From NCBI GenBank assembly GCA_963797055.1, contig CAWCOD010000006.1, positions 573,642 to 637,641 of the forward strand: a DNA stretch of 64,000 nucleotides. Reading direction: 5' to 3'. How positions within the stretch are numbered: the stretch's first letter is position 1; every line of letters begins with the position of its first letter. The translations under genes and the position numbers were made by a program. Below the pieces are notes generated by a model. The model ran no database searches. It worked only from the letters and a program-made list of their open reading frames with translations, and was not told the origin of the DNA. This DNA is from an uncultured Holophagae bacterium. Its GTDB lineage: Bacteria > Acidobacteriota > Thermoanaerobaculia > Thermoanaerobaculales > Sulfomarinibacteraceae. Shown here one piece after another: positions 1-64,000 of the stretch.

Positions 1-1
1 A

Positions 2-1201
2 GACCGCGGGATCTACGACATGCTCTACCGTCACGACTCCGCGTTTGCGAAGGTCTTCAAGGTACTCGCGGATTTCGATTCGGTGATGCCGCTGAGCCCG
101 ACCCACGCCCGGGATGCCCTGTCGGTGCTGCGCAGGGTCGGCATGGAGGAGGATCTGCCGCCAATGGACCGGACCGCCATGGGGGCCATGGTCGAAGAGG
201 CGGTCCGACTGGGCGGCTGGCACCGCAGGCTGTCCAGCCGGTTTTCGGACCTTGCAGATCTCCAGCGCGAAGCCGCCCACGTGGCGCGGCGTGAAGGACA
301 GGACGTGATCACCGCCGAACATGTGGCCGCCGCGCGGCGGGCTCGGCAGCGTCGCCATGGACTGACCGAAGACCGCACCCACAACTTCATCAGTGATGGC
401 ATCATCCGGATCGAAACCGAGGGCGAGATGGTGGGTCAGGTCAATGGGCTTGCCGTCTACGACCTTGGGCACTACCGCTTCGGCAAACCGTCGCGGATCA
501 CGGCGCAGGTCGGACTCGGCCGCGAAGGGGTCGTCAACATCGAGCGGCAGGCGGGGCTCTCTGGTCCGACGCACGACAAGGGCGTCAGCATTCTCACGGG
601 TTTCCTACGCGGCACCTTTGCCAAGAGAGTGCCGCTGACCATGGCGTGTTCGATCACGTTCGAACAGTCATACGGCGGCATCGACGGAGACTCCGCCTCG
701 TCCACAGAGGTCTACGCCGTGCTCTCCGCCCTGTCGGGCGCACCACTCCGTCAGGACCTGGCGGTGACCGGATCGGTGGACCAGTTCGGGCGGATCCAGG
801 CCATCGGCGGCGTCAATGAGAAGGTCGAGGGTTTCTTCAGGGTCTGCGCCGAACGTGGCCTCACCGGCACCCAGGGCGTTCTGATTCCAAAGTCAAACAC
901 CCCCGATCTCCACCTCGACGAAGAGGTCGTCCAAGCCGTTCGTGACGGCCGCTTCCACCTCTGGGAAGTCGAGACCGTGGACGGCGGGATCGAGCTGATG
1001 ACGGGGATCCCGGCGGGCCAGTGGACCGACGATGAGGGTTGGAGTCCGGACTCCATTTACGGTCGTTGTCAACAACAGCTGGAGGAAAACGCAGTCCTGA
1101 TGCGTGAGGCGGCAAAGGGCCCCGGGAAGAAGACGGACGACGATGAACCGGATGACGAACACGAGACCCTTGACGAAGAGGGTTCGAAGAGCACTGGGTG
1201 A
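2..1201 (+). CDS. Lon-like protease, C-terminal S16 proteolytic domain (gene begins upstream of the window)
   Basis: Frame is open to the window edge. S16 hallmarks GIDGDSASSTE (catalytic Ser) and GGVNEKVEGFF (Lys). Acidic D/E tail. Stop TGA 1199-1201. Confidence 0.85.
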   Translation, partial: DRGIYDMLYRHDSAFAKVFKVLADFDSVMPLSPTHARDALSVLRRVGMEEDLPPMDRTAMGAMVEEAVRLGGWHRRLSSRFSDLADLQREAAHVARREGQDVITAEHVAAARRARQRRHGLTEDRTHNFISDGIIRIETEGEMVGQVNGLAVYDLGHYRFGKPSRITAQVGLGREGVVNIERQAGLSGPTHDKGVSILTGFLRGTFAKRVPLTMACSITFEQSYGGIDGDSASSTEVYAVLSALSGAPLRQDLAVTGSVDQFGRIQAIGGVNEKVEGFFRVCAERGLTGTQGVLIPKSNTPDLHLDEEVVQAVRDGRFHLWEVETVDGGIELMTGIPAGQWTDDEGWSPDSIYGRCQQQLEENAVLMREAAKGPGKKTDDDEPDDEHETLDEEGSKSTG

Positions 1202-1213
1202 CGTGACGCTAGA

Positions 1214-1269
1214 GGGGCTCGGGACTCGGGACTCGGGACTCGGATTTCGGATTTCGGATTTCGAATTTT
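1214..1269. repeat. 8 in-register heptamers: GGGGCTC, GGGACTC x3, GGATTTC x3, GAATTTT
   Basis: Read directly. Starts 13 nt after the Lon-like stop. Confidence 0.95.
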
Positions 1270-1333
1270 TTGTGACCAGGATGTGATCTGCATCGCATGG
1301 GCACCGCCCCCGATGTCCGAATCTCGATTGTAT

Positions 1334-1363
1334 TTGACACCCTAGCTTCAGGGATGGCAGAAT
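1334..1363 (+). promoter_or_regulatory. Possible sigma70-type promoter (TTGACA, 18 nt, CAGAAT) for the M23 peptidase gene
   Basis: TTGACA at 1334-1339 and CAGAAT at 1358-1363. By-eye match only. Confidence 0.3.
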
Positions 1364-1418
1364 CTGCGAGCGATGAGCGCCGCGGTTGCGGTGTCCATCG
1401 GGGAGGGGGACTGGGCTT

Positions 1419-2300
1419 ATGGCCCAACGGCTGAATACGATCATCATCGTTCCTCATAGCCAGGCAAAGTTCTTCAAATTTTCGTTTTCGACCCGGACGA
1501 TCATGTTGGCCGCCGCCGGGTGTGCCTTGGCGCTCATATTATCGGCGTTCGCGATCGCGTACACGGGAAGCGCGGTGAATCGCAGGGCCGAGGTTCAGCG
1601 GTTGCGCTCCGAAAACCAGCAACTGGCCGAGGTCAACCAACGCCTCGAGGATACTGTGGTCGCGGTGCAAGGCCGACTTGACGAGTTCGAGGAGCGAACT
1701 GCACGCTTAGCGTTGGCCGCCGGCATGGCAACCGACCCGGTTGGGTTCGAAGACCGCACGGTCGGTGAGGAGCGGATTGGAAGCGGCGGCCCCTACGACC
1801 GGCTGCCGGGCTCCCCGGCGACGCTTCAGCTTCAGGGAGATCTGATAGGCAAAAAGCTCGACGATGTGGAGGAGTCCCTCGAATCGCAGACCCGCGTCTT
1901 TGCCGCCACCCCCAGCATCATGCCCGTCATGGGTTTGATGACCGATGGCTTCGGTCGTCGCAAGGATCCCTTCACCGGTCGGCGGGCGTTCCATCGCGGG
2001 CTTGATATTTCGGCGCGACGTGGCACTCCGGTTCAGGCTCCGGCTGGAGGAGTTGTGGTCTTCACCGGGCGTAACGGCGGGCTGGGAAAGACCATCCGGG
2101 TCGCCCACGGGTTTGGATTCATGACCGTCTACGGCCACCTCGACTCGATTGCGGTCGAGCCCGGGGATGAGGTCCGGCGCGGCACCGTGCTCGGGGCCCT
2201 CGGCAGCTCCGGTCGATCGACCGGTCCTCACCTGCACTACGAGGTCCACGTGGACGGAGCGGCTGTGAACCCCCTGTACTACATGCTCAGCTCGAACTGA
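1419..2300 (+). CDS. M23/LytM family metallopeptidase with N-terminal TM helix and coiled coil
   Basis: HRGLDISA and GPHLHYEVH zinc motifs. ATG 1419 is preceded by GGGGAGGGGGA. The ORF-track start 1386 is less likely. Confidence 0.9.
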   Translation: MAQRLNTIIIVPHSQAKFFKFSFSTRTIMLAAAGCALALILSAFAIAYTGSAVNRRAEVQRLRSENQQLAEVNQRLEDTVVAVQGRLDEFEERTARLALAAGMATDPVGFEDRTVGEERIGSGGPYDRLPGSPATLQLQGDLIGKKLDDVEESLESQTRVFAATPSIMPVMGLMTDGFGRRKDPFTGRRAFHRGLDISARRGTPVQAPAGGVVVFTGRNGGLGKTIRVAHGFGFMTVYGHLDSIAVEPGDEVRRGTVLGALGSSGRSTGPHLHYEVHVDGAAVNPLYYMLSSN

Positions 2301-2556
2301 GGACCACCGCCCACACCACCACAGTTCCGGGCTCCGGGTTGATCCCTCCGTTGAACGGAACAGAAAAACTCCGGACCTGGAATCCGGAACTCGAGGCCCT
2401 GAAGTCGGAACAAGGGCCGAACGCCCGTTGAAATCCTCAGCGGCATACTCTACGCTGCCGGAGCCCGGTGTCTGGGCATTGATGGCCTCGGCCTCGTGTT
2501 GTTGACAATACAGGGCGTGTGCTGCTGCACAGGGCTCCGGGATCAAGGAATCAACT

Positions 2557-5343
2557 ATGAACCTCATTGAAAAAGGCATTGATGCCGTCTTTGGCTCAAA
2601 GCACGAGCGAGACATAAAACGCATGCGGCCCATGATTCGGGAGATCAACGATCTCGAACCGGAGATGGAGGCCCTGGACGACGATCGGCTGCGCGGGCGA
2701 ATCGACGAGATTCGAGAGCGCGTACGGGCGTCGTTGACCGACCTGCCAGACGAGGCACGCGCCCGGAGCGTGATGGTCCAAGAGGTTTTGGATCGGGAGT
2801 TGGTAGAGGTCTATGCAATCGTCCGTGAGGCGTCGAAAAGGGTGACGGGGATGCGCCACTTCGACGTCCAACTGGTCGGAGGCATCGTGCTCCATGAAGG
2901 CCGGATCGCGGAGATGAAGACCGGTGAGGGCAAGACCCTTGTGGCGACCCTCGCTGTGGCACTCAACGCGCTCAGCGGTCGAGGGGTTCACGTCGTTACC
3001 GTCAACGATTACCTGGCGCAGCGTGACGCGGACTGGATGGGGAAAATCTACCGGTTTCTCGGCTTTTCTGTCGGCTGTATCCAGAATCAAATGAAGGATG
3101 ACGAGCGCAAGGCTGCCTACGGAGCCGATATCACCTACGGTACGAATAACGAGTTCGGCTTCGACTACTTGCGGGACAACATGAAGTTCTCCCTCGATCG
3201 GATGGTCCAAAGGGACCATGCCTACGCCATCGTCGACGAGGTGGATTCGATTCTAGTGGATGAGGCCAGAACGCCGCTTATCATCTCCGGCCCATCTGAG
3301 GTGTCCGTCGATCTCTATTACAAGGTCGACGGTGTGATTCCGAAACTCGGTCGTGGCGAGGAAATCGAGGACAAACACGGCAACAAGGAGGTCACCGGCG
3401 ACTATCTGGTGGATGAGAAGGCCCAGACAGCGACCCTCACCGAGCAGGGGATGCAGCGGGTCGAGAAGATCCTCGGTGTTGAAAACCTCTGGGATCCGTC
3501 GCAGACCGAAATTCTCCACGCTGTGAATCAGGGGCTGCGCGCCCACTCACTGTTTGAGCGGGACCGCGAGTACATCGTCAAGGACGGCGAGGTGATCATC
3601 GTTGACGAGTTCACCGGAAGGTTGATGTCGGGCCGGCGCTGGTCCGACGGTCTGCACCAGGCTGTGGAGGCCAAAGAAAAGGTCAAGATCCAGTCGGAGA
3701 ACCAGACGCTGGCAACGGTCACCCTGCAGAACTACTTCCGGATGTACGACAAGCTGGCGGGGATGACCGGTACCGCTGAGACCGAGGCCGAAGAATTTCA
3801 GAAGATCTACGGGCTGGATGTCGCCGTGATCCCGACCAACGTCAATATGGTCCGGGACGATGCGGCCGATGTGGTCTACAAAACCGAAAAGGAGAAGTTC
3901 CGGGCGGTGATCGACGAGATCCAACGGAGCCATGAGCGGGGCCAGCCGGTCCTGGTGGGTACGGTCTCGATCGAAAAGTCGGAGCGGCTGGACAAGTTGC
4001 TGCAGCGTCGCAAGATCAAGCACGTTGTGCTGAACGCCAAATACCACGAGCGGGAGGCCGACATCGTCGCCCAGGCCGGTCGGAAGGGAGCGGTGACCAT
4101 CGCCACCAACATGGCGGGCCGAGGCACAGACATCGTGCTGGGTGGCAATCCGGAAGGTTTGGCGAGGATGGAGGCCGATCCCGGCGCGGATCCGGAGGGC
4201 TATGAGAGGGCGTTGGTCAAGTACACCGAATTGTGTGTTACTGAAAAGGAGGAGGTGCTCGCCGCCGGCGGCCTCCAGATCATCGGCACCGAACGTCACG
4301 AGGCCCGCCGGATCGACAACCAGTTGCGCGGTCGATCGGGCCGGCAGGGGGACCCCGGTGCGTCCCGTTTCTTCCTGTCTTTAGAAGATGACCTGATGCG
4401 GATTTTTGCGGCCGATTGGGTGCGCAAGATGATGGATCGGCTTGGGATGGAAGAGGACGTGCCCATCGAGTCGAAGATGGTGTCCAAGTCCATCGCCCGA
4501 GCGCAGACGCAGGTTGAAGGACGGAACTTCGATATCCGCAAGCACCTGCTCGAGTACGACGACGTCATGAACAAACAGCGTGAGGCCGTCTATCGTCTCC
4601 GCCGGCAGATTCTCGAAGGGGTGGAGGGCCGCGACTACATCATCCGGGTGGTTGATGAAATCGTTGCCAGCATGATCGACCGATTCTGTCCCGAGGACGC
4701 CGATCCGGAGGACTGGGACACCGCCGCCATGGACATCGAATACCGATCCTATTTCGGGATCACGGTGGAGCAGGTGGGGGTGGACTGGCAGAAGGTCAAC
4801 CGGGTGGAGCTCGAGGAACAGTTGGTGGACGGGGCCAAGCGCCACTATCACGAACGGGTGGAGCGCTTTGGTGACGACGAGTTTAAAAAGCTCGAGAAAT
4901 TCCTCCTCCTCGACACGGTGGATCGCCAATGGAAAGACCACCTTCTGGCTCTGGACCATCTGAGAGAGGGCATCGGTCTGCGCGCGTACGGCCAACGCAA
5001 CCCCCTGGTGGAGTACAAACGCGAGTCTTACGCCCTGTTCGAGGATATGTGGGAGCGGATCGAGGACCACGTGGTGAAGTTCCTCTACCACGCCGAACCG
5101 GTGGAGGACTATCAGCAGCGCCGGCGCGGTGTCACGACCACTCTGTCTCACCCGGACGCCGCCGGGCTCGCCAAATCCCATGAGCAGCAGGAGAGGGCGG
5201 CGAGCACACCGGTCGGTGGGCCGACGAAACCCTCCACGGTTCGCCGGATGCAACCCAAGGTGGGACGAAACGACCCGTGTCCCTGCGGATCGGGCAAGAA
5301 GTACAAAAAGTGCTGCGGGGTGGACTCCGCGGCGGGGAGGTAA
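2557..5343 (+). CDS. secA: Preprotein translocase ATPase SecA
   Basis: 928 aa. Motor motifs [13 protein letters not shown] and [20 protein letters not shown]-terminal zinc finger [14 protein letters not shown]. Confidence 0.98.
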
Positions 5344-5348
5344 GAGGG

Positions 5349-6818
<1,470 letters not shown>

Positions 6819-6822
6819 CACC

Positions 6823-6914
6823 AGGGAGCAGGAAGCAGTTGGCAGGGGCCAATCTCGCGACCTCCGCTCCCTGCTCTCTGCTCCCTGCACCCTGTTCCCC
6901 GCTCCCTGCACCCT
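6823..6914. repeat. Inverted heptamer arrays: AGGGAGC/AGGAAGC (6823-6836), spacer, then 7 in-register units GCTCCCT/GCTCTCT/GCACCCT/GTTCCCC (6866-6914)
   Basis: Read directly. Fills the guaB-gmd spacer. Confidence 0.9.
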
Positions 6915-6932
6915 GTCTGGTAGACTCCGCCA

Positions 6933-7964
6933 ATGAAACGAGCGCTGATTACCGGTATTACGGGTCAGGATGGTTCCTATCTCTCGGAGTTGCTGCTCCA
7001 CAAGGGCTACGAGGTTCATGGCATCGTTCGCCGTGCCTCCACCTTCAACCGAAACCGCATCGACCATCTCCGGAATGACCCGGTAAAAAGGCAGAACTTC
7101 CACCTTCATTATGGCGATCTCGGCGACTCGGAATCCCTTATCACCGTGCTGGATGGTGTCAAACCGGACGAAATCTACAATCTGGCGGCCCAGTCCCATG
7201 TCGGCATCTCATTCCGGATGCCGACCTACACCGGCGACGTCACAGCCATCGGAACCGTTCGTCTGTTGGAGGCGGTGCGCCAGGTCGTCCCGGCCGCAAG
7301 GTTCTATCAGGCGTCCTCTTCCGAACTCTACGGCAAAGCCGAGCGTGTGCCCCAGGACGAGGCGACGCCATTCCACCCGCGCTCGCCATACGCGGTCGCC
7401 AAGCTCTACGCCTATTGGGCAACGGTCAACTTCCGCGAGGCCTATGATCTCTTCGCCGCGAACGGAATTTTGTTCAACCACGAATCGCCCCGACGTGGTG
7501 AGAACTTTGTGACCCGCAAGATCTCCCGCGCCGTGGCCGAGATCGCCACCGGAAGCCGCGAACGGGTGGCTCTGGGAAACCTGGAGGCACGCCGAGACTG
7601 GGGTTTTGCCGGGGATTTTGTCGAGGCCATGTGGCTGATTTTGCAGGCCGAGGCGGCGGATGACTTTGTGGTGGGCACCGGCGTGACCCACTCGGTCCGT
7701 GAATTCTGCGTGGCGGCTTTTGCCGAGGTCGGTATCGATCTGATCTGGGAAGGGGATGGTGAGCACGAGGTGGGCCGGGATCAGACGTCCGATGTGATCC
7801 GGGTTTGCGTCGATCCCAGGTACTACCGACCGGCGGAGGTGGACGAACTCCAGGCCGACGCGTCGAAGGTTCGCCGTGTACTGGGATGGACGCCCAGGGT
7901 GTCGTTCAACGAACTGGTGAAGATGATGGTCCGCGCCGACCTCGATGCCGTTGCTTCGGTCTGA
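6933..7964 (+). CDS. gmd: GDP-mannose 4,6-dehydratase
   Basis: 343 aa. N-terminal [12 protein letters not shown] Rossmann motif and YAVAKLY (YxxxK). Typical Gmd length. Confidence 0.95.
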
Positions 7965-8083
7965 CCTGTCGGCCGGATAGGGGATCCTGCCGCACCAGGG
8001 GTTCCGCATTCGTCGTCACCACAGCCCGAGGCCTTGTGTCACGAACCGGTGCAGACTAGGATCACCATCGCTGGAGGTCCCCA

Positions 8084-9730
8084 ATGAGGATCGTTGAGTG
8101 CGTGCCGAATATCTCGGAAGGCCGACGTCAAGAGGTTTATGAGGAGATCGCGCAGGCGGCGTCGTCGGTTGCGGGCGTCAGCCTGCTGGACGTGGACCCC
8201 GGTTGGGAGACCAACCGAACCGTTATCACCTTTGTGGGCGAACCCGAAGCGGTCCTCGAAGGTGCTTTTCAGCTCGTCAAACGCTCGTTCGAACTGATCG
8301 ATATGCGGGAGCACCACGGCGCCCACGGCCGGATGGGAGCCACCGACGTGTGCCCCTTCGTCCCGGTGTCCGGAGTGACCATGGACGACTGCGTCGACCT
8401 CGCCAACAGCCTTGGACGGCGCGTAGGAGAGGAACTGGGAGTCCCCGTCTATCTCTACGAATACGCGGCGACGCGGCCGGAACGGAAATCTCTGGCGGAC
8501 ATCAGGAAAGGCGAGTACGAGGCGTTGCCCGCCAAACTCGAAGATCCGGATTTTGCCCCCGACTTCGGCCCGGCGGACTTCGTGCCGTCCTTCGGCGCGA
8601 TGGTGACTGGGGCGCGCAAGTTTCTGGTTGCGTACAACGTCAACCTCAACGTTGCCGACAAGCGGTGGGCCAACCGCGTCGCCTTCGACGTCCGCGAAAC
8701 GGGTCGGACGGTTACCGATGCCGATGGAAACACGGTCCAGCAGCCGGGTCTGCTGAAGGCCGTCCGCGGTGTGGGCTGGTACATCCCGGAATACGGCTGC
8801 GCACAGGTCTCCATGAACCTCATCGACCTCGACACAACGCCACTGCACACCGTGTTTGATGCGTGCGACACCAGCGCCCGCGAGCGCGGTATCCGAGTCA
8901 CCGGTTCGGAGCTGGTGGGTCTGGTGCCGAAGGCGACGATTCTGGATGCCGGCCGGCACTACCTCAAACGGATGGGTCGCTCGCCCGGAGTGCCGGAATC
9001 GGATCTCGTGCAGTCGGCGATCCGAAGCCTCGGTCTTAGCGAGGTGGCGTCCTTTGATCCGTCGGAGAAGATCATCGAAGAGATCCTCGCACCGGATCGT
9101 CCGTTGGCGTCGTTGACCGTACAGGGCTTTGCCGACGAGACCTCCCGCGATTCCGCCGCTCCGGGTGGTGGATCGGTGGCCGCCCTCGCGGGGGCGCTGG
9201 CCGCATCGCTGGCCGCCATGGTGGCCAACCTGCCCCACCCCAAGAGCGATTTCGCAGGCGTCAAGGAACAACTGGAAGAGCTCTCTGAACGCGCTCAGGA
9301 ACTCAAGCAGGGCCTCCTCGACGCCATCGACGAGGACACGTGGGCCTTCCAACAGCTCATGGAGGCGGCACGGGCGGGTGATGCCGTCCGTGCCCGCGCG
9401 GCCACCCTGCACGCTGCAGAAGTACCTCTCGGCGTCGCTGAAGCCTGCGTCGAGATCGCCGTTCTCTGCCGGTCTGCGCTCGAACTCGGCATGACCGCTT
9501 CGTCCTCCGATGCCGGCGTGGGTGCTGGAATGGCTCGCGCCGCAGCGGCGGGTGCCGCGATGAACAGCTACATCAATCTTCAAGATATGACCGATGACGC
9601 CGAGGCGGCGGCACTGCTTCGCCGCGCGGACGTCGCCGTGGTCCGGACGAACGAGGTCGCTGCGGCGGTGGAGAAAGAGGTGTGGCGCAGGTTGGGGCGT
9701 GACGAGAACTCGGTGGTCAAGGACTCGTAA
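8084..9730 (+). CDS. ftcD: Fused glutamate formimidoyltransferase / formimidoyl-THF cyclodeaminase (FTCD-like)
   Basis: N-terminus MRIVECVPNISEGRR is typical of formiminotransferases. An Ala-rich helical C-terminal ~200 aa resembles the cyclodeaminase domain. GGAGG lies 7 nt upstream. Confidence 0.85.
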   Translation: MRIVECVPNISEGRRQEVYEEIAQAASSVAGVSLLDVDPGWETNRTVITFVGEPEAVLEGAFQLVKRSFELIDMREHHGAHGRMGATDVCPFVPVSGVTMDDCVDLANSLGRRVGEELGVPVYLYEYAATRPERKSLADIRKGEYEALPAKLEDPDFAPDFGPADFVPSFGAMVTGARKFLVAYNVNLNVADKRWANRVAFDVRETGRTVTDADGNTVQQPGLLKAVRGVGWYIPEYGCAQVSMNLIDLDTTPLHTVFDACDTSARERGIRVTGSELVGLVPKATILDAGRHYLKRMGRSPGVPESDLVQSAIRSLGLSEVASFDPSEKIIEEILAPDRPLASLTVQGFADETSRDSAAPGGGSVAALAGALAASLAAMVANLPHPKSDFAGVKEQLEELSERAQELKQGLLDAIDEDTWAFQQLMEAARAGDAVRARAATLHAAEVPLGVAEACVEIAVLCRSALELGMTASSSDAGVGAGMARAAAAGAAMNSYINLQDMTDDAEAAALLRRADVAVVRTNEVAAAVEKEVWRRLGRDENSVVKDS

Positions 9731-9806
9731 ATTCTATCGTCATTGAGCAGGCCGGCCACGGCTTTGGGGCGAATCTGCGTATATTCTGGGCGGGAAGCGT
9801 GAATTG

Positions 9807-10796
9807 ATGAACACACGACTTGAATCAACTGTGACGAGTACAACGGCCGGTGGGGCGCTCGCCGTCCTGCTGGCGCGGGTGGTGGTCCCGCTGTGGCTTC
9901 TTACCGGAGCGGTGCTCAAACTCATGGACGCCAGTCCCACCCATTTGCCGGTTCTCCTGATCAAGTGGGCGGGTTCCGTCGGCATCGATCTCCTGTTTCT
10001 GCTGAGGTTCAGTATTGCGGCGGAACTCACCGTCGTCGGCGTCTTGTGGCTGTTGCCGCGATTAGCCCGCCCGGTGGGGCTGGTGACGTTGGGCCTCTTT
10101 CTCCCGATACTCATCGGCGACGTCCTGATGGGCGCTTCAAGTTGCGGGTGTTTCGGTGCGGTGCAGATCCATCCTGGCATCACCCTCGTCATGGATCTCG
10201 GGTTCTTCCTTGGTCTGTGGTTGCTGGGTCGCGACGCGCCGTCGTTGGCGGTTACGTCAACGCTGCCCACGTGGCGGGTTGTGGCAGTGGGTCTCTGGAC
10301 TCTGGCGAGTTTCGCGCTTTCCTTCGGTCTGACTGGCCCGACTCCGGCGAACCCGTCCGGATTGACTCGTGCCGGCGGATCCATGGACGCGGCTCTGCCC
10401 GCTGAAGGGTTCTACCTACCGGCGTACAGCGACTGGATCGGGCGGAATTGGGACGAGGTGCCGATTTCTGCCTGGATCGAGGGAGCGGAGGATCTCGAAA
10501 CGGGTCCTCAGTACATCCTCTTCTATCGCAAGGACTGCGAACACTGCCACGAGCTCATGGAGGTCTTCTTCGCCGGCAGCCTGGCGGTGCCCACGACCGC
10601 GGTGGCGGTTCCCGAAAAGACCGGCTTCCCGACGGCGGGTCTGATGGATTTCGCGTGTGATGAATGCCGCCTCGCCGAGTTGCCGAAGGGAGTGGACTGG
10701 TTCCTCCAGACTCCGGTTCTCGTGCGGCTCTCAGATGGTGTCGTTCAGTGCGCCGCGGAAGTCACCGCGGCTGATCCACAGTGCATCCAGTGGTGA
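9807..10796 (+). CDS. Membrane protein: MauE/DoxX-like 4-TM N-domain fused to a thioredoxin-like CxxC domain
   Basis: SSCGCFG motif sits in a TM helix (MauE-like). C-terminal YILFYRKDCEHCHEL plus a second CDEC pair. Confidence 0.6.
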   Translation: MNTRLESTVTSTTAGGALAVLLARVVVPLWLLTGAVLKLMDASPTHLPVLLIKWAGSVGIDLLFLLRFSIAAELTVVGVLWLLPRLARPVGLVTLGLFLPILIGDVLMGASSCGCFGAVQIHPGITLVMDLGFFLGLWLLGRDAPSLAVTSTLPTWRVVAVGLWTLASFALSFGLTGPTPANPSGLTRAGGSMDAALPAEGFYLPAYSDWIGRNWDEVPISAWIEGAEDLETGPQYILFYRKDCEHCHELMEVFFAGSLAVPTTAVAVPEKTGFPTAGLMDFACDECRLAELPKGVDWFLQTPVLVRLSDGVVQCAAEVTAADPQCIQW

Positions 10797-10921
10797 GGGG
10801 TCGATTGGGCCTCGTGGCAGCCCTTTGAGGACGGAAAATGCCCGGCGGAGTGTGTTATAGTTCCTCTTCGAACCGCCGAGAATAATCGGCCACAATATTA
10901 TGGAAAGAACTTTGGAGGTGG

Positions 10922-11566
10922 ATGATGCGAAAGTCCCTCACTCCGGCAATCGTGCTGATGTGCGTTGCCGCACTAACCCTGACCGGTTGCGCGACGAAGA
11001 AGTACGTCAATGAGCAGGTCGCTGCCGGCGATCAGCTGACTATGCAGAAGGTGACCGAGGTTCAGAGTTCAGTGGAGAGCAATCAGAAGGCGATCTCCGA
11101 TCTCGATGCAAAGGCCGCCAAGCTCGAGACCGCTTACAACAATCTGTCCCAGGAGACCAAGGACGCTCTGCGCCGCGCCGAAGAGGCCGGCAAGCTGGCC
11201 GAAGGTTCCTTTGTGGACGAGGTTGTCCTGACCGACGATAAGGTCAAGTTCGCCTTCAATCGGGCCGACCTCTCCGCCGAGGCGAAGGGTGAGATTGAGG
11301 CACTCGTGACGAGCCTGAAGTCCAAGAACGCCAATGTCTATGTGGAGATCCAGGGCCACACGGACAACACGGGTTCCGAGCAGTACAACCTGCAGCTTGG
11401 CTACAAACGCGCCAAGCAGGTTATGGAATACATGAACGTTGAACTGGGTGTTCCCATGCACCGCATGAATGTGACCTCCTACGGCGAGTACAAGCCTATT
11501 GCCGATAACAGCACCAAGGATGGCCGTGCAGCGAATCGCCGCGTGGCTCTGGTGGTCATGAAGTAA
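10922..11566 (+). CDS. OmpA-family lipoprotein (peptidoglycan-associated)
   Basis: Lipobox LTLTGC. OmpA C-domain motifs GHTDNTGSEQYNLQLGYKRA and NRRVALVV. GGAGG upstream. Confidence 0.9.
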   Translation: MMRKSLTPAIVLMCVAALTLTGCATKKYVNEQVAAGDQLTMQKVTEVQSSVESNQKAISDLDAKAAKLETAYNNLSQETKDALRRAEEAGKLAEGSFVDEVVLTDDKVKFAFNRADLSAEAKGEIEALVTSLKSKNANVYVEIQGHTDNTGSEQYNLQLGYKRAKQVMEYMNVELGVPMHRMNVTSYGEYKPIADNSTKDGRAANRRVALVVMK

Positions 11567-11592
11567 ATCGGTTCCGAAAATCTAATCCCAAG

Positions 11593-11618
11593 ACCCGGGC
11601 TTCGGCCCGGGTTTTTTT
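11593..11618 (+). terminator. Rho-independent terminator of the OmpA-like gene
   Basis: ACCCGGGC-TTCG-GCCCGGGT hairpin followed by T7. Confidence 0.85.
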
Positions 11619-11786
11619 AAAATGTCGAAAATCGAAGGTCTCAATCTGTCTTCTGCGGGCCCTTCGATGAACCTCGTCGAGCCTATTACCCCCGGCGCGC
11701 TCCCCGAGGTTGCCCGGTATTGACGTTGAGCGGCCACAACGACGGATGCAATTTTGGGGCAATGTATCGCACAACGTCATACCCGG

Positions 11787-11831
11787 CACGCCCGATCAAC
11801 GCGTCCTTTCGCTCCGGATGAGTGGACGGGG
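11787..11831 (+). repeat. 45-nt dispersed module CACGCCCGATCAACG[CG]GTCC... (second copy at 52762-52805)
   Basis: 20-nt near-identical core seen at both loci. Confidence 0.7.
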
Positions 11832-12046
11832 ACTTTTGACTGTAGACTTTAGCCCGAACTTCTCACCGGGTATCTACTGCGGGCGGCGAATCGCGTCGTT
11901 CCGTCGTGTTTGTCGCAAATCGTGTTCCTCAACATAGTGCGACTATGCCTACGTCGCCCAATTACACGACAAACCCAGCGGAGACTTGCGTTTCGCCACC
12001 CTCGCGACGAAACCCGGTGAGAAGTACGGGCTAGACTGGTGAGATA

Positions 12047-12553
12047 GTGGAAGCTCCAGAGACATTTCCCATTCTGGCGGTATTTGGTGGCGGTGATGCG
12101 ACGCCCGAAGAGAGGGCTATTGCTGAGCGGGTCGGATGCCTGGCTGCCGAGCATGGATGGGTGGTGCTGACCGGGGGTGGCCCGGGCGTCATGGAAGCAG
12201 CCGCTCGCGGCGCGGTGGAAGCCGGAGGTCTCACGGTGGGAGTCCTGCCCACGGCCGCACCGTCGGGACCGTATCCGAATCGGTGGATCAGAATTCCGAT
12301 CTTCACCGGTTCCGGGATGGCGAGAAACGCGTTCAACGTGTTGTCGGCAACTTTGTGTGTGGCTATCGGGGGTGGTGCCGGGACCCTGTCCGAGGTGGCC
12401 ATGGCGCTCAAGGCCGGCATTCCCGTTTGGTGCTGCGCAAGCTGGCAATTGACATCTCCGAACGACAGGGCCCCAATGCCGCGTTTCTTCGATGATGAGG
12501 AGCTACTGCTGTCGGCGCTGGGGGAGTTTCTCCGAGAAAATCCTGCACACTGA
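12047..12553 (+). CDS. TIGR00725/LOG-like (SLOG superfamily) Rossmann protein
   Basis: ILAVFGGG...VVLTGGGPGVMEAAARGA...GVLP pattern. GTG start; there is no in-frame ATG near the N-terminus. Confidence 0.7.
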   Translation: MEAPETFPILAVFGGGDATPEERAIAERVGCLAAEHGWVVLTGGGPGVMEAAARGAVEAGGLTVGVLPTAAPSGPYPNRWIRIPIFTGSGMARNAFNVLSATLCVAIGGGAGTLSEVAMALKAGIPVWCCASWQLTSPNDRAPMPRFFDDEELLLSALGEFLRENPAH

Positions 12554-12645
12554 GCCCTTCGCTCCTCGAGCCGCCGACGGCGGGGTCCTGAGGCCTTGGG
12601 GCTCGCGCCTCACGACCTCAAGTCCTCAGGTTCCAAGACCAGCCG

Positions 12646-14724
12646 TTACTCCGCTTCCTCGTCCATCTGCCAGCGGGCTCCGACCTTGGCCAGGAAGAAG
12701 CAGGCCGCAACCAGGGCGGCAAGCCCCAGCACGCTGATGAGTTGACCGCCGAGCCCCTCGTACCATTGTGCGAACACGCCCGCACCGTTTTCAGATGCGT
12801 GGAGCACGTCCACCCAGAGCATGGGCGAGCTTAACTGGGGCAGCAGCAGGATGGCGCCGATCGTGCCGATAATGGCTGCGCCAGCCATAAGGCCGGAGGC
12901 GATCAAGGTGCCCTGTTCGGTGCGGGCCTCCCGCTCGGCTTCGGTTCGACCCGAACGACCGATGAAGTGACCGACCGCTGCACCAAAGAACACCGCCATG
13001 TTGATTTCGATGGGGAGGTACATGCCGAGCCCGAAGGCCAAAGCCGGGACCTTTGCCATCTCCAGCATGACGGCGACGATGCCGCCGAGCAGGAATAGAA
13101 TCAAAGCCTGCTGTTCTCCTCCCATAACGCTGGAGACGATCGTGGCCATGAGATTTCCCTGGGGAGCTGGCAGATCGGGGTTGACCACCATCAGCCCGGT
13201 GGCGTCCTCGATCATGAAGCCGTAGGACGTTGCAAGCACCCAGATAACGGCTCCCACACACAGCGAGGCGATCAGAATTCCGAGAAACTTCCAGCGCTCC
13301 TGCTGGTAGGGGCTGGCGCCGAGCCAGTAGCCCACCTTGAGGTCGGTGATAAACGCGCCGGACGTGGACAGCGCTGTGCACACCGCGCAGCCCACCACCA
13401 GCGCCACAGACATGCCGAGGGCGTCGCCGCTCAGGCCGGTAGCCACCAGCGCCAGACACGCGATGATCAGGGTCAGCATGGTCATTCCGGACACCGGGTT
13501 GACACCGACGATGGCGATGGCGCGGGCAGCCACCGGCGTAAAGAGGAAGGCGAGGACAAAGGTAATGATCGTGCCCACCAGCGCGGTACTGATCTGACCG
13601 CTGATGTACCAGAAGAGCAGGAACATGCTGACCACCGCTCCGATCTGGATGAGAAAGGTGTTTCTGGGAGGCATGTCTCGATCGGTGCGGACGGTGTCGC
13701 CGCCGTCGCCGCCACCAACAAGTCCCTTGAACGCCAAGGAGAGTGACGAAACGATGATTTTCCACATCTTCAAGATGCCGATGATCCCGGCAAAGGCGAT
13801 ACAGCCGATGCCCATCGGCCGGACGTAGTTGCCAAAAATCTGGGCCGCGTCCATGTCGGCCACGAGCACCGCGACCTCTGGAGGGGTCAGCGGCACAGTG
13901 AGGCCGTGTCCGGCAAAGTAGACAAGCGGCACCAGCACCAGCATGGACAGGACCGACCCGGCCGCGATGATGCCGGCATATCGCACTCCGATGATGTAGC
14001 CGAGACCAAAGTACACCGCCGTTGCGTTGAGTTTGATCTCGAATCGCATGTCGGCCATGCGTTCACCAAAGGAACCGAAGAGAACCTTGGAGTTGAGGTG
14101 GTGGTTCCACAGGTGGAGGAACTCCACGATCAGGTCGTAGATGAAGCCGATGCCGAATGCCATCAGCAGGACCTTGCCCGCTGAACCCTTGGACTTTTCT
14201 CCGGTCGCGAGGACGTTGGCAATGGCCGTACCCTCGGGGAATGGAAGTTGGCCGTGGAGGTCTTTGACGAAGTACCTGCGGAGGGGAATCAGGAGGACCA
14301 CGCCAAGGTAACCGCCGCACAGACAGGAAAGAAAGATCTGCAGAAACGACGGTTTCAGATCGAGGATATACAACGCGGGGATCGTGAAGATCGCACCGGC
14401 GACGACGACTCCAGCAGCCTGGCCGATGGACTGGATGATGACATTTTCCAAAAGGCTGCTGCGGCGTCGGAACAAGGTTCCGAGGAAGACGGCCAGGATC
14501 GCAATCGGTATAGAGGTTTCGATCACGTTTCCGGTCTTGAGTCCGATGTATGCGGCGGCGAAGGTGAATATCACCACCATGATGACGCCGATGGTTACGG
14601 ATCGAACCGAGACCTCGGGTCGCTGATCCTCGGGTGGAACCACCGGGGTGTAGACCTCGCCCGGCTCGAGCTCGCGGAACGCGTTGGCTGGCAGGACCTT
14701 TCCGGCATCTGATTTGGATTCCAT
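12646..14724 (-). CDS. OPT-family oligopeptide transporter
   Basis: About 690 aa and polytopic. N-terminus ...FRELEPGEVYTPVVP...SVRSVTIGVIM... is typical of bacterial OPT proteins. Start moved to ATG 14724, outside the repeat array. Confidence 0.88.
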   Translation of the reverse strand: MESKSDAGKVLPANAFRELEPGEVYTPVVPPEDQRPEVSVRSVTIGVIMVVIFTFAAAYIGLKTGNVIETSIPIAILAVFLGTLFRRRSSLLENVIIQSIGQAAGVVVAGAIFTIPALYILDLKPSFLQIFLSCLCGGYLGVVLLIPLRRYFVKDLHGQLPFPEGTAIANVLATGEKSKGSAGKVLLMAFGIGFIYDLIVEFLHLWNHHLNSKVLFGSFGERMADMRFEIKLNATAVYFGLGYIIGVRYAGIIAAGSVLSMLVLVPLVYFAGHGLTVPLTPPEVAVLVADMDAAQIFGNYVRPMGIGCIAFAGIIGILKMWKIIVSSLSLAFKGLVGGGDGGDTVRTDRDMPPRNTFLIQIGAVVSMFLLFWYISGQISTALVGTIITFVLAFLFTPVAARAIAIVGVNPVSGMTMLTLIIACLALVATGLSGDALGMSVALVVGCAVCTALSTSGAFITDLKVGYWLGASPYQQERWKFLGILIASLCVGAVIWVLATSYGFMIEDATGLMVVNPDLPAPQGNLMATIVSSVMGGEQQALILFLLGGIVAVMLEMAKVPALAFGLGMYLPIEINMAVFFGAAVGHFIGRSGRTEAEREARTEQGTLIASGLMAGAAIIGTIGAILLLPQLSSPMLWVDVLHASENGAGVFAQWYEGLGGQLISVLGLAALVAACFFLAKVGARWQMDEEAE

Positions 14725-14751
14725 GGATCGCCCTCCTCGTCGCGGAAGTGT

Positions 14752-14835
14752 AGCAGGGAGGAGGGAACACGGAGCAGGGAGCAGGGAGCAAGCAATTCGA
14801 AATTCGAAATTCGCAATTCGCAATTCGTAATTTCT
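14752..14835. repeat. 12 in-register heptamers switching from AGCAGGG-type (6 units) to AATTCGN-type (6 units)
   Basis: Read directly. Lies 28 nt upstream of the OPT start. Confidence 0.95.
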
Positions 14836-14947
14836 TCCTCACCCTCACCCGTCATCGTCGCCGTTACCGATGACTCGGATCCAGGAATTCAGGAGAACGA
14901 TCCGTCTGGCATCTCGCATCTTGAACCCGGTTGGGAGGGAGGGGGCG

Positions 14948-14976
14948 AAAAAACTCCCGACGACGACCGCCGGGAG
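14948..14976 (-). terminator. Rho-independent terminator after the DUF4097-like gene
   Basis: Minus strand reads CTCCCG-11 nt loop-CGGGAG followed by T6. Confidence 0.8.
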
Positions 14977-15001
14977 CTGCCGCAGAACGAGGTAGCGCGG
15001 G

Positions 15002-15697
15002 TTAGTCCAGGATGATCTTGGCGTCTCCCACGCCCACCTCGAGCTCGATTGTGTGAGGCCCGCCCCCCTGCCAGCTGGAGGAGTGGCTGACGAACCCTTC
15101 GCCGGTGATCACGTCGCCATCCGCCTCGATGACGGCGCCCCCAACGCCCCCGGCGGCGTCGGCCGATAGGAAGGCACCCGCGGGCCCTCGAACGGTCCCG
15201 TCGCCCACGCCGACGCTGACGCTGACATTTCCGCCGAGAACCACCACCGAAACGGTGCCGACGCCCACCTCCATCTCGACGCCGCCGGCGCTTCCGGTAA
15301 CGTCCACGTCACCGACGCCCTGTTCCAGACTCAACGCGAGTCGCGAGGGAGCGGTCACGCGCCATTGGGCTTCAAATCGCGGTTCACTGGAACCGGCGTC
15401 CAATTCCAACCGGAGAGTCTGTTGGCCCACATCGCTGACGAGAGTTGCGTTCTTAACATCCTCTTCCGCCTGTTTCATGGATGAGAAGATCCCACCCCGT
15501 CGCGGCGTCAGCGTGATCTGAACCCGAATGTCGTTCGTGTCGCCGGCTTCAAGATCGAAGTCGCCAACCCCGTTTGAAATATTGAGGACGTCGACCTGAT
15601 CGGCTGGAAATGACGCCTCTATGGTTCGCTCGCCGGCAAATCCGGGGGCGGAACTGACGATAATGGCGATGCAGACGAGAAGGCTTCCGATTCGCAT
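15002..15697 (-). CDS. Secreted beta-rich protein, DUF4097/putative-adhesin-like
   Basis: Signal peptide MRIGSLLVCIAIIVSSAPGFA. Repeated GVGD/VGVG beta-strand motifs. Start moved to ATG 15697. Confidence 0.7.
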   Translation of the reverse strand: MRIGSLLVCIAIIVSSAPGFAGERTIEASFPADQVDVLNISNGVGDFDLEAGDTNDIRVQITLTPRRGGIFSSMKQAEEDVKNATLVSDVGQQTLRLELDAGSSEPRFEAQWRVTAPSRLALSLEQGVGDVDVTGSAGGVEMEVGVGTVSVVVLGGNVSVSVGVGDGTVRGPAGAFLSADAAGGVGGAVIEADGDVITGEGFVSHSSSWQGGGPHTIELEVGVGDAKIILD

Positions 15698-15791
15698 GTG
15701 TCCTCCATTGAGGTGGCCGTGACTTCCGATCTCACATCGTAGAACGGAGAACGGGGGAAAAGGTTCGCGCGGTGGGTCCGGGAGATTGGCC

Positions 15792-16796
15792 TCAGTCGGG
15801 AAAACGAAGAACCGTGCCCGGTCTCTTCGGCCCGTGCGGTCCGTCCTCGTCCAGCCGCGGGTTCGACTCGGCACCAAAGGCCCTGCGGGCGAAACCCGGG
15901 TCGAGGTCCCCCAGGTAACGACGGATCCGTGACAGCGCCGAGCGAACGGTCGACGGATTGGCGGCGGCAGCACGAGCCACTTTCGTGGCCGACGGATGGT
16001 GTCCTTCGAGCTCCAGGATTGCAGTGACGACGGCTGCTCCCCAGGGTTCCGGAGTCTGGATTCGTATGGGATGACGGGCACTGAAGCTGCGCCACAGCCG
16101 GCGTGCGGCCAGGACGGTGAGGTCGGAGAAGTCCAGGACGTTGCCGCACCGCAAGATCACTTCGTCCACCTCGGCGGCGACGCCGTCCACATCCTCCAGG
16201 GATTGCCGCCAGCTCTCGTGCAGACGATTCTCGGCCCGGCGCCGACTCCATTCCCGACTGATGGAATCGTGGGTTTCGAGCAGCAGGAGCGAGTCGGGAT
16301 AACGTCCGATCCCTTCTTCCAGAACGGCCTCTGCCTCGATCCAGCGACCCACGGTGGCGAGGAGGTTGGCCCGGAGTCCCACCAGAAAGACCTGCATGTC
16401 TTCGGGAACCTGAACCGACGGAGCGACCCGGTCGAGAATTTCGAGAGCCTCCGGCAGTCGACCCTGGTCGGCGAGCAGCATGACCAGTTGAATCGGAATG
16501 TGGATCGCCTCCGGGAAGAGTTCGGTCCCCATGGTGAGGTACTTTTCGGCGCGTTCGTCCTCGCCCACAGCATTCAAGGCCGTGGCCATGAGGTGGCAGG
16601 CATGGGGTGACGAGTTGAGGTCCCAGGAATCCGATGCGGCGGTCAGAGCCCGATCCGGACAGCCCATGGAGAGCAGCGCCTGGGCTTTCCAGATCAGGAG
16701 TTGCGATTCGAGGTGGGCGTGGCCCCGCGCCCGCGTCAGGGAGCGTTCGACCTCGGTCAGGACCTTTCGATGGCGGCCCTGTTGGCTCAATTCCAA
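15792..16796 (-). CDS. TPR-like helical repeat protein with C-terminal helix-turn-helix-like segment; start uncertain
   Basis: Helical repeats. C-terminal SATKVARAAAANPSTVRSALSRIRRYL. There is no in-frame ATG between the helical-repeat domain and the repeat block. TTG at 16796 has GGAG 6 nt upstream. Confidence 0.5.
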   Translation of the reverse strand: MELSQQGRHRKVLTEVERSLTRARGHAHLESQLLIWKAQALLSMGCPDRALTAASDSWDLNSSPHACHLMATALNAVGEDERAEKYLTMGTELFPEAIHIPIQLVMLLADQGRLPEALEILDRVAPSVQVPEDMQVFLVGLRANLLATVGRWIEAEAVLEEGIGRYPDSLLLLETHDSISREWSRRRAENRLHESWRQSLEDVDGVAAEVDEVILRCGNVLDFSDLTVLAARRLWRSFSARHPIRIQTPEPWGAAVVTAILELEGHHPSATKVARAAAANPSTVRSALSRIRRYLGDLDPGFARRAFGAESNPRLDEDGPHGPKRPGTVLRFPD

Positions 16797-16884
16797 GCAG
16801 CGCTCCAGCGACCGCTGTATGCGGCCTTCGAGTTCACCATCGGAGATCCCGGGGTGTGCCGGACATGGCGTTAGGTTAGCAGGA

Positions 16885-17059
16885 AACAGGGGACAGGGGA
16901 CAGGGAGCGGGCCCCGCCCGCCCGGATGCAAGATGCAAGATGCAGGATCCCCCGCCCACCCGAGCCCGATCCCGAGCCCGAGCCCGTTACCGTTACCGTT
17001 ACCGAACGAAGAACCAAGCACGAAGAACGAAGAACGAAGAACGAAACCACCCACCCACC
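16885..17059. repeat. Composite array: 11 heptamers (ACAGGG-, TGCAAGA-type plus C-tract boxes), 7 hexamers (GAGCCC x4, GTTACC x3), 8 heptamers (GAACGAA-type, ACCCACC)
   Basis: Register counted base by base: 16885-16961, 16962-17003, 17004-17059. Confidence 0.9.
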
Positions 17060-17217
17060 CGGGTCGTGAAAGGGCACGATGGGTGGGCGTGAAGCTCTGA
17101 TGATTTTGGAAGAGCATTATCAGCGGTGGGGGTCCTTCGTTGCACCCCGGTTCTTCGTCGCGCTTCTCGTGAGGATGCCAGGCACCGACATGGAGATCGG
17201 AATGCGAGGGTGGAAAT

Positions 17218-17440
17218 CTGCCGGCGGCAGCGGCCAGGACGAGGGCGGGCAACCGGTGTCCGGGGCAGATGGCGGCATCGGTGATGAGCGGCCGCAATCC
17301 GGGGCAACCCCAACTGCCCCTGATGACTGTCGCCGCTCGCTGTCCCCAGCCGCTGTCCCTGTACGCTGCCGCTGCCTCTCGGGCATCGCAAGGAGACGGA
17401 AACGCAGACACCCCACCTCACGCTTTCCCGGATGAAGCAA
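17218..17440 (+). repeat. Dispersed repeat family 1, copy A (about 220 nt)
   Basis: Shares ordered blocks with 23074-23374: GCAACCGGTGTCCG, GCATCGGTGAT, CCGCAATC, CTGCCCCTGATGACTGTC, GCCTCTCGGGC, GGAGACGG, GACACCCCAC, TTCCCGGATGAA. Confidence 0.85.
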
Positions 17441-17443
17441 ACC

Positions 17444-17472
17444 AAAAAACCCCGCCCACCGGGTGAGCGGGG
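17444..17472 (-). terminator. Rho-independent terminator of the Trp-rich protein gene
   Basis: Minus strand reads CCCCGCUCAC-CCG-GUGGGCGGGG followed by U6. Confidence 0.85.
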
Positions 17473-17484
17473 AGAGGAGGGGCT

Positions 17485-17514
17485 GCCCGAGCCCGAGCCC
17501 GTTACCGTTGCCGG
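17485..17514. repeat. Hexamer array (GCCCGA x2, GCCCGT, TACCGT, TGCCGG), including a 24-nt direct repeat of 16971-16994
   Basis: CCCGAGCCCGAGCCCGTTACCGTT is identical at 16971-16994 and 17486-17509. It overlaps the stop and last codons of the upstream gene. Confidence 0.9.
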
Positions 17515-18968
17515 GACGTGTGAGTTGTGTTTTCGCGTGACCGTTGGGAATTCCCCGACCTGGATCGTTCCGTTGCCGGTTTGGAAGATCGGCCGGACTT
17601 CGTGCTGACTTTGGCTTGTGTTCGAGGCACTGAGCGATTTCGATCGACATTGTCCTCTGCTTTCGCACCCCGACTTCTCGTGGGATCATTCGTGGCCACC
17701 ATCCGGGACGGCTTGTCGTGTCTGACACTGTGGGCGGTGGCGTCAGACCGAGCGGATGATGGGACAATGCGGAGGTCGGGCCGCTGTGAGGCAGGCTTTG
17801 ACGTGGCGGCCCGCTTCGAAGAACTGGAACGTTTTTCTGAAGCACTCGCTCTGGCTGTGGACGCGGACCGCCGTACGCCATCGGTGGGTTGCTTCACCGC
17901 TATCCGGGGTGTTGCTCGAGTTGAGTTCTTGGTGGCGGATTCACGCACCTCGCTGGCACTGCCACGAGCGGCCCTTGTCGTCCGGGGCGGGGTTGAGCCG
18001 CGGTCGTTCGAGACCGAGTGGGTTGAAACTCGCCCACGAGTGGATTGCTTCTGCACGGCGGCCCTTCCCTGAGTTGCCAGGGCCCGCTCCACGGTGCGTC
18101 CGCCGTGCCGTTGGACCATGTCGTGGACTCCACTGGGACGGGCGATCAATACCTCCCGGCTATCGACCCGGACGGTTCGCGTTTCCATGGTTTTCTCGGG
18201 TAGGACAACGCCCCTCCGGGCGAGCGTGGGTCGGTCGGGGACTCCCGTCACGATCCGAGGCTGGGCCCCGGCTGAAGCCCGCACAGTTGATGCGGTCACG
18301 GCGTGTTTGGAGAGATCTTCGGCTCCGAAGTTGTTCCACTGAGAATAGGTGGCGTAGCGGGCGTCGTTCCACCCCGACCAGTAGCCGTTGTCGTAACCCC
18401 CACGGTAACCGTTCTGATAACCGCGACGGTAGCCGTGGTCGTACCCTCTCCCATACCCCATGGCAGCGTGACTCCATCCCGGCGGAGGGCAGGCGTACCA
18501 GCCCACGTACCCGCCCGCGGTCACCCAGGTGACGTTGGCGGGCCGGTAGGTGTAACCGGGCACCCAGACCCAGCCCTGATGGCTCATGGCCCAATGGCCG
18601 AAGTGGTGGGGAAAGAACCCCCAGGGCTCATAGGCCACCCACGTCCAACCGTATGATGACCACACCCAGCGGCCATGGGTGTACGGGCGCCATCCAACCG
18701 CCACCATGGGACGCCAGCACTGACCCAGACCATCAACCCAGACCCAGTTGCCATAGCCGGACAGTGCGACGTGATAGTCCACCTGCCAGTTGGGGTTGGA
18801 CCAGGACGATCCATAGACCGCCCAGTTGTTGGAGCCGAAGGCGATGGAAAGACCGCCGCTGCCGACCTGCACGCCAAACCACTCGGCGCCGCGGGCCGGG
18901 GCCGCGAGCAGGGTCAGGGTCAGAACAATCGCAATGGCGTAGAGGACTCTGCGTGCGCGTTGTTTCAT
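17502..18968 (-). CDS. Secreted Trp/Gly/Tyr-rich protein (DUF6600-like N-domain) with a long basic Ser/Arg/Thr-rich tail
   Basis: Signal peptide ...LLAAPARGAEW. Motifs YEPWGFFPHHFGHW and GWVWVPGYTY. The C-terminal ~200 aa are low complexity. Start moved to ATG 18968. Confidence 0.75.
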   Translation of the reverse strand: MKQRARRVLYAIAIVLTLTLLAAPARGAEWFGVQVGSGGLSIAFGSNNWAVYGSSWSNPNWQVDYHVALSGYGNWVWVDGLGQCWRPMVAVGWRPYTHGRWVWSSYGWTWVAYEPWGFFPHHFGHWAMSHQGWVWVPGYTYRPANVTWVTAGGYVGWYACPPPGWSHAAMGYGRGYDHGYRRGYQNGYRGGYDNGYWSGWNDARYATYSQWNNFGAEDLSKHAVTASTVRASAGAQPRIVTGVPDRPTLARRGVVLPEKTMETRTVRVDSREVLIARPSGVHDMVQRHGGRTVERALATQGRAAVQKQSTRGRVSTHSVSNDRGSTPPRTTRAARGSASEVRESATKNSTRATPRIAVKQPTDGVRRSASTARASASEKRSSSSKRAATSKPASQRPDLRIVPSSARSDATAHSVRHDKPSRMVATNDPTRSRGAKAEDNVDRNRSVPRTQAKVSTKSGRSSKPATERSRSGNSQRSRENTTHTSRQR

Positions 18969-19156
18969 GGCGACCTCCCCGGGGCCGTGTTCTGTGGGCC
19001 CCGACCCTTTCAGGAGCAAGCCTCATGCCACGGGCGGATCGAGGGTTCGAGAGGGGCGTTCACAGAAGGATTTCGAGTCAACACGCCGATGATCCGATCG
19101 GACCCACTCGAACAATTTATGTCCTCTTGAGAGGACGGGCCATCGAGGCGCTTGAG

Positions 19157-20257
19157 TCAGGACCGCCGGTAGAGGAAGGCGCAGTCCTGGAGGACTGGCT
19201 CGGTGCCGGACCGGCCGACCGCATAGCGGCCACCCGACCACAACGAAGCCCCTCCGGTTTCGCCTTTCCCGTTGACCGCATAGAACTTGACGTCAAACGT
19301 CGGTCGTCCGTGGTCGTCCAGAAGGTACGAGACCTTGGTGGCGCGGACGAGGCGCTCCAACGCGCCGAGGCAGGCATCGGTGGGCGAGGACCCGTTGCGC
19401 ATGAACTCGATAACGGTGTGGGCGCCCGCGATCTGGATCACCGACTCGCCGCGCCCGGTGGAACCGGCGGCGCCGACCCCGTCTTCGACGAAGAGGCCGG
19501 CTCCGATCAGCGGGGAGTCGCCGACACGCCCGGGAATCTTGAAGAACAGGCCCGACGTGGTGGTTGTGCCGCCCAGATCACCGGCTGAGTTGACTGCACA
19601 GAGATTGATGGTCCCGGTGGGTCGGACCGCTCCGAACTTCTCGATGAACCAGGCCACGTCAGGGTCGTCAACCTGCCCCGGAGCCGGAATCCAATCGTCG
19701 GCGTCGGACATGTTCGCCTTCCAGTAGAGCCAGATCTTGCGGGCGCGCTCGGTCAGGAGGTCTTCCTCTTCGAAACCTATGGTGCTGGCGAACCGGGCGG
19801 CACCCTCACCGACCAACAGCACTCTGGTGGTGCGGCGCATCACCTCGAGTGCGACTCGGGCCGGGTGCCGGAACCCCTCGAGCGCCGCCACCGCGCCGGC
19901 GCGCATGGTGGTTCCGTCCATGCAACAGGCGTCCAATTGGACGACCCCTTCCGAATTTGGCAGACCGCCGAAGCCGACGGTGACGTCCTTCGGGTCTGCC
20001 TCGACGATGCCCACACCAGCCACCGCCGCTTCCACCGGTGGCAGCCCGGCATCCATATCGTGAACGGCGCGTCGCACGGCCTCGAGACCGTTTGCCGAGG
20101 CCACCGCAACGGCGGGGGTCCGGATGGTCTGATCCTGGGCTCGGAGTTGAGAACCGGTGGCGAGTCCTGCGAGCGCGGCGGTTCCGGCGGCAACCACCTC
20201 ACGGCGGGTGGGACCCGATGCAACGGATGGTCCTGCGGAGGGCTTTTCGTATGACAT
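19157..20257 (-). CDS. Ntn-hydrolase of the asparaginase-2 family (isoaspartyl peptidase / glycosylasparaginase-like) with Tat-type signal
   Basis: TRREVVAAGTAALAGLA signal. The autoprocessing region ...GGTTTTSGLFFKIPGRVGDSPLIGAG... is typical of the family. Confidence 0.85.
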   Translation of the reverse strand: MSYEKPSAGPSVASGPTRREVVAAGTAALAGLATGSQLRAQDQTIRTPAVAVASANGLEAVRRAVHDMDAGLPPVEAAVAGVGIVEADPKDVTVGFGGLPNSEGVVQLDACCMDGTTMRAGAVAALEGFRHPARVALEVMRRTTRVLLVGEGAARFASTIGFEEEDLLTERARKIWLYWKANMSDADDWIPAPGQVDDPDVAWFIEKFGAVRPTGTINLCAVNSAGDLGGTTTTSGLFFKIPGRVGDSPLIGAGLFVEDGVGAAGSTGRGESVIQIAGAHTVIEFMRNGSSPTDACLGALERLVRATKVSYLLDDHGRPTFDVKFYAVNGKGETGGASLWSGGRYAVGRSGTEPVLQDCAFLYRRS

Positions 20258-20466
20258 GCGTCATGGTGGGCGTTCACGGTGAGTCGTGTCAAGGTTCCTT
20301 GGGGGTTTGGGAACAGGGTTTGCATTGTTATTCCGGACCAATCGAACAGGTTGGTGGAACGGCGGCCATGGTCTACCATGAAGATAGAGCGAAATTCCGG
20401 GTTTCGCAGTGCGTCGATGGTGCCGGGGGCCGGTGCCGGAAAGGGACGCCGAGGTCTGGAAGATGG

Positions 20467-21231
20467 ATGTCGGAGCGCAACATGAGACGCGACGAAGGCT
20501 ACTTGCTTGGAGCGGGTTTGACAGTATGTCTGGTGATGCTCATGACCGCCTGTAGCGCTCCCGGGGGTCACTCGAGCGAGGTTCAGGGGAGGGACTGGGA
20601 ATCGAGACGGGCCGAAATGGTACGCGCCCAGATCGAGGCCAGAGGCGTCAAGGATTCCGACGTTCTGGACAGCATGCGGGCCGTCCCGAGACATCTTTTC
20701 GTGCCCGATGTCTATCGCGATGCGGCCTACAACGATTCCCCCCTACCCATCGGACAGGGGCAGACCATATCTCAGCCCTACATCGTGGCCTTGATGACCG
20801 AGCTCCTTGAGGTGGGCGACGGCAGCAGGGTGCTCGAGATCGGGACCGGCTCCGGGTATCAGGCGGCGGTGCTGGCGGAGATGGGAGTCGAGGTCTACTC
20901 CATTGAGATCAAGACGAAACTCTGCGAGAGCGCGGCGGCGACGCTCGAGGGTCTCGGTTACGAGACGGCCCACGTTCGCTGCGGTGACGGATATGGCGGT
21001 TGGCCCGAGAACGCGCCCTTTGACGGGATCATTGTGACGGCTGCACCGGATCGCATTCCTGACCCGCTCCTCGACCAGCTTGCCGACGGTGCGCGTATGG
21101 TGATCCCGGTGGGAGAGTTCTATCAGGAACTCAAGGTGATCACCCGCAACGGAGACGCCTTCCAGGAGCGGTCGGTGATACCGGTGCGCTTTGTTCCCAT
21201 GACCGGTGAGATCGAGCGCCAGCGAAACTGA
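20467..21231 (+). CDS. pcm: Protein-L-isoaspartate O-methyltransferase with N-terminal lipoprotein-like signal
   Basis: GQTISQPYIVALM and VLEIGTGSGYQAAVLA SAM motifs. N-terminal hydrophobic stretch ending LMTAC. Alternative ATG at 20482. Confidence 0.9.
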   Translation: MSERNMRRDEGYLLGAGLTVCLVMLMTACSAPGGHSSEVQGRDWESRRAEMVRAQIEARGVKDSDVLDSMRAVPRHLFVPDVYRDAAYNDSPLPIGQGQTISQPYIVALMTELLEVGDGSRVLEIGTGSGYQAAVLAEMGVEVYSIEIKTKLCESAAATLEGLGYETAHVRCGDGYGGWPENAPFDGIIVTAAPDRIPDPLLDQLADGARMVIPVGEFYQELKVITRNGDAFQERSVIPVRFVPMTGEIERQRN

Positions 21232-21249
21232 CCCCGCCGCCCACCAGGA

Positions 21250-21319
21250 AATTCGAGTCCCAAACCCCGAATTTCGAGTCCCGAATCCCGAGTTCCGAAC
21301 CCCGAAACCCGAGTCCCGA
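21250..21319. repeat. 10 in-register heptamers ending in CGA/CAA (AATTCGA, GTCCCAA, ACCCCGA, ATTTCGA, GTCCCGA ...)
   Basis: Read directly. Follows the pcm stop and a CCCCGCCGCCCACC box. Confidence 0.9.
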
Positions 21320-21383
21320 GTCATCGTGTTCGGGATCGCCGAAACTCAGCTATAGTGTCGGCGCGGGGGGCACTGCTCGAATC

Positions 21384-22844
21384 ATGTGTGGCATCGTCGG
21401 CGTCATAAGCAAGAACGGGCGGCCTGTGGTTCGCGACTTGGCCAACGGCGCACATTTTCTCCAACACAGAGGCCCGGCCTACGCCGGTCTCTTTGTTTTC
21501 GACCCGGTGCACCACAGTACGGCGCTGGAGAAGGGTGAGGGCCTCGCCGACGACATCTTCAAACCCCACGGCGACATCCCCGGCGACATCGGAATCGCAC
21601 ACACGCGATACAAGACCTACGGCAGCGGCGGTGTCGTCAACGCGCAGCCTTTCTACGATCCCTTCACAGGAATCGCACTGGCCCACAACGGCCATATCAC
21701 CAACGCCGAACAGATCGGATCAGAACTCCGCCGCCGTGGCCAGGCGCTCGCGAATCACTGCGACGCCGAGCCGCTGCTGCGGACCCTCGGGCTGTGGTTC
21801 GAGCACTACCGGCGGGCCGATCCGGGCGCGGCCGAGTCGGATGCGATGTTTCGCGCCATAACCGAGGTCCAGCAGCGGGTCACGGGCGCATACTCCGCGG
21901 TGGCGGTGACTCCCGGGGGAATGTACGCCTTTCGCGATCCGCACGGTTTTCGGCCCATGGTGCTGGGGCGACGAGATCGGCCCGGGGCGGTCATGATCGC
22001 GTCGGAGACCCTCGCCCTGGAACAGAACGGCTTCGATGTCATCGAACATGTGCCGTACGGCGCGGCGCTCTTCATCGATCACTCGCTCGAAGTGGACGAG
22101 AGGGTGCAGGTCCAAAAAGACCCGCGGCCCTGCGCTTTCGAGCTGATTTACTTTGCCGATGTGGAATCCTCCATGATGGGTGACAGGGTCCGTTCCTTCC
22201 GATGGCGGGCGGGTCGCGCATTGGCGGTGCATCTGACGGAGGTGGCGCCCGAGGTGGTGCCCCAGATCGACCTCGTGGTCCCCATCCCGCACTCGCCCAT
22301 CCCGGGGGCTGAGGCCTTTGCCCAGAAGATCGAGAAGGAGATCAACGGCGGGGCGATCCAGTACGCCACTCCGGTCTCAAAATACCGCTACGGCGGGCGG
22401 ATTTTCATGGAGGAGACCCAGGAGGAGCGGGACAAGGCGGCCATGCTGGATTTCCGGGTTGATGACAAAGCTGTGTCCGGCCGCAACATATTTCTGGTGG
22501 ACGACAGCATCGTGCGCGGCACCAACGCCACCCGCATTGTTCGGGCTCTCAAGTCGGCAGGGGCCGGAAAGATCTTCTTCGGGACGCTTTGGCCTGCGGT
22601 GATCGACTCGTGTTTTCAGGGCATCAACACCCCGACCCAGAGTGAGCTCATCGGCGCTCGCTTTGCCGGGGATTCGGGCGAAATTGCAACCGAACTCGGG
22701 GTGGATGCGCTCCATTACCTGCCCATCGATGTGTTCCAGGAGATGGTGATCAAAGGGGCACCGGCGTGCATGGCGTGCACCACCGGTCAACGGGCGGTCA
22801 AATTCGAGCACGCCGGCGAGGTTCTCCCACCTCCCGTTCAGTAG
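21384..22844 (+). CDS. purF: Amidophosphoribosyltransferase
   Basis: MCGIVG N-terminal nucleophile. PRTase motif NIFLVDDSIVRGTN. Confidence 0.93.
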   Translation: MCGIVGVISKNGRPVVRDLANGAHFLQHRGPAYAGLFVFDPVHHSTALEKGEGLADDIFKPHGDIPGDIGIAHTRYKTYGSGGVVNAQPFYDPFTGIALAHNGHITNAEQIGSELRRRGQALANHCDAEPLLRTLGLWFEHYRRADPGAAESDAMFRAITEVQQRVTGAYSAVAVTPGGMYAFRDPHGFRPMVLGRRDRPGAVMIASETLALEQNGFDVIEHVPYGAALFIDHSLEVDERVQVQKDPRPCAFELIYFADVESSMMGDRVRSFRWRAGRALAVHLTEVAPEVVPQIDLVVPIPHSPIPGAEAFAQKIEKEINGGAIQYATPVSKYRYGGRIFMEETQEERDKAAMLDFRVDDKAVSGRNIFLVDDSIVRGTNATRIVRALKSAGAGKIFFGTLWPAVIDSCFQGINTPTQSELIGARFAGDSGEIATELGVDALHYLPIDVFQEMVIKGAPACMACTTGQRAVKFEHAGEVLPPPVQ

Positions 22845-23001
22845 TGTTTCGACCTCCGAGGCGCTGCCAGGCACCGACCTCCTGTTGCAGTTCCGGGATC
22901 CGTCCAGCGGCAGACCCAGCGCCGGCGAGCGTCTCCACCGACAGCATCCAGAATGGCCGGTGCCAGGTGGGCACGATGGGCAGGCGTGCCACTCCAGGCA
23001 C

Positions 23002-23043
23002 CTTGAAGTTGAAAGTTAAACGTTGAACGTTCCCACCCACCCC
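23002..23043. repeat. 6 in-register heptamers (CTTGAAG, TTGAAAG, TTAAACG, TTGAACG, TTCCCAC, CCACCCC)
   Basis: Read directly. The inverted partner lies at 23375-23398. Confidence 0.9.
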
Positions 23044-23073
23044 GAGCGCGGTTGGGAGAGGGGTGCGTCGATC

Positions 23074-23374
23074 AGCGGCAGTCGGCAGCGGCCGGGACAG
23101 GGGCAGCAACCGGTGTCCGAGGGACTCGGCAGCATCGGTGATCAGCGACCGCAATCTGACGCAATCGCCGCTGGAACACTGCCGCGGCCCCTGATCGCTG
23201 CCGCAACCGCCGATCACGGACGCTGCCCCTGATGACTGTCCCTGTTCGCTGTTGCCAGCCGCTATCGCTGAACGCGGCCTCTCGGGCCCGGGCACCCGGC
23301 TTGCCCTCGGGCGACGCTGTGGCACGCGGAGACGGGCACCCGGACACCCCACATCACGTGTTCCCGGATGAACC
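23074..23374 (+). repeat. Dispersed repeat family 1, copy B (about 300 nt, with an internal CCCCTGAT duplication)
   Basis: Collinear blocks shared with 17218-17440. The 3' module is also shared with 34377-34463. Confidence 0.85.
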
Positions 23375-23398
23375 AAATTTGAACGTCTAACGTTCAAC
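23375..23398. repeat. Inverted TTGAACG-type heptamers (AAATTTGAACGTCTAACGTTCAAC)
   Basis: Reverse complement of the unit type at 23002-23029. Overlaps the stop codon at 23394-23396. Confidence 0.85.
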
Positions 23399-24443
23399 TC
23401 TCCTCAACCGTATTTCCGCCCTTTGCGCTTCCCCCCAGCCCTCCGGGCGGTTGGGGTGACTCGTCGAGGTTGAGGACCTCGCGGCATGCCTCCAGGACCC
23501 GGTCGTGGAGCAGACCGTTGGTGGCGACGATCCCGTGGCTTCGTGCCAAAAACCGTCCAGCCGAAAAATCCAACGGCTCGCCATCGAGGTCCGACACGCG
23601 ACCGCCGGCCTCCTCGATCACCAATACACCCGCCGCGTGGTCCCAGACCTTTTCGCGATACTCCCGGTCGCGGGGGAGTCTGAGGTAGATGGAAGCATCC
23701 CCACGGGCCACAACAGCGTACTTGCACTGGCTGTCGATTCGCACTGGAGGGGAGTCGATGCCGAGGGCTGCGGCGATCCGCCCCTGTACCGAATGGGCGG
23801 CGTGGGCCGCCTCCACCGATTCGCAAAACCGCGCTCGAGCCGAATCGGTGATGGAATCTACCCTCACCGGCGTTTCTTCCGCCGTGCCTAACGGCAGCAT
23901 GGACGATCCCGCGTCGAGTTCGGCCGAGTACACGGTTCCCTGCGTCGGACCGTCGAAGGGGTACTCCGGTCCGAGATTTGGACAGCCAAGGGCTCCCACC
24001 ACGACCCGACCCCCGTCCACGAGTGCCAAGGCGATGGCGTACTGGTCGCCCCTCAGAAATCCCTTTGTGCCGTCCACCGGATCGAGGACCCAGTGTCGGC
24101 TGCTGCCGCCTTCGTGATCGCCGCGTCCGAGAGCCATTCTGAGTTCCCGCTCATTCAGATCCGGTTCGGCCGACCGAACAACGTCCAGGAGCTTCTTTGT
24201 CAGATTTGGATCGTCATCGAGGGGCGCCAGATCCTCCTCGGCGAGGAGGGGGTCCGATGGCCAGCGGTCGGCCAACCGACGGCTGACCACCGTCTGGATG
24301 GCCAGGTCAGCGAGGGTCACCGGTGACCGGTCGCCCTTGGTGATCGCGTCTCCTGTTGTGGTGATGTTCGTCTGCACCCGGCGGGCGATCTCGCACGCTT
24401 CGGTCACGACGCCGGCGGCAAAATCTCGTTCAGTCTCGTACAT
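23394..24443 (-). CDS. 3'(2'),5'-bisphosphate nucleotidase / inositol monophosphatase family (HAL2/CysQ-like)
   Basis: WVLDPVDGTKGF and GDRSPVTLADL motifs. Start moved to ATG 24443. Confidence 0.85.
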   Translation of the reverse strand: MYETERDFAAGVVTEACEIARRVQTNITTTGDAITKGDRSPVTLADLAIQTVVSRRLADRWPSDPLLAEEDLAPLDDDPNLTKKLLDVVRSAEPDLNERELRMALGRGDHEGGSSRHWVLDPVDGTKGFLRGDQYAIALALVDGGRVVVGALGCPNLGPEYPFDGPTQGTVYSAELDAGSSMLPLGTAEETPVRVDSITDSARARFCESVEAAHAAHSVQGRIAAALGIDSPPVRIDSQCKYAVVARGDASIYLRLPRDREYREKVWDHAAGVLVIEEAGGRVSDLDGEPLDFSAGRFLARSHGIVATNGLLHDRVLEACREVLNLDESPQPPGGLGGSAKGGNTVEES

Positions 24444-24495
24444 CTCTCCTCCATGGAAGGCAGAGTGTAACCCGAGCGAGCACCTGGGGACCAGG

Positions 24496-24558
24496 AACAA
24501 GGAGCAGGGAGCAGGGAGTAGGGAGTAGGGGGCAGGTGGCAGGGGGCGGGTGGGGGAG
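24496..24558. repeat. 9 in-register G-rich heptamers (AACAAGG, AGCAGGG x2, AGTAGGG x2, GGCAGGT, GGCAGGG, GGCGGGT, GGGGGAG)
   Basis: Read directly. Sits in a divergent promoter region. Confidence 0.9.
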
Positions 24559-24585
24559 TTGCGCTACGATCCGACTCCACCGAGA

Positions 24586-25251
24586 ATGATCGCGATGGGG
24601 GAGACGTCTTCAACCGATTTCGATTGGCGGGTCTATGCGGACGCAACCGCGGCCGGTCTCACGGCGTTGATCCCGATTCCGCTCGTGGACGTTTTTTTCG
24701 AAGCCACCTTTCGGCGACGGATACCCGGCGCCGTCGCCCAGGTCAGGGAAACGTGGATCGAAACTCCGGACCGGGTCGCGCTGGGCAGGGACGCGGGCGC
24801 GGGACTGTCCCTCGCCGGTTGCCTGATGTTGCCGGTGAAGCTGTTCCGCTACATCCTGATCAAACTGTGGCGCAAGGTGGTCTATATCTTCGCGATCACC
24901 GACGCCACACAACAGGTGAGCGAGTATTGGAATCGGGCGTATCTCATCGATCACATGGTGCGTTCAGGACACCTCGAGGAGGGTGCCGATTCCGATTGGG
25001 CTATCGAGGTCTTCCATCGGGTCATTCCCGAAATCGATCCCTCACCGCTGTTGAGCCTTGCCGGAAAGGTGGTGACCGCCAGCCACCAGATCCTCCGGAC
25101 GCTGATCCGGGCGCGCAAGGAGGGCACTGCCGCGACCATGGCGGCGCTGGGCGGGATCCTGGGCGAACATTGGGACGCCGCCGTTCAACCCTTGGAAGAG
25201 GTGGCCGCGCGGTACAACGAGGTGTACTCCGCCGGCCCTCCACCGAGTTGA
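24586..25251 (+). CDS. Hypothetical protein, possibly membrane-associated
   Basis: Coding-like composition. No family recognised. ATG 24586 is preferred over GTG 24550, which lies inside the repeat array. Confidence 0.5.
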   Translation: MIAMGETSSTDFDWRVYADATAAGLTALIPIPLVDVFFEATFRRRIPGAVAQVRETWIETPDRVALGRDAGAGLSLAGCLMLPVKLFRYILIKLWRKVVYIFAITDATQQVSEYWNRAYLIDHMVRSGHLEEGADSDWAIEVFHRVIPEIDPSPLLSLAGKVVTASHQILRTLIRARKEGTAATMAALGGILGEHWDAAVQPLEEVAARYNEVYSAGPPPS

Positions 25252-25274
25252 AGGTCAAATTTGAACGTTGAACG
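25247..25274. repeat. 4 heptamers (GTTGAAG, GTCAAAT, TTGAACG x2) followed by a C7...G5 hairpin box
   Basis: Read directly. Overlaps the stop at 25249-25251. Confidence 0.85.
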
Positions 25275-25404
25275 CACCCCCCCAACCGCCAAGTCGGGGG
25301 CGCATTGCGAACACGCGGGCTGGTGCCTGGTATCGACTTTGGCACCGACAGGCCGTAACGCTGTACTCGGATCTCGACTATCATGGCTGCGAAGGTTGGA
25401 GACT

Positions 25405-25635
25405 ATGAAACGCACCTTTTGGTCAGTTGTTGCAATAGTTTTTGTCATTTGTGCTGGCTGCGGTGCACCACCGGAGGGCGATGGCTCATCCGAAACCGAC
25501 GCCATCCACAGCGAAGGCTCCGTTACCGGCGAAGACGACCCGGCCGTGGCCGAGGAAGACTTCGATTCTGGGGCAGCCGAAAGTCTGGCCGTGGGTGACG
25601 AAACCGCAGACGGTCAGGAGACCCATTCCAATTGA
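25405..25635 (+). CDS. Small, highly acidic lipoprotein (76 aa)
   Basis: Lipobox VICAGC. The mature part is roughly 30% Asp/Glu. GGAG lies 4 nt upstream of ATG 25405. Confidence 0.6.
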   Translation: MKRTFWSVVAIVFVICAGCGAPPEGDGSSETDAIHSEGSVTGEDDPAVAEEDFDSGAAESLAVGDETADGQETHSN

Positions 25636-27827
25636 GTGACCTATTCCACGGTTCCCGACCCGGTTGGGGGGCTTTTCTGTGTCTGATGATGGTGGTGGCG
25701 GCGTTGGGGTGTGGACGTGGGACCGAGGTCCACAGTCTCGGTTCCCACCAGGGCCTCGGCTTTCTCAAGGGTCGGGTGCTGAGCGACCAACAGGTCCTGG
25801 CGCTGCCTGGCGCACGGTGGGGCGACGATGAGGAGGACGACGGGTGGACCTTCCGGGGTTCGGCGACGATGTACTGCCTTGTCCTGGAGGAGACGGACGC
25901 CGATCTGGCCTTTCATTTCACTCCCGACGATCTCACCACCGAATTCTGGTTCATGGTGCGCTGGGATGGTGAGCCGATCTTGGACGAGCCACACCGGCCG
26001 GGATTCGGCGAAAACACGCTTCCGGTCCCGCAGGGGCTGGTGACGCCGGGACTTCACGAGATGACCGTCGAACGGGTGGATAGCCTGACCCCCGGAGATT
26101 TGCGGGAGGAGAAGAACAACCGATTCACGCGGATCGCCTACTCGTTGGGTGATCGGAAGACCTCCCTCGACCTCGGTGCAATCGAGGCGTACCGGTACAT
26201 GGCCATGCTGACGTCCCGCGGCGTGACCGGGGTGTCGCCGCAGAAGATGGCCGGTTGTCTTTTCGATGGTCCGCGTATGGCTGTATCCGAGTTCCAACTC
26301 CATGAGGCGGGGCGGCTGTTGTTCCTGGTGGAGAATAACTCCGAGGCCCCGGCTCGGTTCACTCTCGGAGTTGACGACGCGACCGCCACGATAATGGTGT
26401 CCCCGCAGGACCGGGCCACCATCGAACTCGATGCGGAGCCTGGCGAACATACGATGCGAATGACCGTGGATGGGCTCGCTGATGGGCTCTACCTTTGGGG
26501 TTCTCCTCGGATTCGGGGACGGGAGGCTCCCGCATCAACGCCTATCGTGGTGGTGACGATGGATACCACCAGAGTCGACGCGCTGTCGCCGTGGGGTGGA
26601 CCCGTAGCGGCCAGTCCCGAAATCTCAAAACTCGCTGACCGGTCCACGGTTTTCGAAAATGCCTGGGCGGTCGCGCCCTGGACACTGCCGTCCCACGCGA
26701 CGATCTTCACGGGACTTTACCCCTACCGGCACGGAGCCGGAGTTTCCGAAGATCATCTGCCGGCCCGCATTGAAACCCTCGCTGAACGCCTCTGTGAACA
26801 CGGCTACTTCGCGGCGGGTTTCGCCGGGGGCGCGCTGAGTGCGGCCCGTTTCGGTGTGGCGCAGGGTTTTGACCTGTACCTGGATCCTGACGGGTTTGAA
26901 ACCAAGGGCGACGCGTTGATCGATGCCGTCGAGACGATGCTCGACGACGATCCTCCGGGCCCTCTCTTCCTTTTCATCAACCTTTTCGATCCCCATGCGA
27001 TCTACGAAGCGCCTTCGGACTACCAAGCGCTGTTTGACGTCGAGAACCTCAGACGGGGCCTGGTCGGTGATCCCCTGTGGCAGGAATTGGCGGACGGGAG
27101 CATCGACGCCTGGGGGCGGCTGATCGCCGGTGAGGGGAAGACCACCCCGGCGACCATCGCCTATCTTCGAGCCGCCTACCTGGCCGAGGTGGCATTCATG
27201 GACGCCCAGATCGGTCGGCTTGTGTCGCTCTTGGAGGCGCGAGGACTTTTTGACGACGCGCTGTTCGTGCTGGTGTCCGATCACGGCGAGTTGTTGGGCG
27301 AAGGGGATTTTTTCTCTCACTGCTGTCGTCTCGACCCCGAGCTGGTGGACATTCCCCTCCTCGTCAAGTGGCCCCGCCAAAAGCGAGCGGCGAGGGTCGG
27401 CGAGCTGGTATCTCAGGTGGATCTTTTCGCGACGGTACTCAAGGCCGCCACAATCGAGGGCCCGTCGCGGGACGGCCTGCCTCTCGGCGACGGTTCTGAG
27501 GCCGTTCTGCAACAACGACGCGAGGTATTCATGGAGGAGCACGAGAGTCGAATCCACCCGCTCTTCGCTAACATGATGCTCGCGCGACACATGTACGGGA
27601 TACAGGAACTGGATCGCCGCGAGGTCGTGTGGGACGGCGGGTCAAAGTGCGAGTCCCGGGTCGGCGACGGCTGGGTACTCGGCCCTTGTGGGGCGAATTG
27701 GAGCGAGCGGTTGGAGTGGTTGCAGACGCTTGCCGAATTGCCCCTCGACCGAGGTGTCTCGGAACAATCCGGAACGCTGAGTGACGAGGAACGGGAACGA
27801 CTCGAAGCTCTGGGCTACGTGAGATAG
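25632..27827 (+). CDS. Alkaline-phosphatase-superfamily enzyme (sulfatase/NPP-like, Thr nucleophile) with ~300-aa N-terminal beta domains
   Basis: VVVTMDTTRVD metal site. APWTLPSHATIFTGLYPYRHG resembles the NPP motif PTxTxPNHxSxxTGxxPxxHG. VLVSDHGE. TTG start overlaps the upstream stop, so the start is uncertain. Confidence 0.8.
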   Translation: MSDLFHGSRPGWGAFLCLMMVVAALGCGRGTEVHSLGSHQGLGFLKGRVLSDQQVLALPGARWGDDEEDDGWTFRGSATMYCLVLEETDADLAFHFTPDDLTTEFWFMVRWDGEPILDEPHRPGFGENTLPVPQGLVTPGLHEMTVERVDSLTPGDLREEKNNRFTRIAYSLGDRKTSLDLGAIEAYRYMAMLTSRGVTGVSPQKMAGCLFDGPRMAVSEFQLHEAGRLLFLVENNSEAPARFTLGVDDATATIMVSPQDRATIELDAEPGEHTMRMTVDGLADGLYLWGSPRIRGREAPASTPIVVVTMDTTRVDALSPWGGPVAASPEISKLADRSTVFENAWAVAPWTLPSHATIFTGLYPYRHGAGVSEDHLPARIETLAERLCEHGYFAAGFAGGALSAARFGVAQGFDLYLDPDGFETKGDALIDAVETMLDDDPPGPLFLFINLFDPHAIYEAPSDYQALFDVENLRRGLVGDPLWQELADGSIDAWGRLIAGEGKTTPATIAYLRAAYLAEVAFMDAQIGRLVSLLEARGLFDDALFVLVSDHGELLGEGDFFSHCCRLDPELVDIPLLVKWPRQKRAARVGELVSQVDLFATVLKAATIEGPSRDGLPLGDGSEAVLQQRREVFMEEHESRIHPLFANMMLARHMYGIQELDRREVVWDGGSKCESRVGDGWVLGPCGANWSERLEWLQTLAELPLDRGVSEQSGTLSDEERERLEALGYVR

Positions 27828-27831
27828 CCGA

Positions 27832-28902
27832 CTACTCAGTGGCGCGGACCGGGCCGATGGCCCCGTCGAGGTGGGCCGCGATGACTTCTGCGGCGAGACG
27901 GTTGCCCGCGATGTTCCAATGGGTGTCCCTGGGTTTGTACAGCGCCGTGGAGGCCGAGGCCTCCTCGAAGTAAGGCCACAGATCGAGGACCTGGATGCCC
28001 CGTTCATTCAGACCCGCCTTGAGCACACGATTCGGCAGTAGGTAGTCCATGGTGCCTTCGCGGTAGAGCTTGAACGTGGTGACGAGGTCGTTCTGGAGCT
28101 TGGTGTCGAGCTGTGTCTCCTCCGGGATCAACACGACCGCGAAGTCGATCTTCCTCCGGCCACAGATTTCGGCGATCTCCTCCATGGCCTCCAAAACGGC
28201 ATCCAGAGCCCTTGGTCCCGGCTCCCATCCCACCAGATAGATCTTTGCCCGGTCGGCGAGGATCTCCAGATGTGACTTCGCGCTGAAGGTGGGATCGTTG
28301 TCACGGTAGGTCCTTCGGCCGCGAACCTCTCCACCATGCATCTCCGGCCGGATGAACAGGGCGAACCTGAGCAATGCCAGTACGTACGAACGCTGGTGCA
28401 CCCTGCGCCCCTTGTTCAGGGCTCGGTGGGTCTCGATGAAGTCGTTTCCGATGTAGAACGAAACCAGCACCAGGTCCGGTTCGAGCGGCAGCCCCTCGGC
28501 GACGAGCAGCGCCAGGTAATCCATGGGCGCGGTGCGTGGGATGCCCATGTTGATGACTTCCACCGGGCGATCCGGGCGATTTAAACCGTCTTCGAGCAGG
28601 GTGAGGTAGTTGTCTTCGTAGGGCACCACCCCGAACGCGAACGAGTCGCCGAGAGCCACGATGCGATAGGTGTCGGGGTCGCAGTCGGGGATCTCCACAT
28701 CGTGGAATCCGTGGGAGTTGATGGGAAATCCGTAATAGTCGGATCCTGGTTTGGCGCGGAATCGGTCATAGCTGGTGTTATAGAAGACGTAGTTCGGTGA
28801 CATCTTGTGCAACACCCTCAGGACCACCTCGCCGAGCGCAAGAGAGATGAGCAGGATCAGCACCGTATTTCGGGCCGCCTTCAGGGTCTTGCGCCACGTC
28901 AT
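27832..28902 (-). CDS. Membrane-anchored SGNH/GDSL hydrolase (AlgX/AlgJ-like)
   Basis: YRIVALGDSFAFG block I and DTHWN near the C-terminus. Start moved to ATG 28902 (MTWRKTLKAARN plus TM helix). Confidence 0.75.
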   Translation of the reverse strand: MTWRKTLKAARNTVLILLISLALGEVVLRVLHKMSPNYVFYNTSYDRFRAKPGSDYYGFPINSHGFHDVEIPDCDPDTYRIVALGDSFAFGVVPYEDNYLTLLEDGLNRPDRPVEVINMGIPRTAPMDYLALLVAEGLPLEPDLVLVSFYIGNDFIETHRALNKGRRVHQRSYVLALLRFALFIRPEMHGGEVRGRRTYRDNDPTFSAKSHLEILADRAKIYLVGWEPGPRALDAVLEAMEEIAEICGRRKIDFAVVLIPEETQLDTKLQNDLVTTFKLYREGTMDYLLPNRVLKAGLNERGIQVLDLWPYFEEASASTALYKPRDTHWNIAGNRLAAEVIAAHLDGAIGPVRATE

Positions 28903-28979
28903 GTGGCAACGGTACACGATCCAGGATCCAGTCTTCCAATACCGGACGCCCGCTTCTTGAAACCGTATAATCAACTCAC

Positions 28980-29897
28980 ATGATCCGAATGATGGATTTC
29001 CACTGGCTCCTATGTCTCACATTGGCCCTTCCGGTGGTGGCTGCTGCCGTGGGATGCGGTAGCCGTGCGGACTCCGGGGGGCCGAACCTCCCCGACACTG
29101 CGGCCGGTTGGCGTGCGGTGGGTGAAACAGAGCGCTTCGATGCTGAAACGATCTTCAGCTACATCGACGGCCACGCAGAGGTCTATCTTGCCTACGGGAT
29201 GCGGAGCTGCACGTCGCGGCGATATGAAGGACCCGAGGGCCAGCCCGCCATCGTGGTCGATGTGTTCGAAATGGCGTCCCCCGACGACGCCTTCGGTGTC
29301 TTCACCGTCGATCTTGACGGCGATAATGCCGCCGTCGGTCATGACGGCCGGTACCGATACGGGTGGCTCTCGTTCTGGAAGGGCTCGTACTTCGTCTCGA
29401 TCACCGGCGAGGACGAAACCGATGCCGTCCGCAATGCGGTCTTCCAACTCGGCCACGAAATCGCGGGCGGGATCGACGCTGACGCCCCCCGCCCCGACAT
29501 CGTGGCACGGTTGCCGGTCAACGGTTTGGAGCGGGCTTCGGTGAGGTTCCTTCGAAGCGAGGTCATTCTTCGGACTCATCTCTACCTCGGCGAGAACGAT
29601 GTGGCCGGGCTCGGCCCGGACACTGAGGCGGCCCTGGCCAAATACAGCCGTGAAGCCCTGAGCGCTCACCTCATGGTCGTCCGGTATCCCGACGAAGGCC
29701 GAGCAAAGGCGGCGGAAGAGCTGTTCGCCGGCAGGTTTCTCAACGGGGGGATGGACTCGATGGCGGTCCAGGACTCGGTGGGCAGGTGGTACGCGTTCCG
29801 CCGAGAGGGTCAGTCGATGGCCATGGTCTTGGGCGCCGGCGGCAGGGAGATGGCCATGGACCTGCTCGACGAGACCACGTTTGGGGGTTCGAAATGA
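28980..29897 (+). CDS. Lipoprotein of unknown function (motif IFSYIDGHAEVYLAYGM)
   Basis: Lipobox AAAVGCG. I think it resembles an uncharacterised family with a YI(N/D)GGAELYL-YGF motif. This is from memory only. Confidence 0.55.
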   Translation: MIRMMDFHWLLCLTLALPVVAAAVGCGSRADSGGPNLPDTAAGWRAVGETERFDAETIFSYIDGHAEVYLAYGMRSCTSRRYEGPEGQPAIVVDVFEMASPDDAFGVFTVDLDGDNAAVGHDGRYRYGWLSFWKGSYFVSITGEDETDAVRNAVFQLGHEIAGGIDADAPRPDIVARLPVNGLERASVRFLRSEVILRTHLYLGENDVAGLGPDTEAALAKYSREALSAHLMVVRYPDEGRAKAAEELFAGRFLNGGMDSMAVQDSVGRWYAFRREGQSMAMVLGAGGREMAMDLLDETTFGGSK

Positions 29898-30796
29898 GCG
29901 ACAAGGGAAAGACCTTCAACCGCAGGCAGTTTGTCGCAGCAACCACCGGCGCAGCCGCGGTGGGCGCCCTCGGGCTGAGCGCACGGGATGGGGAGGGCGC
30001 GGAACCACCGCCCCAAACGAGTCGGGTCGTCCTGATCCGTCGGGAAGATGCTGTGGACGCTGAGGGCGCGCCCAACGAGGCGGTGCTCCACCAGATGCTC
30101 AATCAAGCGGTAGCTTCGTTGTTCGAGGTGGAAGAGGCGGGTTCGGCTTGGCGTCGGCTCTTCGGTGCCGGTGATGTTGTGGGCATCAAGAGCAACGAGT
30201 GGGGCCGTCTGCCCACTCCGGCGGCTCTGGAAGAGGCCATCCTCGCGGAGGTGGTTGGAGCGGGGGTCGACCCTGCGATGGTAGCGGTGGACGACCGGGG
30301 TGTTCGGGACAACGAGATCTTCTCGCTCGCTACCGCACTCGTCAACATCCGGCCCATGCGGACCCACGCCTGGTCGGGGCTCGGGACCCTGCTCAAAAAC
30401 CTGATTTCCTTTGTGCCCCGACCGGCGGAGTACCACGGAGATTCGTGCGCTCCGCTCGGTTCGATTTGGCTGCTGCCAGAGCTCGCCGGCAAGGTGCGGC
30501 TCAATATCCTCGTGATGCTGACGCCTCAGTTTCACAGCGTCGGGCCGCACAGTTTTTCTCGGCAGTTCGTCTGGCCCTACGGGGGTCTGATTGTGAGCAC
30601 CGATCCGGTGGCCGCCGATGCCACCGGCGCAAGGATCATCCAGGCCAAGCGACGCCAGCACTTCGGCGACGATCGACCCATCAGCCCGCCGCCTCACCAC
30701 ATCGAGATCGCCGGCGCGCGCTACGGTCTCGGAGTCAGCGATCCGGAGAGCATCAGCCTCGTCCGGCTTGGTTGGGACGAGGATCCACTTATTTGA
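29894..30796 (+). CDS. Tat-exported DUF362-like protein
   Basis: RRQFVAATTGAAAVGALG twin-arginine signal. ATG overlaps the upstream stop (ATGA). Confidence 0.7.
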   Translation: MSDKGKTFNRRQFVAATTGAAAVGALGLSARDGEGAEPPPQTSRVVLIRREDAVDAEGAPNEAVLHQMLNQAVASLFEVEEAGSAWRRLFGAGDVVGIKSNEWGRLPTPAALEEAILAEVVGAGVDPAMVAVDDRGVRDNEIFSLATALVNIRPMRTHAWSGLGTLLKNLISFVPRPAEYHGDSCAPLGSIWLLPELAGKVRLNILVMLTPQFHSVGPHSFSRQFVWPYGGLIVSTDPVAADATGARIIQAKRRQHFGDDRPISPPPHHIEIAGARYGLGVSDPESISLVRLGWDEDPLI

Positions 30797-30873
30797 TTGC
30801 GACGCCTACGACGAGACACTCGACATCAAGACGGGAAACGTTGAACGTCGATTCGCGGATTGCAGTCGGTTGT

Positions 30874-32064
30874 TTAGACCGCTTCGAGGGCCTGGTCAAA
30901 ATCCGCAATCAGGTCGGCGGCGTCTTCGCAGCCCACCGATACCCGGACCAGACCGTCCGTGATGCCGGCTGCCACGCGGTCGACCCGCTGCATGGCGGCG
31001 TGGGTCATGCTCGGCGGATGCTGGATCAGGGTTTCGATGCCACCGAGGGAAACCGCGAGGGTCATCAGCCGCACCGAGTCGAGGAGCGTCACTCCAGCCT
31101 CGACGCCGCCGGCCACCTCAAAGGAGATCAGGGCTCCAGGTCCGTCCATTTGGCGTTCCGCCAGGGAGTGCTGAGGGTGGCTGGCGAGACCCGGGTAACG
31201 CACCCACTCCACCTTCGGGTGGCCTTCGAGGTACTCGGCGACCAGCCTGGCGTTGTCCTGTGAGGTCCGGACCCGCATGGCCAGGGTCTTCAGACCGCGC
31301 AGCACGAGCCACGCCTGGTGTGGGTCCATGCACGCTCCAAGGTAGGAGTGAACCGGTTTGAGTTTGGACCTGAGTTCCGCCGTTGCCGGGACGATCATCC
31401 CGGCGACGACATCGGTGTGACCGTTGATGAACTTCGTCATGGAGTGCATGACGATGTCCGCGCCCAACTCGATGGGGCGCTGCAGGATTGGTGACGCGAA
31501 GGTGTTGTCAACCATGAGCAGTGCGCCGTGGTCACGGGCGATGGCCGCGACGGCAGCAATGTCAGACAGCACGATCGTGGGGTTGGCGGGAGTCTCGATG
31601 ATGACCAGCCGGGTCTCTGGCCGCATGGCCGTCCGCACGGCTTCGAGGTCGGAGGTGTCAACAAAAGTCGACCGGACGCCGAAACGCGAGAAATCCCGTT
31701 CCATGACCACCCTGGACGGTCCATAAACCGATGAGGTCCCGACCACGTGGTCTCCGGAGTTGAGGACCGCGAATGCCACGCTGCACAGCGCCGCCATCCC
31801 CGATGCCGTGGCGAGACCCTGGGCTCCCCCCTCGAGTTCGGCCACCGCGCGTTCGAGCCGCGCGACTGTCGGGTTGCCCATCCGGGTGTAGATGTAGCCT
31901 TCCTCCTCGCCGGCGAACCGGGCCGCGCCCTGGCGGCAGTCGGTGAAGGCGAAGGTGGAGCTCTGGTAGATCGGCGGCGCTACGGCGCCGGTTGTCTGAT
32001 CGGGCTCCTGGCCGGCATGAACCGTTCGGCTGTTCGGTCCGAGATTGTCGAGTTCGTGACCCAT
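30874..32064 (-). CDS. Cys/Met-metabolism PLP enzyme (methionine gamma-lyase / cystathionine gamma-synthase-like)
   Basis: GYIYTRMGNPT and PLP-lysine motif HSMTKFINGH. 396 aa. Confidence 0.88.
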   Translation of the reverse strand: MGHELDNLGPNSRTVHAGQEPDQTTGAVAPPIYQSSTFAFTDCRQGAARFAGEEEGYIYTRMGNPTVARLERAVAELEGGAQGLATASGMAALCSVAFAVLNSGDHVVGTSSVYGPSRVVMERDFSRFGVRSTFVDTSDLEAVRTAMRPETRLVIIETPANPTIVLSDIAAVAAIARDHGALLMVDNTFASPILQRPIELGADIVMHSMTKFINGHTDVVAGMIVPATAELRSKLKPVHSYLGACMDPHQAWLVLRGLKTLAMRVRTSQDNARLVAEYLEGHPKVEWVRYPGLASHPQHSLAERQMDGPGALISFEVAGGVEAGVTLLDSVRLMTLAVSLGGIETLIQHPPSMTHAAMQRVDRVAAGITDGLVRVSVGCEDAADLIADFDQALEAV

Positions 32065-32243
32065 GAATCCTCCCGTGTCGGTCGTCGGCGATTGTAACCC
32101 TGATCTGCAAAATCATGAAATAGTGATACTTGCAGTGTTGAAGAGCTGAGAAAACGTTGTCGAGGAAAGCTGAGACGACGCTGAATCTGGGCTATCATCA
32201 ACATCGTTGGGAGGCGTACGTGGCGGACCATGCTCTGAAGGTG

Positions 32244-33719
32244 ATGATGGTGACCTCGGAGGTCGTTCCCTTTGCCAAGGCGGGTGGGCTGGCCGACATG
32301 GTGGGAGCCCTGTCCAAGGCAGTGACCGATCTCGGCCACGATGTACGAATCGTATTGCCGCGATATTACTCGGTGGACATCGGCCGGCTCAGGAGAATCG
32401 GTTCGCCGCTCGGCATACCGCTGGGGGACCGCGAGGAGTGGTGCGCAGTTTACGAAGGCCGGATTCCGGGAACCGAGGTCCCGGTCTACTTTTTCGACCA
32501 CGAGGAACTGTTTGGCAGAGACGGAATCTATGGCACTCGCATCGAACCGAGCTTCCAGGACAACCTACGGCGTTTCGCCGTGCTCTGCCGGGGCGCCCTG
32601 CAGCTGGCGCTGGCCATCGACTGGCGGCCGGACATCGTGCACGCTCACGACTGGCCGGGCGCGCTGGCACCGGTCTATCTCAACACCGTGGAGAGGGAGG
32701 GCCCCTTTGCTGCGACGGGCAGCGTATTGACCATTCACAACCTCGGCTATCAGGGGATCTTCCCAAAGGAGGAGTATCCGACGACTGGTCTGGAGTGGGA
32801 TCTTTTCCACGGCGCCGGGTTCGAATTCTTTGATGATGTCAATCTCCTGCAGGCTGGTATTCGTAACGCCGATCTTCTGACCACCGTGTCCCCAACCTAC
32901 GCGGAAGAGATCCAGACGCCGGCCTACGGCCACCGATTGGACGATCTTCTGAGGTTCCGGTCCGACGACCTCTTCGGGGTGCTCAATGGGATGGACTACG
33001 AGGAATGGAACCCCGAGACCGACGACTTGATCGCCGCCACCTACTCCAGTCGGGGCTACAAGGGCAAAGCCAAGAACAAGGCGGCGTTGCAGCGTGAATT
33101 CGACCTCGATGTGGACCCCGAAATTCCAGTCTACGGCATGGTCAGTCGGATGGTGGCGCAGAAGGGATTCGGCCAGCTGTGTGGTCCCGCCCATGGGAGC
33201 TTGGCTTCAATGTGCGCGCAGCTCGACCTCCAATTCGCCATCATCGGAACCGGCGACGCCTGGTGTGAGGAGGAGTTGGCGGCCCTGGCCCAGCGCTATC
33301 CAAACCTCGGTGTCCGGATCGAGTTCAACAACCGGCTGGCTCACCTGGTGGAGGCCGGCTCTGATTTTTTCCTCATGCCCAGCCTGTACGAGCCGTGCGG
33401 TCTGACCCAGATGTATGCGCTGCGTTATGGGTCCCTCCCGATCGTGCGCCAGACCGGTGGCTTGGCGGACACCGTCGAGAACTACGACGAGAAGAGCGGG
33501 GAGGGAACCGGCTTCGTTTTCAAAGAGATCGACCCGTCAGCCATTTTCAACACGGTGGGTTGGTCGTTGTGGGCGTGGCACAATCGTCCCGACCACATCA
33601 CGGCCATGCGGAGACGGGCCATGAAGGTCAGATTCCTGTGGCAGGAATCGGCCCGTCGCTTTGTGGAGCTCTATCGGTCGGCCATCGAACGTCGTACAGG
33701 AGTCGTGCCCGAGAAGTGA
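32244..33719 (+). CDS. glgA: Glycogen synthase
   Basis: MMVTSEVVPFAKAGGLADMVGAL N-terminus and C-terminal PSLYEPCGLTQMYALRYG. GTG 32241 and ATG 32247 are alternative starts. Confidence 0.92.
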   Translation: MMVTSEVVPFAKAGGLADMVGALSKAVTDLGHDVRIVLPRYYSVDIGRLRRIGSPLGIPLGDREEWCAVYEGRIPGTEVPVYFFDHEELFGRDGIYGTRIEPSFQDNLRRFAVLCRGALQLALAIDWRPDIVHAHDWPGALAPVYLNTVEREGPFAATGSVLTIHNLGYQGIFPKEEYPTTGLEWDLFHGAGFEFFDDVNLLQAGIRNADLLTTVSPTYAEEIQTPAYGHRLDDLLRFRSDDLFGVLNGMDYEEWNPETDDLIAATYSSRGYKGKAKNKAALQREFDLDVDPEIPVYGMVSRMVAQKGFGQLCGPAHGSLASMCAQLDLQFAIIGTGDAWCEEELAALAQRYPNLGVRIEFNNRLAHLVEAGSDFFLMPSLYEPCGLTQMYALRYGSLPIVRQTGGLADTVENYDEKSGEGTGFVFKEIDPSAIFNTVGWSLWAWHNRPDHITAMRRRAMKVRFLWQESARRFVELYRSAIERRTGVVPEK

Positions 33720-33821
33720 AATTTTTAGTTCTCAAATATTGAATTTTGAATTTCCCCCTCCCGCCCAAGAGAGGCAGGAGTTGTCCGAAATTCAAAATTG
33801 AGAATTGAGAATTGAGAATTC
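33720..33821. repeat. Heptamer-armed hairpin element: 5 AT-rich heptamers (33720-33754), 32-nt GC core (33755-33786), 5 inverted heptamers (33787-33821)
   Basis: Arms AATTTTT/AGTTCTC/AAATATT/GAATTTT/GAATTTC versus GAAATTC/AAAATTG/AGAATTG x2/AGAATTC. The inner 13 nt are perfectly complementary. Confidence 0.9.
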
Positions 33822-34314
33822 AGCGCCCACGGTGTAGGGCGTCGAGTTCGTCCCTGAGCTCGGGGATGTCGAGGGATTGAGTGGTCATGATCCGCCAGCC
33901 CGAAGGCTCTTTGCGCCAGAGGATCGACGCTGTACAGGGGGTGGACCGGCTGCCCAGGATGGTCCCGGCCCCATCGCCGTCCCTGCCGGAGACCACGAAG
34001 CGGAGCCGGACCAGAACACCCTCCTCGGTTCGGTCTGCGGCGGTCTTTAAAAATTCAACGTCGAGATCATCGAAGGTGGCCATCATCTCGCTGATGTTGC
34101 CGGCGATGGACTCGTAACTCTGGCCCCAGGGGTCGCTGTACTCGCGGGAGACCACCTGTAGGGTGCCGAGGAGTTGTTCTGACTCGAATGCCTCGATCGC
34201 GGCGAGGAGCTTGCGTTGTACGACGCGTTCTGGCGAGAAGTACTGTCTGAACCAGAAGGTCAGTACCAGTGCGACTCCGACGATGACAATGACGACGAGA
34301 CGGTTGTTCTTCAT
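33820..34314 (-). CDS. Membrane-anchored NTF2/SnoaL-like protein
   Basis: N-terminal TM helix RLVVIVIVGVALVLTFWF. The ~140-aa alpha+beta domain assignment is weak. Confidence 0.5.
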   Translation of the reverse strand: MKNNRLVVIVIVGVALVLTFWFRQYFSPERVVQRKLLAAIEAFESEQLLGTLQVVSREYSDPWGQSYESIAGNISEMMATFDDLDVEFLKTAADRTEEGVLVRLRFVVSGRDGDGAGTILGSRSTPCTASILWRKEPSGWRIMTTQSLDIPELRDELDALHRGR

Positions 34315-34376
34315 GCTTCGAGTTTAACGCCGGATTTCCGTGAGATGGACAGTGGTTGAATTCGGAATTCGGAGAC

Positions 34377-34463
34377 CCCGCCCACCCGGCTTCGCCTCGG
34401 GCTACGGCGTGGCAAGCGGAGACGGAGACGGCGAAAGCCAACCCCACCTTTTCCGGATGAGCC
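34377..34463 (+). repeat. Repeat family 1, 3' module only
   Basis: ACCCGGCTT[CG]CCCTCGGGC...GTGGCA[AC]GCGGAGACGG...CCCCAC...TTCCGGATGA is collinear with 23305-23372. Confidence 0.8.
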
Positions 34464-34513
34464 AGATGTTAAACCTCGAACGGTGTGCTGATGGATGAGA
34501 GGGGTATGCAGTC

Positions 34514-34548
34514 CTCAATCTGCAATCTGCAATCTGCAATCTGAAATC
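34514..34548. repeat. 5 heptamers (CTCAATC, TGCAATC x3, TGAAATC)
   Basis: Read directly. The same unit recurs at 52804-52838 and 63319-63339. Confidence 0.9.
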
Positions 34549-34597
34549 AGTATTTTGGACCTTTCCCGGGTGTTGGAAATCGTCAACTCCTCAATTC

Positions 34598-35650
<1,053 letters not shown>

Positions 35651-35726
35651 GACTGCCTATTCTAGCCTCGTCGTCTGGCGACCATTTTCACCGGACTCGC
35701 ATCTATTTCGGGGGTTCACTTGACGA

Positions 35727-36425
35727 ATGGCAGACACACATTTAGCATTCGTCCCCATGACGAAGGATAAGTCCAACGATATCTTCGTTTTTCCGAAATG
35801 GACGGGGATACTGCGTCCAGGAATCGCGGCTGCTGCCATCGGCGGGCTGGTGTACGCCACGATTGTCGTCTATTTCGGGTTCTCACCAAAGGCCACGGAC
35901 GTCGGCTACGCCCCGGAACAACCCGTGCCCTACAGCCACGCGCTGCACGTTGGTCAACTCGGCGTAGACTGTCGGTACTGCCATAACACTGTGGAGGTTG
36001 CGGCCCACGCGGCCATTCCTCCGACCCAGACCTGCATGAACTGCCACTCCATGATCCGCAAGAACTCAGAGAAGCTCACGCCGATTCTGGAAAGTTACGC
36101 CACCGGGATGCCGGTGGAGTGGATCAGGGTTCACGATCTTCCCGATTACGTCTATTTCAACCACTCGGCTCACGTGCGCCGCGGTGTCGGCTGCGTGGCG
36201 TGCCACGGACGAATCGACACCATGGAGGTGGTCTACCAGGCGGAGCCGCTGAGCATGGGATGGTGCCTGGAATGCCACCGCAATCCGGAGCGCCACCTTC
36301 GTCCCACAGAGTTCGTCACCCAACTGGATTGGGTACCGGAGGAGGACCAGATGGTGCTCGGGGCACGGCTTCGCGAGACCAACAACATCAACCCACCCGT
36401 GGACTGCAATACATGTCATCGCTGA
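35727..36425 (+). CDS. actA: Alternative Complex III subunit ActA (pentaheme cytochrome c)
   Basis: Five CxxCH motifs (CRYCH, CMNCH, CVACH, CLECH, CNTCH). N-terminal TM helix. Confidence 0.9.
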   Translation: MADTHLAFVPMTKDKSNDIFVFPKWTGILRPGIAAAAIGGLVYATIVVYFGFSPKATDVGYAPEQPVPYSHALHVGQLGVDCRYCHNTVEVAAHAAIPPTQTCMNCHSMIRKNSEKLTPILESYATGMPVEWIRVHDLPDYVYFNHSAHVRRGVGCVACHGRIDTMEVVYQAEPLSMGWCLECHRNPERHLRPTEFVTQLDWVPEEDQMVLGARLRETNNINPPVDCNTCHR

Positions 36426-39400
36426 AATCAAACGGCATGCAGTACTGGCGCAGCCTGGATGAGCTGACGCAGACCCCCGAGTTCGTGGAGGCGGTCCGCC
36501 GCGAATTTCCGGACGACGACTGGGATCAGCTGCCGCCGGCCACCCGTCGCCAGTTCCTCAAGGTCATGGGCGCGTCCTTGGCATTTGCCGGTCTCACCGG
36601 CTGTAGGTGGCCCAAGGAGGAGATCGTCCCCTTTGCCCACCGCCCGTCGGACCGTACCCCCGGAGTGCCCCAACAATTCGCCACCGCCATGGAACTCGCG
36701 GGCGTGGCCACCGGCATGCTTGTGACCTCATACGACGGTCGACCCATCAAGGCCGAGGGCAATCCCGAGCACCCGGACAGCCTGGGAGGTCTCGGGGCCA
36801 TCCACCAGGCCAGTGTCCTCGGGCTCTACGACCCGGACCGCAGCCGTCGGGTGGTTTTTCGGGACGGCGGTCAGGAGTTCGTCAAGACGTGGGACGACGT
36901 GGCGGGCTACGCTGCGCAGCACCTTGCCGGGACCGGGCAGGGGGTCGCGGTGCTCACCGGGACATCGTCCTCACCCAGCCTCGAACGTATGAAGGCCCGT
37001 TTCCTCGCCGCCCAACCGGAGGCCCGCTGGTACGAATACGAGCCGATCTCGGACGATCACGAACGGGAAGGTCTGCGGACCGCCTTCGGCCGGCCGCTGA
37101 GGGTCGTACCGAACCTCCGTCGTGCCCGGGTCGTGGCGTGTTTCGATGCCGACCCGTTGGGCGAACATCCCGCTGCGTTGCGATTGACCCGCCAATTCGC
37201 CCAATCGCGCGCGCCCCACGGCGACACCATGAGCCGACTTTGGGTGGCGGAGTCCGGTTTCTCCCTATCCGGCGGACGGGCGGACCATCGACTGGCCGTT
37301 CCATCCGGGCAGGTTGTGACGTTGCTCTCCGGATTGGTGACAGCCCTGGCGCGACATGACGGTGTCGGCCTGGGTGCGGACGTCGCTCCCGAGATCGCCG
37401 ATGTGGACTCCAACCACGGCGAATTTGTCGAAGCCCTCGCCGACGATCTGGCGAACCACCCGGGCGAGAGCCTGCTTCTGGTGGGACCGCGCCAGCCGGC
37501 CGCGGTGCACGCCATGGCGGCCATGGTCAACCAGGCGCTCGGGAACGTGGGGCGGACCCTGACCTACACCGAGGTCGCCGATCCCGATCGGGCGACCCAT
37601 GTGGATGCCATCTCCGAACTTTCTGCGCAGATGGCGTCCGGTGCGGTCCGGACTCTGCTGATCCTCGGCGGCAATCCGGCCTACGATGCGCCCATCGACT
37701 CGGGTTTTGCCGATCGGCTGTCTCAGGTGCCGCACACGATGCACCTGAGTCTTTATGACGACGAAACCTCCCGCCGCTGTGGCTGGCACCTGCCGCAGGC
37801 ACACTTTCTGGAGACGTGGGGCGACGGTAGGGCATGGGACGGAAGCTGGACACTCCAACAGCCGCTCATCGAGCCGCTGTACGGTGGTCGGTCGCCCATC
37901 GAGGTGCTTGCCATGCTGCTCGAGCCCGAGCCGGTTCGGGGCTACGAGATCGTCCGCCAGACGCTGGGGGAAAACTCGTCCGAGGTGGATTTTGAGGCGT
38001 TGTGGCGCCGCTCTCTCCACGACGGCCTGGTGCGCGGCACGGCCAAGGCAGCCGTCGAAGTTGCGCTGAATCCTGCAGCTGTCGGTGAAGTTGTTCGGGG
38101 CGTCCGCGTGCCGCCTGCGCCAACGTCGGGCAGCCTCGAACTGGTGCTGGTTCCGGATCCAAAGATTTTCGATGGCCGGTTCGCCAACAACGGGTGGTTG
38201 CAGGAGTTGCCGGAGGCAGTCACCAAGGTCGCGTGGGACAACGCGCTGTTATTGTCACCCCCCGCCGCCAGAGAGCTGGGTGTGGAGCAGAACGACGTGG
38301 TTGTGGTGGCGGCCGGCGACCGTTCGCTGGACGTGCCGGTGTGCGTGGTTCCGGGTCAAACTCGGTATTCGGCCAGCCTGTGGCTCGGGTACGGCCGTTC
38401 GGCGGCCGGTCAGGTGGGCAACGGCGTCGGGGCGAATGCCTATGGTCTGCGCGCCGACGACGGGTCCTTCGTTCTCGACGGTGTCACGGTGACCCCCGCA
38501 GGCCGGCAACATGTACTGGCCTGCACCCAGAACCACTTTGCCATCGACACGATCGGTTTTGGAGAACGGAACATCCGGGCCGACAACTTCGTACGCGAGG
38601 CGAGTCTCGACGCCTATCTCGCCGACCCCGAACTCTTCCAACACATGGACCACCATCCGCCGCTTAAGAATCTGTGGAAGGACCTGGCCTACGAGGGTGA
38701 GCAGTGGGGGATGGCCATCGATCTGAATTCCTGCACCGGATGCAACGCCTGTGTCGTCGCCTGTCAGGCGGAGAACAACATCCCGGTGGTGGGTCGCGAG
38801 CAGGTCATCAATCAGCGCGAGATGCAGTGGATCAGGGTCGACCGCTATTTCAAGACGCCGTTGGGTGTGGCTGCCGACGAAGTGGACACCGCCGAGATGG
38901 TCTTCCAACCCATGACGTGTGTTCAGTGCGAGAACGCGCCGTGCGAGCAGGTCTGTCCGGTGGCAGCCACCCAGCACACCCGGGACGGGCTCAACGCCAT
39001 GGCCTACAACCGATGCATCGGCACCCGTTACTGTTCCAACAACTGTCCGTTCAAGGTGCGGCGATTCAACTTCTTCAACTACCACAAAGAGCTGTCCGAC
39101 ATCTCGATGATGCAGTTCAACCCCGAGGTCACGGTTCGCAGCCGGGGTGTCATGGAGAAGTGCACCTTTTGCATCCAGCGGATCGAAGCGGTGCGAATTC
39201 AGGCCCGCAACGAAAAGCGACCCATCGGCGACGGAGAGATCGTTCCGGCCTGTGCGCAGACCTGTCCGGCCAAGGCCATCCATTTCGGCGATCTCAACAA
39301 TCCCTCGAGCGAGATCTCCAAACTCCGTCAGGACCATCGCGCGTACGTCACTCTGGAAGAACTGAACATCCGACCGCGGGCCCACTATATGGCTCGTCTG

Positions 39401-39475
39401 CAGAATCCGGTGGGAGGCGCCGTGGAAACGTCGGGCACCGCAGACCATGACGATCACGGGAAGGAGTCCGCTTGA
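36413..39475 (+). CDS. actB: ACIII subunit ActB (molybdopterin-oxidoreductase-like plus FeS domains, fused B1-B2)
   Basis: Tat motif [10 protein letters not shown]. Cys clusters [35 protein letters not shown] and CTFC. ATG 36413 overlaps the actA end. Confidence 0.92.
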
Positions 39476-39479
39476 GCCC

Positions 39480-40940
39480 ATGAGCACCTCCACCGTCGAC
39501 ACCCGTGTCATGCTGGACAACACCGCCGACGATCCCACTCGTCGGGCGCCGTTGGTCCTGAATCACAATGAGTTCGATTTCATCACCGACACCGTTTGCG
39601 GCGTGGTGGAACAGAAGACACCACGGGCCTGGTACATCGCCTTTGGCATCTCGCTGAGCATGACCGGTGTGCTCGCGGTGATGGTGGCCTACCTGGTCGG
39701 CGTGGGCATCGGAGTTTGGGGTCTGCAGGTCCCGGTGGCCTGGGGCTGGGCGATTGTCAACTTCGTCTTCTGGGTCGGCATCGGTCACGCGGGAACGCTG
39801 ATCTCCGCGATTCTGTTTCTTCTCCGCCAGAAGTGGCGGACGAGCATCAACCGGTTCGCCGAGGGCATGACGATCTTCGCGGTGGCCTGCGCCGGGATTT
39901 TCCCCGGCATCCATGTCGGCCGAATCTGGGTGGCCTACTGGCTGGCTCCCATCCCGAATCAGATGCAGATGTGGCCGAATTTCCGATCACCGCTGTTGTG
40001 GGACGTTTTCGCGGTGGGTACCTACGCCACCGTGTCGCTGCTGTTCTGGTATATGGGTATGATCCCCGATCTGGCCACCCTGCGCGACCGCGCCACCACC
40101 AAGGGTCGCTGGCTGGCCTACGGTCTGCTCAGCATGGGTTGGCGGTCCTCGAATCGGCACTGGCACCGATTCGAGATGGCCTACTTGCTTCTCGCCGCGC
40201 TGGCGACTCCGCTGGTGCTGTCGGTGCACTCGGTGGTGAGCTTCGACTTTGCGGTGTCCATCATCCCCGGGTGGCACACGACGATCTTCCCGCCCTACTT
40301 CGTGGCCGGTGCGATTTTCTCGGGCTTCGCCATGGTGGTGACGCTGGTGATTCCAACCAGACATTTCCTCCATCTCGAAGAGATCATCACCCTGCGTCAC
40401 CTGGAGAACATGTCCAAGATCATGTTGGCCACAGGCATGATGGTGGGGCTGGCCTACTCGACCGAGTTTTTCATGGCCTGGTACTCGGGAAACAGCTACG
40501 AGGCGTTCACTTTCATGAACCGCGCCTTTGGTCCCTATGCGTGGGCCTACTGGATCATGGTGACCTGCAACGTCTTGGTGCCTCAGGTTTTCTGGTTCAA
40601 GAAGGTGCGAACGAACCTGGTGGTGATGTGGATCGCATCGATCCTGATCAACGTCGGGATGTGGTTCGAGCGGTTCGTCATCGTCGTCAGTTCCCTCAGC
40701 CGAGATTTCCTGCCCACGAGCTGGGGGTACTACCGGCCATCCATCGTGGACATCCTCACCTTCGCGGGGAGCTTCGGACTGTTCTTTACCCTGTTCCTGC
40801 TGTTTGTGAGGTTCCTGCCCATTATTGGAATGGCCGAGGTCAAGGGTGTGATGCCGGCGGCGCTCCACGACGAGCCGGGACACGGTGACTATCACGGTGA
40901 CATCACCGAGCGCTCGGCGCGTCGCGGAGGTGACCGGTGA
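39480..40940 (+). CDS. actC: ACIII subunit ActC (NrfD/PsrC-like quinol-interacting membrane subunit)
   Basis: Polytopic membrane protein. ATG lies 5 nt after the actB stop. Operon position fits. Confidence 0.88.
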
Positions 40941-41497
40941 CCTACGAACGACCCAACACCGACGCCACCGGCGATCTCTACGGTTATCTGGTGTCATTCG
41001 ATAACGTTGATCAGTTGCTCGCTGGAGCCGAAACGGTGCGGGACGCCGGCTACAAGGAGTGGGACACCCACACGCCATTCGTGGTCCACGGGTTGGACGC
41101 CGCAATGGGTGTTCCGCCGACGATTCTGCCGTACATCGTGTTTCTCGGCGGCCTCACCGGTATGATGTGCGGACTGCTGCTGCAGTGGTACACCAACGCC
41201 TTTGACTACCCGTTCCTCATCTCGGGCAAGCCCATATTCAGCCTACCGGCAAACATCCCGGTGGCCTTCGAGACCACGATTCTGTTCGCAGCCATCAGTG
41301 CCTTGGTGGGGATGCTCGCCCTCAATAATCTGCCCCAGCTCTACCACCCCCTGCACTCGAGCCGAATGTTCAAAAAAGTCACCGACAATCGTTTCATGAT
41401 CAGCATCGAGGCGCGCGATCCACTCTTTGATCGCACAACCACGCGACAACTGCTGGAGGGCCTCGGTGGGTCAGAGGTCGAGGAGGTGGTGGGGTGA
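40937..41497 (+). CDS. actD: ACIII subunit ActD (DUF3341-like)
   Basis: [25 protein letters not shown]... plus C-terminal TM helices. GTGA start/stop overlap with actC. Confidence 0.85.
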
Positions 41498-42141
41498 AAA
41501 TGCCACGCTGGCTCTTCTATGCGGTGGTGGTGATCATCGTCCTGTCGTGGGTGCCGCTGGCGGTGATCCTGCGGGCCCGCAACACCATGTCCTCGAAACC
41601 GAGGATCCACATCATCCAGGACATGGACAATCAGCCGAAGTTCAAGACCCAGGCGCGGAATCGGCTGTTCGCCGACCGGCGCGCCATGCGGGGGGTGGTG
41701 CCAGGGACCGTGGCCCGCGGCGAGCTGGACGCCGATTCCGCATACTACTTCGGCAAGGTGGGGGAGGACTGGGTCGAGACCCTGCCGGTTCCGGTGACCA
41801 TGCAGCTCATGGAGCGCGGACGGCAGCGTTTCGAGGTCTTCTGCGCCCCGTGCCATGGTCTGGCAGGCGCCGGTGACGGCATGGTGGCGAAACGAGCCGA
41901 AGAGCTTCAGGAGGGGACCTGGACGCCTCCCGCGTCGTTCCATTCCGAACTGGTTCGCGGACGCACCGACGGCCATCTGTTCAACACGATCACGAACGGA
42001 ATCAGGAATATGCCCGCCTATGCGCCGCAGATCCCGGTCGAGGACCGCTGGGCCATCGTGGCCTACGTCCGGGCCCTGCAGCGGAGCCAGGGTGCCCCGC
42101 TCGAGGACGTGCCGGCCGACCTCAGGGCGCAGTTGAGGTGA
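41494..42141 (+). CDS. actE: ACIII subunit ActE (monoheme cytochrome c)
   Basis: Single CAPCH motif and an N-terminal TM helix. Start overlaps the actD stop. Confidence 0.85.
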   Translation: MKMPRWLFYAVVVIIVLSWVPLAVILRARNTMSSKPRIHIIQDMDNQPKFKTQARNRLFADRRAMRGVVPGTVARGELDADSAYYFGKVGEDWVETLPVPVTMQLMERGRQRFEVFCAPCHGLAGAGDGMVAKRAEELQEGTWTPPASFHSELVRGRTDGHLFNTITNGIRNMPAYAPQIPVEDRWAIVAYVRALQRSQGAPLEDVPADLRAQLR

Positions 42142-43352
42142 TGATGAAGAAGGCAGTGGACATCACGGACATCGAGCTGCGCATTGATCCGGTGCTGCCC
42201 CTGTGGCTCGGCGGCGCGGCTGTGGCGGCGGTGGTGGGAATCGGCGGTGCCCTGGCGCTGGCCATGACCACCGAACACGGATGGGACCGACTGTTGGAGA
42301 CGTATCTCATCAGCTACTCGCTGTATCTCGCGCTCACCCTCGGAGCCCTGTTTTTCGTCATGCTGCAGCACGTGACCCGGGCGGGATGGTCGGTGGTGGT
42401 CCGCCGCATCGCGGAGGCGATGGCCACCAATGTCTGGCTGATGGCCATCCTGGTGACACCGATCGTTCTCGGCATGCACCATCTGTACCATTGGTCCCAC
42501 CTCGAGGAGGCGGCCCACGACCCCATTCTCGCCGCCAAGATGGGTTTCCTCAATCCAACGTTCTTTGTGGTGCGGTTGGCGGTCTACTTCGCGATATGGG
42601 GCGTGCTCGCGTGGTATTTCTACCGGACCTCGGTGCGGCAGGATGTCACCGGAGACCCAGCCCTGACGATTAAAATGGAGCGGGTGTCCGCCTTTGGTCT
42701 GATCCTCTTTGCCCTGTCCGCGAACTTCGCGGCCTTCGACCTGCTGATGTCACTGGATCCCCATTGGTTCAGCACGATCTTCGGGGTCTATTTCTTCGCG
42801 GTCAGCGTGGTTGTGTTTTACGCTGTGATGCCTAAAACCCTGGTGGCCCTGCAATCCAAGGGTGTACTCGACGGGGCGGTGACAGTGGAGCATTACCACG
42901 ACCTCGGGAAGTTCCTCTTCGCCTTTACGGTCTTTTGGGCCTACATCGCCTTTTCCCAGTACATGTTGATCTGGTACGGCAACATCCCCGAGGAGACCGA
43001 GTGGTACCTCAAACGGCAGACCGGCGATTGGGCGTGGGTGAGTCTGGCCCTGATCATCGGCCACTTCGTGATTCCATTTCTGATGCTGATTTCGAGGTAC
43101 GTGAAACGCCGTCCGGTGCTTCTCGCAGGGGTCGGTATCTATATGGTGCTCATGACCTGGTTGGATATCTACTGGCTGGTGATGCCTGAATTCAGCCCCG
43201 GGGTGGCCCGCTTCGGCCTGATCGACATCCTGTGTTTTCTGGGCCTGACCGGTGTGTACTCGAGTGTGCTCGCGTTCACGCTCCGGCGGCATTCGTTGAT
43301 ACCCGTGGGTGATCCCAGGTTGCACGAGTCGTTGGTCTTCAAGAACTCCTAA
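42138..43352 (+). CDS. actF: ACIII subunit ActF (second NrfD-like membrane subunit)
   Basis: Polytopic membrane protein. Start overlaps the actE stop. Operon position fits. Confidence 0.85.
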   Translation: MMMKKAVDITDIELRIDPVLPLWLGGAAVAAVVGIGGALALAMTTEHGWDRLLETYLISYSLYLALTLGALFFVMLQHVTRAGWSVVVRRIAEAMATNVWLMAILVTPIVLGMHHLYHWSHLEEAAHDPILAAKMGFLNPTFFVVRLAVYFAIWGVLAWYFYRTSVRQDVTGDPALTIKMERVSAFGLILFALSANFAAFDLLMSLDPHWFSTIFGVYFFAVSVVVFYAVMPKTLVALQSKGVLDGAVTVEHYHDLGKFLFAFTVFWAYIAFSQYMLIWYGNIPEETEWYLKRQTGDWAWVSLALIIGHFVIPFLMLISRYVKRRPVLLAGVGIYMVLMTWLDIYWLVMPEFSPGVARFGLIDILCFLGLTGVYSSVLAFTLRRHSLIPVGDPRLHESLVFKNS

Positions 43353-43356
43353 TGGT

Positions 43357-43464
43357 GATTTTGAATGTTGAATTTTGAATTCTCGATTTCCACGTGCGTG
43401 CGCAACGGAGCATTGGGGTGGTTGACCGTCATTCAAAATTCAAAACTGAGAATTGAGAATTCGA
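43357..43464. repeat. Heptamer-armed hairpin element: 5 heptamers (43357-43391), 38-nt core, 5 heptamers (43430-43464)
   Basis: Arms built from GATTTTG/AATGTTG/AATTTTG/AATTCTC versus CATTCAA/AATTCAA/AACTGAG/AATTGAG/AATTCGA. Confidence 0.9.
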
Positions 43465-43471
43465 GGAAACT

Positions 43472-43753
43472 ATGAGATACGACGATCCCGATGTCCCTGC
43501 GTCCGCGATCGTAGGCATTCTCGGAGCGATTCTGCTGTTTGCGATCATCGTCGGATTACAGGGTCTGTTCTACTCCATGGAGCGCAAGGAACTGGCGCAG
43601 AAGATCGCCGACAATCCGTACGAACCGCTCAAACGCCTCGATGCGGATCAGCTCGAAATTCTCAATAGCTACGGTTGGGTCGACCAGCAGGCGCAGACCG
43701 TCCACATTCCCATTCGTCGCGCCATGGAACTCGTCGTCACTGAATCGCAATAA
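43472..43753 (+). CDS. Small single-TM protein (93 aa) downstream of actF; possible accessory ACIII subunit
   Basis: GAGG lies 5 nt upstream of the ATG. TM helix ASAIVGILGAILLFAIIVGLQGLF. No family recognised. Confidence 0.55.
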   Translation: MRYDDPDVPASAIVGILGAILLFAIIVGLQGLFYSMERKELAQKIADNPYEPLKRLDADQLEILNSYGWVDQQAQTVHIPIRRAMELVVTESQ

Positions 43754-43857
43754 TTCTCAATTCTCAGTTCTAAATTTTGAATGAACCCCTGCCCGCCCAA
43801 CATGAACCGGGTGGGTGGTGGGAATTTAGAATTGAGACTTCAAAATTGAGACTTCAC
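43752..43857. repeat. Heptamer-armed hairpin element: 5 heptamers (43752-43786), 36-nt core CCCTGCCCGCCCAACATGAACCGGGTGGGTGGTGGG, 5 heptamers (43823-43857)
   Basis: Read directly. The arms contain the stop codons of both convergent genes (43751-43753 and 43854-43856). Confidence 0.9.
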
Positions 43858-45068
43858 TCATAGCGAAGGGCGTCGATGGGATCGAGCGCCGACGCCTTGG
43901 CGGCCGGGTAGGTCCCGAAGAAAATGCCGACCAGGGCGGCGAATCCGAACCCGATGCCCACGGCCCAGAGCGGAACGTGGGCCGGAGGAAAGCCTGGGAT
44001 GGCCTTGGCTCCCAGTACGCCCAACCCCCATCCGGCCAACACGCCCACCAGACCGCCCAGCAGGGAAAGCGTGACGGCCTCGATCAGGAACTGCACCAGG
44101 ATGTCGGATTTGCGCGCGCCCACGGCCTTGCGGACGCCGATCTCGCGGGTTCGTTCTGTGACCGAAACCAGCATGATGTTCATGATGCCGATACCGCCCA
44201 CCAACAGTGCGATGCTGACCACGCCGCCGACCACGCTGGTCAGCGTACCGAGAATAGCGCCGGTGGTCTCGAGGATCTCTTCCTGAAGGACAACCCTGAA
44301 GTCGTTGCTTTTGCCGTCAGCGATCCGGTGGCGCGATCGGAGCACCTCGGTGATCTGGTCCCTGGCCAGCTCCACCTGCTCCGGGCTGTAGGCCTGGAAG
44401 TCGAGAAAAAGCCTTTTGAAGGCGTCGTGGCCGTAGAGGTCTCGGGCGGTGGTGATGGGGATCAGGACGAGATCGTCCGAATTCTGGCCGAACATCTCGC
44501 CCATCTCCTCCATGATGCCAACCACAGTGAAGCTCCCCTGACCGATGATGATCTCCGTGCCGACGGGCTCGTCGCCGATCTCCAGCTCGCGGACGATCTC
44601 GGTCCCGAGAATGCACACCGGCGCCCGGCGGTCGAGATCGAGGTCCGAGAAGAAACGACCTTGGTCCACCCAGTGGATGTTGACCTCCTGGTGGGATGCG
44701 CCCACCCCGAGCAGCGTGGTGGAGTGCTGGCGGTCTCGGTAGCGGACGCGTTCGCCGCGGAAGAAGAGGGGATTGAAATACTCGATGGCGGTGGCTCGAT
44801 CCATGATGGCGAGCCCGTCGTCATAGGTCAGGACCACCTCCTTGCCGGCCAGATCGGGATCGTTGAGGTCCTGCCGGGGCTGGACCCGGATGTAGGTGGC
44901 GCCCACGCTTGCCAGGCGATTCTCGATGACGTAGTTGAGACCCTGGACGATGGAAACCACGGCGATCACCGCCGCGACACCGATGATGATCCCCAGAGTT
45001 GTCAGGAGAGACCGCATCTTGTTACCGCGGATCGCCTGCAGCGCGATGCGGAAGTTGTCCCAGATCAT
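43854..45068 (-). CDS. ABC transporter permease, MacB/FtsX family
   Basis: N-terminal TM helix, large periplasmic domain and C-terminal FtsX-like 3-TM bundle ([13 protein letters not shown]). Confidence 0.9.
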
Positions 45069-45763
45069 GGCTTTCGTTCTCCGGGTGTCCGTCGTTCGTC
45101 CATCACGACCCGGCCGTCGAGCAGCCGAACGGTTCGCGAGGCGTGGTCGGCGATATCCTCCTCATGGGTGACCAGGACGATGGTGTTGCCGGCCTCGTTG
45201 AGTTCGTCGAAGAGAGCCATGATCTCGTTCGACGTGCGGGAGTCGAGATTGCCGGTGGGCTCATCCGCGAGCAGGATCGATGGCCGATTCACCAGCGCCC
45301 GAGCTACCGCCACCCGTTGCCTCTGGCCCCCCGAGAGCTCGTTGGGTTGGTGTTTCGTCCGGTCTCCGAGCCCCACCTTCTCGAGGGCCTCCCGGGCCAT
45401 CTGGCGGCGTTTCCCGCTGGGCATTCGGGCGTAGATGAGGGGCAGCTCCACGTTGGCCAGAGCGCTCGCCCGGGGCAACAGGTTGAAGGTCTGAAAGACG
45501 AACCCGATCTCCCGGTTCCGGATGTGCGCGAGCTCGGAGTCGTCGAGACCCTCGACAGCCTGTCCGTTGAGGACGTAGTGGCCGGAGGTGGGTGTGTCGA
45601 GACAGCCGATGAGGTTCATTAACGTCGATTTTCCAGACCCCGAAGGCCCCATGATGGCGAGATACTCACCGGCTTCGACCTCGAGGTCGATGCCGTCCAG
45701 GGCCCGCACCTCCTGGTCGCCCATTTGGTAGATCTTGCGCAGCTCGCGGATCTCGATCAGCAT
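45065..45763 (-). CDS. ABC transporter ATP-binding protein (MacB/LolD type)
   Basis: Walker [10 protein letters not shown], signature [15 protein letters not shown], Walker [13 protein letters not shown]. Confidence 0.95.
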
Positions 45764-47016
45764 CAGTCGACCCTGACCTCGACCTCGGCGTCGCCTTCCT
45801 GGTCGTCATCGTTCTCGTCTTCGACTTCTTTGACCCGGACCGCCTCGCCCGCGTGGAGCTTCTTCAAAGTTCGATAGGGACCGATGATGATCTCGTCCCC
45901 CGCGCCCAAGCCATCGGTGATCTCCACGTGGAGATCATCGGCGATGCCTGTTGTGACTGCGCGAACGGCTGCCTCACCATCCTCGATGAGGTAAACCACG
46001 TCAGTTTCATCCAGACCTTCGGCTTTGGTTCCCTTTGCTTCGGTCCCGTCTTCGGCGAGCTTGCGTTTGACCACGGCTTGGATCGGAATGGTCAGGGCAT
46101 CGGGCCGGGTGGCGGTCAGAATCGCGACCTTGGCAGTCATGGCGGGACGCAGAGCGGGATCGGGGTCCTGGAGTGCGATCTTGACCCTGAATCGAATGGT
46201 GCCGAGAGAAGGGTCTTTGCGACCCGAGGTGGCGATTTCCACGACTCGGCCGGTCTGGGGTTCGTCACCGATGGCGTCCACCGTGACCTCGGCCTCCTGT
46301 CCGAGGGACACGTCCACGACGTCGACTTCGTTGACCTCCACCTCGGCCAGCAGCGTGGACATGTCGGCCACCACCATGATGACCGAACCCGGGAGGTTGG
46401 TGGAACCCGGCACCACGGTCTCGCCCTTTTCGGCGTCCAGCTGAATGACAATGCCGTCCATGGGCGACAGGATCGTCGTCCGGGCGAGGTCGTCGGTGGT
46501 CCGCTTGAGGGCGGAACGGTACTGCTCGATGGCGTGCTGCTGGGCCTCGATCTCCACCGCCGCGGTGTCCACGGCGAGTTGGGCCGCGTCGAGAGCCTCC
46601 TGGCTCACCAGCTCCTGCTGCTGAAGCTGTCGAGCGCGGCGAAGATTTCGCATGGCGTCGGCGAGTTGAACTTCGAACCGGTGCTTCGTGACTTCGGCCT
46701 GACTGACGGCCGCTCGGGCTTGATCTCGGGCCGATTCGTAGAGATCGCGCTCGATCTCGAGGAGCAGTTCACCCGCGTGGACCTCCTGCCCCTCCACGAC
46801 GGGCAGGCTGATGATCTCTCCCACCACCTTGGCGGAGATCTCGACCTTCTTTTCGGGCGTGATTTCACCTGTGGCTTTGACCCGAGCCGACAGGATCTTG
46901 GTCTCGGCCGAGCCAAGCTCGACCTCGGTGCCACGTGGTTTGGAGTCTCTCAGGCTTGCCCACACGATGACGGCGAGTACGGCGACCACGGCGATGCCGA
47001 TCAACCACTTCTTCAT
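45763..47016 (-). CDS. Periplasmic adaptor (HlyD/MacA-like membrane fusion protein)
   Basis: N-terminal TM helix, coiled-coil hairpin and beta-barrel domains. 1-nt overlap with the ATPase gene. Confidence 0.88.
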
Positions 47017-47045
47017 GGTGTCCTTCCGTGTTGAGACATCTCAGG

Positions 47046-47825
47046 CTACGAGAAGAGTTCGGGGATCATCGAAAGACCGGCCTTCAGGACGATCCAGATG
47101 CCCCACGGAATCAGTGCAGCCACCGCGGCCTGGGCAGTGGAGAGTTTGCCCACGATCTTGAATCCGATGACCAGCAGGACCACAGTCCAGATATTGAAGA
47201 TGCTCAGGGTACCGGCCGTGGCCAACAGCCAGGGCGGAGAGTCAGGGGACATGAAGGCCGCCGGGTGCGCTTTGACCACGTTGACAACCTCCTCCTGAGG
47301 AATGAGACCGGCCCTCTGAATGAGAATCATGGCCAGGATCCCGCCGACGACAGAAGGCGGCCAGTAGGCGTGGAGCGCGGTGGACAGGGTCGACATGAAA
47401 TTTATTTCCGAGCCGACGAGCTTGAGGCAGATAAGGAAGACGGCTGCCATGAGGGCCCAGGCGAGGGGGCCGATGACAATCGCAACTATCGGTCCGAATT
47501 TCGCGAACTTCTGTCGGCCGGCGACGATCTCATCGATCTGTTCGTCACCCATCTCGGCGGCGCGATCACCGAGCGCAGCGCGGATCGACGATTCGATGTC
47601 GATGTGAGGCATGATCACAACCTGGATGGCGACGCCGAGGGCAATCATGAGAATCAGCGCCAGGACCCAGGTGGGCTTGATCCGGATGTCTGCGAAGACC
47701 TCCGCCGGGGAGGTGAAGATCATCCACAGGCGCTGCACGGCGGAGTAGCGCGGCGTTGTTTCGTTCGGGAGGGGGGGGTCGCCGGGGCCCGGTTCATAGC
47801 TCGGTCGGTCCTGGTTGGTGTCCAT
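47046..47825 (-). CDS. Yip1-domain membrane protein
   Basis: Pro-rich N-terminus followed by 5 TM helices. Sits 30 nt upstream of the adaptor gene on the same strand. Confidence 0.65.
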   Translation of the reverse strand: MDTNQDRPSYEPGPGDPPLPNETTPRYSAVQRLWMIFTSPAEVFADIRIKPTWVLALILMIALGVAIQVVIMPHIDIESSIRAALGDRAAEMGDEQIDEIVAGRQKFAKFGPIVAIVIGPLAWALMAAVFLICLKLVGSEINFMSTLSTALHAYWPPSVVGGILAMILIQRAGLIPQEEVVNVVKAHPAAFMSPDSPPWLLATAGTLSIFNIWTVVLLVIGFKIVGKLSTAQAAVAALIPWGIWIVLKAGLSMIPELFS

Positions 47826-47927
47826 GTCCAGATCCTCCTTCTACACAGTACGCGTCAATATACGGATCGTTCCCACATTGGGGTCAATGGCTTCGAGTCC
47901 GCGACGGTCGACCCGTGGTGCCTCTGG

Positions 47928-48689
47928 TCAGTTCGATGGCACAAAACTCAGGTCGGCCCGGTACTCGATGACAGAGCTTTCTTGGCTCCGGATGGACTGG
48001 CCGACGGATTTTTGGATGGCCGCCGATTCGGTGGCCCCGTAGACCTCCTCCATCAGCGCCCAGAGCGGCGTGGCGGCAGGTTCGAAATCCGACCAATTCG
48101 CCCGCGGGACGGCGAGGACCATGGTCGGTCCGTCCGAGCCGTTGACCGTGCGCAGCCAGGCGAAATGTCGATCCGGGGCCTTTTCCATCACCGCAGTTCG
48201 GATCTTGGCGATGGCCTCGCGAAAGTCCTGGACGCCGGCGTAGGAGATCTCGAATCGGGTCATCTCCACGAGGGCGGGGCGGGGCAGATCTGCGGGCCAG
48301 TTGGAGAGCTGCGGTTCGAAGGTCTCCAGGCTGGAGGTCATCTTCTCCAGGTTCGGTGCAACGTGGGTGAGAATGTCGGCCCACTCCGACCGCCGCATCG
48401 ACGCGTCCCGGTCGAAGTCCGCCCAGTTGTGGCCGTGGCTTCGGATGATGTACTGGCCGAGATTCTGGCCGCTGACGACCTGCCACGTGTGCCAGGCCCA
48501 GCCGTCGCCGTTCTTGCCGTGCCACTGGAGGTGTTCACGGTAGGCGTCCTCGAACTGCAGGAACCGATCGAGCTTTACGGTCACCTGGAAGCTTTTGGAG
48601 ATCATCCCCGGATCGGCGTCCTGGGCAGCCAAAGACGGAACCAGGAGGGACAGACATGCTGTCAGGAGGAGAAAATGAGCTCTACGCAT
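47928..48689 (-). CDS. Secreted protein with an internally duplicated ~100-aa domain
   Basis: Signal peptide MRRAHFLLLTACLSLLVPSLAAQ. The two halves end ...IIRSHGHNWADFD and ...LAVPRANWSDFE. Confidence 0.6.
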   Translation of the reverse strand: MRRAHFLLLTACLSLLVPSLAAQDADPGMISKSFQVTVKLDRFLQFEDAYREHLQWHGKNGDGWAWHTWQVVSGQNLGQYIIRSHGHNWADFDRDASMRRSEWADILTHVAPNLEKMTSSLETFEPQLSNWPADLPRPALVEMTRFEISYAGVQDFREAIAKIRTAVMEKAPDRHFAWLRTVNGSDGPTMVLAVPRANWSDFEPAATPLWALMEEVYGATESAAIQKSVGQSIRSQESSVIEYRADLSFVPSN

Positions 48690-48919
48690 CAGGTGCACTC
48701 CCTTCTTTCACCACCGGGTGGGTCCCGCGGGCGGTGCCGATGTCCGAGGACACCAGGGTCCTGTGGCGGGCGGGTACGAACACCCGTGTGGTTTTTGAGA
48801 ACCGCTTTCAAAGATAACGGTTTTCGGATGAATGTCAATCCGCCGGAGGACCCCAATCCATCCTGTCCTGCGGTCGGAAACTTGCGTCAACCGTCGGTGT
48901 AGTCCACCATACGCGGCGG

Positions 48920-50377
48920 ATGCGCGTTTTACCTGCGATTGTTTTGTTGCTGTTGTTCGGCGTGGCTGGAGGCCCCGAGGTCGCGAGAGCCGGGGGTCCG
49001 GCCGACCCAGACCCGGTGGTCGAGATCGGCCGGACGCGGTGGACATCCAACAACAGCCTTCGGCTGCTGAGCGGGCCCGTGGATTCGTGGGAGGCCCGTC
49101 TGCGACTCATCGAGTCAGCAGAACATCACGTCCATATCACCACGTTCTCGTGGCACGACGACCACTATGGCCGGTTGTTTCGGGAAGCGCTGGTGGATCT
49201 GATTCGCCGTCGACGGAAAACGAACCCCGACTTCACCGTGTATTGCATGGTGGACGCCACCGCGCGGGGTATCTTCGACTTCTCATTCCGGAAGTTGCAG
49301 GAAGCCGGCGCAAAGGTCCGGTCGTACAACCCCAATTCCTGGGGCATCGGTCCGCTTTATGACTCGCGGATGCACGACAAGATGATCATCGTGGACGGCC
49401 GGCGTGCCATCGTGGGTGGGCGGAACCTCGCCGACGAGTACTACGATCCGCTCAACTGGTGGTTGGACTTCGGGGTAGAAATCGAGGGTGACGCGGTGTG
49501 GGACCTTCAGATGGTCTTTCTCAAGGGCTGGGAGACCTCGTCCTATCTGTCCAATCCCGTTCGGCTGCCGGTGGCTCCCGAAGTCCTGAGACGCCGGATC
49601 CAGACCTTCTGGACCACCGGTCGATTCCCCAACGGGCGGAGCCCGCTCGAGCCCTACATGAACGCCGAGTTCTTTCCCCCGGCGACCAACCCGGCTGGGG
49701 AGACCGAAGTGGCGGTGCTCTACGACAACCCGGTGCGTCGAAGAACGGCCGCCACCACCGAGCTGGTCATCGAGTTGGTGGAAGGGGCGACGGCGGAAAT
49801 CGATCTCATGACTCCGTTCCCGAACTTCCCCCCGGAATTGACGGATGTCCTGGCGGCGGCTGAGGCCCGAGGCGTCCGAGTCCGCCTCTTCGTCAACGGC
49901 CCGGATGCTTCGCTCCGTGGCGGTCCCTTCCTTCTCGCCGGTCTGCCATCGGTCATCGAGCTGATCGAATCGGGCGTCGACGTCTGGGCGTGGGCCGGCA
50001 ATGGCGACCTCGATCGGCTGGTGGAAGAGGTCGGCTGTGAGCCGGAGATCATGCCGCCGATGGCGTTGCACGGCAAGCTGGTGCGCATCGATGATGAGAT
50101 CACCGTCGTGCATTCCTCCAATTTCAACATCCGTTCCACCTACTACAACACCGAGGCCGGGGTGGTGGTGCGGGACAGAGAATTCAACCAAATGGTGCGT
50201 GATTTCCTGAATGGCCTGATTTCACTGCGGGACTTCGCCGTGGCATGCGGGACGGACCTCGACCCGTTGACCGTGGATCGTGTGGTCGGACGGCTCGGTC
50301 CGAGTGATGTGCCCGAGCTCCGAGCCATGCTCGGCAAGAAGCAGGGCTTCATCGATTCCATGGGGCTGTTCTGGTGA
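48920..50377 (+). CDS. Secreted phospholipase D / cardiolipin-synthase-family protein
   Basis: Two HKD motifs: HDKMIIVDGRRAIVGGRNL and HGKLVRIDDEITVVHSSNF. Signal peptide present. Confidence 0.88.
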   Translation: MRVLPAIVLLLLFGVAGGPEVARAGGPADPDPVVEIGRTRWTSNNSLRLLSGPVDSWEARLRLIESAEHHVHITTFSWHDDHYGRLFREALVDLIRRRRKTNPDFTVYCMVDATARGIFDFSFRKLQEAGAKVRSYNPNSWGIGPLYDSRMHDKMIIVDGRRAIVGGRNLADEYYDPLNWWLDFGVEIEGDAVWDLQMVFLKGWETSSYLSNPVRLPVAPEVLRRRIQTFWTTGRFPNGRSPLEPYMNAEFFPPATNPAGETEVAVLYDNPVRRRTAATTELVIELVEGATAEIDLMTPFPNFPPELTDVLAAAEARGVRVRLFVNGPDASLRGGPFLLAGLPSVIELIESGVDVWAWAGNGDLDRLVEEVGCEPEIMPPMALHGKLVRIDDEITVVHSSNFNIRSTYYNTEAGVVVRDREFNQMVRDFLNGLISLRDFAVACGTDLDPLTVDRVVGRLGPSDVPELRAMLGKKQGFIDSMGLFW

Positions 50378-50982
50378 GCCGAAGACGGGGCTGGCTGGTC
50401 GCCGCCGCACTCGTGGTGGTTCTCAACGGGATCGTGTCAGTGCCCGGGGTTCTCGCTCAGGACTCTGGCGAGATTGACGTGGACAGATGGCACGAGCAGT
50501 TCCCCTTTGAAATGGAACACCCGGTTGACTTTGAAGAGCCCCGCTGGCTGATCGGATTGTACCCGGGTGTCAGCGGCGTTTTGGGACTCCCGGATCTCGT
50601 CTCGGCCCAGGCCAATTTCTTTGTGTCACTTCGCCGCCGTCACGACTTCAGCATCTACCTCGGCTACGGACGGGAATGGGGCTCCCCGGCCGACGGCGAG
50701 ATCTTCACCCTGGGTTGGGGTGGGGTCCGCGAGGTGCCCGTGGCCAGCCGGCAGTTTGGGTTCTACGGGAAGTTCATACGTTATCGGCGATGGGACGAGA
50801 AGAACCACGGCCAACATGACGGGCTCTCCATCGGAAGCGAGTCGGGAGCAGGCTTTTTCTCGCTGACCCTGGAAGTCGGCGCCGCTCGTTCCGATAACAA
50901 TCACTGGCTGTTTGTGGCCCAGATCGCCATCAAGGTGGCACTGCCCATCGGAATTCCATTAGGCAAGCCGGGAGTGTCGTAG
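50374..50982 (+). CDS. Secreted hypothetical protein (beta-rich), translationally coupled to the PLD gene
   Basis: GTGA start/stop overlap. Signal peptide ...VSVPGVLAQD. No family recognised. Confidence 0.5.
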   Translation: MSRRRGWLVAAALVVVLNGIVSVPGVLAQDSGEIDVDRWHEQFPFEMEHPVDFEEPRWLIGLYPGVSGVLGLPDLVSAQANFFVSLRRRHDFSIYLGYGREWGSPADGEIFTLGWGGVREVPVASRQFGFYGKFIRYRRWDEKNHGQHDGLSIGSESGAGFFSLTLEVGAARSDNNHWLFVAQIAIKVALPIGIPLGKPGVS

Positions 50983-50996
50983 TTTGCACGGAAATC

Positions 50997-52601
50997 CTAC
51001 GGACCCCAGATCGACCACCCTTCGAGGTCACCGGTCTCGAAACCATCGGCGAATATCGTGATGACCTCGCATTCGTCGGGGATGCCGTCGAGGTCCGAGT
51101 CCGTCGACGTGCCGCCGGCGATATCCTCGAGGTCGCCGACCCCGTTGATGTTGCAGTCGTAGTCGCCGATCCTGAGGTAGTAGACATCTTGCTCGCCGTT
51201 GAAGGTAGCTGCGTAGGCGAGGTCCGCGCCCACAAGATCGGACACCATGTCGTAGTAGTCGCCAATCTTATTCTGGTTCGGCCAGCCGAGGTGGGGATCG
51301 AAGGGAGGAGAGACGGCCTGGTTTGGGGCCCAGGTAATTCCACCGTCGGTGGAAAACGAATAAAAAACCTCAGAGTCATAACCCCCCGGGTCGTTTCTGG
51401 AGTCGGCCCAGACCGCGTCGATTCTGCCGTCGGGAGCCACCGACATGGTGCCGAACCACTGCCAGGCGTTGGTCCCCGCAGCGTCGTCATTCACCCGGAC
51501 GGGGGCGCTCCATGTGGATCCCCCGTCGGTCGACCGGACGATGTGGATGTCCAGGGGATCCGCCCCAGGGGGATCCACCGATCCGAGCACGTAGACCGCG
51601 CCGGATGGTGAGGGATCGGCCGCGATCCAGATCTGACCCAACAGCCCGTCGGGATTCGGGCTGGCCGGCACAAAGGACGTCTGTTCACCACCAAGATCGA
51701 CGGAGGCTGTAGTCGAGAAGGTCATGGACGATCCGCCTCCGTACTGGGCATCGGTGGACCGCGCAACGGCAATGTCAAACCAGCCGCTGCCGGCCACCCA
51801 AACCGACCCGTCGGGACCCACCGCGGTGACGCCCCACGACGGTTCACCCGGGACATAGATCGGGTATTCGAAGCTCGTTCCACCGTTGGCAGACCGGTTG
51901 AAGAAATCGTCGCCGCAACACCCTGCCCACGGGCTCCAGGCAGAGTAGATGTTGCCGGTTCCAGGACCGCCGGAACGGTCGACGGCCATCCACGCCTTGT
52001 CGCCTCCGTAGGCAGGGACCGGCGTGCCCCAGTGGACGCCCCCGTCGGTCGAGCTGAAGACGTCGCACATGAAGTCGGGTTCCACGGTGAGGCTGTTGTA
52101 ATAGAAGTTCCCTTCGGAATCGGCGTCGAGCACCGGATCGGAACGAAATGTCCCGGGTGTCAGTACCCCCGGTGCGGTCCAGTTGCGGCCGCCGTCCGAG
52201 GAGAAACCCAAGCCGGCCTGTCGGAAATTGCTGGCGATCGTGTCGAACTGGCGCCACCCGATGGCCATTCGGTTTGGGAATGTGGGGTCCACCGCAATGG
52301 AGGGTTCGTTGGCGGCGTCGCCGACGATGTTGTTTCCGGAGACGTCAACATTGACCTGGACCGACACAAACGAACCCAAGGTCACCCGCTGCGGGGGACG
52401 GGTTTCGCGCGCACTCCGGTCCACCTGAACCTGGGCGTCGTCGAGCCACTCGTGGGCACCTACTTCGCCGGCGCGATAGCCCTTGTCTTCGGATGGTTGT
52501 TGTTGGGCCAGAGCCGCTACCGAATAGGTGAGCAGAATGACAACGACAACCGCCTGCAACCTTGTTGTTCGAATCGACACCACGCCCTCCAGACGCAACA
52601 T
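50997..52601 (-). CDS. BNR/Asp-box beta-propeller (sialidase-like) secreted protein with Ca-binding-like D-rich linker and FADGFETG C-terminal motif
   Basis: Asp-boxes SSDGGRNW, STDGGVHW, STDGGSTW and STDGGITW, plus a degenerate SANGGTSF. Confidence 0.85.
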   Translation of the reverse strand: MLRLEGVVSIRTTRLQAVVVVILLTYSVAALAQQQPSEDKGYRAGEVGAHEWLDDAQVQVDRSARETRPPQRVTLGSFVSVQVNVDVSGNNIVGDAANEPSIAVDPTFPNRMAIGWRQFDTIASNFRQAGLGFSSDGGRNWTAPGVLTPGTFRSDPVLDADSEGNFYYNSLTVEPDFMCDVFSSTDGGVHWGTPVPAYGGDKAWMAVDRSGGPGTGNIYSAWSPWAGCCGDDFFNRSANGGTSFEYPIYVPGEPSWGVTAVGPDGSVWVAGSGWFDIAVARSTDAQYGGGSSMTFSTTASVDLGGEQTSFVPASPNPDGLLGQIWIAADPSPSGAVYVLGSVDPPGADPLDIHIVRSTDGGSTWSAPVRVNDDAAGTNAWQWFGTMSVAPDGRIDAVWADSRNDPGGYDSEVFYSFSTDGGITWAPNQAVSPPFDPHLGWPNQNKIGDYYDMVSDLVGADLAYAATFNGEQDVYYLRIGDYDCNINGVGDLEDIAGGTSTDSDLDGIPDECEVITIFADGFETGDLEGWSIWGP

Positions 52602-52656
52602 TCTACGCTGTCCGATCCAAGAGGATAGTGGTTCAAATGAGTTGCGCAGCCGCGAA

Positions 52657-52730
52657 CATGTCGGTGCCAGGCGCCGCCGCAGTATGTCGAACTCGCACTA
52701 CGACTCGATTTCGACGGTGCCTGGCACCGG
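52657..52730 (-). repeat. 74-nt MITE-like element with palindromic 13-mer ends (GGTGCCAGGCGCC 52663-52675; GGTGCCTGGCACC 52716-52728)
   Basis: Reverse complement is collinear with 57637-57710. Confidence 0.85.
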
Positions 52731-52761
52731 GTGAGCGCGTTCGCAATGCGTCCGAGGCTGC

Positions 52762-52805
52762 CACGCCCGATCAACGGGTCCACTCCCGATCCAGGTGGGC
52801 GGGGG
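52762..52805 (+). repeat. Second copy of the 45-nt module CACGCCCGATCAACGGGTCC...
   Basis: Matches 11787-11831. Confidence 0.7.
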
Positions 52806-52859
52806 AATCTGCAATCTGCAATCTGCAATCTGCAATTCGTAACGGGCGGGTGGGGGACC
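52804..52859. repeat. 8 in-register heptamers (GGAATCT, GCAATCT x3, GCAATTC, GTAACGG, GCGGGTG, GGGGACC) flanked by G-tract boxes
   Basis: Read directly. Confidence 0.9.
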
Positions 52860-52919
52860 TCATGGCCCTATCGACTCATAGCCTCACGGCGAGCCGGCGA
52901 AGCCGGCGGGAGGTGTACC

Positions 52920-53342
52920 ATGGCCTCGATGTTCGTACGGCTGGCCACGCTCTTCATTTTGGTGCCCCTGCTGGAACTCTATCTGTTGATTCAGGTCGGT
53001 TCGCACGTAGGGGTTGAGATCACCATCGGAATCGTGGTGGTCACCGGCCTCGTCGGAGCCTGGCTGGCCCGTCGGCAGGGTCTCAGGGTGTTGCGTGAGG
53101 TTCAAGCCAGCCTCGCGGTGGGTGATATGCCCGCAGACGCGCTTGTCGACGGGCTCTTGATATTGGTTGCCGGGGCCGTACTGCTGACACCGGGACTGCT
53201 GACGGACGCGTTGGGGTTCGCGCTGCTGATACCGGGAGGCCGGCGCGTGGCGCGCAGGCTGATCCGCCGGTGGCTGCCCACTCGGATCACCGGTCTCGAC
53301 CCGAATGTCATCGATGTGGAGTGGCGCAGTGACAATGGCTGA
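52920..53342 (+). CDS. fxsA: FxsA family membrane protein
   Basis: LILVPLLELYLLIQVG...VVVTGLVGAWLARRQG...LLTPGLLTDALGFALLIP pattern. Start moved to ATG 52920. Confidence 0.85.
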   Translation: MASMFVRLATLFILVPLLELYLLIQVGSHVGVEITIGIVVVTGLVGAWLARRQGLRVLREVQASLAVGDMPADALVDGLLILVAGAVLLTPGLLTDALGFALLIPGGRRVARRLIRRWLPTRITGLDPNVIDVEWRSDNG

Positions 53343-53958
53343 GGAAACCGACCCGACACCGGTACAATGCGGCGTTGTGACGGGTGACAGCTCCCATCAA
53401 GACGAGTTCTCCGAGGCGCGTGCGCGGGCCTTTGGCAAGGTCGTCGATCTGCTGGTGGGTTTCCGGCGGATCATCCGACGTGGTGCGGTCCGATTGTGGG
53501 GCGAGGAGTGGTTTGTCGGCGGCTGCCCGGCCGCCGTTCGGGACCGGCTGCTCGCGGCCCGAGACTCGGAACTGGAAATGGAGCGGATCCCATCGGATGC
53601 GGATGGTCCTTACGACCTGGCGACCTTTGGAGATCTTGCGGATCTTGTGGACTCCAGCGAGAGTCTGGCCGCACTTTTGCAGGGACTTGCTCTCTCCCCG
53701 GACGGTCTGATCGTGAATCTGCGGACCCTCGAGGATCTCAGGCGCAAGCTGGCCGAAGCCCGTATCCTGAGCGACTCCGAAGGTGTGGTTCTGGACGAGT
53801 TTCATCTCAGATTGCGAGAGAAGCTGAGTGGTGTTCGTCGGCATGACCGGAGTGGCGAAACGGCCGGGCGGGCCGGCTACAGCGACGTGGAGCCGATTTC
53901 GCCCGGGACATCCGATCAACCCGAAATCCATCGCAGGGCGATACCGGGTCTCGCGTGA
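53335..53958 (+). CDS. Hypothetical protein resembling a Swt1-like HEPN domain with degenerate Rx4H motif
   Basis: LWGEEWFVGGCPAAVRDRL...ATFGDLADLV...LEDLRRKLAEARILSDSE parallels the yGedWw...FgdL...LRNrvAHs pattern. His is replaced by Glu. Start overlaps the fxsA stop. Confidence 0.45.
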   Translation: MAEETDPTPVQCGVVTGDSSHQDEFSEARARAFGKVVDLLVGFRRIIRRGAVRLWGEEWFVGGCPAAVRDRLLAARDSELEMERIPSDADGPYDLATFGDLADLVDSSESLAALLQGLALSPDGLIVNLRTLEDLRRKLAEARILSDSEGVVLDEFHLRLREKLSGVRRHDRSGETAGRAGYSDVEPISPGTSDQPEIHRRAIPGLA

Positions 53959-54730
53959 GACCAACCATCCCACCAGCGGCGGCAGACGTCACCCCTGAAC
54001 GGACCGAGGCCACCGCCGCTCTCTTCGGCGACAAAGGACCGGCGACGTCGGGTTTGAGTGGTGTGGTGGCGGCTGCCGCCGAGGGATTTGCTGGCGATGA
54101 GACCGATCTGTCCACACCGGTGTTGTTCGAGGATGGAGAAGTTGACGGGCTTCAATCCGAGGTTGCGGCAGGGCATGGCGATCCACGGGTTGGAGAGTCC
54201 TCCGAGGGTCCGCCCACCGATATCTTGCTCGAGGAGGGGGGGGCGAAGGGGTTGACACCGAAACTGCCGGGGACACTGGCGAAGCAGTCTACGAAGTGCC
54301 CACCGGGGTCGAGGCCACCGACGTGCTCTTTGATGAGAGGGACGACCGATTGGAGGCCAACCGGTTTCGCGAGGACGTTTTGGACGGTGCGGCAACCCCG
54401 GTGGGTCTGGTTCACGTGGAACCCGAGGACTTCCAGGTGCTGCGGGATCTCAGGTCGGAGATCATAGGGGCCGCCGAGGCGGCGTACCAGACCTCTTCGG
54501 AAATCAGCAATTCCGTCTGGCAGTCGGCGCTCGAATCAGGCTGGTTTTCCACTCGAGCGGAAACCTACGGTCTGGCCGAGGTTGCCACCTTTCACGCGAT
54601 TCTGGAGATCTATCTGGAACGTCTGAAGAGCGGCGATGACAACGAGGCGCTGAGGACCTACCTCGCGGACTGTGAGCTTGCCAAACTTCTGCTCCGCCTC
54701 CGTGACCTCTTTATCCGCTTGCGGGTCTGA
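53955..54730 (+). pseudogene. Acidic protein gene interrupted by a frameshift at a G8 tract (53955-54243 in frame 0, continuing to 54730 in frame 2)
   Basis: GTGA overlap with the upstream gene. The acidic repeat character (VLFEDGEVDGLQSE / VLFDERDDRLEANRF) continues across 54236-54243 only if one G is added. Confidence 0.6.
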
Positions 54731-54746
54731 AACGGATACGCGCGGG

Positions 54747-54818
54747 CCGGTGCCAGGCACCGTCGAAATCGCATCGGAGCACGAGATATGTACGTTGGCG
54801 GAGGTGCCTGGCACCGCC
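54747..54818 (+). repeat. MITE-like element copy (GGTGCCAGGCACC 54749-54761; GGTGCCTGGCACC 54803-54815)
   Basis: Collinear with 57637-57710 (CCGGTGCCAGGCACCGTCGAAA...). Confidence 0.85.
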
Positions 54819-54890
54819 ACGGTTCGACCGAAGGAACGTTACCCCCTGCCGTCTGCCGCCTACTGTCAACCAGACCGCCGCGTCCACGGC

Positions 54891-54918
54891 AAACAACGTA
54901 CAACCCACAACCTACAAC
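54891..54918. repeat. 4 heptamers ending ACAAC (AAACAAC, GTACAAC, CCACAAC, CTACAAC)
   Basis: Read directly. Overlaps the stop and last codons of the citrate synthase gene. Confidence 0.85.
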
Positions 54919-56054
54919 CTGCTTGGAGCTGGCTCAGTCAGATAGACGGCCCCGGGCTCGATCATGGCGCCGTCCGGCAGATACTCCAGACAGTGAGCCA
55001 TCCATCCGGTCTGAATCGCGAGGCAGAAGGGGATCGGGAAACCCGAAGCCGGCAAGCCCAGGGGGTGGTAGAGCAGCCCGGTAATACTGTCCACGTTGGC
55101 AAAGATCCCCCGGCTTCCGAGCGCAGATTCGACCTCATCGCGCAGCCCCATGTAGATTCTCCACAGCTGTCCCATTCCACGCGAGGCGAGAAGCGATCGG
55201 GCGAAAGGTTCCAGCGCCGTCACCCGGGGATCGGGACACGAGTAGACGCGGTGACCGAACCCCGGGAATCGATGACGACGGGCCAGGCCGTCTCGTGCCC
55301 AGGATCGTGCTTCCGCCGTCGTGGAGAAACCGGCGAGCATCTCGAAGGCGAGTTGGTTGGCACCGCCATGACGGGCCCCGGACAACGCGCCCATGCCGGC
55401 GAGGACCGCCGATCCGAGATCCGCCCCGGTGGATGAAACCACCAGAGCGGCGAGGGCGGCGGCGTGGAGACCGTGCTCCGCCTGAACGATCAGGCTGGCA
55501 TCGAAGGCTCGGACCTCGTCGGCCTCGGGCTGGCGTCCAAGGACCTGGAACAGCCAGTTGGCCGAGTAGCCGAGATCGTCGGATGGATCCACCGGGTTTT
55601 TGCCGTCGAGGTGTCTGATGGCTGCCGCGGCCAGAGAGGCCGTCCAGCTCAGGATTCGGGCCGGGCGGCGCCACTGGGCGTCGAGACTGATGTCATCGGC
55701 CTCCGGGATCTGACAGGCGGCTACGGTCAGCATGGTCCGAAACTGGGCGAGCGGGTGGGCCCGGAAGGGGACCGTGGCGAGGGCCTGGAAGGCGGATCGG
55801 GGCGGGGTGCGCCACCTGCGGAGTTCAGCTGACCATGAGTCCAGTTGGGTTGAATCCGGCAGCTCTCCAAACAGGACGAGGAAGGAGACCTCCTCGAAAC
55901 TGCTGTGCTCCACCAGCTCCGCCACGTCGTACCCGCGATAGAGCAGTCGGCCGCGAACTCCGTCGATCAGCCCGATGGCGGTGTCACCGGCCACCAAACC
56001 ATCGAGCCCGCGGGTGTAGCGCTGGACGGCATCAGATGGCGGCCTGCCGATCAT
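54912..56054 (-). CDS. Citrate synthase family protein (catalytic triad intact)
   Basis: SGARHGGANQ (His), FPGFGHRVY (His), FANVDSITG (Asp). 380 aa. Confidence 0.88.
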   Translation of the reverse strand: MIGRPPSDAVQRYTRGLDGLVAGDTAIGLIDGVRGRLLYRGYDVAELVEHSSFEEVSFLVLFGELPDSTQLDSWSAELRRWRTPPRSAFQALATVPFRAHPLAQFRTMLTVAACQIPEADDISLDAQWRRPARILSWTASLAAAAIRHLDGKNPVDPSDDLGYSANWLFQVLGRQPEADEVRAFDASLIVQAEHGLHAAALAALVVSSTGADLGSAVLAGMGALSGARHGGANQLAFEMLAGFSTTAEARSWARDGLARRHRFPGFGHRVYSCPDPRVTALEPFARSLLASRGMGQLWRIYMGLRDEVESALGSRGIFANVDSITGLLYHPLGLPASGFPIPFCLAIQTGWMAHCLEYLPDGAMIEPGAVYLTEPAPSRL

Positions 56055-57262
56055 CCGTTCCTCCCCGCCGGAAACGGACGCTCCGTCGGCCCCACATAGC
56101 GGCTCAGTGGCCGGTAAAGACGAATGTCGTGCAGGGTTTCGCGCACAAGCGCCACCATGCCGGCGGTCCGGGCCACCGCGATGAGGCAGGGGATCTCGGC
56201 CGGTTCGGCTCCAAGGAGGTGAAACACCAGGGCTCCGTAGAGGTTGATGTTGACGAAGATGCCTCGCGGCGCCAACGCCAGTGTCGCCGCCTCCTCAACG
56301 GCGCGAGTCACCTCATAAAGTTGTCCCTGTCCCTGTTGCCGGGCCAGGGAGGCCGCCGCTTTGCGCAGCACCACAGCTCGGGGGTCGGCCATGCGGTAAG
56401 CGCGGTGGCCGAACCCTGGAATCACCCCGCCCCGCGCCACGGTGGAGTCCACCCACCGGGTGGCGGCATCGGGGTCCTCCAACGCAAGCAGTCGCTCGAT
56501 AATGTGTTCACCGGCGCCGCCCTGATGGCGGCCGGTCAGGGCCGACAGACCGGCCACGACGTTGTAGTAGGGGTCAGCCAGGCATGATGCAACGATCATG
56601 GAGGTGAAGGTAGGCGCGTCGAGACCGTGGACGGCGTAAAGCACCCAGAGGAGATTCAGTGCCCGTCGTTCCTCATCCGAGGGATCCCTTCGCACCAGCG
56701 CCCTCAGGACCCCGTCGCCAAGGCTGATCTCCGGACCCGCGACGGGGGAGGTGGTATGGCCGCGACGTTGGTCCACGATTTGGCAGACGAGCGATGCAAC
56801 CTGCCCGACGATGCGAAGCTCGCTCCATTGGCTCCGTCCCTCGATGTCGTCGTCAACGGTCAATTCGTGACAGCCCACCGTTGAGATCCCTGCGCGCAGA
56901 ATCCGGGTTGGGTGGACCGACGGTTGGAAGGTCGCGATGAGGTCGAGGACGTCTTTTGGGAGGCCGCGGCTGCACCTCAGGTTTCGGCGAAAATCAACAA
57001 ACCCTTGCGGCCCCTCGTCCGCAGTTTGGCCGGTGATGAGCAGGTAGGCCGTCCGTTCGAAGTCCGGCCGATGGGCGAGGACCTCGATGGGAACTCCGCG
57101 GTAGGCGAGGTGTCCGCTTGACGGGTCGAGCCACATGACCCTGGTGGCCGCAGCGATGACGCCGGTCAGCCCCGGCCCGACATCTGTGGTGACCGGCCAC
57201 TGGATGCTCGGAGCACACCAATCGAAGCCGTGACCAAGCGTGTGGATGACGGAATCGGACAT
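56051..57262 (-). CDS. Citrate synthase paralog with Asn in place of the catalytic Asp
   Basis: TGRHQGGAG and IPGFGHRAY are conserved, but the NVD-equivalent reads FVNINLYGA. ATGA overlap with the downstream paralog. Confidence 0.8.
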   Translation of the reverse strand: MSDSVIHTLGHGFDWCAPSIQWPVTTDVGPGLTGVIAAATRVMWLDPSSGHLAYRGVPIEVLAHRPDFERTAYLLITGQTADEGPQGFVDFRRNLRCSRGLPKDVLDLIATFQPSVHPTRILRAGISTVGCHELTVDDDIEGRSQWSELRIVGQVASLVCQIVDQRRGHTTSPVAGPEISLGDGVLRALVRRDPSDEERRALNLLWVLYAVHGLDAPTFTSMIVASCLADPYYNVVAGLSALTGRHQGGAGEHIIERLLALEDPDAATRWVDSTVARGGVIPGFGHRAYRMADPRAVVLRKAAASLARQQGQGQLYEVTRAVEEAATLALAPRGIFVNINLYGALVFHLLGAEPAEIPCLIAVARTAGMVALVRETLHDIRLYRPLSRYVGPTERPFPAGRNG

Positions 57263-57307
57263 TTAAAGAGGATACCCGAATTGCAGTTGCGAGTTTCCCC
57301 ACCCGCC

Positions 57308-57335
57308 CAGAGTTCAGAGTTCAGATCCACCCACC
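57308..57335. repeat. 4 heptamers (CAGAGTT x2, CAGATCC, ACCCACC) after an ACCCGCC box
   Basis: Read directly. Confidence 0.8.
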
Positions 57336-57440
57336 TCGAGCGCTTGTTGGCGCGACGACCGGGCGTGCCACTTCTGACACTTTCGGGAGGATGTGCTTTG
57401 AATTGCCCGACATTGTGGGGCCCCGAACAGTGTCAGGGGT

Positions 57441-57586
57441 GGCAACCTGCCGGCGGCAGCGGTTGTGGCCGTGGCCGTGTTCGGCGGCCATGTCCGATCC
57501 TGTACGAAGGATCAGAGGCCTTACGGCCACCCGCTGGTGACGGCTGGTCACCGCGGCCACCGGCCGCGAGTAACCTCGGGAAGCGC
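57441..57586 (+). repeat. Repeat module C (hairpin-rich, about 145 nt), copy 1
   Basis: Reverse complement of 63065-63204 is collinear, starting GGCAACCTGCCGGCGGCAGCGGTTGTGGCCGTGGCCG. Confidence 0.85.
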
Positions 57587-57636
57587 GGTTGGGAGATGGG
57601 CGCGCAGAAGTCGGCAAATCAAAACAAACGCACGGG

Positions 57637-57710
57637 CCGGTGCCAGGCACCGTCGAAACCGATTCGTTGTACGAGGTCGACATACTGCGGCGGTGCCTGG
57701 CACCGACATG
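57637..57710 (+). repeat. MITE-like element copy (GGTGCCAGGCACC 57639-57651; GGTGCCTGGCACC 57692-57704)
   Basis: CCGGTGCCAGGCACCGTCGAAACCG...GTCGACATACTGCGGCGGTGCCTGGCACCGACATG. Confidence 0.85.
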
Positions 57711-57760
57711 CCCGCCTATTGAGCGGAGAATCTAGCCCCTAGCCCCTGGGATGGGCGGGG

Positions 57761-60332
57761 CTAGGGTCCCACCCCCGACCACGCGTCAGCTCCGCCCGAC
57801 TCGAAACCGTCGGAGAAGACGAGGGGCGTCTGGACCGAGCTGCACTCACCTGGAACGGCAACGTCGGAAATGGTGATGTCGTCGACCCACCAACCGTCTT
57901 CTTCCACATAGCCATCGGAGGATAATCTCCAACGAATGAGAATCTCCTGCCCGCTCCACTGAGCGAGGGAGGCCTGGTACCCGCCGTAGGTCAGGTCGGT
58001 TCCGGTGAAGTAATCTCCGGTTGGCAGGAGGCATTCATCGCCGGTATTTCCGGCGTAGCCGGGGTAGCCGACCTCCAGCCGAGTCCAGGTCCCTCCACCG
58101 TTCGCTGAAACCTCGACGATACCCTTGTCCCAGTCGTCCTCGATGTCGTAGACGGACCAGAACTCCAGGGCGGGTGACGGACCCAGCTCGAGGAGGGGTG
58201 TGGTGACGGCCGCACAGGTGTCGCTGGGGTAGGCTCCCGTGAGGTAGACCCCGGAGCCGGTGTGGCCGCCGGCGGCTGCGAGGTGCCACGGTGGATCCGT
58301 GCCCAGCGTCGCCGGACTGTCGTCACCGGCGGTGTCGGTCCAGGTGCCGATGACCGGCGGACCCGTGGGACTTCCGGTGACCTCTGCGGTGTTCTGGTCT
58401 TCGGCTCCGTTGCTCTGGTCGATGGCTCGGACCACGTAGGAATACTGCTCCGAGAAGACCGCGTCGAAATCGTCGTAGCTGATTCCCGAAACGTTGGCTG
58501 CGACGAGATTCGAAGGACCGGGATCGAATCCGGGAGATGTGGACCGATAGACGTTGTAGGCTACCGAGCCGCCGCAGTAGACCTCGTAGGGTGGTGACCA
58601 ATTGACGGTCAGGCGGCAGGTCTCGGAGGCGGCATCGACCACGCCGGTGGCGCCGGAGAACCCTGGGGGTTCGGTGCATGAACCGGTGGTTGACGCTTCG
58701 ACGCAGGCGGTGGGTGGGGAGAGGCAGTACCCGGAGGGGTCCTTTGCGACCACCGTGTAGCCGTAGACTACGCCGCCCGAGGCGGAGGTGTCGCTGAAGA
58801 AGGCGTTGGCGGTTTCAGCGACCACCGTCACCGGTCCCGGTTGGACGCATCCGCCAGGCGCCCGGCGGACTTCATAGACCATCCCTGGTCCGGCGCCCGT
58901 CCACGACAGATCGACGCGGTGCTCGCCAGCTCCGGCCGCAACCAGGTCGGATGGTGGTCCACCGCGCCGGCAGAGTGGTTCCGCGAGGTGGCCCGCCGTG
59001 GCCAGATAGAGCCGCATGGATCCGGCGAGGAATTCGGGTCCGTCCGGTCCGCAGTTTGCAATGGTGTCGGCGCTGGTGTGGTAGTAGGGGTAGCTGCCGC
59101 TCTGGCCGCAGAAGCCTTCGTTGTCGGTGATGCCGCAGACACCGGAGAACCCACGTTGCCAGAACGGCCAGTGGTCGCTGTAGGCCATGTCGTTGCACTG
59201 GAACGCGTTCACCGGCAGGCCCACCGGGTAGTCGGCGGCGATCTCGGTCATCAGGGATCCCAGCCATGCCGAGCTGGTGTTGTAGTTGATGTCCAGATCC
59301 TCGGGATCCGGAGAACCGTTCCCTTCCCAGCCCACCATGTCGGCATTGAGGACCGCCTGAATCTGTTCGCCGGCGGCTGCCGCCTGGGCGGCGTAGTGGG
59401 CGCTGCCGTAGAGTCCCCACTCCTCACCCGTCACGGCGAGAAAACGAATCGTGCTCGAAAAATCATAGCCCGACATGACCTCGGCGAGAGCCGTGACCAG
59501 AGCCGAGCCTGAGGCGTTGTCATCGGCTCCCGGAGCGCTGCCTGACGACGGCATGTCGTCGAGATGTCCAATGACGATATAGACCTGATCGGGTGTGACC
59601 CGGCCGGGGATGGTACCTATGATGTTGGGTGCGTGGCCCGAGGTATGGTCCTGGAACTCGGGCTCGAGTCCAAATGCGTCGAACAGCGCGAAGACGTCGT
59701 CCGCGGCGGTCTGACACCCGGTCGATGTGGAGTATCGAGTGGACGCGGACTGCACGATGGTCTGCCAGTGAGCGAGGGCGAATGGACCCGTCAACAAAGG
59801 TCAGCATCTCGGTCACCAGGGCATCGGTGTCGACCAGTTCCGTTGCGTGCTTCGGCTGGTTTGCATAGGGGGTGGGCGGTGCCTTCGAATACCCGAGAGG
59901 TTCCAGAGAAAGTGGCGTGATGAGGACGGTGGGGCGAGCGAGGCATTCCGTGAGATCGACGTGATCCGTGCGCAGGAGGATCCAGTCGTCTTCTCGCCAG
60001 AGGACATCGCCACACCCTGAAAGATCGGAGATGGACCCGGTCTCCAGGAGACCGCCGAGGGCAAATCTGCCGCCCTCGGGTTGGACATCGACAACCTCGA
60101 GACCGAGGCCGAAGCGAGCCACCGTCTCTTCAATGGCGGTCTGATCACCGAACGCAAGGAAGGCGTTGGAAAGTTCGGCTACCAGCGGGATTCCGGCCTC
60201 CATGAGGTCATCGCGGCCGAGGTCCTGGGGGCGGTCGATGCGAAGCAGGGCTTGCGGACCTCCGGCCCACAGCGGAACGGCGAGCGCAACCGCAACGATG
60301 CCCATCGTGATCGTTCGCAGATTGAACAGCAT
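57761..60332 (-). pseudogene. Secreted M28-family aminopeptidase with FN3-like and C-terminal beta domains; reading frame broken near 59783-59791
   Basis: The N-terminal part (signal peptide MLFNLRTITMGIVAVALAVPLWAGG, propeptide) is ORF 59520-60332. The M28 core (HLDDMP...GADDNASG, VTGEEWGLYGS) is ORF 57761-59797 in another frame. Removing 1 nt near GACGGGTCC joins them. Confidence 0.65.
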
Positions 60333-60591
60333 GGTGGAGACCTCCAAGAACGGTCGACCGATGGTGTTTCCGGCCACGACAGAGAGTACCAGAAACCGGT
60401 GGCACGGTCGGTGATACGCAACGGGGGGAGAGGATTTTGGGGTGGACTGCGGCAATACAGCGACTCGGCTCAGGAGCTGCACCCGGTGAGTGAAGGGCCC
60501 GTGTCATGTGACGTAGCGAGCGGTACGGGCTAGACTGTCAGCCCGCGTCGAGCCACAGGCCGTACGTGGATCGGGGAGTCAGACCATAGCC

Positions 60592-62754
60592 ATGAGCCAG
60601 AATGAGATTCAGCCCCCCGTGGTGACCTCGAAGACCAAAGCGGATGTCCTGCCGCTTTGGAAGAAGCTGCTCTTTGCGGTTCTCGCCACCGTGCTCTTCT
60701 TCATCGTGGCGGAGGGACTGCTGGCCGTCCTGGGGGTTGATTCAAAGGGTTACGAAAACGACCCGTACGTGGGATTTTCGGGTTCGTCGTCGCTTTATGT
60801 GGAGACCACCGACGCTAACGGCATGCCGACGATGGAGCGTGCGCCGGGGAAGAAGGCCCTGTTCAACCAACAGAGTTTCCCGGTGAGAAAGCCGGACGGT
60901 GCCTACCGGGTGTTCTGCGTCGGCGGATCGACAACCTACGGAAGACCCTACGGCGACGTCACGTCCTTTTGCGGATGGCTCCGTGAGTTCTTGACCGCGG
61001 CCGAACCCGAGCGCCAGTGGGAGGTCATCAACGCTGGAGGCATCAGCTACGCGAGCTACCGGGTGGCTGTCCTCATGGAAGAACTCATTCGCTACGACCC
61101 GGACCTTTTCGTGGTCTACTCGGGCCACAACGAGTTCCTGGAGCGGCGAACCTACCCGCAGATCATCGCCATGCCGAGGCCCGTGCGGGGCGTGGGTGCC
61201 CTGGCGTCGAAAACCAGGACATGGGCAGTCGTCAGCGGGCTGGTCGCTCGGACCAAGGGTGGTGGCGACCAAACCGACCCCGCGGTCCTTTCATCGGAGG
61301 TGGTGACTCTGCTCGACGACGCCGTGGGTCCATCGGCCTACAGCCGCGACGACACGCTCGCTGAAAAGGTCCTGCAACACTTCCGTTTCAATCTCCACCG
61401 AATGGTCCAGATCGCACGCTCGGGCGGCGCCGAAATCATGCTGGTCACGCCGGCGGCAAATTTGAGGAATTCCGGCCCCTTCAAGAGCGAGCACCGCGAT
61501 GGCTTGACCCCCGCGGAAGAAGGCTCGTGGAACATACTCGTTCGACAGGGTATCGAGGCCTTTCGGAGCGGAGACGCCGATCGCGCCATCGACACGCTCC
61601 GGCAGGCCGCCGAAATCGATCCGCGACATGCCGAGCTCCAGTACGTCCTTGGTCAGGCGCTGGACTCCTCGGGCCGATTCGACGAGGCCAAGATAGCCTT
61701 CGAGCGAGCCCGGGACGAGGATGTATGCCCCCTGCGAGCCCTCGGCCCGATGCCGGGCATCGTCCGGGAGGTGGCTGCCGAAGAAAGTGTGCCTTTGGTG
61801 GATTTCGTCAGCCTCGTGGAAGGACGTTCGCCGGGCGGGATTCCGGGGGCCAATTTTTTCCTGGATCACGTTCACCCGACCATCGACGGAAACCGGATGC
61901 TCGCCCTGGCGGTGCTCGACCTGATGATCGAGGACGGGGTTGTCCGGCCGGACTCGGATTGGGGTGACGAGCGCATCCGTCAGGTGACCGAGGAGTTGGA
62001 GGGTGGACTCGACGCCCACGCCCACGCCATTGCGCTGACCAATCTCTCCAAGGTCATAGGTTGGGCCGGGAAACTCGGCGAATCCTATGGGCTGTCACGC
62101 GAGGCGGTGGAACTGGATCCGGAGGATGTTCGCGTTCAGTACCAGGCAGGACTCGCGGCCGACCTCATGGGCCGGAACGATGAGGCGATGTATCACTACC
62201 TCAAGGCGATCGAAATTCAACCCGATGCGGCCCTGGCCCACGGCAACCTGGCGGTGGGGCTGGAGAAGAAGGGCCGTATGGTCGAAGCCGTGAACCACTA
62301 CCGGATCGCGTATGAGAACAGCAGCCCGGAAGACCTCGGTCACCACCGGGACAACTTCGCCGATGCTCTCGTCAAGCTTGCCTTTCTGCTCTACGGCCGG
62401 GGAGAGGTCGACAACGCCCTGGCGCTGTTGGAGGAGGCTGAACAGGTCAAGCCAGACGATCCCGAGGTTCTCAATCGTCTTGGGACCGTGCTCATGGCTT
62501 CGGGCCGGACCGAGGAGGCGGTGGTTCGCCTCGATACGGCGGTCGCGTTGCGACCCGATGACGCCGGCGCCCGTAATCGCCTCGCGCTGGCCCTGGCCCT
62601 TGGGGGCCGCCCTGCAGAGGCCGCTGAAGCCTACGCCCGTGCCCTCAAGCTCGATCCGGCTGTGGAAGTCGCTCCGGATAACCTCTTCACGGTCCTGGAC
62701 CGTATGGGCCGCACCGGGGACGCCGAGGAGATCCGCGGGCTGCTGGATCACTAA
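60592..62754 (+). CDS. Membrane-anchored SGNH-like hydrolase domain fused to TPR repeats
   Basis: N-terminal TM helix. YRVFCVGGSTTYG block. At least 6 TPR-like repeats in the C-terminal half. Confidence 0.8.
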   Translation: MSQNEIQPPVVTSKTKADVLPLWKKLLFAVLATVLFFIVAEGLLAVLGVDSKGYENDPYVGFSGSSSLYVETTDANGMPTMERAPGKKALFNQQSFPVRKPDGAYRVFCVGGSTTYGRPYGDVTSFCGWLREFLTAAEPERQWEVINAGGISYASYRVAVLMEELIRYDPDLFVVYSGHNEFLERRTYPQIIAMPRPVRGVGALASKTRTWAVVSGLVARTKGGGDQTDPAVLSSEVVTLLDDAVGPSAYSRDDTLAEKVLQHFRFNLHRMVQIARSGGAEIMLVTPAANLRNSGPFKSEHRDGLTPAEEGSWNILVRQGIEAFRSGDADRAIDTLRQAAEIDPRHAELQYVLGQALDSSGRFDEAKIAFERARDEDVCPLRALGPMPGIVREVAAEESVPLVDFVSLVEGRSPGGIPGANFFLDHVHPTIDGNRMLALAVLDLMIEDGVVRPDSDWGDERIRQVTEELEGGLDAHAHAIALTNLSKVIGWAGKLGESYGLSREAVELDPEDVRVQYQAGLAADLMGRNDEAMYHYLKAIEIQPDAALAHGNLAVGLEKKGRMVEAVNHYRIAYENSSPEDLGHHRDNFADALVKLAFLLYGRGEVDNALALLEEAEQVKPDDPEVLNRLGTVLMASGRTEEAVVRLDTAVALRPDDAGARNRLALALALGGRPAEAAEAYARALKLDPAVEVAPDNLFTVLDRMGRTGDAEEIRGLLDH

Positions 62755-62894
62755 AACCCGCCCCGAGTCCCGAGCCCCGATTCTCTCCCTCCCGTCCGTG
62801 ACCGCACAAAATCTCAATTCTCAGTTTTGAGTTTTGAATTGCCCTTCGACGTGCACATCTCCCGACCGCGCTCCCCGAGGGCGCGTATCTCGGA

Positions 62895-62970
62895 GGTGCC
62901 TGGCATCCCGATTCGCCAACGCCGGCCGTCCGATTCATCACGCTGGGGCGAATCGGCGTGCCTGGCATCC
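62895..62970. repeat. Direct GTGCCTGGCATCC repeats flanking a CCGATTCGCC...GGCGAATCGG hairpin
   Basis: Read directly. CGTGCCTGGCATCCTCACGGGAAGCGCGACGA... continues as the reverse complement of 17125-17190. Confidence 0.8.
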
Positions 62971-63064
62971 TCACGGGAAGCGCGACGATGAACCGGGGCG
63001 CAACGAAGTACCCAAGCCGGCCACAATCGAGCCTCCGGCCCCTCACCGCGCCCATCCCCCTACA

Positions 63065-63204
63065 GCGCTACCCGAGGTTTCGCGGCCGGTGGCCGCGGTG
63101 ACCAGCGTACCAGCGTTTGGCCGTAAGGCCTCTGATCCTGTAAAGGATCGGACATGGCCGCCGCACGCGGCCACGGCCACAACCGCTGCCGCCGGCAGGT
63201 TGCC
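63065..63204 (-). repeat. Repeat module C, copy 2 (inverted)
   Basis: See 57441-57586. Confidence 0.85.
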
Positions 63205-63318
63205 CCCTTAGACATTGTTGGGACCTCACGGGTTGAACTTGCCAGCACCTTGGTTCCCAACAATGTCAAAGACGGCACGCCCGCCATACGCGCCCACCTC
63301 GCTCCGGGTGGGCGGGAG

Positions 63319-63367
63319 GAATCTGCAATGTGCAATCTGGAATTCGCAGTTCGAAATGGGTGGGTGG
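63319..63367. repeat. 7 heptamers (GAATCTG, CAATGTG, CAATCTG, GAATTCG, CAGTTCG, AAATGGG, TGGGTGG) between G-tract boxes
   Basis: Read directly. Confidence 0.85.
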
Positions 63368-63407
63368 GAGGCCCTGAACTCTGAGCTCTGACAACGGTAT
63401 CGATAAC

Positions 63408-63483
63408 GGGCTCGGGCTCGGGCTCGGGCTCGGGAGGGCGGGCGGGGCATCTTGCATCTTGGATCTGGGCGGGAGGGTGGGGG
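63408..63483. repeat. Composite: GGGCTC x4, GGGAGGGCGGGCGGGG, CATCTTG x2/GATCTGG, GGGCGGGAGGGTGGGGG; inverted counterpart of 16911-16985
   Basis: Same order of hexamer array, G/C box, heptamer array and G/C box as the reverse complement of the 16.9-kb block. Confidence 0.85.
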
Positions 63484-63486
63484 AAG

Positions 63487-63512
63487 TAAAAGCGGGGGCC
63501 GAAGCCCCCGCT
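63487..63512 (-). terminator. Rho-independent terminator of the last (partial) gene
   Basis: Minus strand reads AGCGGGGGC-UUCG-GCCCCCGCU followed by UUUU. Confidence 0.8.
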
Positions 63513-63534
63513 GTAGGTTGATATTCGACTGACG

Positions 63535-64000
63535 CTACTGCGGCAGCACGGTGGTCGGATCGGAGGTCTGGTTGTCCAGCACCGAACCGTAGCAGTAGAC
63601 GTACGCACCCTCGGTGGCGGTGTATACGTCCGCGTAGCCCTGCACCGGCGCATAGGCGCTGAACAGGCCGTTGAACTGCTTGTTCGACCACGGCGGCAGG
63701 TCCATGGTCCGTGCCTCGAGCATCTCACCCGCACCGTCGTACAGGTCGATGTTGACCCGGACCGCCTGGTTGACGCCGTTGACGCAACCCACGTTGGCCC
63801 GGAAGTCGTCGTTGTGGTTGAGGAAAATGATCCTCTTGGTCGTGCCAGGAGTGATCATGTGGCTCATGGGCACGCCCGGCAGAGCCTGACCGAAGGTCCC
63901 GGCCACCTTGGCGGTGGGGATGTTGTAGGTCCGGGACATGGAGATCAGATCCGAGCTGTCCGTCGCACTCACCGCGAGCGCGCCGACCGCGTCGGGTTCC
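63535..64000 (-). CDS. C-terminal part of a hypothetical (probably secreted, all-beta) protein; gene continues beyond the window
   Basis: Frame is open to the window end. Ends ...YCYGSVLDNQTSDPTTVLPQ. No family recognised with confidence. Confidence 0.55.
   Translation of the reverse strand, partial: EPDAVGALAVSATDSSDLISMSRTYNIPTAKVAGTFGQALPGVPMSHMITPGTTKRIIFLNHNDDFRANVGCVNGVNQAVRVNIDLYDGAGEMLEARTMDLPPWSNKQFNGLFSAYAPVQGYADVYTATEGAYVYCYGSVLDNQTSDPTTVLPQ

Follow-up and report, generated by a model that had tools for sequence, protein, structure and literature searches.

The 64-kb stretch of DNA analysed here (the window), which derives from an acidobacterium of Thermoanaerobaculia type, carries runs of tandem 7-nt units in many of its intergenic spacers, which raises the question of whether these runs arose separately in each spacer or belong to larger elements. 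Tandem Repeats Finder reported period-7 or period-6 arrays within 17 of the 19 intervals listed in the original prediction; it reported none in 23375-23398 and 25247-25274, where two to three degenerate TTGAACG-like units are found, and it added four arrays that were not on that list (34358-34373, 57732-57747, 62760-62780 and 62823-62837). We then compared coding with intergenic DNA, as the prediction had suggested, using a period scan with a threshold of three units and at most one mismatch. Period-7 arrays covered 355 bp of the 8331 non-coding bp versus 16 bp of the 55669 coding bp in the window (approximately 43 versus 0.3 bp/kb), and at the same threshold period-6 arrays covered 107 bp and 41 bp, respectively. 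Periods 5 and 8-12 gave no non-coding arrays, the period-4 signal corresponded to GGGN boxes, and a stricter 21-nt scan of 100 Markov shuffles of the non-coding DNA of the window returned zero arrays at all periods. Across 160 SecA-anchored loci from many taxa, too, no period but 7 was enriched. The arrays, and their period-7 excess between genes, are therefore real.

The claim that arrays fill most of the longer spacers was overstated: the 19 intervals total 1251 nt, or 15% of the non-coding bases, and arrays occur in 15 of the 28 spacers of at least 90 nt, while approximately six short spacers, and no others, are mostly occupied by an array. Spacers that contain a gene 3′ end were not significantly preferred in the window (14 of 26 versus 2 of 7). 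As predicted, units change while the register is kept (8 units at 1214-1269, 12 at 14752-14835 and 10 at 21250-21319), the same unit families recur at unlinked loci, and arrays supply stop codons of flanking genes, with seven stops inside six of the 19 intervals. Arrays were also said usually to abut C3/G3 boxes; with a strict pattern, 10 of the 19 intervals have a box at a distance of 15 nt or less, so that "usually" should read about half.

Structure predictions point to a foldback architecture for part of this set (Table 1). At four places, facing complementary arrays are predicted to fold into stems of approximately 35-40 bp; about half of the arrays in the window lack both an inverted partner and any predicted structure. 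The 8.3 kb of non-coding DNA contain 10 G-quadruplex (G4) motifs, compared to 1.2 expected and a maximum of 5 among 200 shuffles; the 55.7 kb of coding DNA contain 7. In two cases a box pair makes a canonical terminator, and terminator-like sites in the window as a whole show no excess over shuffles.

Table 1 Repeat arrays, hairpins, foldback elements and terminators of the window. TRF, Tandem Repeats Finder; dG and z, values for the predicted fold.
Position	Strand	Feature	Evidence	Context
1214..1269	.	Composite heptamer array: GGGGCTC, GGGACTC x3, GGATTTC x3, GAATTTT	TRF	Begins 13 nt past stop of Lon-like gene; RNA unstructured (fold z +2.1); G4 motif at 1214-1237; array absent from orthologous spacers of L001 and L003
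6823..6914	.	Inverted AGGGAGC / GCTCCCT array pair, hairpin	TRF (6866-6915, 7.1 copies), fold (dG -46.7, z -2.65)	Occupies IMPDH-to-gmd spacer; that spacer in L083 has another unit, TTTTGAG
14752..14835	.	12 in-register units: AGCAGGG-type x6, then AATTCGN x6	TRF	Upstream of OPT transporter gene
16885..17059	.	Mosaic: ACAGGGG x3, C-box, GATGCAA x3, C-box, GAGCCC x4.7, GTTACC x3.5, GAACGAA x6, C-box	TRF	
17100..17445	.	Larger foldback element amid array/box modules	Paralogues 22990-23393, 34380-34470	Kept in L314 and L463
17450..17472	-	Canonical intrinsic terminator, C-box/G-box pair + T-run	10 pairs, 8 GC, TTTTTT	Directly downstream of hexamer array overlapping DUF6600 gene stop
17485..17514	.	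GAGCCC x2.8, then GTTACC-type hexamers	TRF	TAA stop of DUF6600 gene (TTA on + strand) is part of a GTTACC unit
21250..21319	.	10 in-register NNNCCGA units (GTCCCGA family)	TRF	Begins 18 nt past PCMT gene stop
23002..23043	.	TTGAACG-type x4, then C-box CCCACCCACCCC	TRF	
23375..23398	.	Degenerate TTGAACG units, small hairpin	Sequence and hairpin scan	Holds stop codon of inositol monophosphatase gene
24496..24558	.	GGAGCAG/GGGAGTA x6 + G-box	TRF	Occupies 49-nt divergent spacer; holds G4 motif
25247..25274	.	Degenerate TTGAACG-type units		Overlaps stop codon of upstream gene
33720..33821	.	Hairpin element: CTCAATT/CAAAATT arm, C-box centre, AATTGAG arm	Fold dG -40.7, z -8.8	Exactly fills 100-nt convergent spacer; stop codon of minus-strand gene inside
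34358..34387	.	GAATTCG x2.3, then box CCCCGCCCACCC	TRF and box match	
34514..34548	.	GCAATCT x4.7	TRF, 96% matches	49 nt past stop of threonine-aldolase-like gene; unit recurs at 52804 and 63319
43357..43464	.	Hairpin element, AATTGAG/AATTTTG family	Fold pairs arms, yet z merely -0.6	Within alternative complex III operon
43752..43857	.	Hairpin element: AATTCTC arm, C-box...G-box centre, GAATTGA arm	Fold dG -44.3, z -5.7	Fills 100-nt convergent spacer; both flanking stop codons inside
52793..52859	.	G-box, GCAATCT x4.4, G-box	TRF, 100% matches	
54891..54918	.	ACAACCT x4	TRF	Overlaps citrate synthase gene stop codon
57297..57335	.	C-box, CAGAGTT x2.6, C-box	TRF	Edge of 300-nt foldback element
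57732..57759	.	CTAGCCC x2.3 + G-box	TRF; missing from first list	Right after gene stop; unit also in L463
62757..62840	.	GCCCCGA/GAGTCCC x3, then short CTCAATT/AGTTTTG palindrome	TRF; missing from first list	G4 motif
63306..63368	.	G-box, GCAATCT-type x5, G-box	TRF	Paralogue of 52762-52859
63393..63483	.	GGTAAC-like units, GGGCTC x4.7, G4 box, GCATCTT x2.9, G4 box	TRF	Reverse-strand copy of 16913-17000 mosaic; perfect G4 motifs (63432-63447, 63467-63483)
63491..63512	-	Canonical intrinsic terminator of minus-strand gene	9 pairs, 8 GC; fold	Arrays sit just past it

Comparison of these features with each other and with related genomes revealed that it is not single units alone that recur. Within the window, 16913-17000 and the reverse complement of 63393-63477 share 85% identity, 52762-52859 and 63276-63373 share 79%, and the elements at 33720-33821, 43357-43464 and 43752-43857 are three homologous AATTGAG hairpins; a second foldback family is represented at 57307-57604 and 63047-63340. 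Matches to the window mosaics in L314 reach 86-93.5% over 170-216 nt without gene synteny (86% over 216 nt for the 16885..17059 mosaic), and L213 matches 52793..52859 at 95-98% over 42-46 nt; for scale, the window and its syntenic relative L463 share only 73-85% identity in coding DNA. The hexamer junction GAGCCCGAGCCCGTTACCGTT occurs in 64 stretches, nearly all of them in metagenome-assembled genomes (MAGs) of Thermoanaerobaculia, including more than 20 in one MAG. The 12 units of the window account for 7 of the 21 perfect arrays in Thermoanaerobaculia loci (approximately 0.2 expected by chance), and none of the arrays in control loci uses any of them, marking the unit vocabulary as lineage-specific. 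These identities indicate that ordered blocks have been copied to unlinked spacers and are common to related genomes that lack gene synteny. The modules consist of arrays drawn from a restricted set of units, G3/C3 boxes whose pairing produces GC-rich stems, and foldback units of larger size, and the arrays, which had been treated as free-standing microsatellites, are instead modules of copied, mosaic and often hairpin-forming elements.

Alignment of orthologous spacers in L463 provides evidence of turnover, with 7-nt units gained, lost or swapped and whole mosaics present or absent. The array at 21250 has a counterpart of the same family with another order and number of units, next to conserved promoter-proximal sequence. 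In the spacer corresponding to 14752, the AGCAGGG-type units are kept and are followed by a box hairpin in place of AATTCGN, and the site orthologous to the degenerate 23375 interval carries a clear four-unit array. The block homologous to 23002..23043 sits in a different spacer of L463, and the spacer orthologous to 24496..24558 measures 1358 nt versus 49 nt in the window, its mosaic including a PF05635 remnant.

Repeats of this general class have been described in many bacteria, and the comparison drawn originally with the STRR repeats of cyanobacteria is apt, given that both consist of tandem 7-nt units in several families per genome, intergenic and dispersed. The accompanying statement that no equivalent has been described for GC-rich non-cyanobacterial genomes does not hold, however: GC-rich Xanthomonas has intergenic GGGAATC-type heptamer repeats, inverted pairs included (PMC4692102), TAACTGA repeats occur in Beggiatoaceae and Bacteroidetes (PMC4679880), and a 2007 report, as cited in PMC4692102 and PMC4679880, found heptanucleotide repeats over-represented in many bacterial genomes. 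In our own searches, three copies of an arbitrary control heptamer were present in at least 120 stretches from many phyla and a window unit in at least 119, compared to a chance expectation of 0.27.

A lead on origin comes from related Thermoanaerobaculia, in which inverted arms surround a 124-aa ORF belonging to PF05635, the family of the 23S rRNA intervening-sequence protein, an Avd-like four-helix bundle. The cassette arm is 95% identical to the hexamer part of 16885..17059 and 100% identical to 17485..17514 over 28 nt, indicating that these arms and the GAGCCC/GTTACC module of the window are homologous, and cassette copies with one identical internal deletion have propagated. PF05635 genes with inverted arms of 6-8-nt tandem units also occur in cyanobacteria, Bacteroidota, Nitrospinota, Vicinamibacteria and an Azospirillum 23S rRNA gene. 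Among 11 protein-anchored loci, the flank-to-flank duplex was better than all 200 shuffles in six and was matched by only 5 of 200 in a seventh, while arm pairing was not significant in the other four; among the arm units, lengths of 6 or 8 nt are as frequent as 7 nt. An array lies within 130 nt of 15 of the 18 PF05635 ORFs in array-anchored loci and of 6 of the 11 in protein-anchored loci, compared to 8% and 18% of random segments of those loci, respectively. The window has no PF05635 gene or fragment, and we found no target-site duplication, transposase or other mobility enzyme for the elements. For the heptamer families of the window, the cassette link is suggested by analogy with other lineages and by neighborhood in relatives rather than by direct homology. 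Perhaps array-rich hairpins are just favored landing sites for cassettes; as arrays far outnumber cassettes, the relationship could run in either direction. Published support for the link comes from Coxiella, where the stem of the intervening sequence contains GACAGAT heptamer repeats that vary in number among strains, the first of which is the site of RNase III cleavage (PMC4990558). The link to cassettes resembling intervening sequences is a testable lead on the origin of heptamer repeats.

The explanation that we favor, with a confidence somewhat above even, is that the arrays are of the STRR or heptameric long-SSR kind and constitute modules of lineage-specific mosaic foldback elements rather than independent microsatellites. 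The window would then contain gene-less and orphaned derivatives of PF05635 cassettes, in a relation resembling that of MITEs to their parent elements. Slipped-strand mispairing would add and remove units, and arms built of repeats may still pair after a slip because pairing is possible in several registers. Paired arms, once transcribed, could form long double-stranded RNA of the kind that RNase III cuts in ribosomal intervening sequences, so that transcript processing or 3′-end stem-loops between genes would be the likeliest molecular effect; one-sided arrays are probably near-neutral remnants.

One may postulate instead that each spacer independently generated its own array as a plain microsatellite, replication slippage with an intrinsic 7-nt step both creating and resizing it, neutrally and without relation to any element. 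The wide distribution of the control heptamer, the enrichment of period 7 alone in the SecA-anchored loci, the whole-unit differences between the window and L463, and a polymerase-footprint hypothesis tied to the 2007 survey, in the summaries of PMC4692102 and PMC4679880, would all fit this scenario. We nevertheless consider it unlikely, since slippage alone explains neither the recurrence of an ordered series of unlike units and boxes at unlinked loci and in non-syntenic genomes (85-94% identity), nor the clade-specific vocabulary, the junction of two different hexamers shared across one clade, or the complementary inverted pairs. Decidedly improbable, in our estimation, is selection of the arrays as cis-regulatory elements acting through non-B DNA or RNA structure, either as G-quadruplexes built from boxes and units that contain G3, or as stem-loops that terminate or stabilize mRNA in the manner of REP/BIME elements. 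The non-coding G4 excess, the strong hairpins that exactly fill two 100-nt convergent spacers, the two canonical terminators and the comparable G4-forming GGGNATC repeats of Xanthomonas and Nostoc (PMC4692102) favor such a role, but G4 motifs are possible from only approximately 5 of the 19 arrays, most arrays (GCAATCT, AATTGAG, TTGAACG, GATGCAA, GAACGAA) lack G-tracts, and terminator-like sites are no commoner than in shuffles. Presence, unit type and position are moreover unconserved at orthologous spacers of relatives, which argues against locus-specific regulatory roles.

The strict register that survives unit changes could also reflect a periodic platform for a putative binder of approximately 7 nt per subunit, either a cold-shock-domain protein on RNA or single-stranded DNA, for which PMC4679880 discusses a heptamer footprint, or the pentameric PF05635 protein, whose genes lie close to short-unit arrays in several phyla; such binding would be what maintains the repeats. 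We give this possibility little credence: unit sequences are too diverse, within the genome and between lineages, for one sequence-specific binder, arrays are present in the window without a PF05635 gene, and arm units may be 6, 7 or 8 nt. Assembly or sequencing artefacts, or the coding of repeat peptides, are almost certainly not the explanation. Contigs with PF05635 cassettes are mostly shorter than 3 kb, so such repeats do break assemblies, but the same modules are found in many independent MAGs, metagenome contigs and finished cyanobacterial plasmids, and L463 has orthologous arrays. A stable peptide repeat is impossible at period 7, and the arrays lie outside Pfam-supported gene bodies save for a few terminal codons.

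The arrays in the spacers of the window are genuine; they are non-coding, and their periods are specifically 7 and 6. Tandem Repeats Finder placed period-7 or period-6 arrays within 17 of the 19 intervals marked by the original prediction; the remaining two are degenerate TTGAACG runs, one of which corresponds to a clear array of four units in a relative. We also scanned periods 2-15 in coding and non-coding DNA, counting as an array three units carrying no more than one mismatch. Period 7 covered 355 of 8331 non-coding bases versus 16 of 55669 coding bases (43 versus 0.3 bp per kb), period 6 covered 107 versus 41 bp, and periods 5 and 8-12 had zero coverage in the window's non-coding DNA. Markov shuffles of the non-coding DNA, put through a stricter 21-nt scan, gave zero arrays at every period. 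Where arrays overlap genes, they do so at terminal codons only.

Twelve canonical units occur in the window, with GCAATCT, AGCAGGG, GGGACTC, TTGAACG and AATTGAG at at least three loci each. The recurrence of unit families at unlinked loci and the retention of the 7-nt register across unit changes were both borne out, and arrays do supply stop codons, seven of them within six intervals. The proposed abutment of arrays on G3/C3-tract boxes holds for about half of the intervals, which have a box within 15 nt. The description of arrays as filling most of the longer spacers was too strong: the intervals make up 15% of the non-coding DNA and lie in 15 of the 28 spacers of at least 90 nt. Arrays are present in five of seven convergent, nine of 19 tandem and two of seven divergent spacers; a preference for gene 3′ ends is suggestive, not significant, and was not adopted, long tandem spacers having arrays at both edges.

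The surrounding sequence, with a GC content of 62%, encodes ordinary housekeeping functions by Pfam, among them SecA, IMP dehydrogenase, GDP-mannose dehydratase, an OPT transporter, a PurF-like amidotransferase, two citrate synthases in tandem and the operon of an alternative complex III; genes were called with a codon log-odds model and Pfam checks. The citrate synthase paralogues (54912-56054 and 56051-57262) overlap at stop and start and have heptamer arrays at both outer ends. The nearest SecA matches are Thermoanaerobaculia-type Acidobacteriota MAGs at 78-85% identity, and the PurF-like protein of the best relatives is 90-92% identical to that of the window. No tRNA, tmRNA or rRNA genes were found in the 64 kb. 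The original prediction had allowed for a described repeat family; an Rfam search at gathering score and at E-values up to 1 found none: neither the arrays nor the boxes or larger elements had a credible match.

Repeats of this general kind are known from elsewhere. A 2007 survey, as cited in two later papers (PMC4692102, PMC4679880), reported heptanucleotide excess in many prokaryotic genomes and treats such repeats as slippage products; GC-rich Xanthomonas has intergenic GGGAATC repeats, inverted pairs included (PMC4692102), and Beggiatoaceae and Bacteroidetes have TAACTGA repeats (PMC4679880). The Xanthomonas repeats and the survey contradict the earlier suggestion that GC-rich non-cyanobacterial genomes hold no equivalent (PMC4692102, PMC4679880). 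Our literature search found no paper on such repeats in Acidobacteriota. The window is a dense example of an already known repeat class in a lineage not previously described for it, and it corrects the idea that heptamer repeats are a cyanobacterial peculiarity. Thermoanaerobaculia and, according to side surveys, Blastocatellia and Vicinamibacteria are new carriers of dense intergenic heptamer repeats.

Wider sampling points the same way. Across 160 SecA-anchored loci from many taxa, period 7 was the sole period to recur at many loci, with frequent arrays in Pyrinomonadaceae, Chloracidobacterium and Thermoanaerobaculia. Three copies of GCAATCT were found in at least 119 stretches of a species-representative genome collection, in many phyla and often as inverted pairs, and three copies of an arbitrary control heptamer of matched composition in at least 120, where about 0.3 would be expected by chance. 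As the control is as widespread as GCAATCT, arrays of any heptamer are pan-bacterial and GCAATCT is not special; a universal heptamer vocabulary was rejected on the same ground, given that vocabularies are lineage-specific. Both scans reproduce the phylogenetic breadth of the 2007 survey, whose long simple sequence repeats (SSRs) resemble the window's arrays in their period-7-specific excess, intergenic position and phylogenetic scatter, but for which mosaics, inverted pairs as elements and gene association are not described in the survey as cited.

The window shows the three features of heptameric long SSRs or STRR-like repeats: a period-7 excess, a non-coding location and several families. 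Like the STRRs of heterocystous cyanobacteria, its arrays consist of tandem 7-nt units in several families per genome, dispersed between genes and often in composite clusters. They differ in unit sequence and host phylum (a Thermoanaerobaculia-type acidobacterium of 62% GC), in being interleaved with G3/C3 boxes and copied as ordered mosaics, and in including hexamer arrays. The STRR1-3 units of Calothrix and Nostoc are reportedly CCCCAAT, TTGGTCA and CAACAGT; these are absent from the window's arrays, and membership in those families was rejected on this basis and because the host is an acidobacterium. The G4-forming GGGNATC repeats of Xanthomonas and Nostoc (PMC4692102) are similar in their GC-rich host, intergenic position, occasional inverted pairs, G3-containing heptamers (here GGGACTC and GGGCTC) and differences in length and sequence between related species at one spacer, whereas the window has G-tracts in a minority of arrays, many unrelated unit families and separate G3/C3 boxes. 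TAACTGA repeats of Beggiatoaceae, cyanobacteria and Bacteroidetes (PMC4679880) are likewise intergenic direct repeats that occur among other heptamers and have a patchy distribution over phyla, but they have one dominant unit, mainly upstream of start codons; the window has many units and no 5′-end preference.

Arrays are copied as ordered modules, and their vocabulary is lineage-specific. Self-comparison of the window revealed that the mosaic at 16913-17000 (C-box, GATGCAA x3, C-box, GAGCCC x4.7, GTTACC x3.5) is repeated on the opposite strand at 63393-63477 with 85% identity, that a G-box, GCAATCT array and G-box at 52762-52859 recur at 63276-63373, and that three AATTGAG/AATTTTG hairpin elements are homologous. 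A MAG locus without gene synteny (L314) matches window mosaics at 86-93.5% over 170-216 nt, including identical variant units within a GAACGAA array; for scale, L463, a relative with synteny, shares only 73-85% identity with the window in coding DNA. The junction GAGCCCGAGCCCGTTACCGTT was found in 64 stretches; Thermoanaerobaculia MAGs account for nearly all of them, and a single MAG for more than 20. Among 21 perfect heptamer arrays in Thermoanaerobaculia loci carrying GAGCCCGAGCCCGTTACCGTT, seven use one or other of the window's 12 units (about 0.2 by chance); none did so in control loci.

Two foldback families lie between the array and box modules, with fold z values of -4.7 and -2.0. Counterparts of both, 72-94% identical, are conserved in other genomes in the absence of gene synteny; neither family has an Rfam match. 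Inverted copies do not share conserved ORFs; on this ground a coding role for the larger repeated elements was rejected, and we treat them as non-coding. A further dispersed element of ~70 nt consists of two palindromic GGTGCCWGGCACC boxes ~40 nt apart (10 matches versus 0.2 expected), and is also present in L314 and L463.

Coordinates of repeated elements, inverted array pairs and PF05635 cassettes
Feature	Position	Details	Source
Foldback family (250-300 nt), non-coding	57307-57604 and 63047-63340	inverted, 78%	window self-comparison
Foldback family (250-300 nt), non-coding	17220-17441 and 23078-23377; fragment 34380-34470		window self-comparison
~70-nt GGTGCCWGGCACC element	52663-52728, 54749-54815, 57639-57704; partial 17174-17186, 22863-22875, 62895-62907		
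Inverted array pair	33715-33825	dG -40.7, z -8.8	
Inverted array pair	43745-43860	dG -44.3, z -5.7	
Inverted array pair	6819-6932	dG -46.7, z -2.65	
Inverted array pair	43350-43470	arms pair more weakly	
PF05635 cassettes	L317 2851-3351; L288, L290, L293, L302, L303, L322, L335	arms ~100 nt	Thermoanaerobaculia MAG loci

Four elements in the window are inverted array pairs with a long stem; two fill 100-nt convergent spacers exactly, and one is within the alternative complex III operon. In that cluster (35727-43753), the heptamer-arm hairpin at 43353-43471 is flanked by the last large subunit gene and by a 93-aa ORF, after which a second hairpin element follows. About half of the arrays have no inverted partner, and one-sided arrays have no predicted structure. 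Terminator-like consensus sites in the window are not above shuffle expectation. Only three terminators are convincing, two of them on the minus strand (17450-17472 and 63491-63512) and a third near 11595; they consist of box hairpins or of ordinary stems that adjoin arrays. A general role of arrays as intrinsic terminators was rejected because sites are at shuffle level, only three are convincing and one-sided arrays are unstructured. G-quadruplex motifs are enriched in the non-coding DNA (10 versus 1.2 expected), and only about a quarter of arrays contribute to them: the pattern of the GGGNATC repeats, a G3-4 tract in each unit and at least four such tracts to a G4 motif, is seen in about five arrays (1214, 6890, 16889, 24507 and 62757) and in the hexamer GGGCTC, and most arrays lack it.

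Arrays turn over quickly at orthologous sites. The relative L463 derives from a 432-kb contig, encodes a PurF-like protein 90% identical to that of the window and is syntenic with window positions 11-33 kb. At 21250 (after PCMT) and 23375 (at the inositol-phosphatase stop), L463 keeps the unit family with unit number and order changed, and the promoter-proximal sequence beside these arrays is conserved. After a shared anchor at 16885 the window has ACAGGGG units and L463 has AGGCAGT units, and a mosaic of 420-550 nt is found on one side of the phosphatase gene in the window and on the other side in L463. The divergent spacer at 24501-24549, 49 nt and all array in the window, spans 1358 nt in L463 (12809-14166), where a mosaic holds a PF05635 remnant, boxes and TTGAACG, GAACGAA and GAAATGA arrays. 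Orthologous spacers of the more distant loci L001 and L002 have no arrays; at a third locus, L003, a GC hairpin upstream of secA is enclosed by an inverted pair of a different unit.

In relatives of the window, GAGCCC/GTTACC hexamer arrays form the inner parts of long inverted arms enclosing a 124-aa ORF, the TAA stop of which lies in a GGTAAC unit. This ORF belongs to PF05635 (23S rRNA intervening-sequence protein) and matches the Avd family more weakly. Several loci from different MAGs share an identical internal deletion joining MFFDFE to LTSLV...SEKNP..R*, and this sharing indicates that gene-less derivatives have been copied. The window's hexamer arrays match the cassette arm at 95-100% over 28-40 nt (16966-17005, 17486-17513 and 63393-63422), and by this alignment the hexamer module is homologous to PF05635-cassette arms. 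The homology covers the hexamer module only; for the heptamer families of the window, a link to cassettes would be by analogy only. Beyond the cassette arms, boxes and heptamer arrays drawn from the window's vocabulary (such as TTGAACG and GGGGCTC) are frequent in relatives, and are sometimes inverted. Most contigs with close relatives of the cassette protein (P0121-P0240) are shorter than 3 kb, consistent with repeat-flanked cassettes breaking short-read assemblies.

A similar arrangement extends beyond this clade. In a local iterative search of fetched loci, PF05635 ORFs occurred at 8.4 per Mb in control-heptamer loci versus 0.4 per Mb in SecA-anchored loci, and inverted heptamer arrays stood on both sides of such ORFs in Bacteroidota-type, Lewinellaceae, Nitrospinota and Vicinamibacterales loci. 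A protein-anchored tblastn search of plasmids, which is independent of arrays, returned 38 records, of which nearly all are from cyanobacteria (20 from Nostoc and 3 from Calothrix); seven of the eight plasmid regions that we read have inverted short-unit arms around the PF05635 gene, which places this arrangement in cyanobacterial plasmids too, the home of STRR. At 11 protein-anchored loci, the flank-to-flank duplex exceeded all 200 shuffles in six and was matched by 5 of 200 shuffles in a seventh; the other four have no significant arms. Arm periods at these loci were 6, 7 or 8. An array lay within 130 nt of 15 of the 18 PF05635 ORFs at array-anchored loci and of 6 of the 11 at protein-anchored ones, compared with 8% and 18%, respectively, of random segments of the same loci.

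Intervening sequences of 23S rRNA are inserted in helix 25 or 45 and excised by RNase III. That of Coxiella burnetii is reported to carry in its stem GACAGAT heptamer repeats whose number varies between strains, and to be cut by RNase III at the first of them (PMC4990558). In one of the seven armed plasmid regions, on the Azospirillum lipoferum 4B plasmid AZO_p2 (L485, 13901-15221), we found an unannotated PF05635 ORF within a 23S rRNA gene, in an intervening sequence whose arms are GACAGAG/GACGGAG-type heptamer repeats similar to those of Coxiella. Four window elements share with such PF05635-bearing intervening sequences (PMC4990558) a long stem from terminal inverted repeats, and the heptamer repeats of the Coxiella stem are paralleled by the hexamer arrays that enclose PF05635 genes in the window's relatives. 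The window elements differ in being outside rRNA and lacking an ORF, and RNase III cleavage is only predicted for them. Our literature search found no paper extending intervening-sequence arms to STRR-type repeats.

The explanation that we favour for these observations is that the heptamer arrays of the window derive from PF05635 cassettes that have lost their gene, and represent the arms of such derivatives, either paired or orphaned. Slippage would add and remove units, repeat-built arms would tolerate it because pairing is possible in several registers, and transcribed array pairs may be RNase III substrates. Counting against this interpretation, arrays far outnumber cassettes and the window has no cassette gene: neither a PF05635 ORF nor a remnant was detected in it, with nothing significant by tblastn with the 124-aa relative and no Pfam hit. 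Also counting against it are the purely analogical link for the heptamer families, the four of 11 protein-anchored loci that have no significant arms, and the lack of any mobility enzyme or target-site duplication among the features detected. To our knowledge, STRR-type heptamer arrays have been without explanation since 1990. It is possible, if on balance doubtful, that such arrays in general are arms or orphaned arms of pan-bacterial foldback cassettes enclosing a PF05635 gene, with the 23S intervening sequence as one insertion site, gene-less copies spreading and decaying between genes and sometimes in frame within them, and the PF05635 protein taking part in copying or maintaining the arms. 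This protein is a relative of Avd, the accessory protein of diversity-generating retroelements. Such a general origin, if true, would explain why heptamers are in excess in many phyla, and if the cassette link holds genome-wide, the nature of heptamer repeats and the role of the widespread PF05635 'four helix bundle protein' merge into a single testable question. The window's contribution is that its arrays are mosaic and foldback in nature, together with the lead to intervening-sequence-like PF05635 cassettes. As the elements break short-read assemblies and lengthen ORF calls, knowledge of them also aids MAG annotation.

Better-known mobile elements offer partial parallels. The elements of the window resemble enterobacterial REP/BIME and in-frame inserting MITE-type elements (Rickettsia palindromic elements) as many-copy extragenic mosaics of palindromic units, often at gene ends, and in forming hairpins and propagating copies with internal deletions. 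REP/BIME units are conserved imperfect palindromes of ~35 nt associated with a RAYT (Y1) transposase; the arms here are instead tandem 6-8-nt units rather than one conserved palindrome, and Pfam analysis of the window's genes found no RAYT/Y1 or other transposase, so that membership in REP/BIME was rejected on both counts. MITEs have terminal inverted repeats and a target-site duplication, and related autonomous elements encode a transposase. Inverted arms and propagated deletion derivatives are seen here; no target-site duplication was evident by eye at element edges, and no mobility enzyme was found in the window. In a Gemmataceae MAG (L239, 2285-2343), an inverted (GCAATCT)n pair lies in frame within a Ser/Thr kinase gene, between HRDLKPANILL and KITDFGLA, an insertion that recalls Rickettsia palindromic elements.

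Follow-up and report, generated by a model that had tools for sequence, protein, structure and literature searches.

An intergenic repeat of an uncultured Holophagae bacterium and its probable origin from ISL3-family insertion sequences

A stretch of 64,000 nucleotides from an uncultured Holophagae bacterium, hereafter called the window, carries a repeat at three intergenic places, and the question raised by this locus is what kind of entity the repeat represents. The initial annotation described a dispersed non-coding family with conserved blocks and variable linkers, here called copies A, B and C, for which a structured RNA, a protein-bound DNA element and a decaying non-autonomous mobile element were all considered. 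Our analysis led us to conclude, with a probability of roughly 0.88, that the repeat corresponds to one arm, the right or IRR-side one, of transposable elements that are non-autonomous and descend from an ISL3-family insertion sequence (IS); IRL and IRR denote the left and right inverted termini.

Three intergenic copies in the window

A repeat search of the window aligned copies A and B over blocks that are consecutive along both copies: 17242-17316 with 23099-23173 (76%), 17314-17385 with 23223-23294 (79%), and 17392-17441 with 23328-23377 (84%), the last of which also matched 34418-34467 in copy C (60%). By means of a model built only from copies of a related Holophagae (Acidobacteriota) MAG, copies A, B and C were found with E values of 1e-41 to 1e-54 (nhmmer: E 4.8e-54 for 23069-23376, E 1.5e-41 for 17204-17438). 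The dispersed family was thereby borne out both by the repeat search and by a profile from another genome, whereas the extents first given for its copies were too short: copy A is colinear with full units over 16966-17091 and 17176-17438, and copy B over 22871-23374. The 11-mer TTCCCGGATGA on its own was no better than chance (3 matches versus 2.1 expected); the long ordered match, unlike this 11-mer, exceeds chance. The exact 18-mer CTGCCCCTGATGACTGTC gave 19 matches across genomes, a number close to that expected by chance; most of them lay in unrelated taxa, and three in Holophagae. The features of the three copies are as follows.

16966-17438, + strand: copy A overall, without the left end
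16966..17091, + strand: upstream part of copy A (blastn 81-83% to the units of loci L028, L109 and L035)
17176..17438, + strand: core of copy A, probable right, IRR-side arm of an ISL3-derived cassette; contains the stretch first reported as 17218-17440
17411..17438, + strand: IRR of copy A, CCCCACCTCACGCTTTCCCGGATGAAGC, with the relic transposase stop TGA at 17433-17435
17450..17472, - strand: intrinsic terminator of the DUF6600 gene (17502..19019, -), a 10-bp stem with 8 GC pairs, then TTTTTTGG
22871..23374, + strand: copy B, full extent (blastn; nhmmer E value as above)
23265..23325, + strand: insertion variant of ~59 nt in copy B (..CCGGCTTGCCCTCGGGCGACGCTGTGGCACGCGGAGACGG; columns 208-266 of alignment A1)
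23347..23374, + strand: IRR of copy B, CCCCACATCACGTGTTCCCGGATGAACC, with the relic stop codon at 23369-23371
34330..34373, + strand: left arm (IRL side) of copy C, CCGGATTTCCGTGAGATGGACAGTGGTTGAATT and GAATTCG heptamers, without the outermost 7 nt (GGTTCAT)
34377..34463, + strand: right arm of copy C, with the IRR at 34442-34463 (CCCCACCTTTTCCGGATGAGCC) and the relic stop at 34458-34460

The core of copy A is made up of an imperfect palindrome, degenerate CTGCCGCTG-type short repeats and the IRR (alignment A1); compared with the 975-bp unit in L028, it is 74% identical over unit positions 696-973. Its upstream part, composed of CCCGAG/CCGTTA repeats, GAACGAA heptamers and a CCCACCC motif, is colinear with positions 320-415 of full units. 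Unit positions 1-319, that is the left arm, the IRL and the gene remnant, are missing, and a search of the window near copy A gave no IRL. The IRR of copy A matches that of autonomous ISL3 copies (for instance L173, ..GACCTCACGCTTTCCCGGATGAGCC), and the + frame of copy A ends in ..TSRFPG*, the same codons as the C-terminus of the transposase. Copy A is placed between a TPR gene and the DUF6600 gene, directly after the intrinsic terminator of the latter, and the T-run of this terminator adjoins the terminus of copy A.

Copy B sits where an amidotransferase gene and an inositol-phosphatase gene converge. Its sequence runs colinear with L045/L109-type units over positions 75-175, 385-477 and 690-934; the IRL with its heptamers (positions 1-74) is lacking, as is the gene remnant. 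An extra internal duplication had been noted in this copy; alignment A1 resolved it into two sources, a family-typical unit that was lost from copy A, and the ~59-nt insertion variant, which is common to copy C and to the MAG copies L041 and L109. Copies A and B also carry different 'head' modules, which are other dispersed modules found alone elsewhere in the window.

Copy C had been taken for the 3' module only, a view that we corrected, as the opposite terminal arm is also present (34330-34373). This left arm contains an exact 19-mer match (0.04 expected by chance) and shows 92-97% identity to positions 8-46 of many units. Copy C is therefore a left arm fused to a right arm, a 134-nt MITE-like mini-element (34330-34463), lying 15 nt upstream of the start of a gene for a 164-aa protein (33820..34314, -). 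It has a truncated left terminus, and the sequences on either side of it (..AGTTTAAC / AGATGTTA..) give no clean 8-bp repeat.

All three copies are intergenic, between protein genes, and adjoin gene ends. Each of them retains the IRR; A and B have no IRL, and that of C is 7 nt short. Being one-ended, A and B have no testable duplication, and the target-site duplication (TSD) is a hallmark shown for the units of the family described below. Searches of the 64-kb window gave no Rfam match at the gathering score and no rRNA, no tRNA in a tRNA scan, no PF05635 gene or remnant, and no tblastn match to an ISL3 transposase.

Complete units and the probable parent insertion sequence

In the Holophagae MAG MFD09964.bin.1.27, a 951-nt stretch occurs at five loci with 99% identity. 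It opens with GGTTCATCCGGATTTCCGTGAGATGG and closes with GGTTCATCCGGGAAAACGTGAGGTGG in reverse complement, the latter being the TTCCCGGATGA end with which the initial annotation characterized the family and thus the right terminus of a unit. Both termini of the family read GG(T/C)TCATCCGG..CGTGAG, the left end pairing with the right end in reverse complement. Among 15 complete units, the identity of the two flanks was 0.88 at exactly 8 bp and at most 0.41 at other lengths from 4 to 12, and the 8-bp flanks matched at 7.0/8 positions as compared to 4.66/8 in a cross-pair control. Pairing of ends among the matches listed yielded 77 units, of which 42 have a TSD matching at 7/8 or better and 23 a perfect one. 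The target is NAACGTTN, with the consensus N-A-A-(C/A)-(G/T)-T-T-N, and it is also used at sites outside repeat arrays. TSDs at such non-heptamer sites include GATATTGA, CAATTTTC and AAACGGGA, so that the 8-bp flank identity is unlikely to be a by-product of heptamer arrays. By size, three classes of unit can be distinguished.

214-344 bp: MITE-like class, no ORF
418-720 bp: deleted class, gene remnants
780-990 bp: cassette class (the mode), intact 123-124-aa PF05635 gene

Across this range of 214-990 bp the units hold at most the 124-aa PF05635 ORF and no transposase, and no recurring long ORFs were found beside unpaired termini. The right arm, i.e. the stretch between the right terminus and the start codon of the cargo gene, measures roughly 250-400 nt. 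The ~150 nt at its 3' side are common to the cassettes of other species, whereas the ~110 nt at its 5' side occur only in the lineage of bin.1.27 and the window, where the arm forms an imperfect palindrome of ~170 nt.

A genome scan with the terminus pattern found at least 104 loci, almost all of them, among the matches listed, in MAGs of Holophagae, Sulfomarinibacteraceae and Thermoanaerobaculia, and a gapped pattern of the 3' end found ~19 copies in MFD09964.bin.1.27 and a few in Sulfomarinibacteraceae. MFD09964.bin.1.27 is the closest genome available (90% amino acid identity for the amidotransferase, conserved gene order). At the site syntenic to copy B it carries no element. Across the inositol-phosphatase gene from there it does possess a complete 934-bp unit, at a place that is empty in the window, indicating that occupancy is not orthologous.

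After the allowed distance between paired ends was relaxed, an autonomous IS was recovered at L169 (3143-4445). It is 1303 bp long, has the termini of the family and the TSD GAACGTTT/GAACGTTG, and contains a single ORF of 403 aa with the domains DDE_Tnp_ISL3 (PF01610, E 6.7e-69) and PF13542. Five further copies on metagenome contigs (L170-L174; 1303-1307 bp) encode transposases with 67-81% amino acid identity and show the same ends and NAACGTTN-type duplications. The stop codon of the L169 transposase lies inside the IRR (..ctcacctcacggattcccggaTGAgcc, read as ..LTSRIPG*), and L173 ends in ..LTSRFPG*. This position of the stop codon explains why the TTCCCGGATGA end is conserved, and also why homology halts at the TGA and a short piece of reading frame is kept even though the rest of the repeat is non-coding. 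When some 170 other loci were searched with the transposase by tblastn, L169 was the sole match. For the autonomous IS, the sources are a single genome contig, which bears the label Chondromyces sp. and may be mis-binned, and short metagenome contigs; neither the window nor the Holophagae-MAG loci searched yielded one. Cassettes vastly outnumber the IS.

From these termini, duplications and reading frames the following course of events can be proposed. An ISL3 DDE transposase supplied in trans would bind both inverted termini (GG[T/C]TCATCCGG..CGTGAG..) and insert the unit at NAACGTTN-like sites, generating the 8-bp TSD. The parent would be an IS of 1303-1307 bp whose transposase ORF ends within the IRR, which would leave all derivatives with the same CTCACG.TTTCCCGGATGA(A/G)CC end and a fossil TGA. 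The common derivative would be a mobile insertion cassette (MIC) of 780-990 bp, in which an oppositely oriented PF05635 gene has replaced the transposase gene. Its arm would be built of decayed ~7-nt repeats and, in the lineage of the window, would have been duplicated in inverted orientation to give the ~170-nt imperfect palindrome, while internal deletions would have produced the MITE-like units of 214-344 bp. We infer that the cassettes are mobilized by the ISL3 transposase. Since A and B have no left terminus and the left end of C is 7 nt short, the three copies of the window are most likely immobile relics. The proposal of a decaying non-autonomous mobile element was thus right, in that relatives with inverted termini and 8-bp TSDs exist and the copies of the window are their truncated relics; that of a protein-bound DNA element would apply only trivially, to the termini as presumptive binding sites of the transposase, and otherwise did not hold.

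Members of the ISL3 family generate 8-bp duplications and have inverted repeats starting with GG (ISfinder). The elements described here resemble ISL3 ISs (DDE_Tnp_ISL3, PF01610) in their GG-starting termini, imperfect inverted repeats of ~25 bp, 8-bp duplication, AT-rich palindromic targets and single transposase ORF ending in the IRR. They differ in that the copies of the window and most members of the family have no transposase and, judging from their sequences, would depend on one in trans. To our knowledge, an ISL3 lineage with GG(T/C)TCATCCGG ends and a NAACGTTN target in uncultured Acidobacteriota of marine sediment has not been described. MICs consist of IS ends and a passenger gene without a transposase, MITEs are their ORF-less counterpart, and both are mobilized in trans (PMC4133298). 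The present finding belongs with such elements, as ISL3-derived MICs and MITEs. IS-type inverted repeats, TSDs, the lack of a transposase and the many copies are shared with MICs (e.g. MIC231 of the Bacillus cereus group) and MITEs, whereas the PF05635 passenger under purifying selection across species, the far greater abundance of cassettes than of the IS, and the unusually long arms (250-400 nt) of short tandem repeats are points of difference. Copies A and B of the window furthermore differ from MITEs in being one-ended fragments rather than complete elements.

The cargo gene and the heptamer arrays

The repeat itself is ordinary; the interesting part is the cargo gene together with the heptamer arrays. 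A single ORF of 123-124 aa, which runs opposite to the + strand of copy A, is contained in the 780-990-bp units; it belongs to PF05635, the family of 23S rRNA-intervening-sequence (IVS) or four-helix-bundle proteins (E 3.3e-19). It is intact in ~35 units from at least five MAG species and is under purifying selection (median dN/dS 0.14 over 151 pairs, in which dS was often >1). Its relatives form 3914 clusters at 90% identity (E<=1e-5), mostly from short contigs. Just before the start codon stands a hairpin of 25-28 bp with a conserved TCAAGGG/CCCTTGACA core, whose outer stem is wholly different among four lineages and still paired (15/30 pairs compensated, almost no wobble intermediates). Because cassettes far outnumber the IS and the gene is under selection, the cargo may be more than passive.

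Among the publications searched, we found no report tying PF05635 genes to elements with TIRs and TSDs or to ISL3. We know of no clearer evidence than these cassettes that a gene of the 23S rRNA IVS-protein family travels as a true transposable unit: their ends are inverted, 8-bp duplications flank them, they occupy dozens of sites, and the gene is under purifying selection. The family provides a concrete system for studying both IVS-type mobility and the role of the protein, with a defined transposase, defined ends and a defined cargo. In the 23S rRNA IVSs of Leptospira and Coxiella (S23p), a PF05635 ORF likewise stands between inverted sequences that could pair into a long stem. This trait is seen in the complete units of related loci and not in the copies of the window, from which the gene has been lost. 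Whereas these IVSs are placed in helix 25/45 of the rRNA, the elements described here are intergenic and end in ISL3 termini flanked by TSDs.

The most serious competitor of the ISL3 origin takes the arm to belong primarily to a module of a PF05635 gene and inverted heptamer arrays, the same entity as the ORF-bearing 23S IVS, which has its own biology and for which the ISL3 termini are a vehicle captured in this lineage; the short repeats of the arm would then serve as sites for the PF05635 protein and not be junk. We regard this reading as unlikely. Besides the selection on the cargo ORF, its abundance relative to the IS and the compensated hairpin before its start codon, this reading draws on the arms themselves, both of which in other lineages are decayed arrays of the GCTGTCA/TGACAGC type, inverted around the cargo ORF. 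A tblastn search of plasmids with the PF05635 protein gave two matches only, both cyanobacterial. These two four-helix-bundle genes, one between cas6 and cas4 (Anabaena sp. 90) and the other between a parA-like gene and parB, stand between inverted heptamer arrays and lack ISL3 ends, so that the ISL3 vehicle is not general for this gene family. In the 23S IVS of Coxiella, tandem heptamers stand beside the S23p ORF (PMC4990558), and IVSs have long been suspected to be mobile, their mobility having been proposed in the early 1990s (PMC4990558). On the other hand, binding of heptamer repeats by PF05635 proteins is purely hypothetical; heptamer arrays are abundant throughout these genomes even where the gene is missing, and their adjacency to it could be background. 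Moreover, the cases outside Acidobacteriota number three, and the copies of the window carry no gene.

A stronger form of the idea, in which the PF05635 gene and its inverted ~7-nt arrays are a self-contained selfish or regulatory module whose protein acts on the arrays as DNA or RNA and which in these Acidobacteriota travels between ISL3 ends and has out-multiplied its parent IS, appears to us doubtful to a similar degree. If it were true, the same module would occur in other bacteria as the ORF-bearing 23S IVS or inside operons (for instance at the cas6-cas4 position in Anabaena sp. 90), the repeat reported here would be a decayed binding-site arm, and the heptamer arrays found genome-wide could be its footprints or targets.

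The window contains ~30 intergenic arrays of period 7 with many different units. Intergenic heptamer arrays have been reported, without explanation, in marine Beggiatoaceae (TAACTGA) and cyanobacteria (PMC4679880). Like the cyanobacterial STRR and the Beggiatoaceae repeats (PMC4679880), the arrays studied here are short arrays of 7-nt units near gene ends, many per genome. Unlike those, they comprise many different units in one genome, often followed by CCCACCC/GGGTGGG runs; in addition, the AACGTTN type is the preferred ISL3 target, and arrays also make up the arms of the cassettes.

Readings as an intergenic host element, an RNA or a protein gene

Apart from the ISL3 origin and the module, the repeat could be read as host-domesticated elements of the REP/BIME type, i.e. 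mosaics of palindromic terminators, stabilizers or binding sites that were spread by recombination rather than transposition, which we judge very improbable. The likeness to enterobacterial REP/BIME lies in mosaics of short palindromic modules that are intergenic and near gene ends: the intergenic regions here are mosaics of shared modules in both orientations, all three copies adjoin gene ends, and A and B are joined to different heads. Nested insertions and deletions of several MITE families are, however, a sufficient explanation of this mosaicism. REPs have neither a TIR of their own nor an 8-bp TSD and are mobilized by RAYT (Y1), not by a DDE enzyme, whereas in the present family inverted termini and 8-bp TSDs occur at many independent sites and a cognate transposase exists. 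Units of 214-990 bp were found instead of REP-like units of 20-40 nt, there is no association with a RAYT gene, and the relics are not conserved at orthologous sites across species.

Slightly less probable still is a structured non-coding RNA family, either an sRNA or a cis-regulatory leader, whose blocks would be helices and loops and for which the ~170-nt hairpin would be the functional fold. Single copies do fold somewhat better than shuffled sequences (z = −3.1, −2.6 and −1.5), and positions 33-198 of the model match their own reverse complement. The covariation support that such a fold would leave was slight: 5/54 pairs had one double change each, a score reached by 8/500 shuffles, with most pairs invariant since the copies are close, and the covariation term of RNAalifold was +0.15, i.e. 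none, over 23 copies. In the palindrome, about 30% of positions do not pair; G·T (3-6) and A·C (1-8) mismatches occur with equal frequency and transversions are many, so that neither strand is favoured, as expected for a decaying inverted duplication. Against an RNA family also speak the lack of any Rfam family at the gathering score in the window, the confinement of the 5' half of the element to one lineage, the different occupancy of orthologous sites, and the coincidence of the element boundaries with transposon termini and TSDs. One metatranscriptome with related words gave no contigs on the stretch, a weak point, as contig data cannot show absence. The proposal of a structured RNA was therefore abandoned, all the more because the 3' end matches an IS terminus, the very outcome that the initial annotation had set against it.

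The least credible of the readings is a small protein encoded on the + strand, with the conserved TGA as its stop codon (..HPTSRFPG*). It had been stated that no plausible ORF spans any copy; ORFs spanning copies do exist (17079..17435, +; 15792..17411, −; 22798..23397, −), and it is in the sense that their frames are not kept and they are not genes that the statement stands. The first of them (118 aa) extends across copy A as far as the conserved TGA, and the final 6-7 codons are conserved between A and B. Nevertheless, an upstream stop breaks the frame in B, the conserved 5' blocks lie in another frame, the frame is shifted in C, and neither the start codon nor the RBS is conserved. A coding function was accordingly rejected for both strands, the frames being inconsistent between copies. 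The C-terminal codons are fully accounted for by the ISL3 transposase ORF, whose end extends into the IRR, and the true coding relic is only the last six codons with the stop (TSRFPG*).

IS200/IS605-type PATEs have no TIRs and no target duplication, carry subterminal hairpins and insert 3' of a fixed tetra- or pentanucleotide. A PATE or omega-RNA scaffold of this type was ruled out by the TIRs and 8-bp TSDs, and a 23S rRNA IVS in helix 25/45 by the position of all copies between protein genes in a window devoid of rRNA.

For annotation, the stretches should be masked as ISL3-derived MIC/MITE relics and not entered as sRNA genes or small ORFs. Such relics explain assembly breaks and the mosaic intergenic regions of this uncultured sediment lineage; in marine-sediment metagenomes, words of the repeat reached depths of 150-390x as compared to ~5x for the unique flanks.

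Period-7 arrays in intergenic gaps

Short tandem arrays of period 7 were found at about 30 places in the window, all intergenic and adjoining gene ends, and the heptamer unit differed from array to array (GGGACTC, AATTCGA, GAACGAA, GGAGCAG, AATTGAG, CAATCTG and others). Many of them were followed by runs of CCCACCCACCC or GGGTGGGCGGG, which are G-quadruplex-prone. The same pattern was seen at loci of related MAGs, and the arrays are similar to the cyanobacterial STRR and to the TAACTGA repeats of marine Beggiatoaceae (PMC4679880). Examples in the window, together with the heptamer arrays at an inositol-phosphatase gene, are as follows.

Window 1214-1268, 6866-6915, 14752-14832, 16886-17045, 21254-21319: period-7 arrays
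Window 23003-23031, 24501-24544, 33796-33820, 34516-34548, 43358-43461: period-7 arrays
Window 43752-43856, 52806-52836, 54893-54920, 63320-63343: period-7 arrays
Window 23379-23397, minus strand: AACGTTN array directly 3' of the inositol-phosphatase stop codon
L045 (a locus outside the window) 11690-11730: AACGTTN array directly 3' of the inositol-phosphatase stop codon

The position of the AACGTTN array right after this stop codon is common to both genomes. Because AACGTT is self-complementary, these arrays fold into a hairpin with a T-rich run after it, and may therefore have a second role as terminator of the inositol-phosphatase gene; they are also the preferred target of the ISL3 element.

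Hairpin and multimers of the ISL3-ended cassette, and the autonomous IS

The PF05635 gene carried by the cassette is preceded by a near-perfect hairpin, and the cassette itself occurs in head-to-tail multimers.

L040 3110-3185: hairpin of 25-28 bp just 5' of the PF05635 start codon
L089 1375-4431: multimer of four cassette units
L118 423-1916: multimer of three cassette units

An equivalent hairpin was present before the gene in L084, L100, L153 and other loci, with an invariant core, TCAAGGG/CCCTTGACA, and with TTGACA inside its 3' arm. The outer stem had four unrelated sequences in four lineages and kept its complementarity in each; compensated pairs amounted to 15/30, with G·U intermediates nearly absent. 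Two candidate identities for this hairpin are an RNA stem of the RNase III type and a palindrome in the DNA. Units of both multimers were spaced by 5 nt, reminiscent of the abutted IR-IR junctions of IS dimers, and in L089 a single 8-bp duplication, AAACGTTT, bounded the entire four-unit array.

One contig (L169, DATIVB010000613.1) carries the autonomous IS next to a PF05635 cassette of Acidobacteriota type, yet it bears the label of a Chondromyces sp. MAG; either this contig was binned wrongly, or the family extends across phyla.

Related genes and other dispersed modules

Two cyanobacterial plasmids carry four-helix-bundle genes beside heptamers, with no ISL3 ends at the gene in either.

Anabaena sp. 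90 pANA02 (L250) 1114-1889: gene and heptamers
Geminocystis pGM3709_03 (L251) 1413-1866: gene and arrays

The former lies inside a type I-D CRISPR-cas operon, between cas6 and cas4, with GGTGACA/GGGAACA heptamers occupying about 280 nt ahead of it; the latter lies between parA-like and parB genes, with inverted AAAGGGA arrays on both sides (arms of 46 nt, 80% complementary).

Further dispersed intergenic modules were located in the window.

Window 52657-52730, 54738-54819, 57327-57387, 57572-57711: dispersed modules
Window 62844-62880, 63180-63322, 11696-11807, 11850-12034: dispersed modules

They probably represent additional families of MITE-like elements that are nested with ISL3 cassettes. 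Among them, the palindrome GGTGCCWGGCACC flanks a conserved spacer (..GTCGAAATCGNATCGGAGCACGA..), and the modules were also found in the interior of composite units of the closest available relative genome, Holophagae MFD09964.bin.1.27.

Follow-up and report, generated by a model that had tools for sequence, protein, structure and literature searches.

The window, by which we mean the whole 64,000-nt stretch of DNA analysed here (GC ~62%), contains a palindromic element of tandem heptamers, hereafter element 1, in the gap between glgA and a convergent gene (Table 1). The preliminary description had placed five heptamers, a 32-nt core and five inverted heptamers at 33720-33821 and had reported the inner 13 nt of the arms to be perfectly complementary, and direct reading bears out both statements: the inner sequences AATTTTGAATTTC and GAAATTCAAAATT are exact complements. 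The gap is also filled from stop to stop as claimed, in that the first base of the element is the base directly 3' of the glgA TGA, which ends at 33719, and the stop codon of the convergent gene (33820-33822) lies in the right arm. The outer left arm is degenerate, since complementarity of the arms drops to 85% over 20 nt and to 70% over 27 nt. The right arm agrees with the consensus arm of the family described below and is identical to the right arm of L092. The core is composed of a C-block, CCCCTCCCGCCC, a loop and a decayed G-side, GGCAGGAG, and yields a predicted apical stem of 8-9 bp.

Table 1. Features of the window discussed in the text, in window coordinates.
Feature	Coordinates	Strand	Description
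Palindromic heptamer pair, other type	6822-6915		CAGGGAG x4, core, GCTCCCT x7; directly after the guaB/IMPDH stop (5277-6818, +)
Unpaired cluster	16886-17060	+	ACAGGGG, GATGCAA, CCCGAG, CCGTTA and GAACGAA arrays; three C-blocks between
glgA ORF	32157-33719	+	Glyco_transf_5, E 1.9e-78; TGA at 33717-33719
Element 1, left arm	33720-33754		Five degenerate AATT-phased heptamers (AATTCTC/AATTTTG type): AATTTTT AGTTCTC AAATATT GAATTTT GAATTTC; direct reading
Element 1, core	33755-33786		32 nt, CCCCTCCCGCCCAAGAGAGGCAGGAGTTGTCC; direct reading
Element 1, right arm	33787-33821		GAAATTC AAAATTG AGAATTG AGAATTG AGAATTC; direct reading
Convergent ORF	33820-34314	-	Stop (TCA on +) at 33820-33822, within the right arm of element 1
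Element 2	43357-43464		Between the 404-aa ACIII-operon gene (42138-43352, +) and the 93-aa gene (43472-43753, +)
Element 3	43752-43857		Between the 93-aa gene and the convergent MacB/FtsX permease gene (43854-45068, -)
Second unpaired cluster	63300-63480	+	G-blocks alternating with AATCTGC, CTGAACT, CGGGCT and GCATCTT arrays

Two further copies of the same layout, elements 2 and 3, are present where the preliminary description had located them. Element 2, which likely lies inside an operon, has a decayed or lost C-block and a weak fold, and its orthologues in L159 and L158 retain the C-blocks CCCACCCACCC and CCCAACCACCC; its right arm stops just 5' of the GAGG Shine-Dalgarno sequence of the next gene. 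The TAA of the 93-aa gene (43751-43753) overlaps the first heptamer of element 3, the core of which reads CCCCTGCCCGCCC, a loop and GGGTGGGTGGTGGG. An alternative complex III (ACIII) gene cluster occupies 36119-43753 of the window, with genes for an Fe-S subunit, an NrfD-like protein, ActD, a cytochrome c, the 404-aa membrane protein and the 93-aa protein, and element 2 is situated between the last two of these.

A dispersed family of ~105-nt extragenic palindromes in Thermoanaerobaculia/Holophagae-type Acidobacteriota includes element 1. In a set of ~30 elements drawn from independent contigs, the median arm length is 33-35 nt, or five AATT anchors, the core (median ~39 nt) is formed by (CCCN)3, a loop and (NGGG)3, the total is ~100-117 nt, and the modal layout is five heptamers, core and five heptamers. 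Each element is made up of two inverted modules, in which a ~33-nt heptamer array with AATT every 7 nt is joined to a (CCCN)3 block. The consensus is position specific; on the left it reads (AATTCTC)3 AATTTTG AATT followed by CCCRCCCRCCC and the loop, and on the right GGGYGGGYGGG followed by AATTCAA (AATTGAG)3 AATTC. A covariance model (A3, R1) trained on 17 elements, all of them from outside the window, recovered exactly three full-length elements in the window (E 1.5e-13 to 5.5e-10) and, besides these, only a weak 36-nt partial match at 62810-62845 (E 1.2). Against 449 kb of related and unrelated loci, the same model matched only the Acidobacteriota L010, L024, L158, L159 and L002. The earlier proposal of a structured ~105-nt family rather than one-off slippage is therefore upheld by the modal layout and by recovery of the three copies, and the further copies found by the scan that had been suggested favor a family decisively. 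No Rfam match was obtained in the window at the gathering score. Membership in an Rfam family was rejected for the element itself, on which a permissive threshold gave only spurious, sub-threshold matches to miRNA-precursor hairpins. Our literature search found no report on heptamer or REP-like repeats in Acidobacteriota.

Metagenome contigs were scanned with a query consisting only of the left arm AATTCTCAATTCTC followed by CCCNCCC, so that the right arm was not used in selection. Among the matches listed, an inverted right arm was present within 140 nt in 25 of the 65 on contigs with a GC fraction of at least 0.57, as compared to 1% of random regions and 1 of 50 low-GC contigs. Arm pairing is thus not incidental, given this excess over controls in a sample selected only for a left arm and a C-block. 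The arms consist of complementary unit types in every element examined, whatever the unit, as in AGTTCTT/AAGAACT of L002, GTTAGGA/TCCTAAC of L010 and CAGGGAG/GCTCCCT after guaB in the window. In some copies (L112, L010 8049-8150 and L099) the palindrome is perfect or nearly so, core included, and others are decayed; perfection that extends through the core, in L112 and at L010 8049-8150, suggests birth as an inverted duplication followed by decay.

The 25 palindromic elements lie between tandem genes in 14 cases, between convergent genes in 5 and between divergent genes in none. The stops of inward-pointing genes are mostly 0-15 nt from the arm ends, and gap filling from stop codon to stop codon characterises the family in general. 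As the ORF calls are bounded by in-frame stops within the arms, the distances measured to downstream start codons are not reliable. The first heptamer itself supplies the stop codon (TGAATTC or TAATTC) in 13 of 64 cases, with no enrichment over composition.

Modules of the same kind were also seen on DNA of other composition. The low-GC contigs L038, L039, L061, L067, L127 and L148 carry AATTCTC arrays and CCCGCCCACCC, then TTTTAGT/TTTTACC arrays, and are never palindromic. Named homologues of L067 are from Bacteroidales (66-68% identity, with a low-complexity query protein); L067 appears to be a Bacteroidales contig, and therefore the module, though not the palindrome, probably crosses phyla. 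Six low-GC viral matches in IMG/VR (L162-L167) have AATTCTC arrays beside C-blocks, none of the six palindromic, and one of them, L167, holds tandem modules of an array plus GTCCGGCTCCCGCCC.

Relatives identified by glgA assign the window to Acidobacteriota; they are labelled Holophagae or Thermoanaerobaculales, the best being L024 at 86% identity, and the neighbours of ACIII agree. Heptamer arrays are present in L002, L007, L010 and L024 and absent from L001, L003-L005 and the spirochaete and Campylobacterota loci, barring one GTGGACA array in each of L014 and L015. At 89-92% amino-acid identity, L158 (on the same contig as L024) and L159 carry elements 2 and 3 at the same gaps, and L047 (68% amino-acid identity) has a well-formed element in the element-2 gap. 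L160/L002, at 76-79% identity, have palindromes at all three gaps, with units that have either drifted in both arms together (AGTTCTT/AAGAACT; GATTCTG/CAGAATC) or belong to another type (AACGTTT). No heptamers were found at the corresponding gaps of L161 and L001, and the L001 gap holds an ordinary 19-bp hairpin stem followed by TTTCTC in their place. Gaps are thus empty in L161 and L001 and occupied in L158, L159, L160 and L047, at a divergence too deep for insertions to be called. Unit type and copy number also vary among orthologous gaps.

At four-fold degenerate sites of the flanking genes, the window and these relatives have identities of 0.54-0.63, and the identity of the elements to their orthologues is 0.75-0.87 for element 3, 0.72-0.79 for element 2 and 0.61 for element 1. 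Conservation of elements 2 and 3 thus exceeds that of silent sites. In element 1, whose identity is at about the neutral level, only the architecture is kept.

Several arrangements in the relatives are recorded here as separate observations. At L160 4925-5296, in a relative of 79% identity, the element-3 gap is enlarged and contains a 23S_rRNA_IVP (four-helix-bundle) gene between AACGTTT-type arrays. Upstream of glgA, at L010 3520-3570 and L007 285-335, a conserved G-block, GGGCGGWTGGGCGGC, is followed by differing arrays (ATTCCTA in one, AAATTCG in the other) that lie ~40 nt 5' of a conserved region with TATCAT and a Shine-Dalgarno sequence; the block is conserved and the unit replaced. At L047 9386-9545 and 12047-12330, a conserved 24-nt GC block, ATCRGCGCGGGGAAACGATTCGTT, alternates with heptamer arrays that each measure exactly 32 nt (AGTTTTG, AATTCTC and CGGAATT types). 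A CRISPR identity for this alternation was ruled out, as the 'spacers' are all heptamer arrays.

The preliminary description had proposed folding both strands as a check, with a mixed outcome. Elements 1 and 3 fold far better than shuffles, with -40.7 kcal/mol on the + strand (z -7.6) and -36.3 on the - strand (z -5.8) for element 1, and -44.3 (z -6.2) and -34.6 (z -3.0) for element 3, and element 2 folds no better than shuffles (z -0.5/-2.0). Predicted folds over ~30 family members range from -22 to -80 kcal/mol. Within the AATTCTC family there is no covariation of the variable triplets of the arms, with a score of 0.62 for arms of the same element and 0.64 for unrelated arms, and RNAalifold found no compensatory pairs in the arms of element 3 (three orthologues) and two in the apical stem of element 2. 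A test of G-U versus A-C asymmetry, which was confounded by ascertainment because the search pattern fixed one arm, gave no consistent difference between sense and antisense stability (12 of 20, p 0.9). The arms are AT-rich, have no G3 tracts and cannot form G-quadruplexes. A G-quadruplex reading of the core was ruled out as well, the motif of four G3 tracts occurring in 3 of 54 core strands.

The window as a whole follows a wider grammar. TRF identified 25 period-7 arrays of at least 2.5 copies in the 64 kb, as compared to 0.8 expected from first-order Markov simulations, and 20 in non-coding sequence, as compared to 0.08 expected; heptamer arrays are therefore present beyond chance. Nearly all are extragenic, typically just 3' of a stop codon, and only one of at least 2.5 copies (at 24315) is truly inside an ORF, though ~80% of the window is coding. 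For this placement ORF bounds were corrected by Pfam (guaB, 5277-6818; PCMT, 20038-21231). Unit types are diverse and include AATTGAG, AATTCGA, AATCTGC, AGCAGGG, GGGACTC, GAACGAA, GATGCAA and others. The motif CCCNCCCRCCC occurs 13 times versus 1.5 expected, each time adjoining an array, and on the G strand the G-block is 5' of the array in 15 cases versus ~3. The grammar is an array plus a C-block or, on the other strand, a G-block plus an array, and elements 1-3 are the paired form of this genome-wide grammar, in which many heptamer types take part. A further pair of another type and two unpaired clusters are given in Table 1, the second cluster being downstream of a gene at 63535-63972 (-). 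The grammar was missed in the preliminary description, and it shifts what needs explaining.

Array length is likewise constrained. Among period-7 arrays taken from outside the ascertainment in all GC-rich sources (the window and the loci), lengths peak at 32-35 nt, with 47 arrays there, 18-26 in the three neighbouring bins below and 8 in the adjacent bin above. Six unit types contribute to the peak, and an inverted partner is present in only 17 of the 47. Slippage alone predicts no such ruler. The units AATTCTC, AATTCCG, AAATCCG, AAATTCG and AACGTTT, among others, recur in the window, in L002, L007, L010 and L024 and on many metagenome contigs. The same 32-35 nt mode and the same vocabulary of units are seen in unpaired arrays, which have no orientation preference relative to genes, and more than hairpin formation therefore shapes the arms.

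Other repeats occur in the window. A palindromic 13-mer, GGTGCCWGGCACC, is present 10 times (0.2 expected), most copies forming doublets spaced by ~53 nt with flanks that resemble one another (GGGCCGGTGCCAGGCACCGTCGAAA...), at 52663-52728, 54749-54815, 57639-57704 and 62895-62967, and also at 17174 and 22863; these repeats form a REP/REPIN-like family distinct from the heptamer elements. A 25-nt inverted repeat (11850-11874 and 12009-12033, 92% complementary) without an Rfam match encloses a second, 35-nt pair and lies just upstream of, and overlaps the start of, an ORF for a SLOG cluster4 (LDcluster4/DprA-like) protein at 12047-12553.

The reading that we prefer, while giving it slightly less than an even chance, is that the elements are REP/REPIN-like extragenic palindromes that form a 3' hairpin on transcripts arriving from either side. 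Such a function would be plausible and has precedent. The element would be part of the 3' untranslated region of each gene directed towards it, and therefore a transcript from either side would present the pyrimidine-rich arm and C-block first, followed by the G-block and the purine-rich arm. The arms would then fold back into an imperfect hairpin of ~45 bp that starts at the stop codon. At a 3' end or between cistrons, such a hairpin could block 3'-to-5' exonucleases and pause or attenuate RNA polymerase, and in this way may keep convergent genes insulated and determine how stable the upstream cistron is. This working is modelled on the presumed action of REP/BIME elements and STRR hairpins. 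The 3' hairpin is favored by family membership, the defined geometry, placement directly behind stop codons, persistence at orthologous gaps and strong predicted hairpins, and also by the ordinary long hairpin in the L001 gap, where heptamers are missing. Against it stand the lack of a U-tract, of arm covariation and of a sense-strand bias, the near-neutral identity of element 1, the poor fold of element 2, and the unpaired arrays with the same length mode and vocabulary. Should the hairpin mark transcript ends, annotating it would delimit 3' ends and the punctuation of operons in a lineage that is uncultured yet abundant in soil and sediment; otherwise, the family offers a clean system in which to study how such arrays arise.

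Several alternatives to the 3' hairpin bear on the same observations. The elements may have no role in the cell and may be selfish or neutral replicative elements (REPIN- or MITE-like), or palindromes made by template switching, that survive in harmless gaps after stop codons; we regard this as unlikely, though a serious contender. Perfect palindromes beside decayed copies are the pattern expected from birth and subsequent decay, the position-specific consensus arm recurs across unrelated contigs, the arms do not covary within the family, the same gaps lack elements in L161 and L001, and REPIN doublets and singlets offer a close formal analogue (PMC3116915). The absence of all 25 copies from gaps between divergent genes would likewise fit purifying exclusion from promoters. 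Such replication is harder to reconcile with the retention of elements 2 and 3 at the same gaps at a conservation above that of four-fold sites, and with cores that differ between copies within one genome, the C-block excepted; furthermore, no target-site duplication was seen at the element ends, and a Pfam scan of 20 ORFs in the 64-kb window revealed neither a transposase nor a RAYT. Another possibility, and an improbable one in our judgement, is that an oligomeric protein binds the arms as periodic sites, on DNA or on RNA, and that the hairpin is secondary. On DNA the model would be a nucleoid or insulator protein, as BIMEs bind IHF and gyrase, and on RNA it would be HutP, which reads UAG triplets at a 7-nt period, or TRAP. 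Quantised lengths over six unit types with or without a partner arm, a loose YCN-AAWT pattern in which an AATT anchor recurs without variation every 7 nt, a unit vocabulary common to distant genomes and the fixed polarity of block to array would all suit binding, and the indifference of unpaired modules to gene orientation would suit a role at the DNA level. On the other hand, no candidate protein is at hand, the G-rich units AGCAGGG and GGGACTC fall outside the AAWT pattern, and the observations do not separate binding from structure.

The arrays could also be a mutational by-product of slippage, seeded beside G/C blocks that stall replication as G-quadruplexes or i-motifs and free of selection, but we consider this very unlikely. 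It would suit the adjoining of all 13 C/G blocks of the window to arrays and the variation in unit type and copy number at orthologous gaps, and heptamer slippage has been put forward as a general bacterial bias (Mrazek 2007, as cited in PMC4679880). It accords poorly with the rarity of canonical G4 motifs in the core strands, a length distribution that is peaked rather than decaying, a limited unit vocabulary common to several genomes, and complementary arm types far commoner than chance. The suggestion in the preliminary description of a bidirectional terminator fares no better: the setting of element 1 between convergent genes, its GC-rich apical stem and the AT-rich flanks on both sides invite it, but a canonical Rho-independent terminator is highly improbable. 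No U run follows the stem on either strand, a consensus scan placed no site on the element hairpins, and terminator-like sites were not enriched (12 in 12 kb versus 8.6 in shuffles), the only match touching an element being a 7-pair stem at 43868-43852 (-) that lies inside the end of the convergent gene with its tail running into the right arm of element 3. Moreover, the tandem setting of 14 of the 25 family members and the location of one element within the ACIII operon, which complete termination would harm, both weigh against it.

A broader reading would set the palindromes apart as the paired form of an undescribed system that builds or reads arrays. We consider this speculative and improbable; it is based on the several unit types, the 32-35 nt length (five AATT-type anchors), the fixed polarity to C/G blocks and the recurrence of modules of AATTCTC plus CCCGCCCACCC on contigs that appear to be from Bacteroidales. 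If it were true, a ruler common to different units would implicate a dedicated protein or a mechanism of copying, and not slippage, and such a system would offer a way into a problem that has stood for 35 years, the abundance of heptamer repeats in certain bacterial genomes.

Since 1990, when STRRs became known, heptamer repeats have to our knowledge gained no accepted function, although in many bacteria no other long simple repeats are as strongly over-represented. REP elements reportedly protect the 3' ends of mRNA and cause attenuation. REP, BIME and REPIN elements of Enterobacteria and Pseudomonas resemble the elements here in being extragenic inverted doublets of ~70-110 bp that form hairpins and are found after genes. 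REPINs are inverted REP doublets, extragenic and able to form hairpins in ssDNA or mRNA, with singlets coexisting (PMC3116915). An inverted doublet that can form a hairpin is thus found here as well; however, REPs are imperfect palindromes of 20-40 nt with a conserved head, whereas each half of the present elements is a heptamer array plus (CCCN)3 that is not itself palindromic and has no such head. REPINs are also tied to RAYT transposases, and none is present among the 20 ORFs scanned in the window.

The units of cyanobacterial STRRs are said to extend a helix of RNase P RNA. Like the arrays here, STRRs are heptamers with a small lineage-wide vocabulary in intergenic or intercistronic positions, some of them forming hairpins, and tandem 7-nt units above chance, a non-coding bias and a small common vocabulary are all found in the present genomes. 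STRR heptamer hairpins between hupS and hupL were suggested to stabilise the transcript or to couple translation (PMC2670836). Their unit sequences differ from those described here, and we found no description in the literature of an STRR with two arms of five heptamers and a (CCCN)3 core. The TAACTGA heptamer repeats of Beggiatoaceae, Cyanobacteria and Bacteroidetes (MacGregor 2015, PMC4679880) are, like the present arrays, intergenic, 2-6 units long and patchy across phyla. They are direct and lie just upstream of start codons, with one inverted case, whereas the elements here follow stop codons and are paired.

A close likeness is to the GGGAATC arrays of Xanthomonas, for which a mode of four units, ~40% convergent pairs near the preceding ORF and an unknown function were described (Rehm et al. 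2015, PMC4692102). As with the elements here, these are 7-nt tandem arrays, ~90% of them intergenic and most often of about four units; the convergent pairs place two arrays on opposite strands, where a stem-loop can form; the preceding ORF is the nearer one (mean 28 nt), and few arrays are found between divergent genes; and they vary in length and sequence between close species at the same gaps. Complementary convergent arrays near an ORF end are therefore common to both, and G3 tracts within the units are not: Xanthomonas units carry them and can form a G-quadruplex from four units, whereas the arms here are AT-rich (AATTCTC/AATTGAG) in a genome of 62% GC, with the G/C tracts in a separate central block that rarely has four. 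Many unit types also coexist here, and the host phylum is different. Set beside these systems, the present family is a case in which G-quadruplex formation cannot explain the mode of four to five units. It adds a defined element geometry that is kept across many genomes, and orthologous gaps that keep this architecture while the unit sequence drifts in both arms together.
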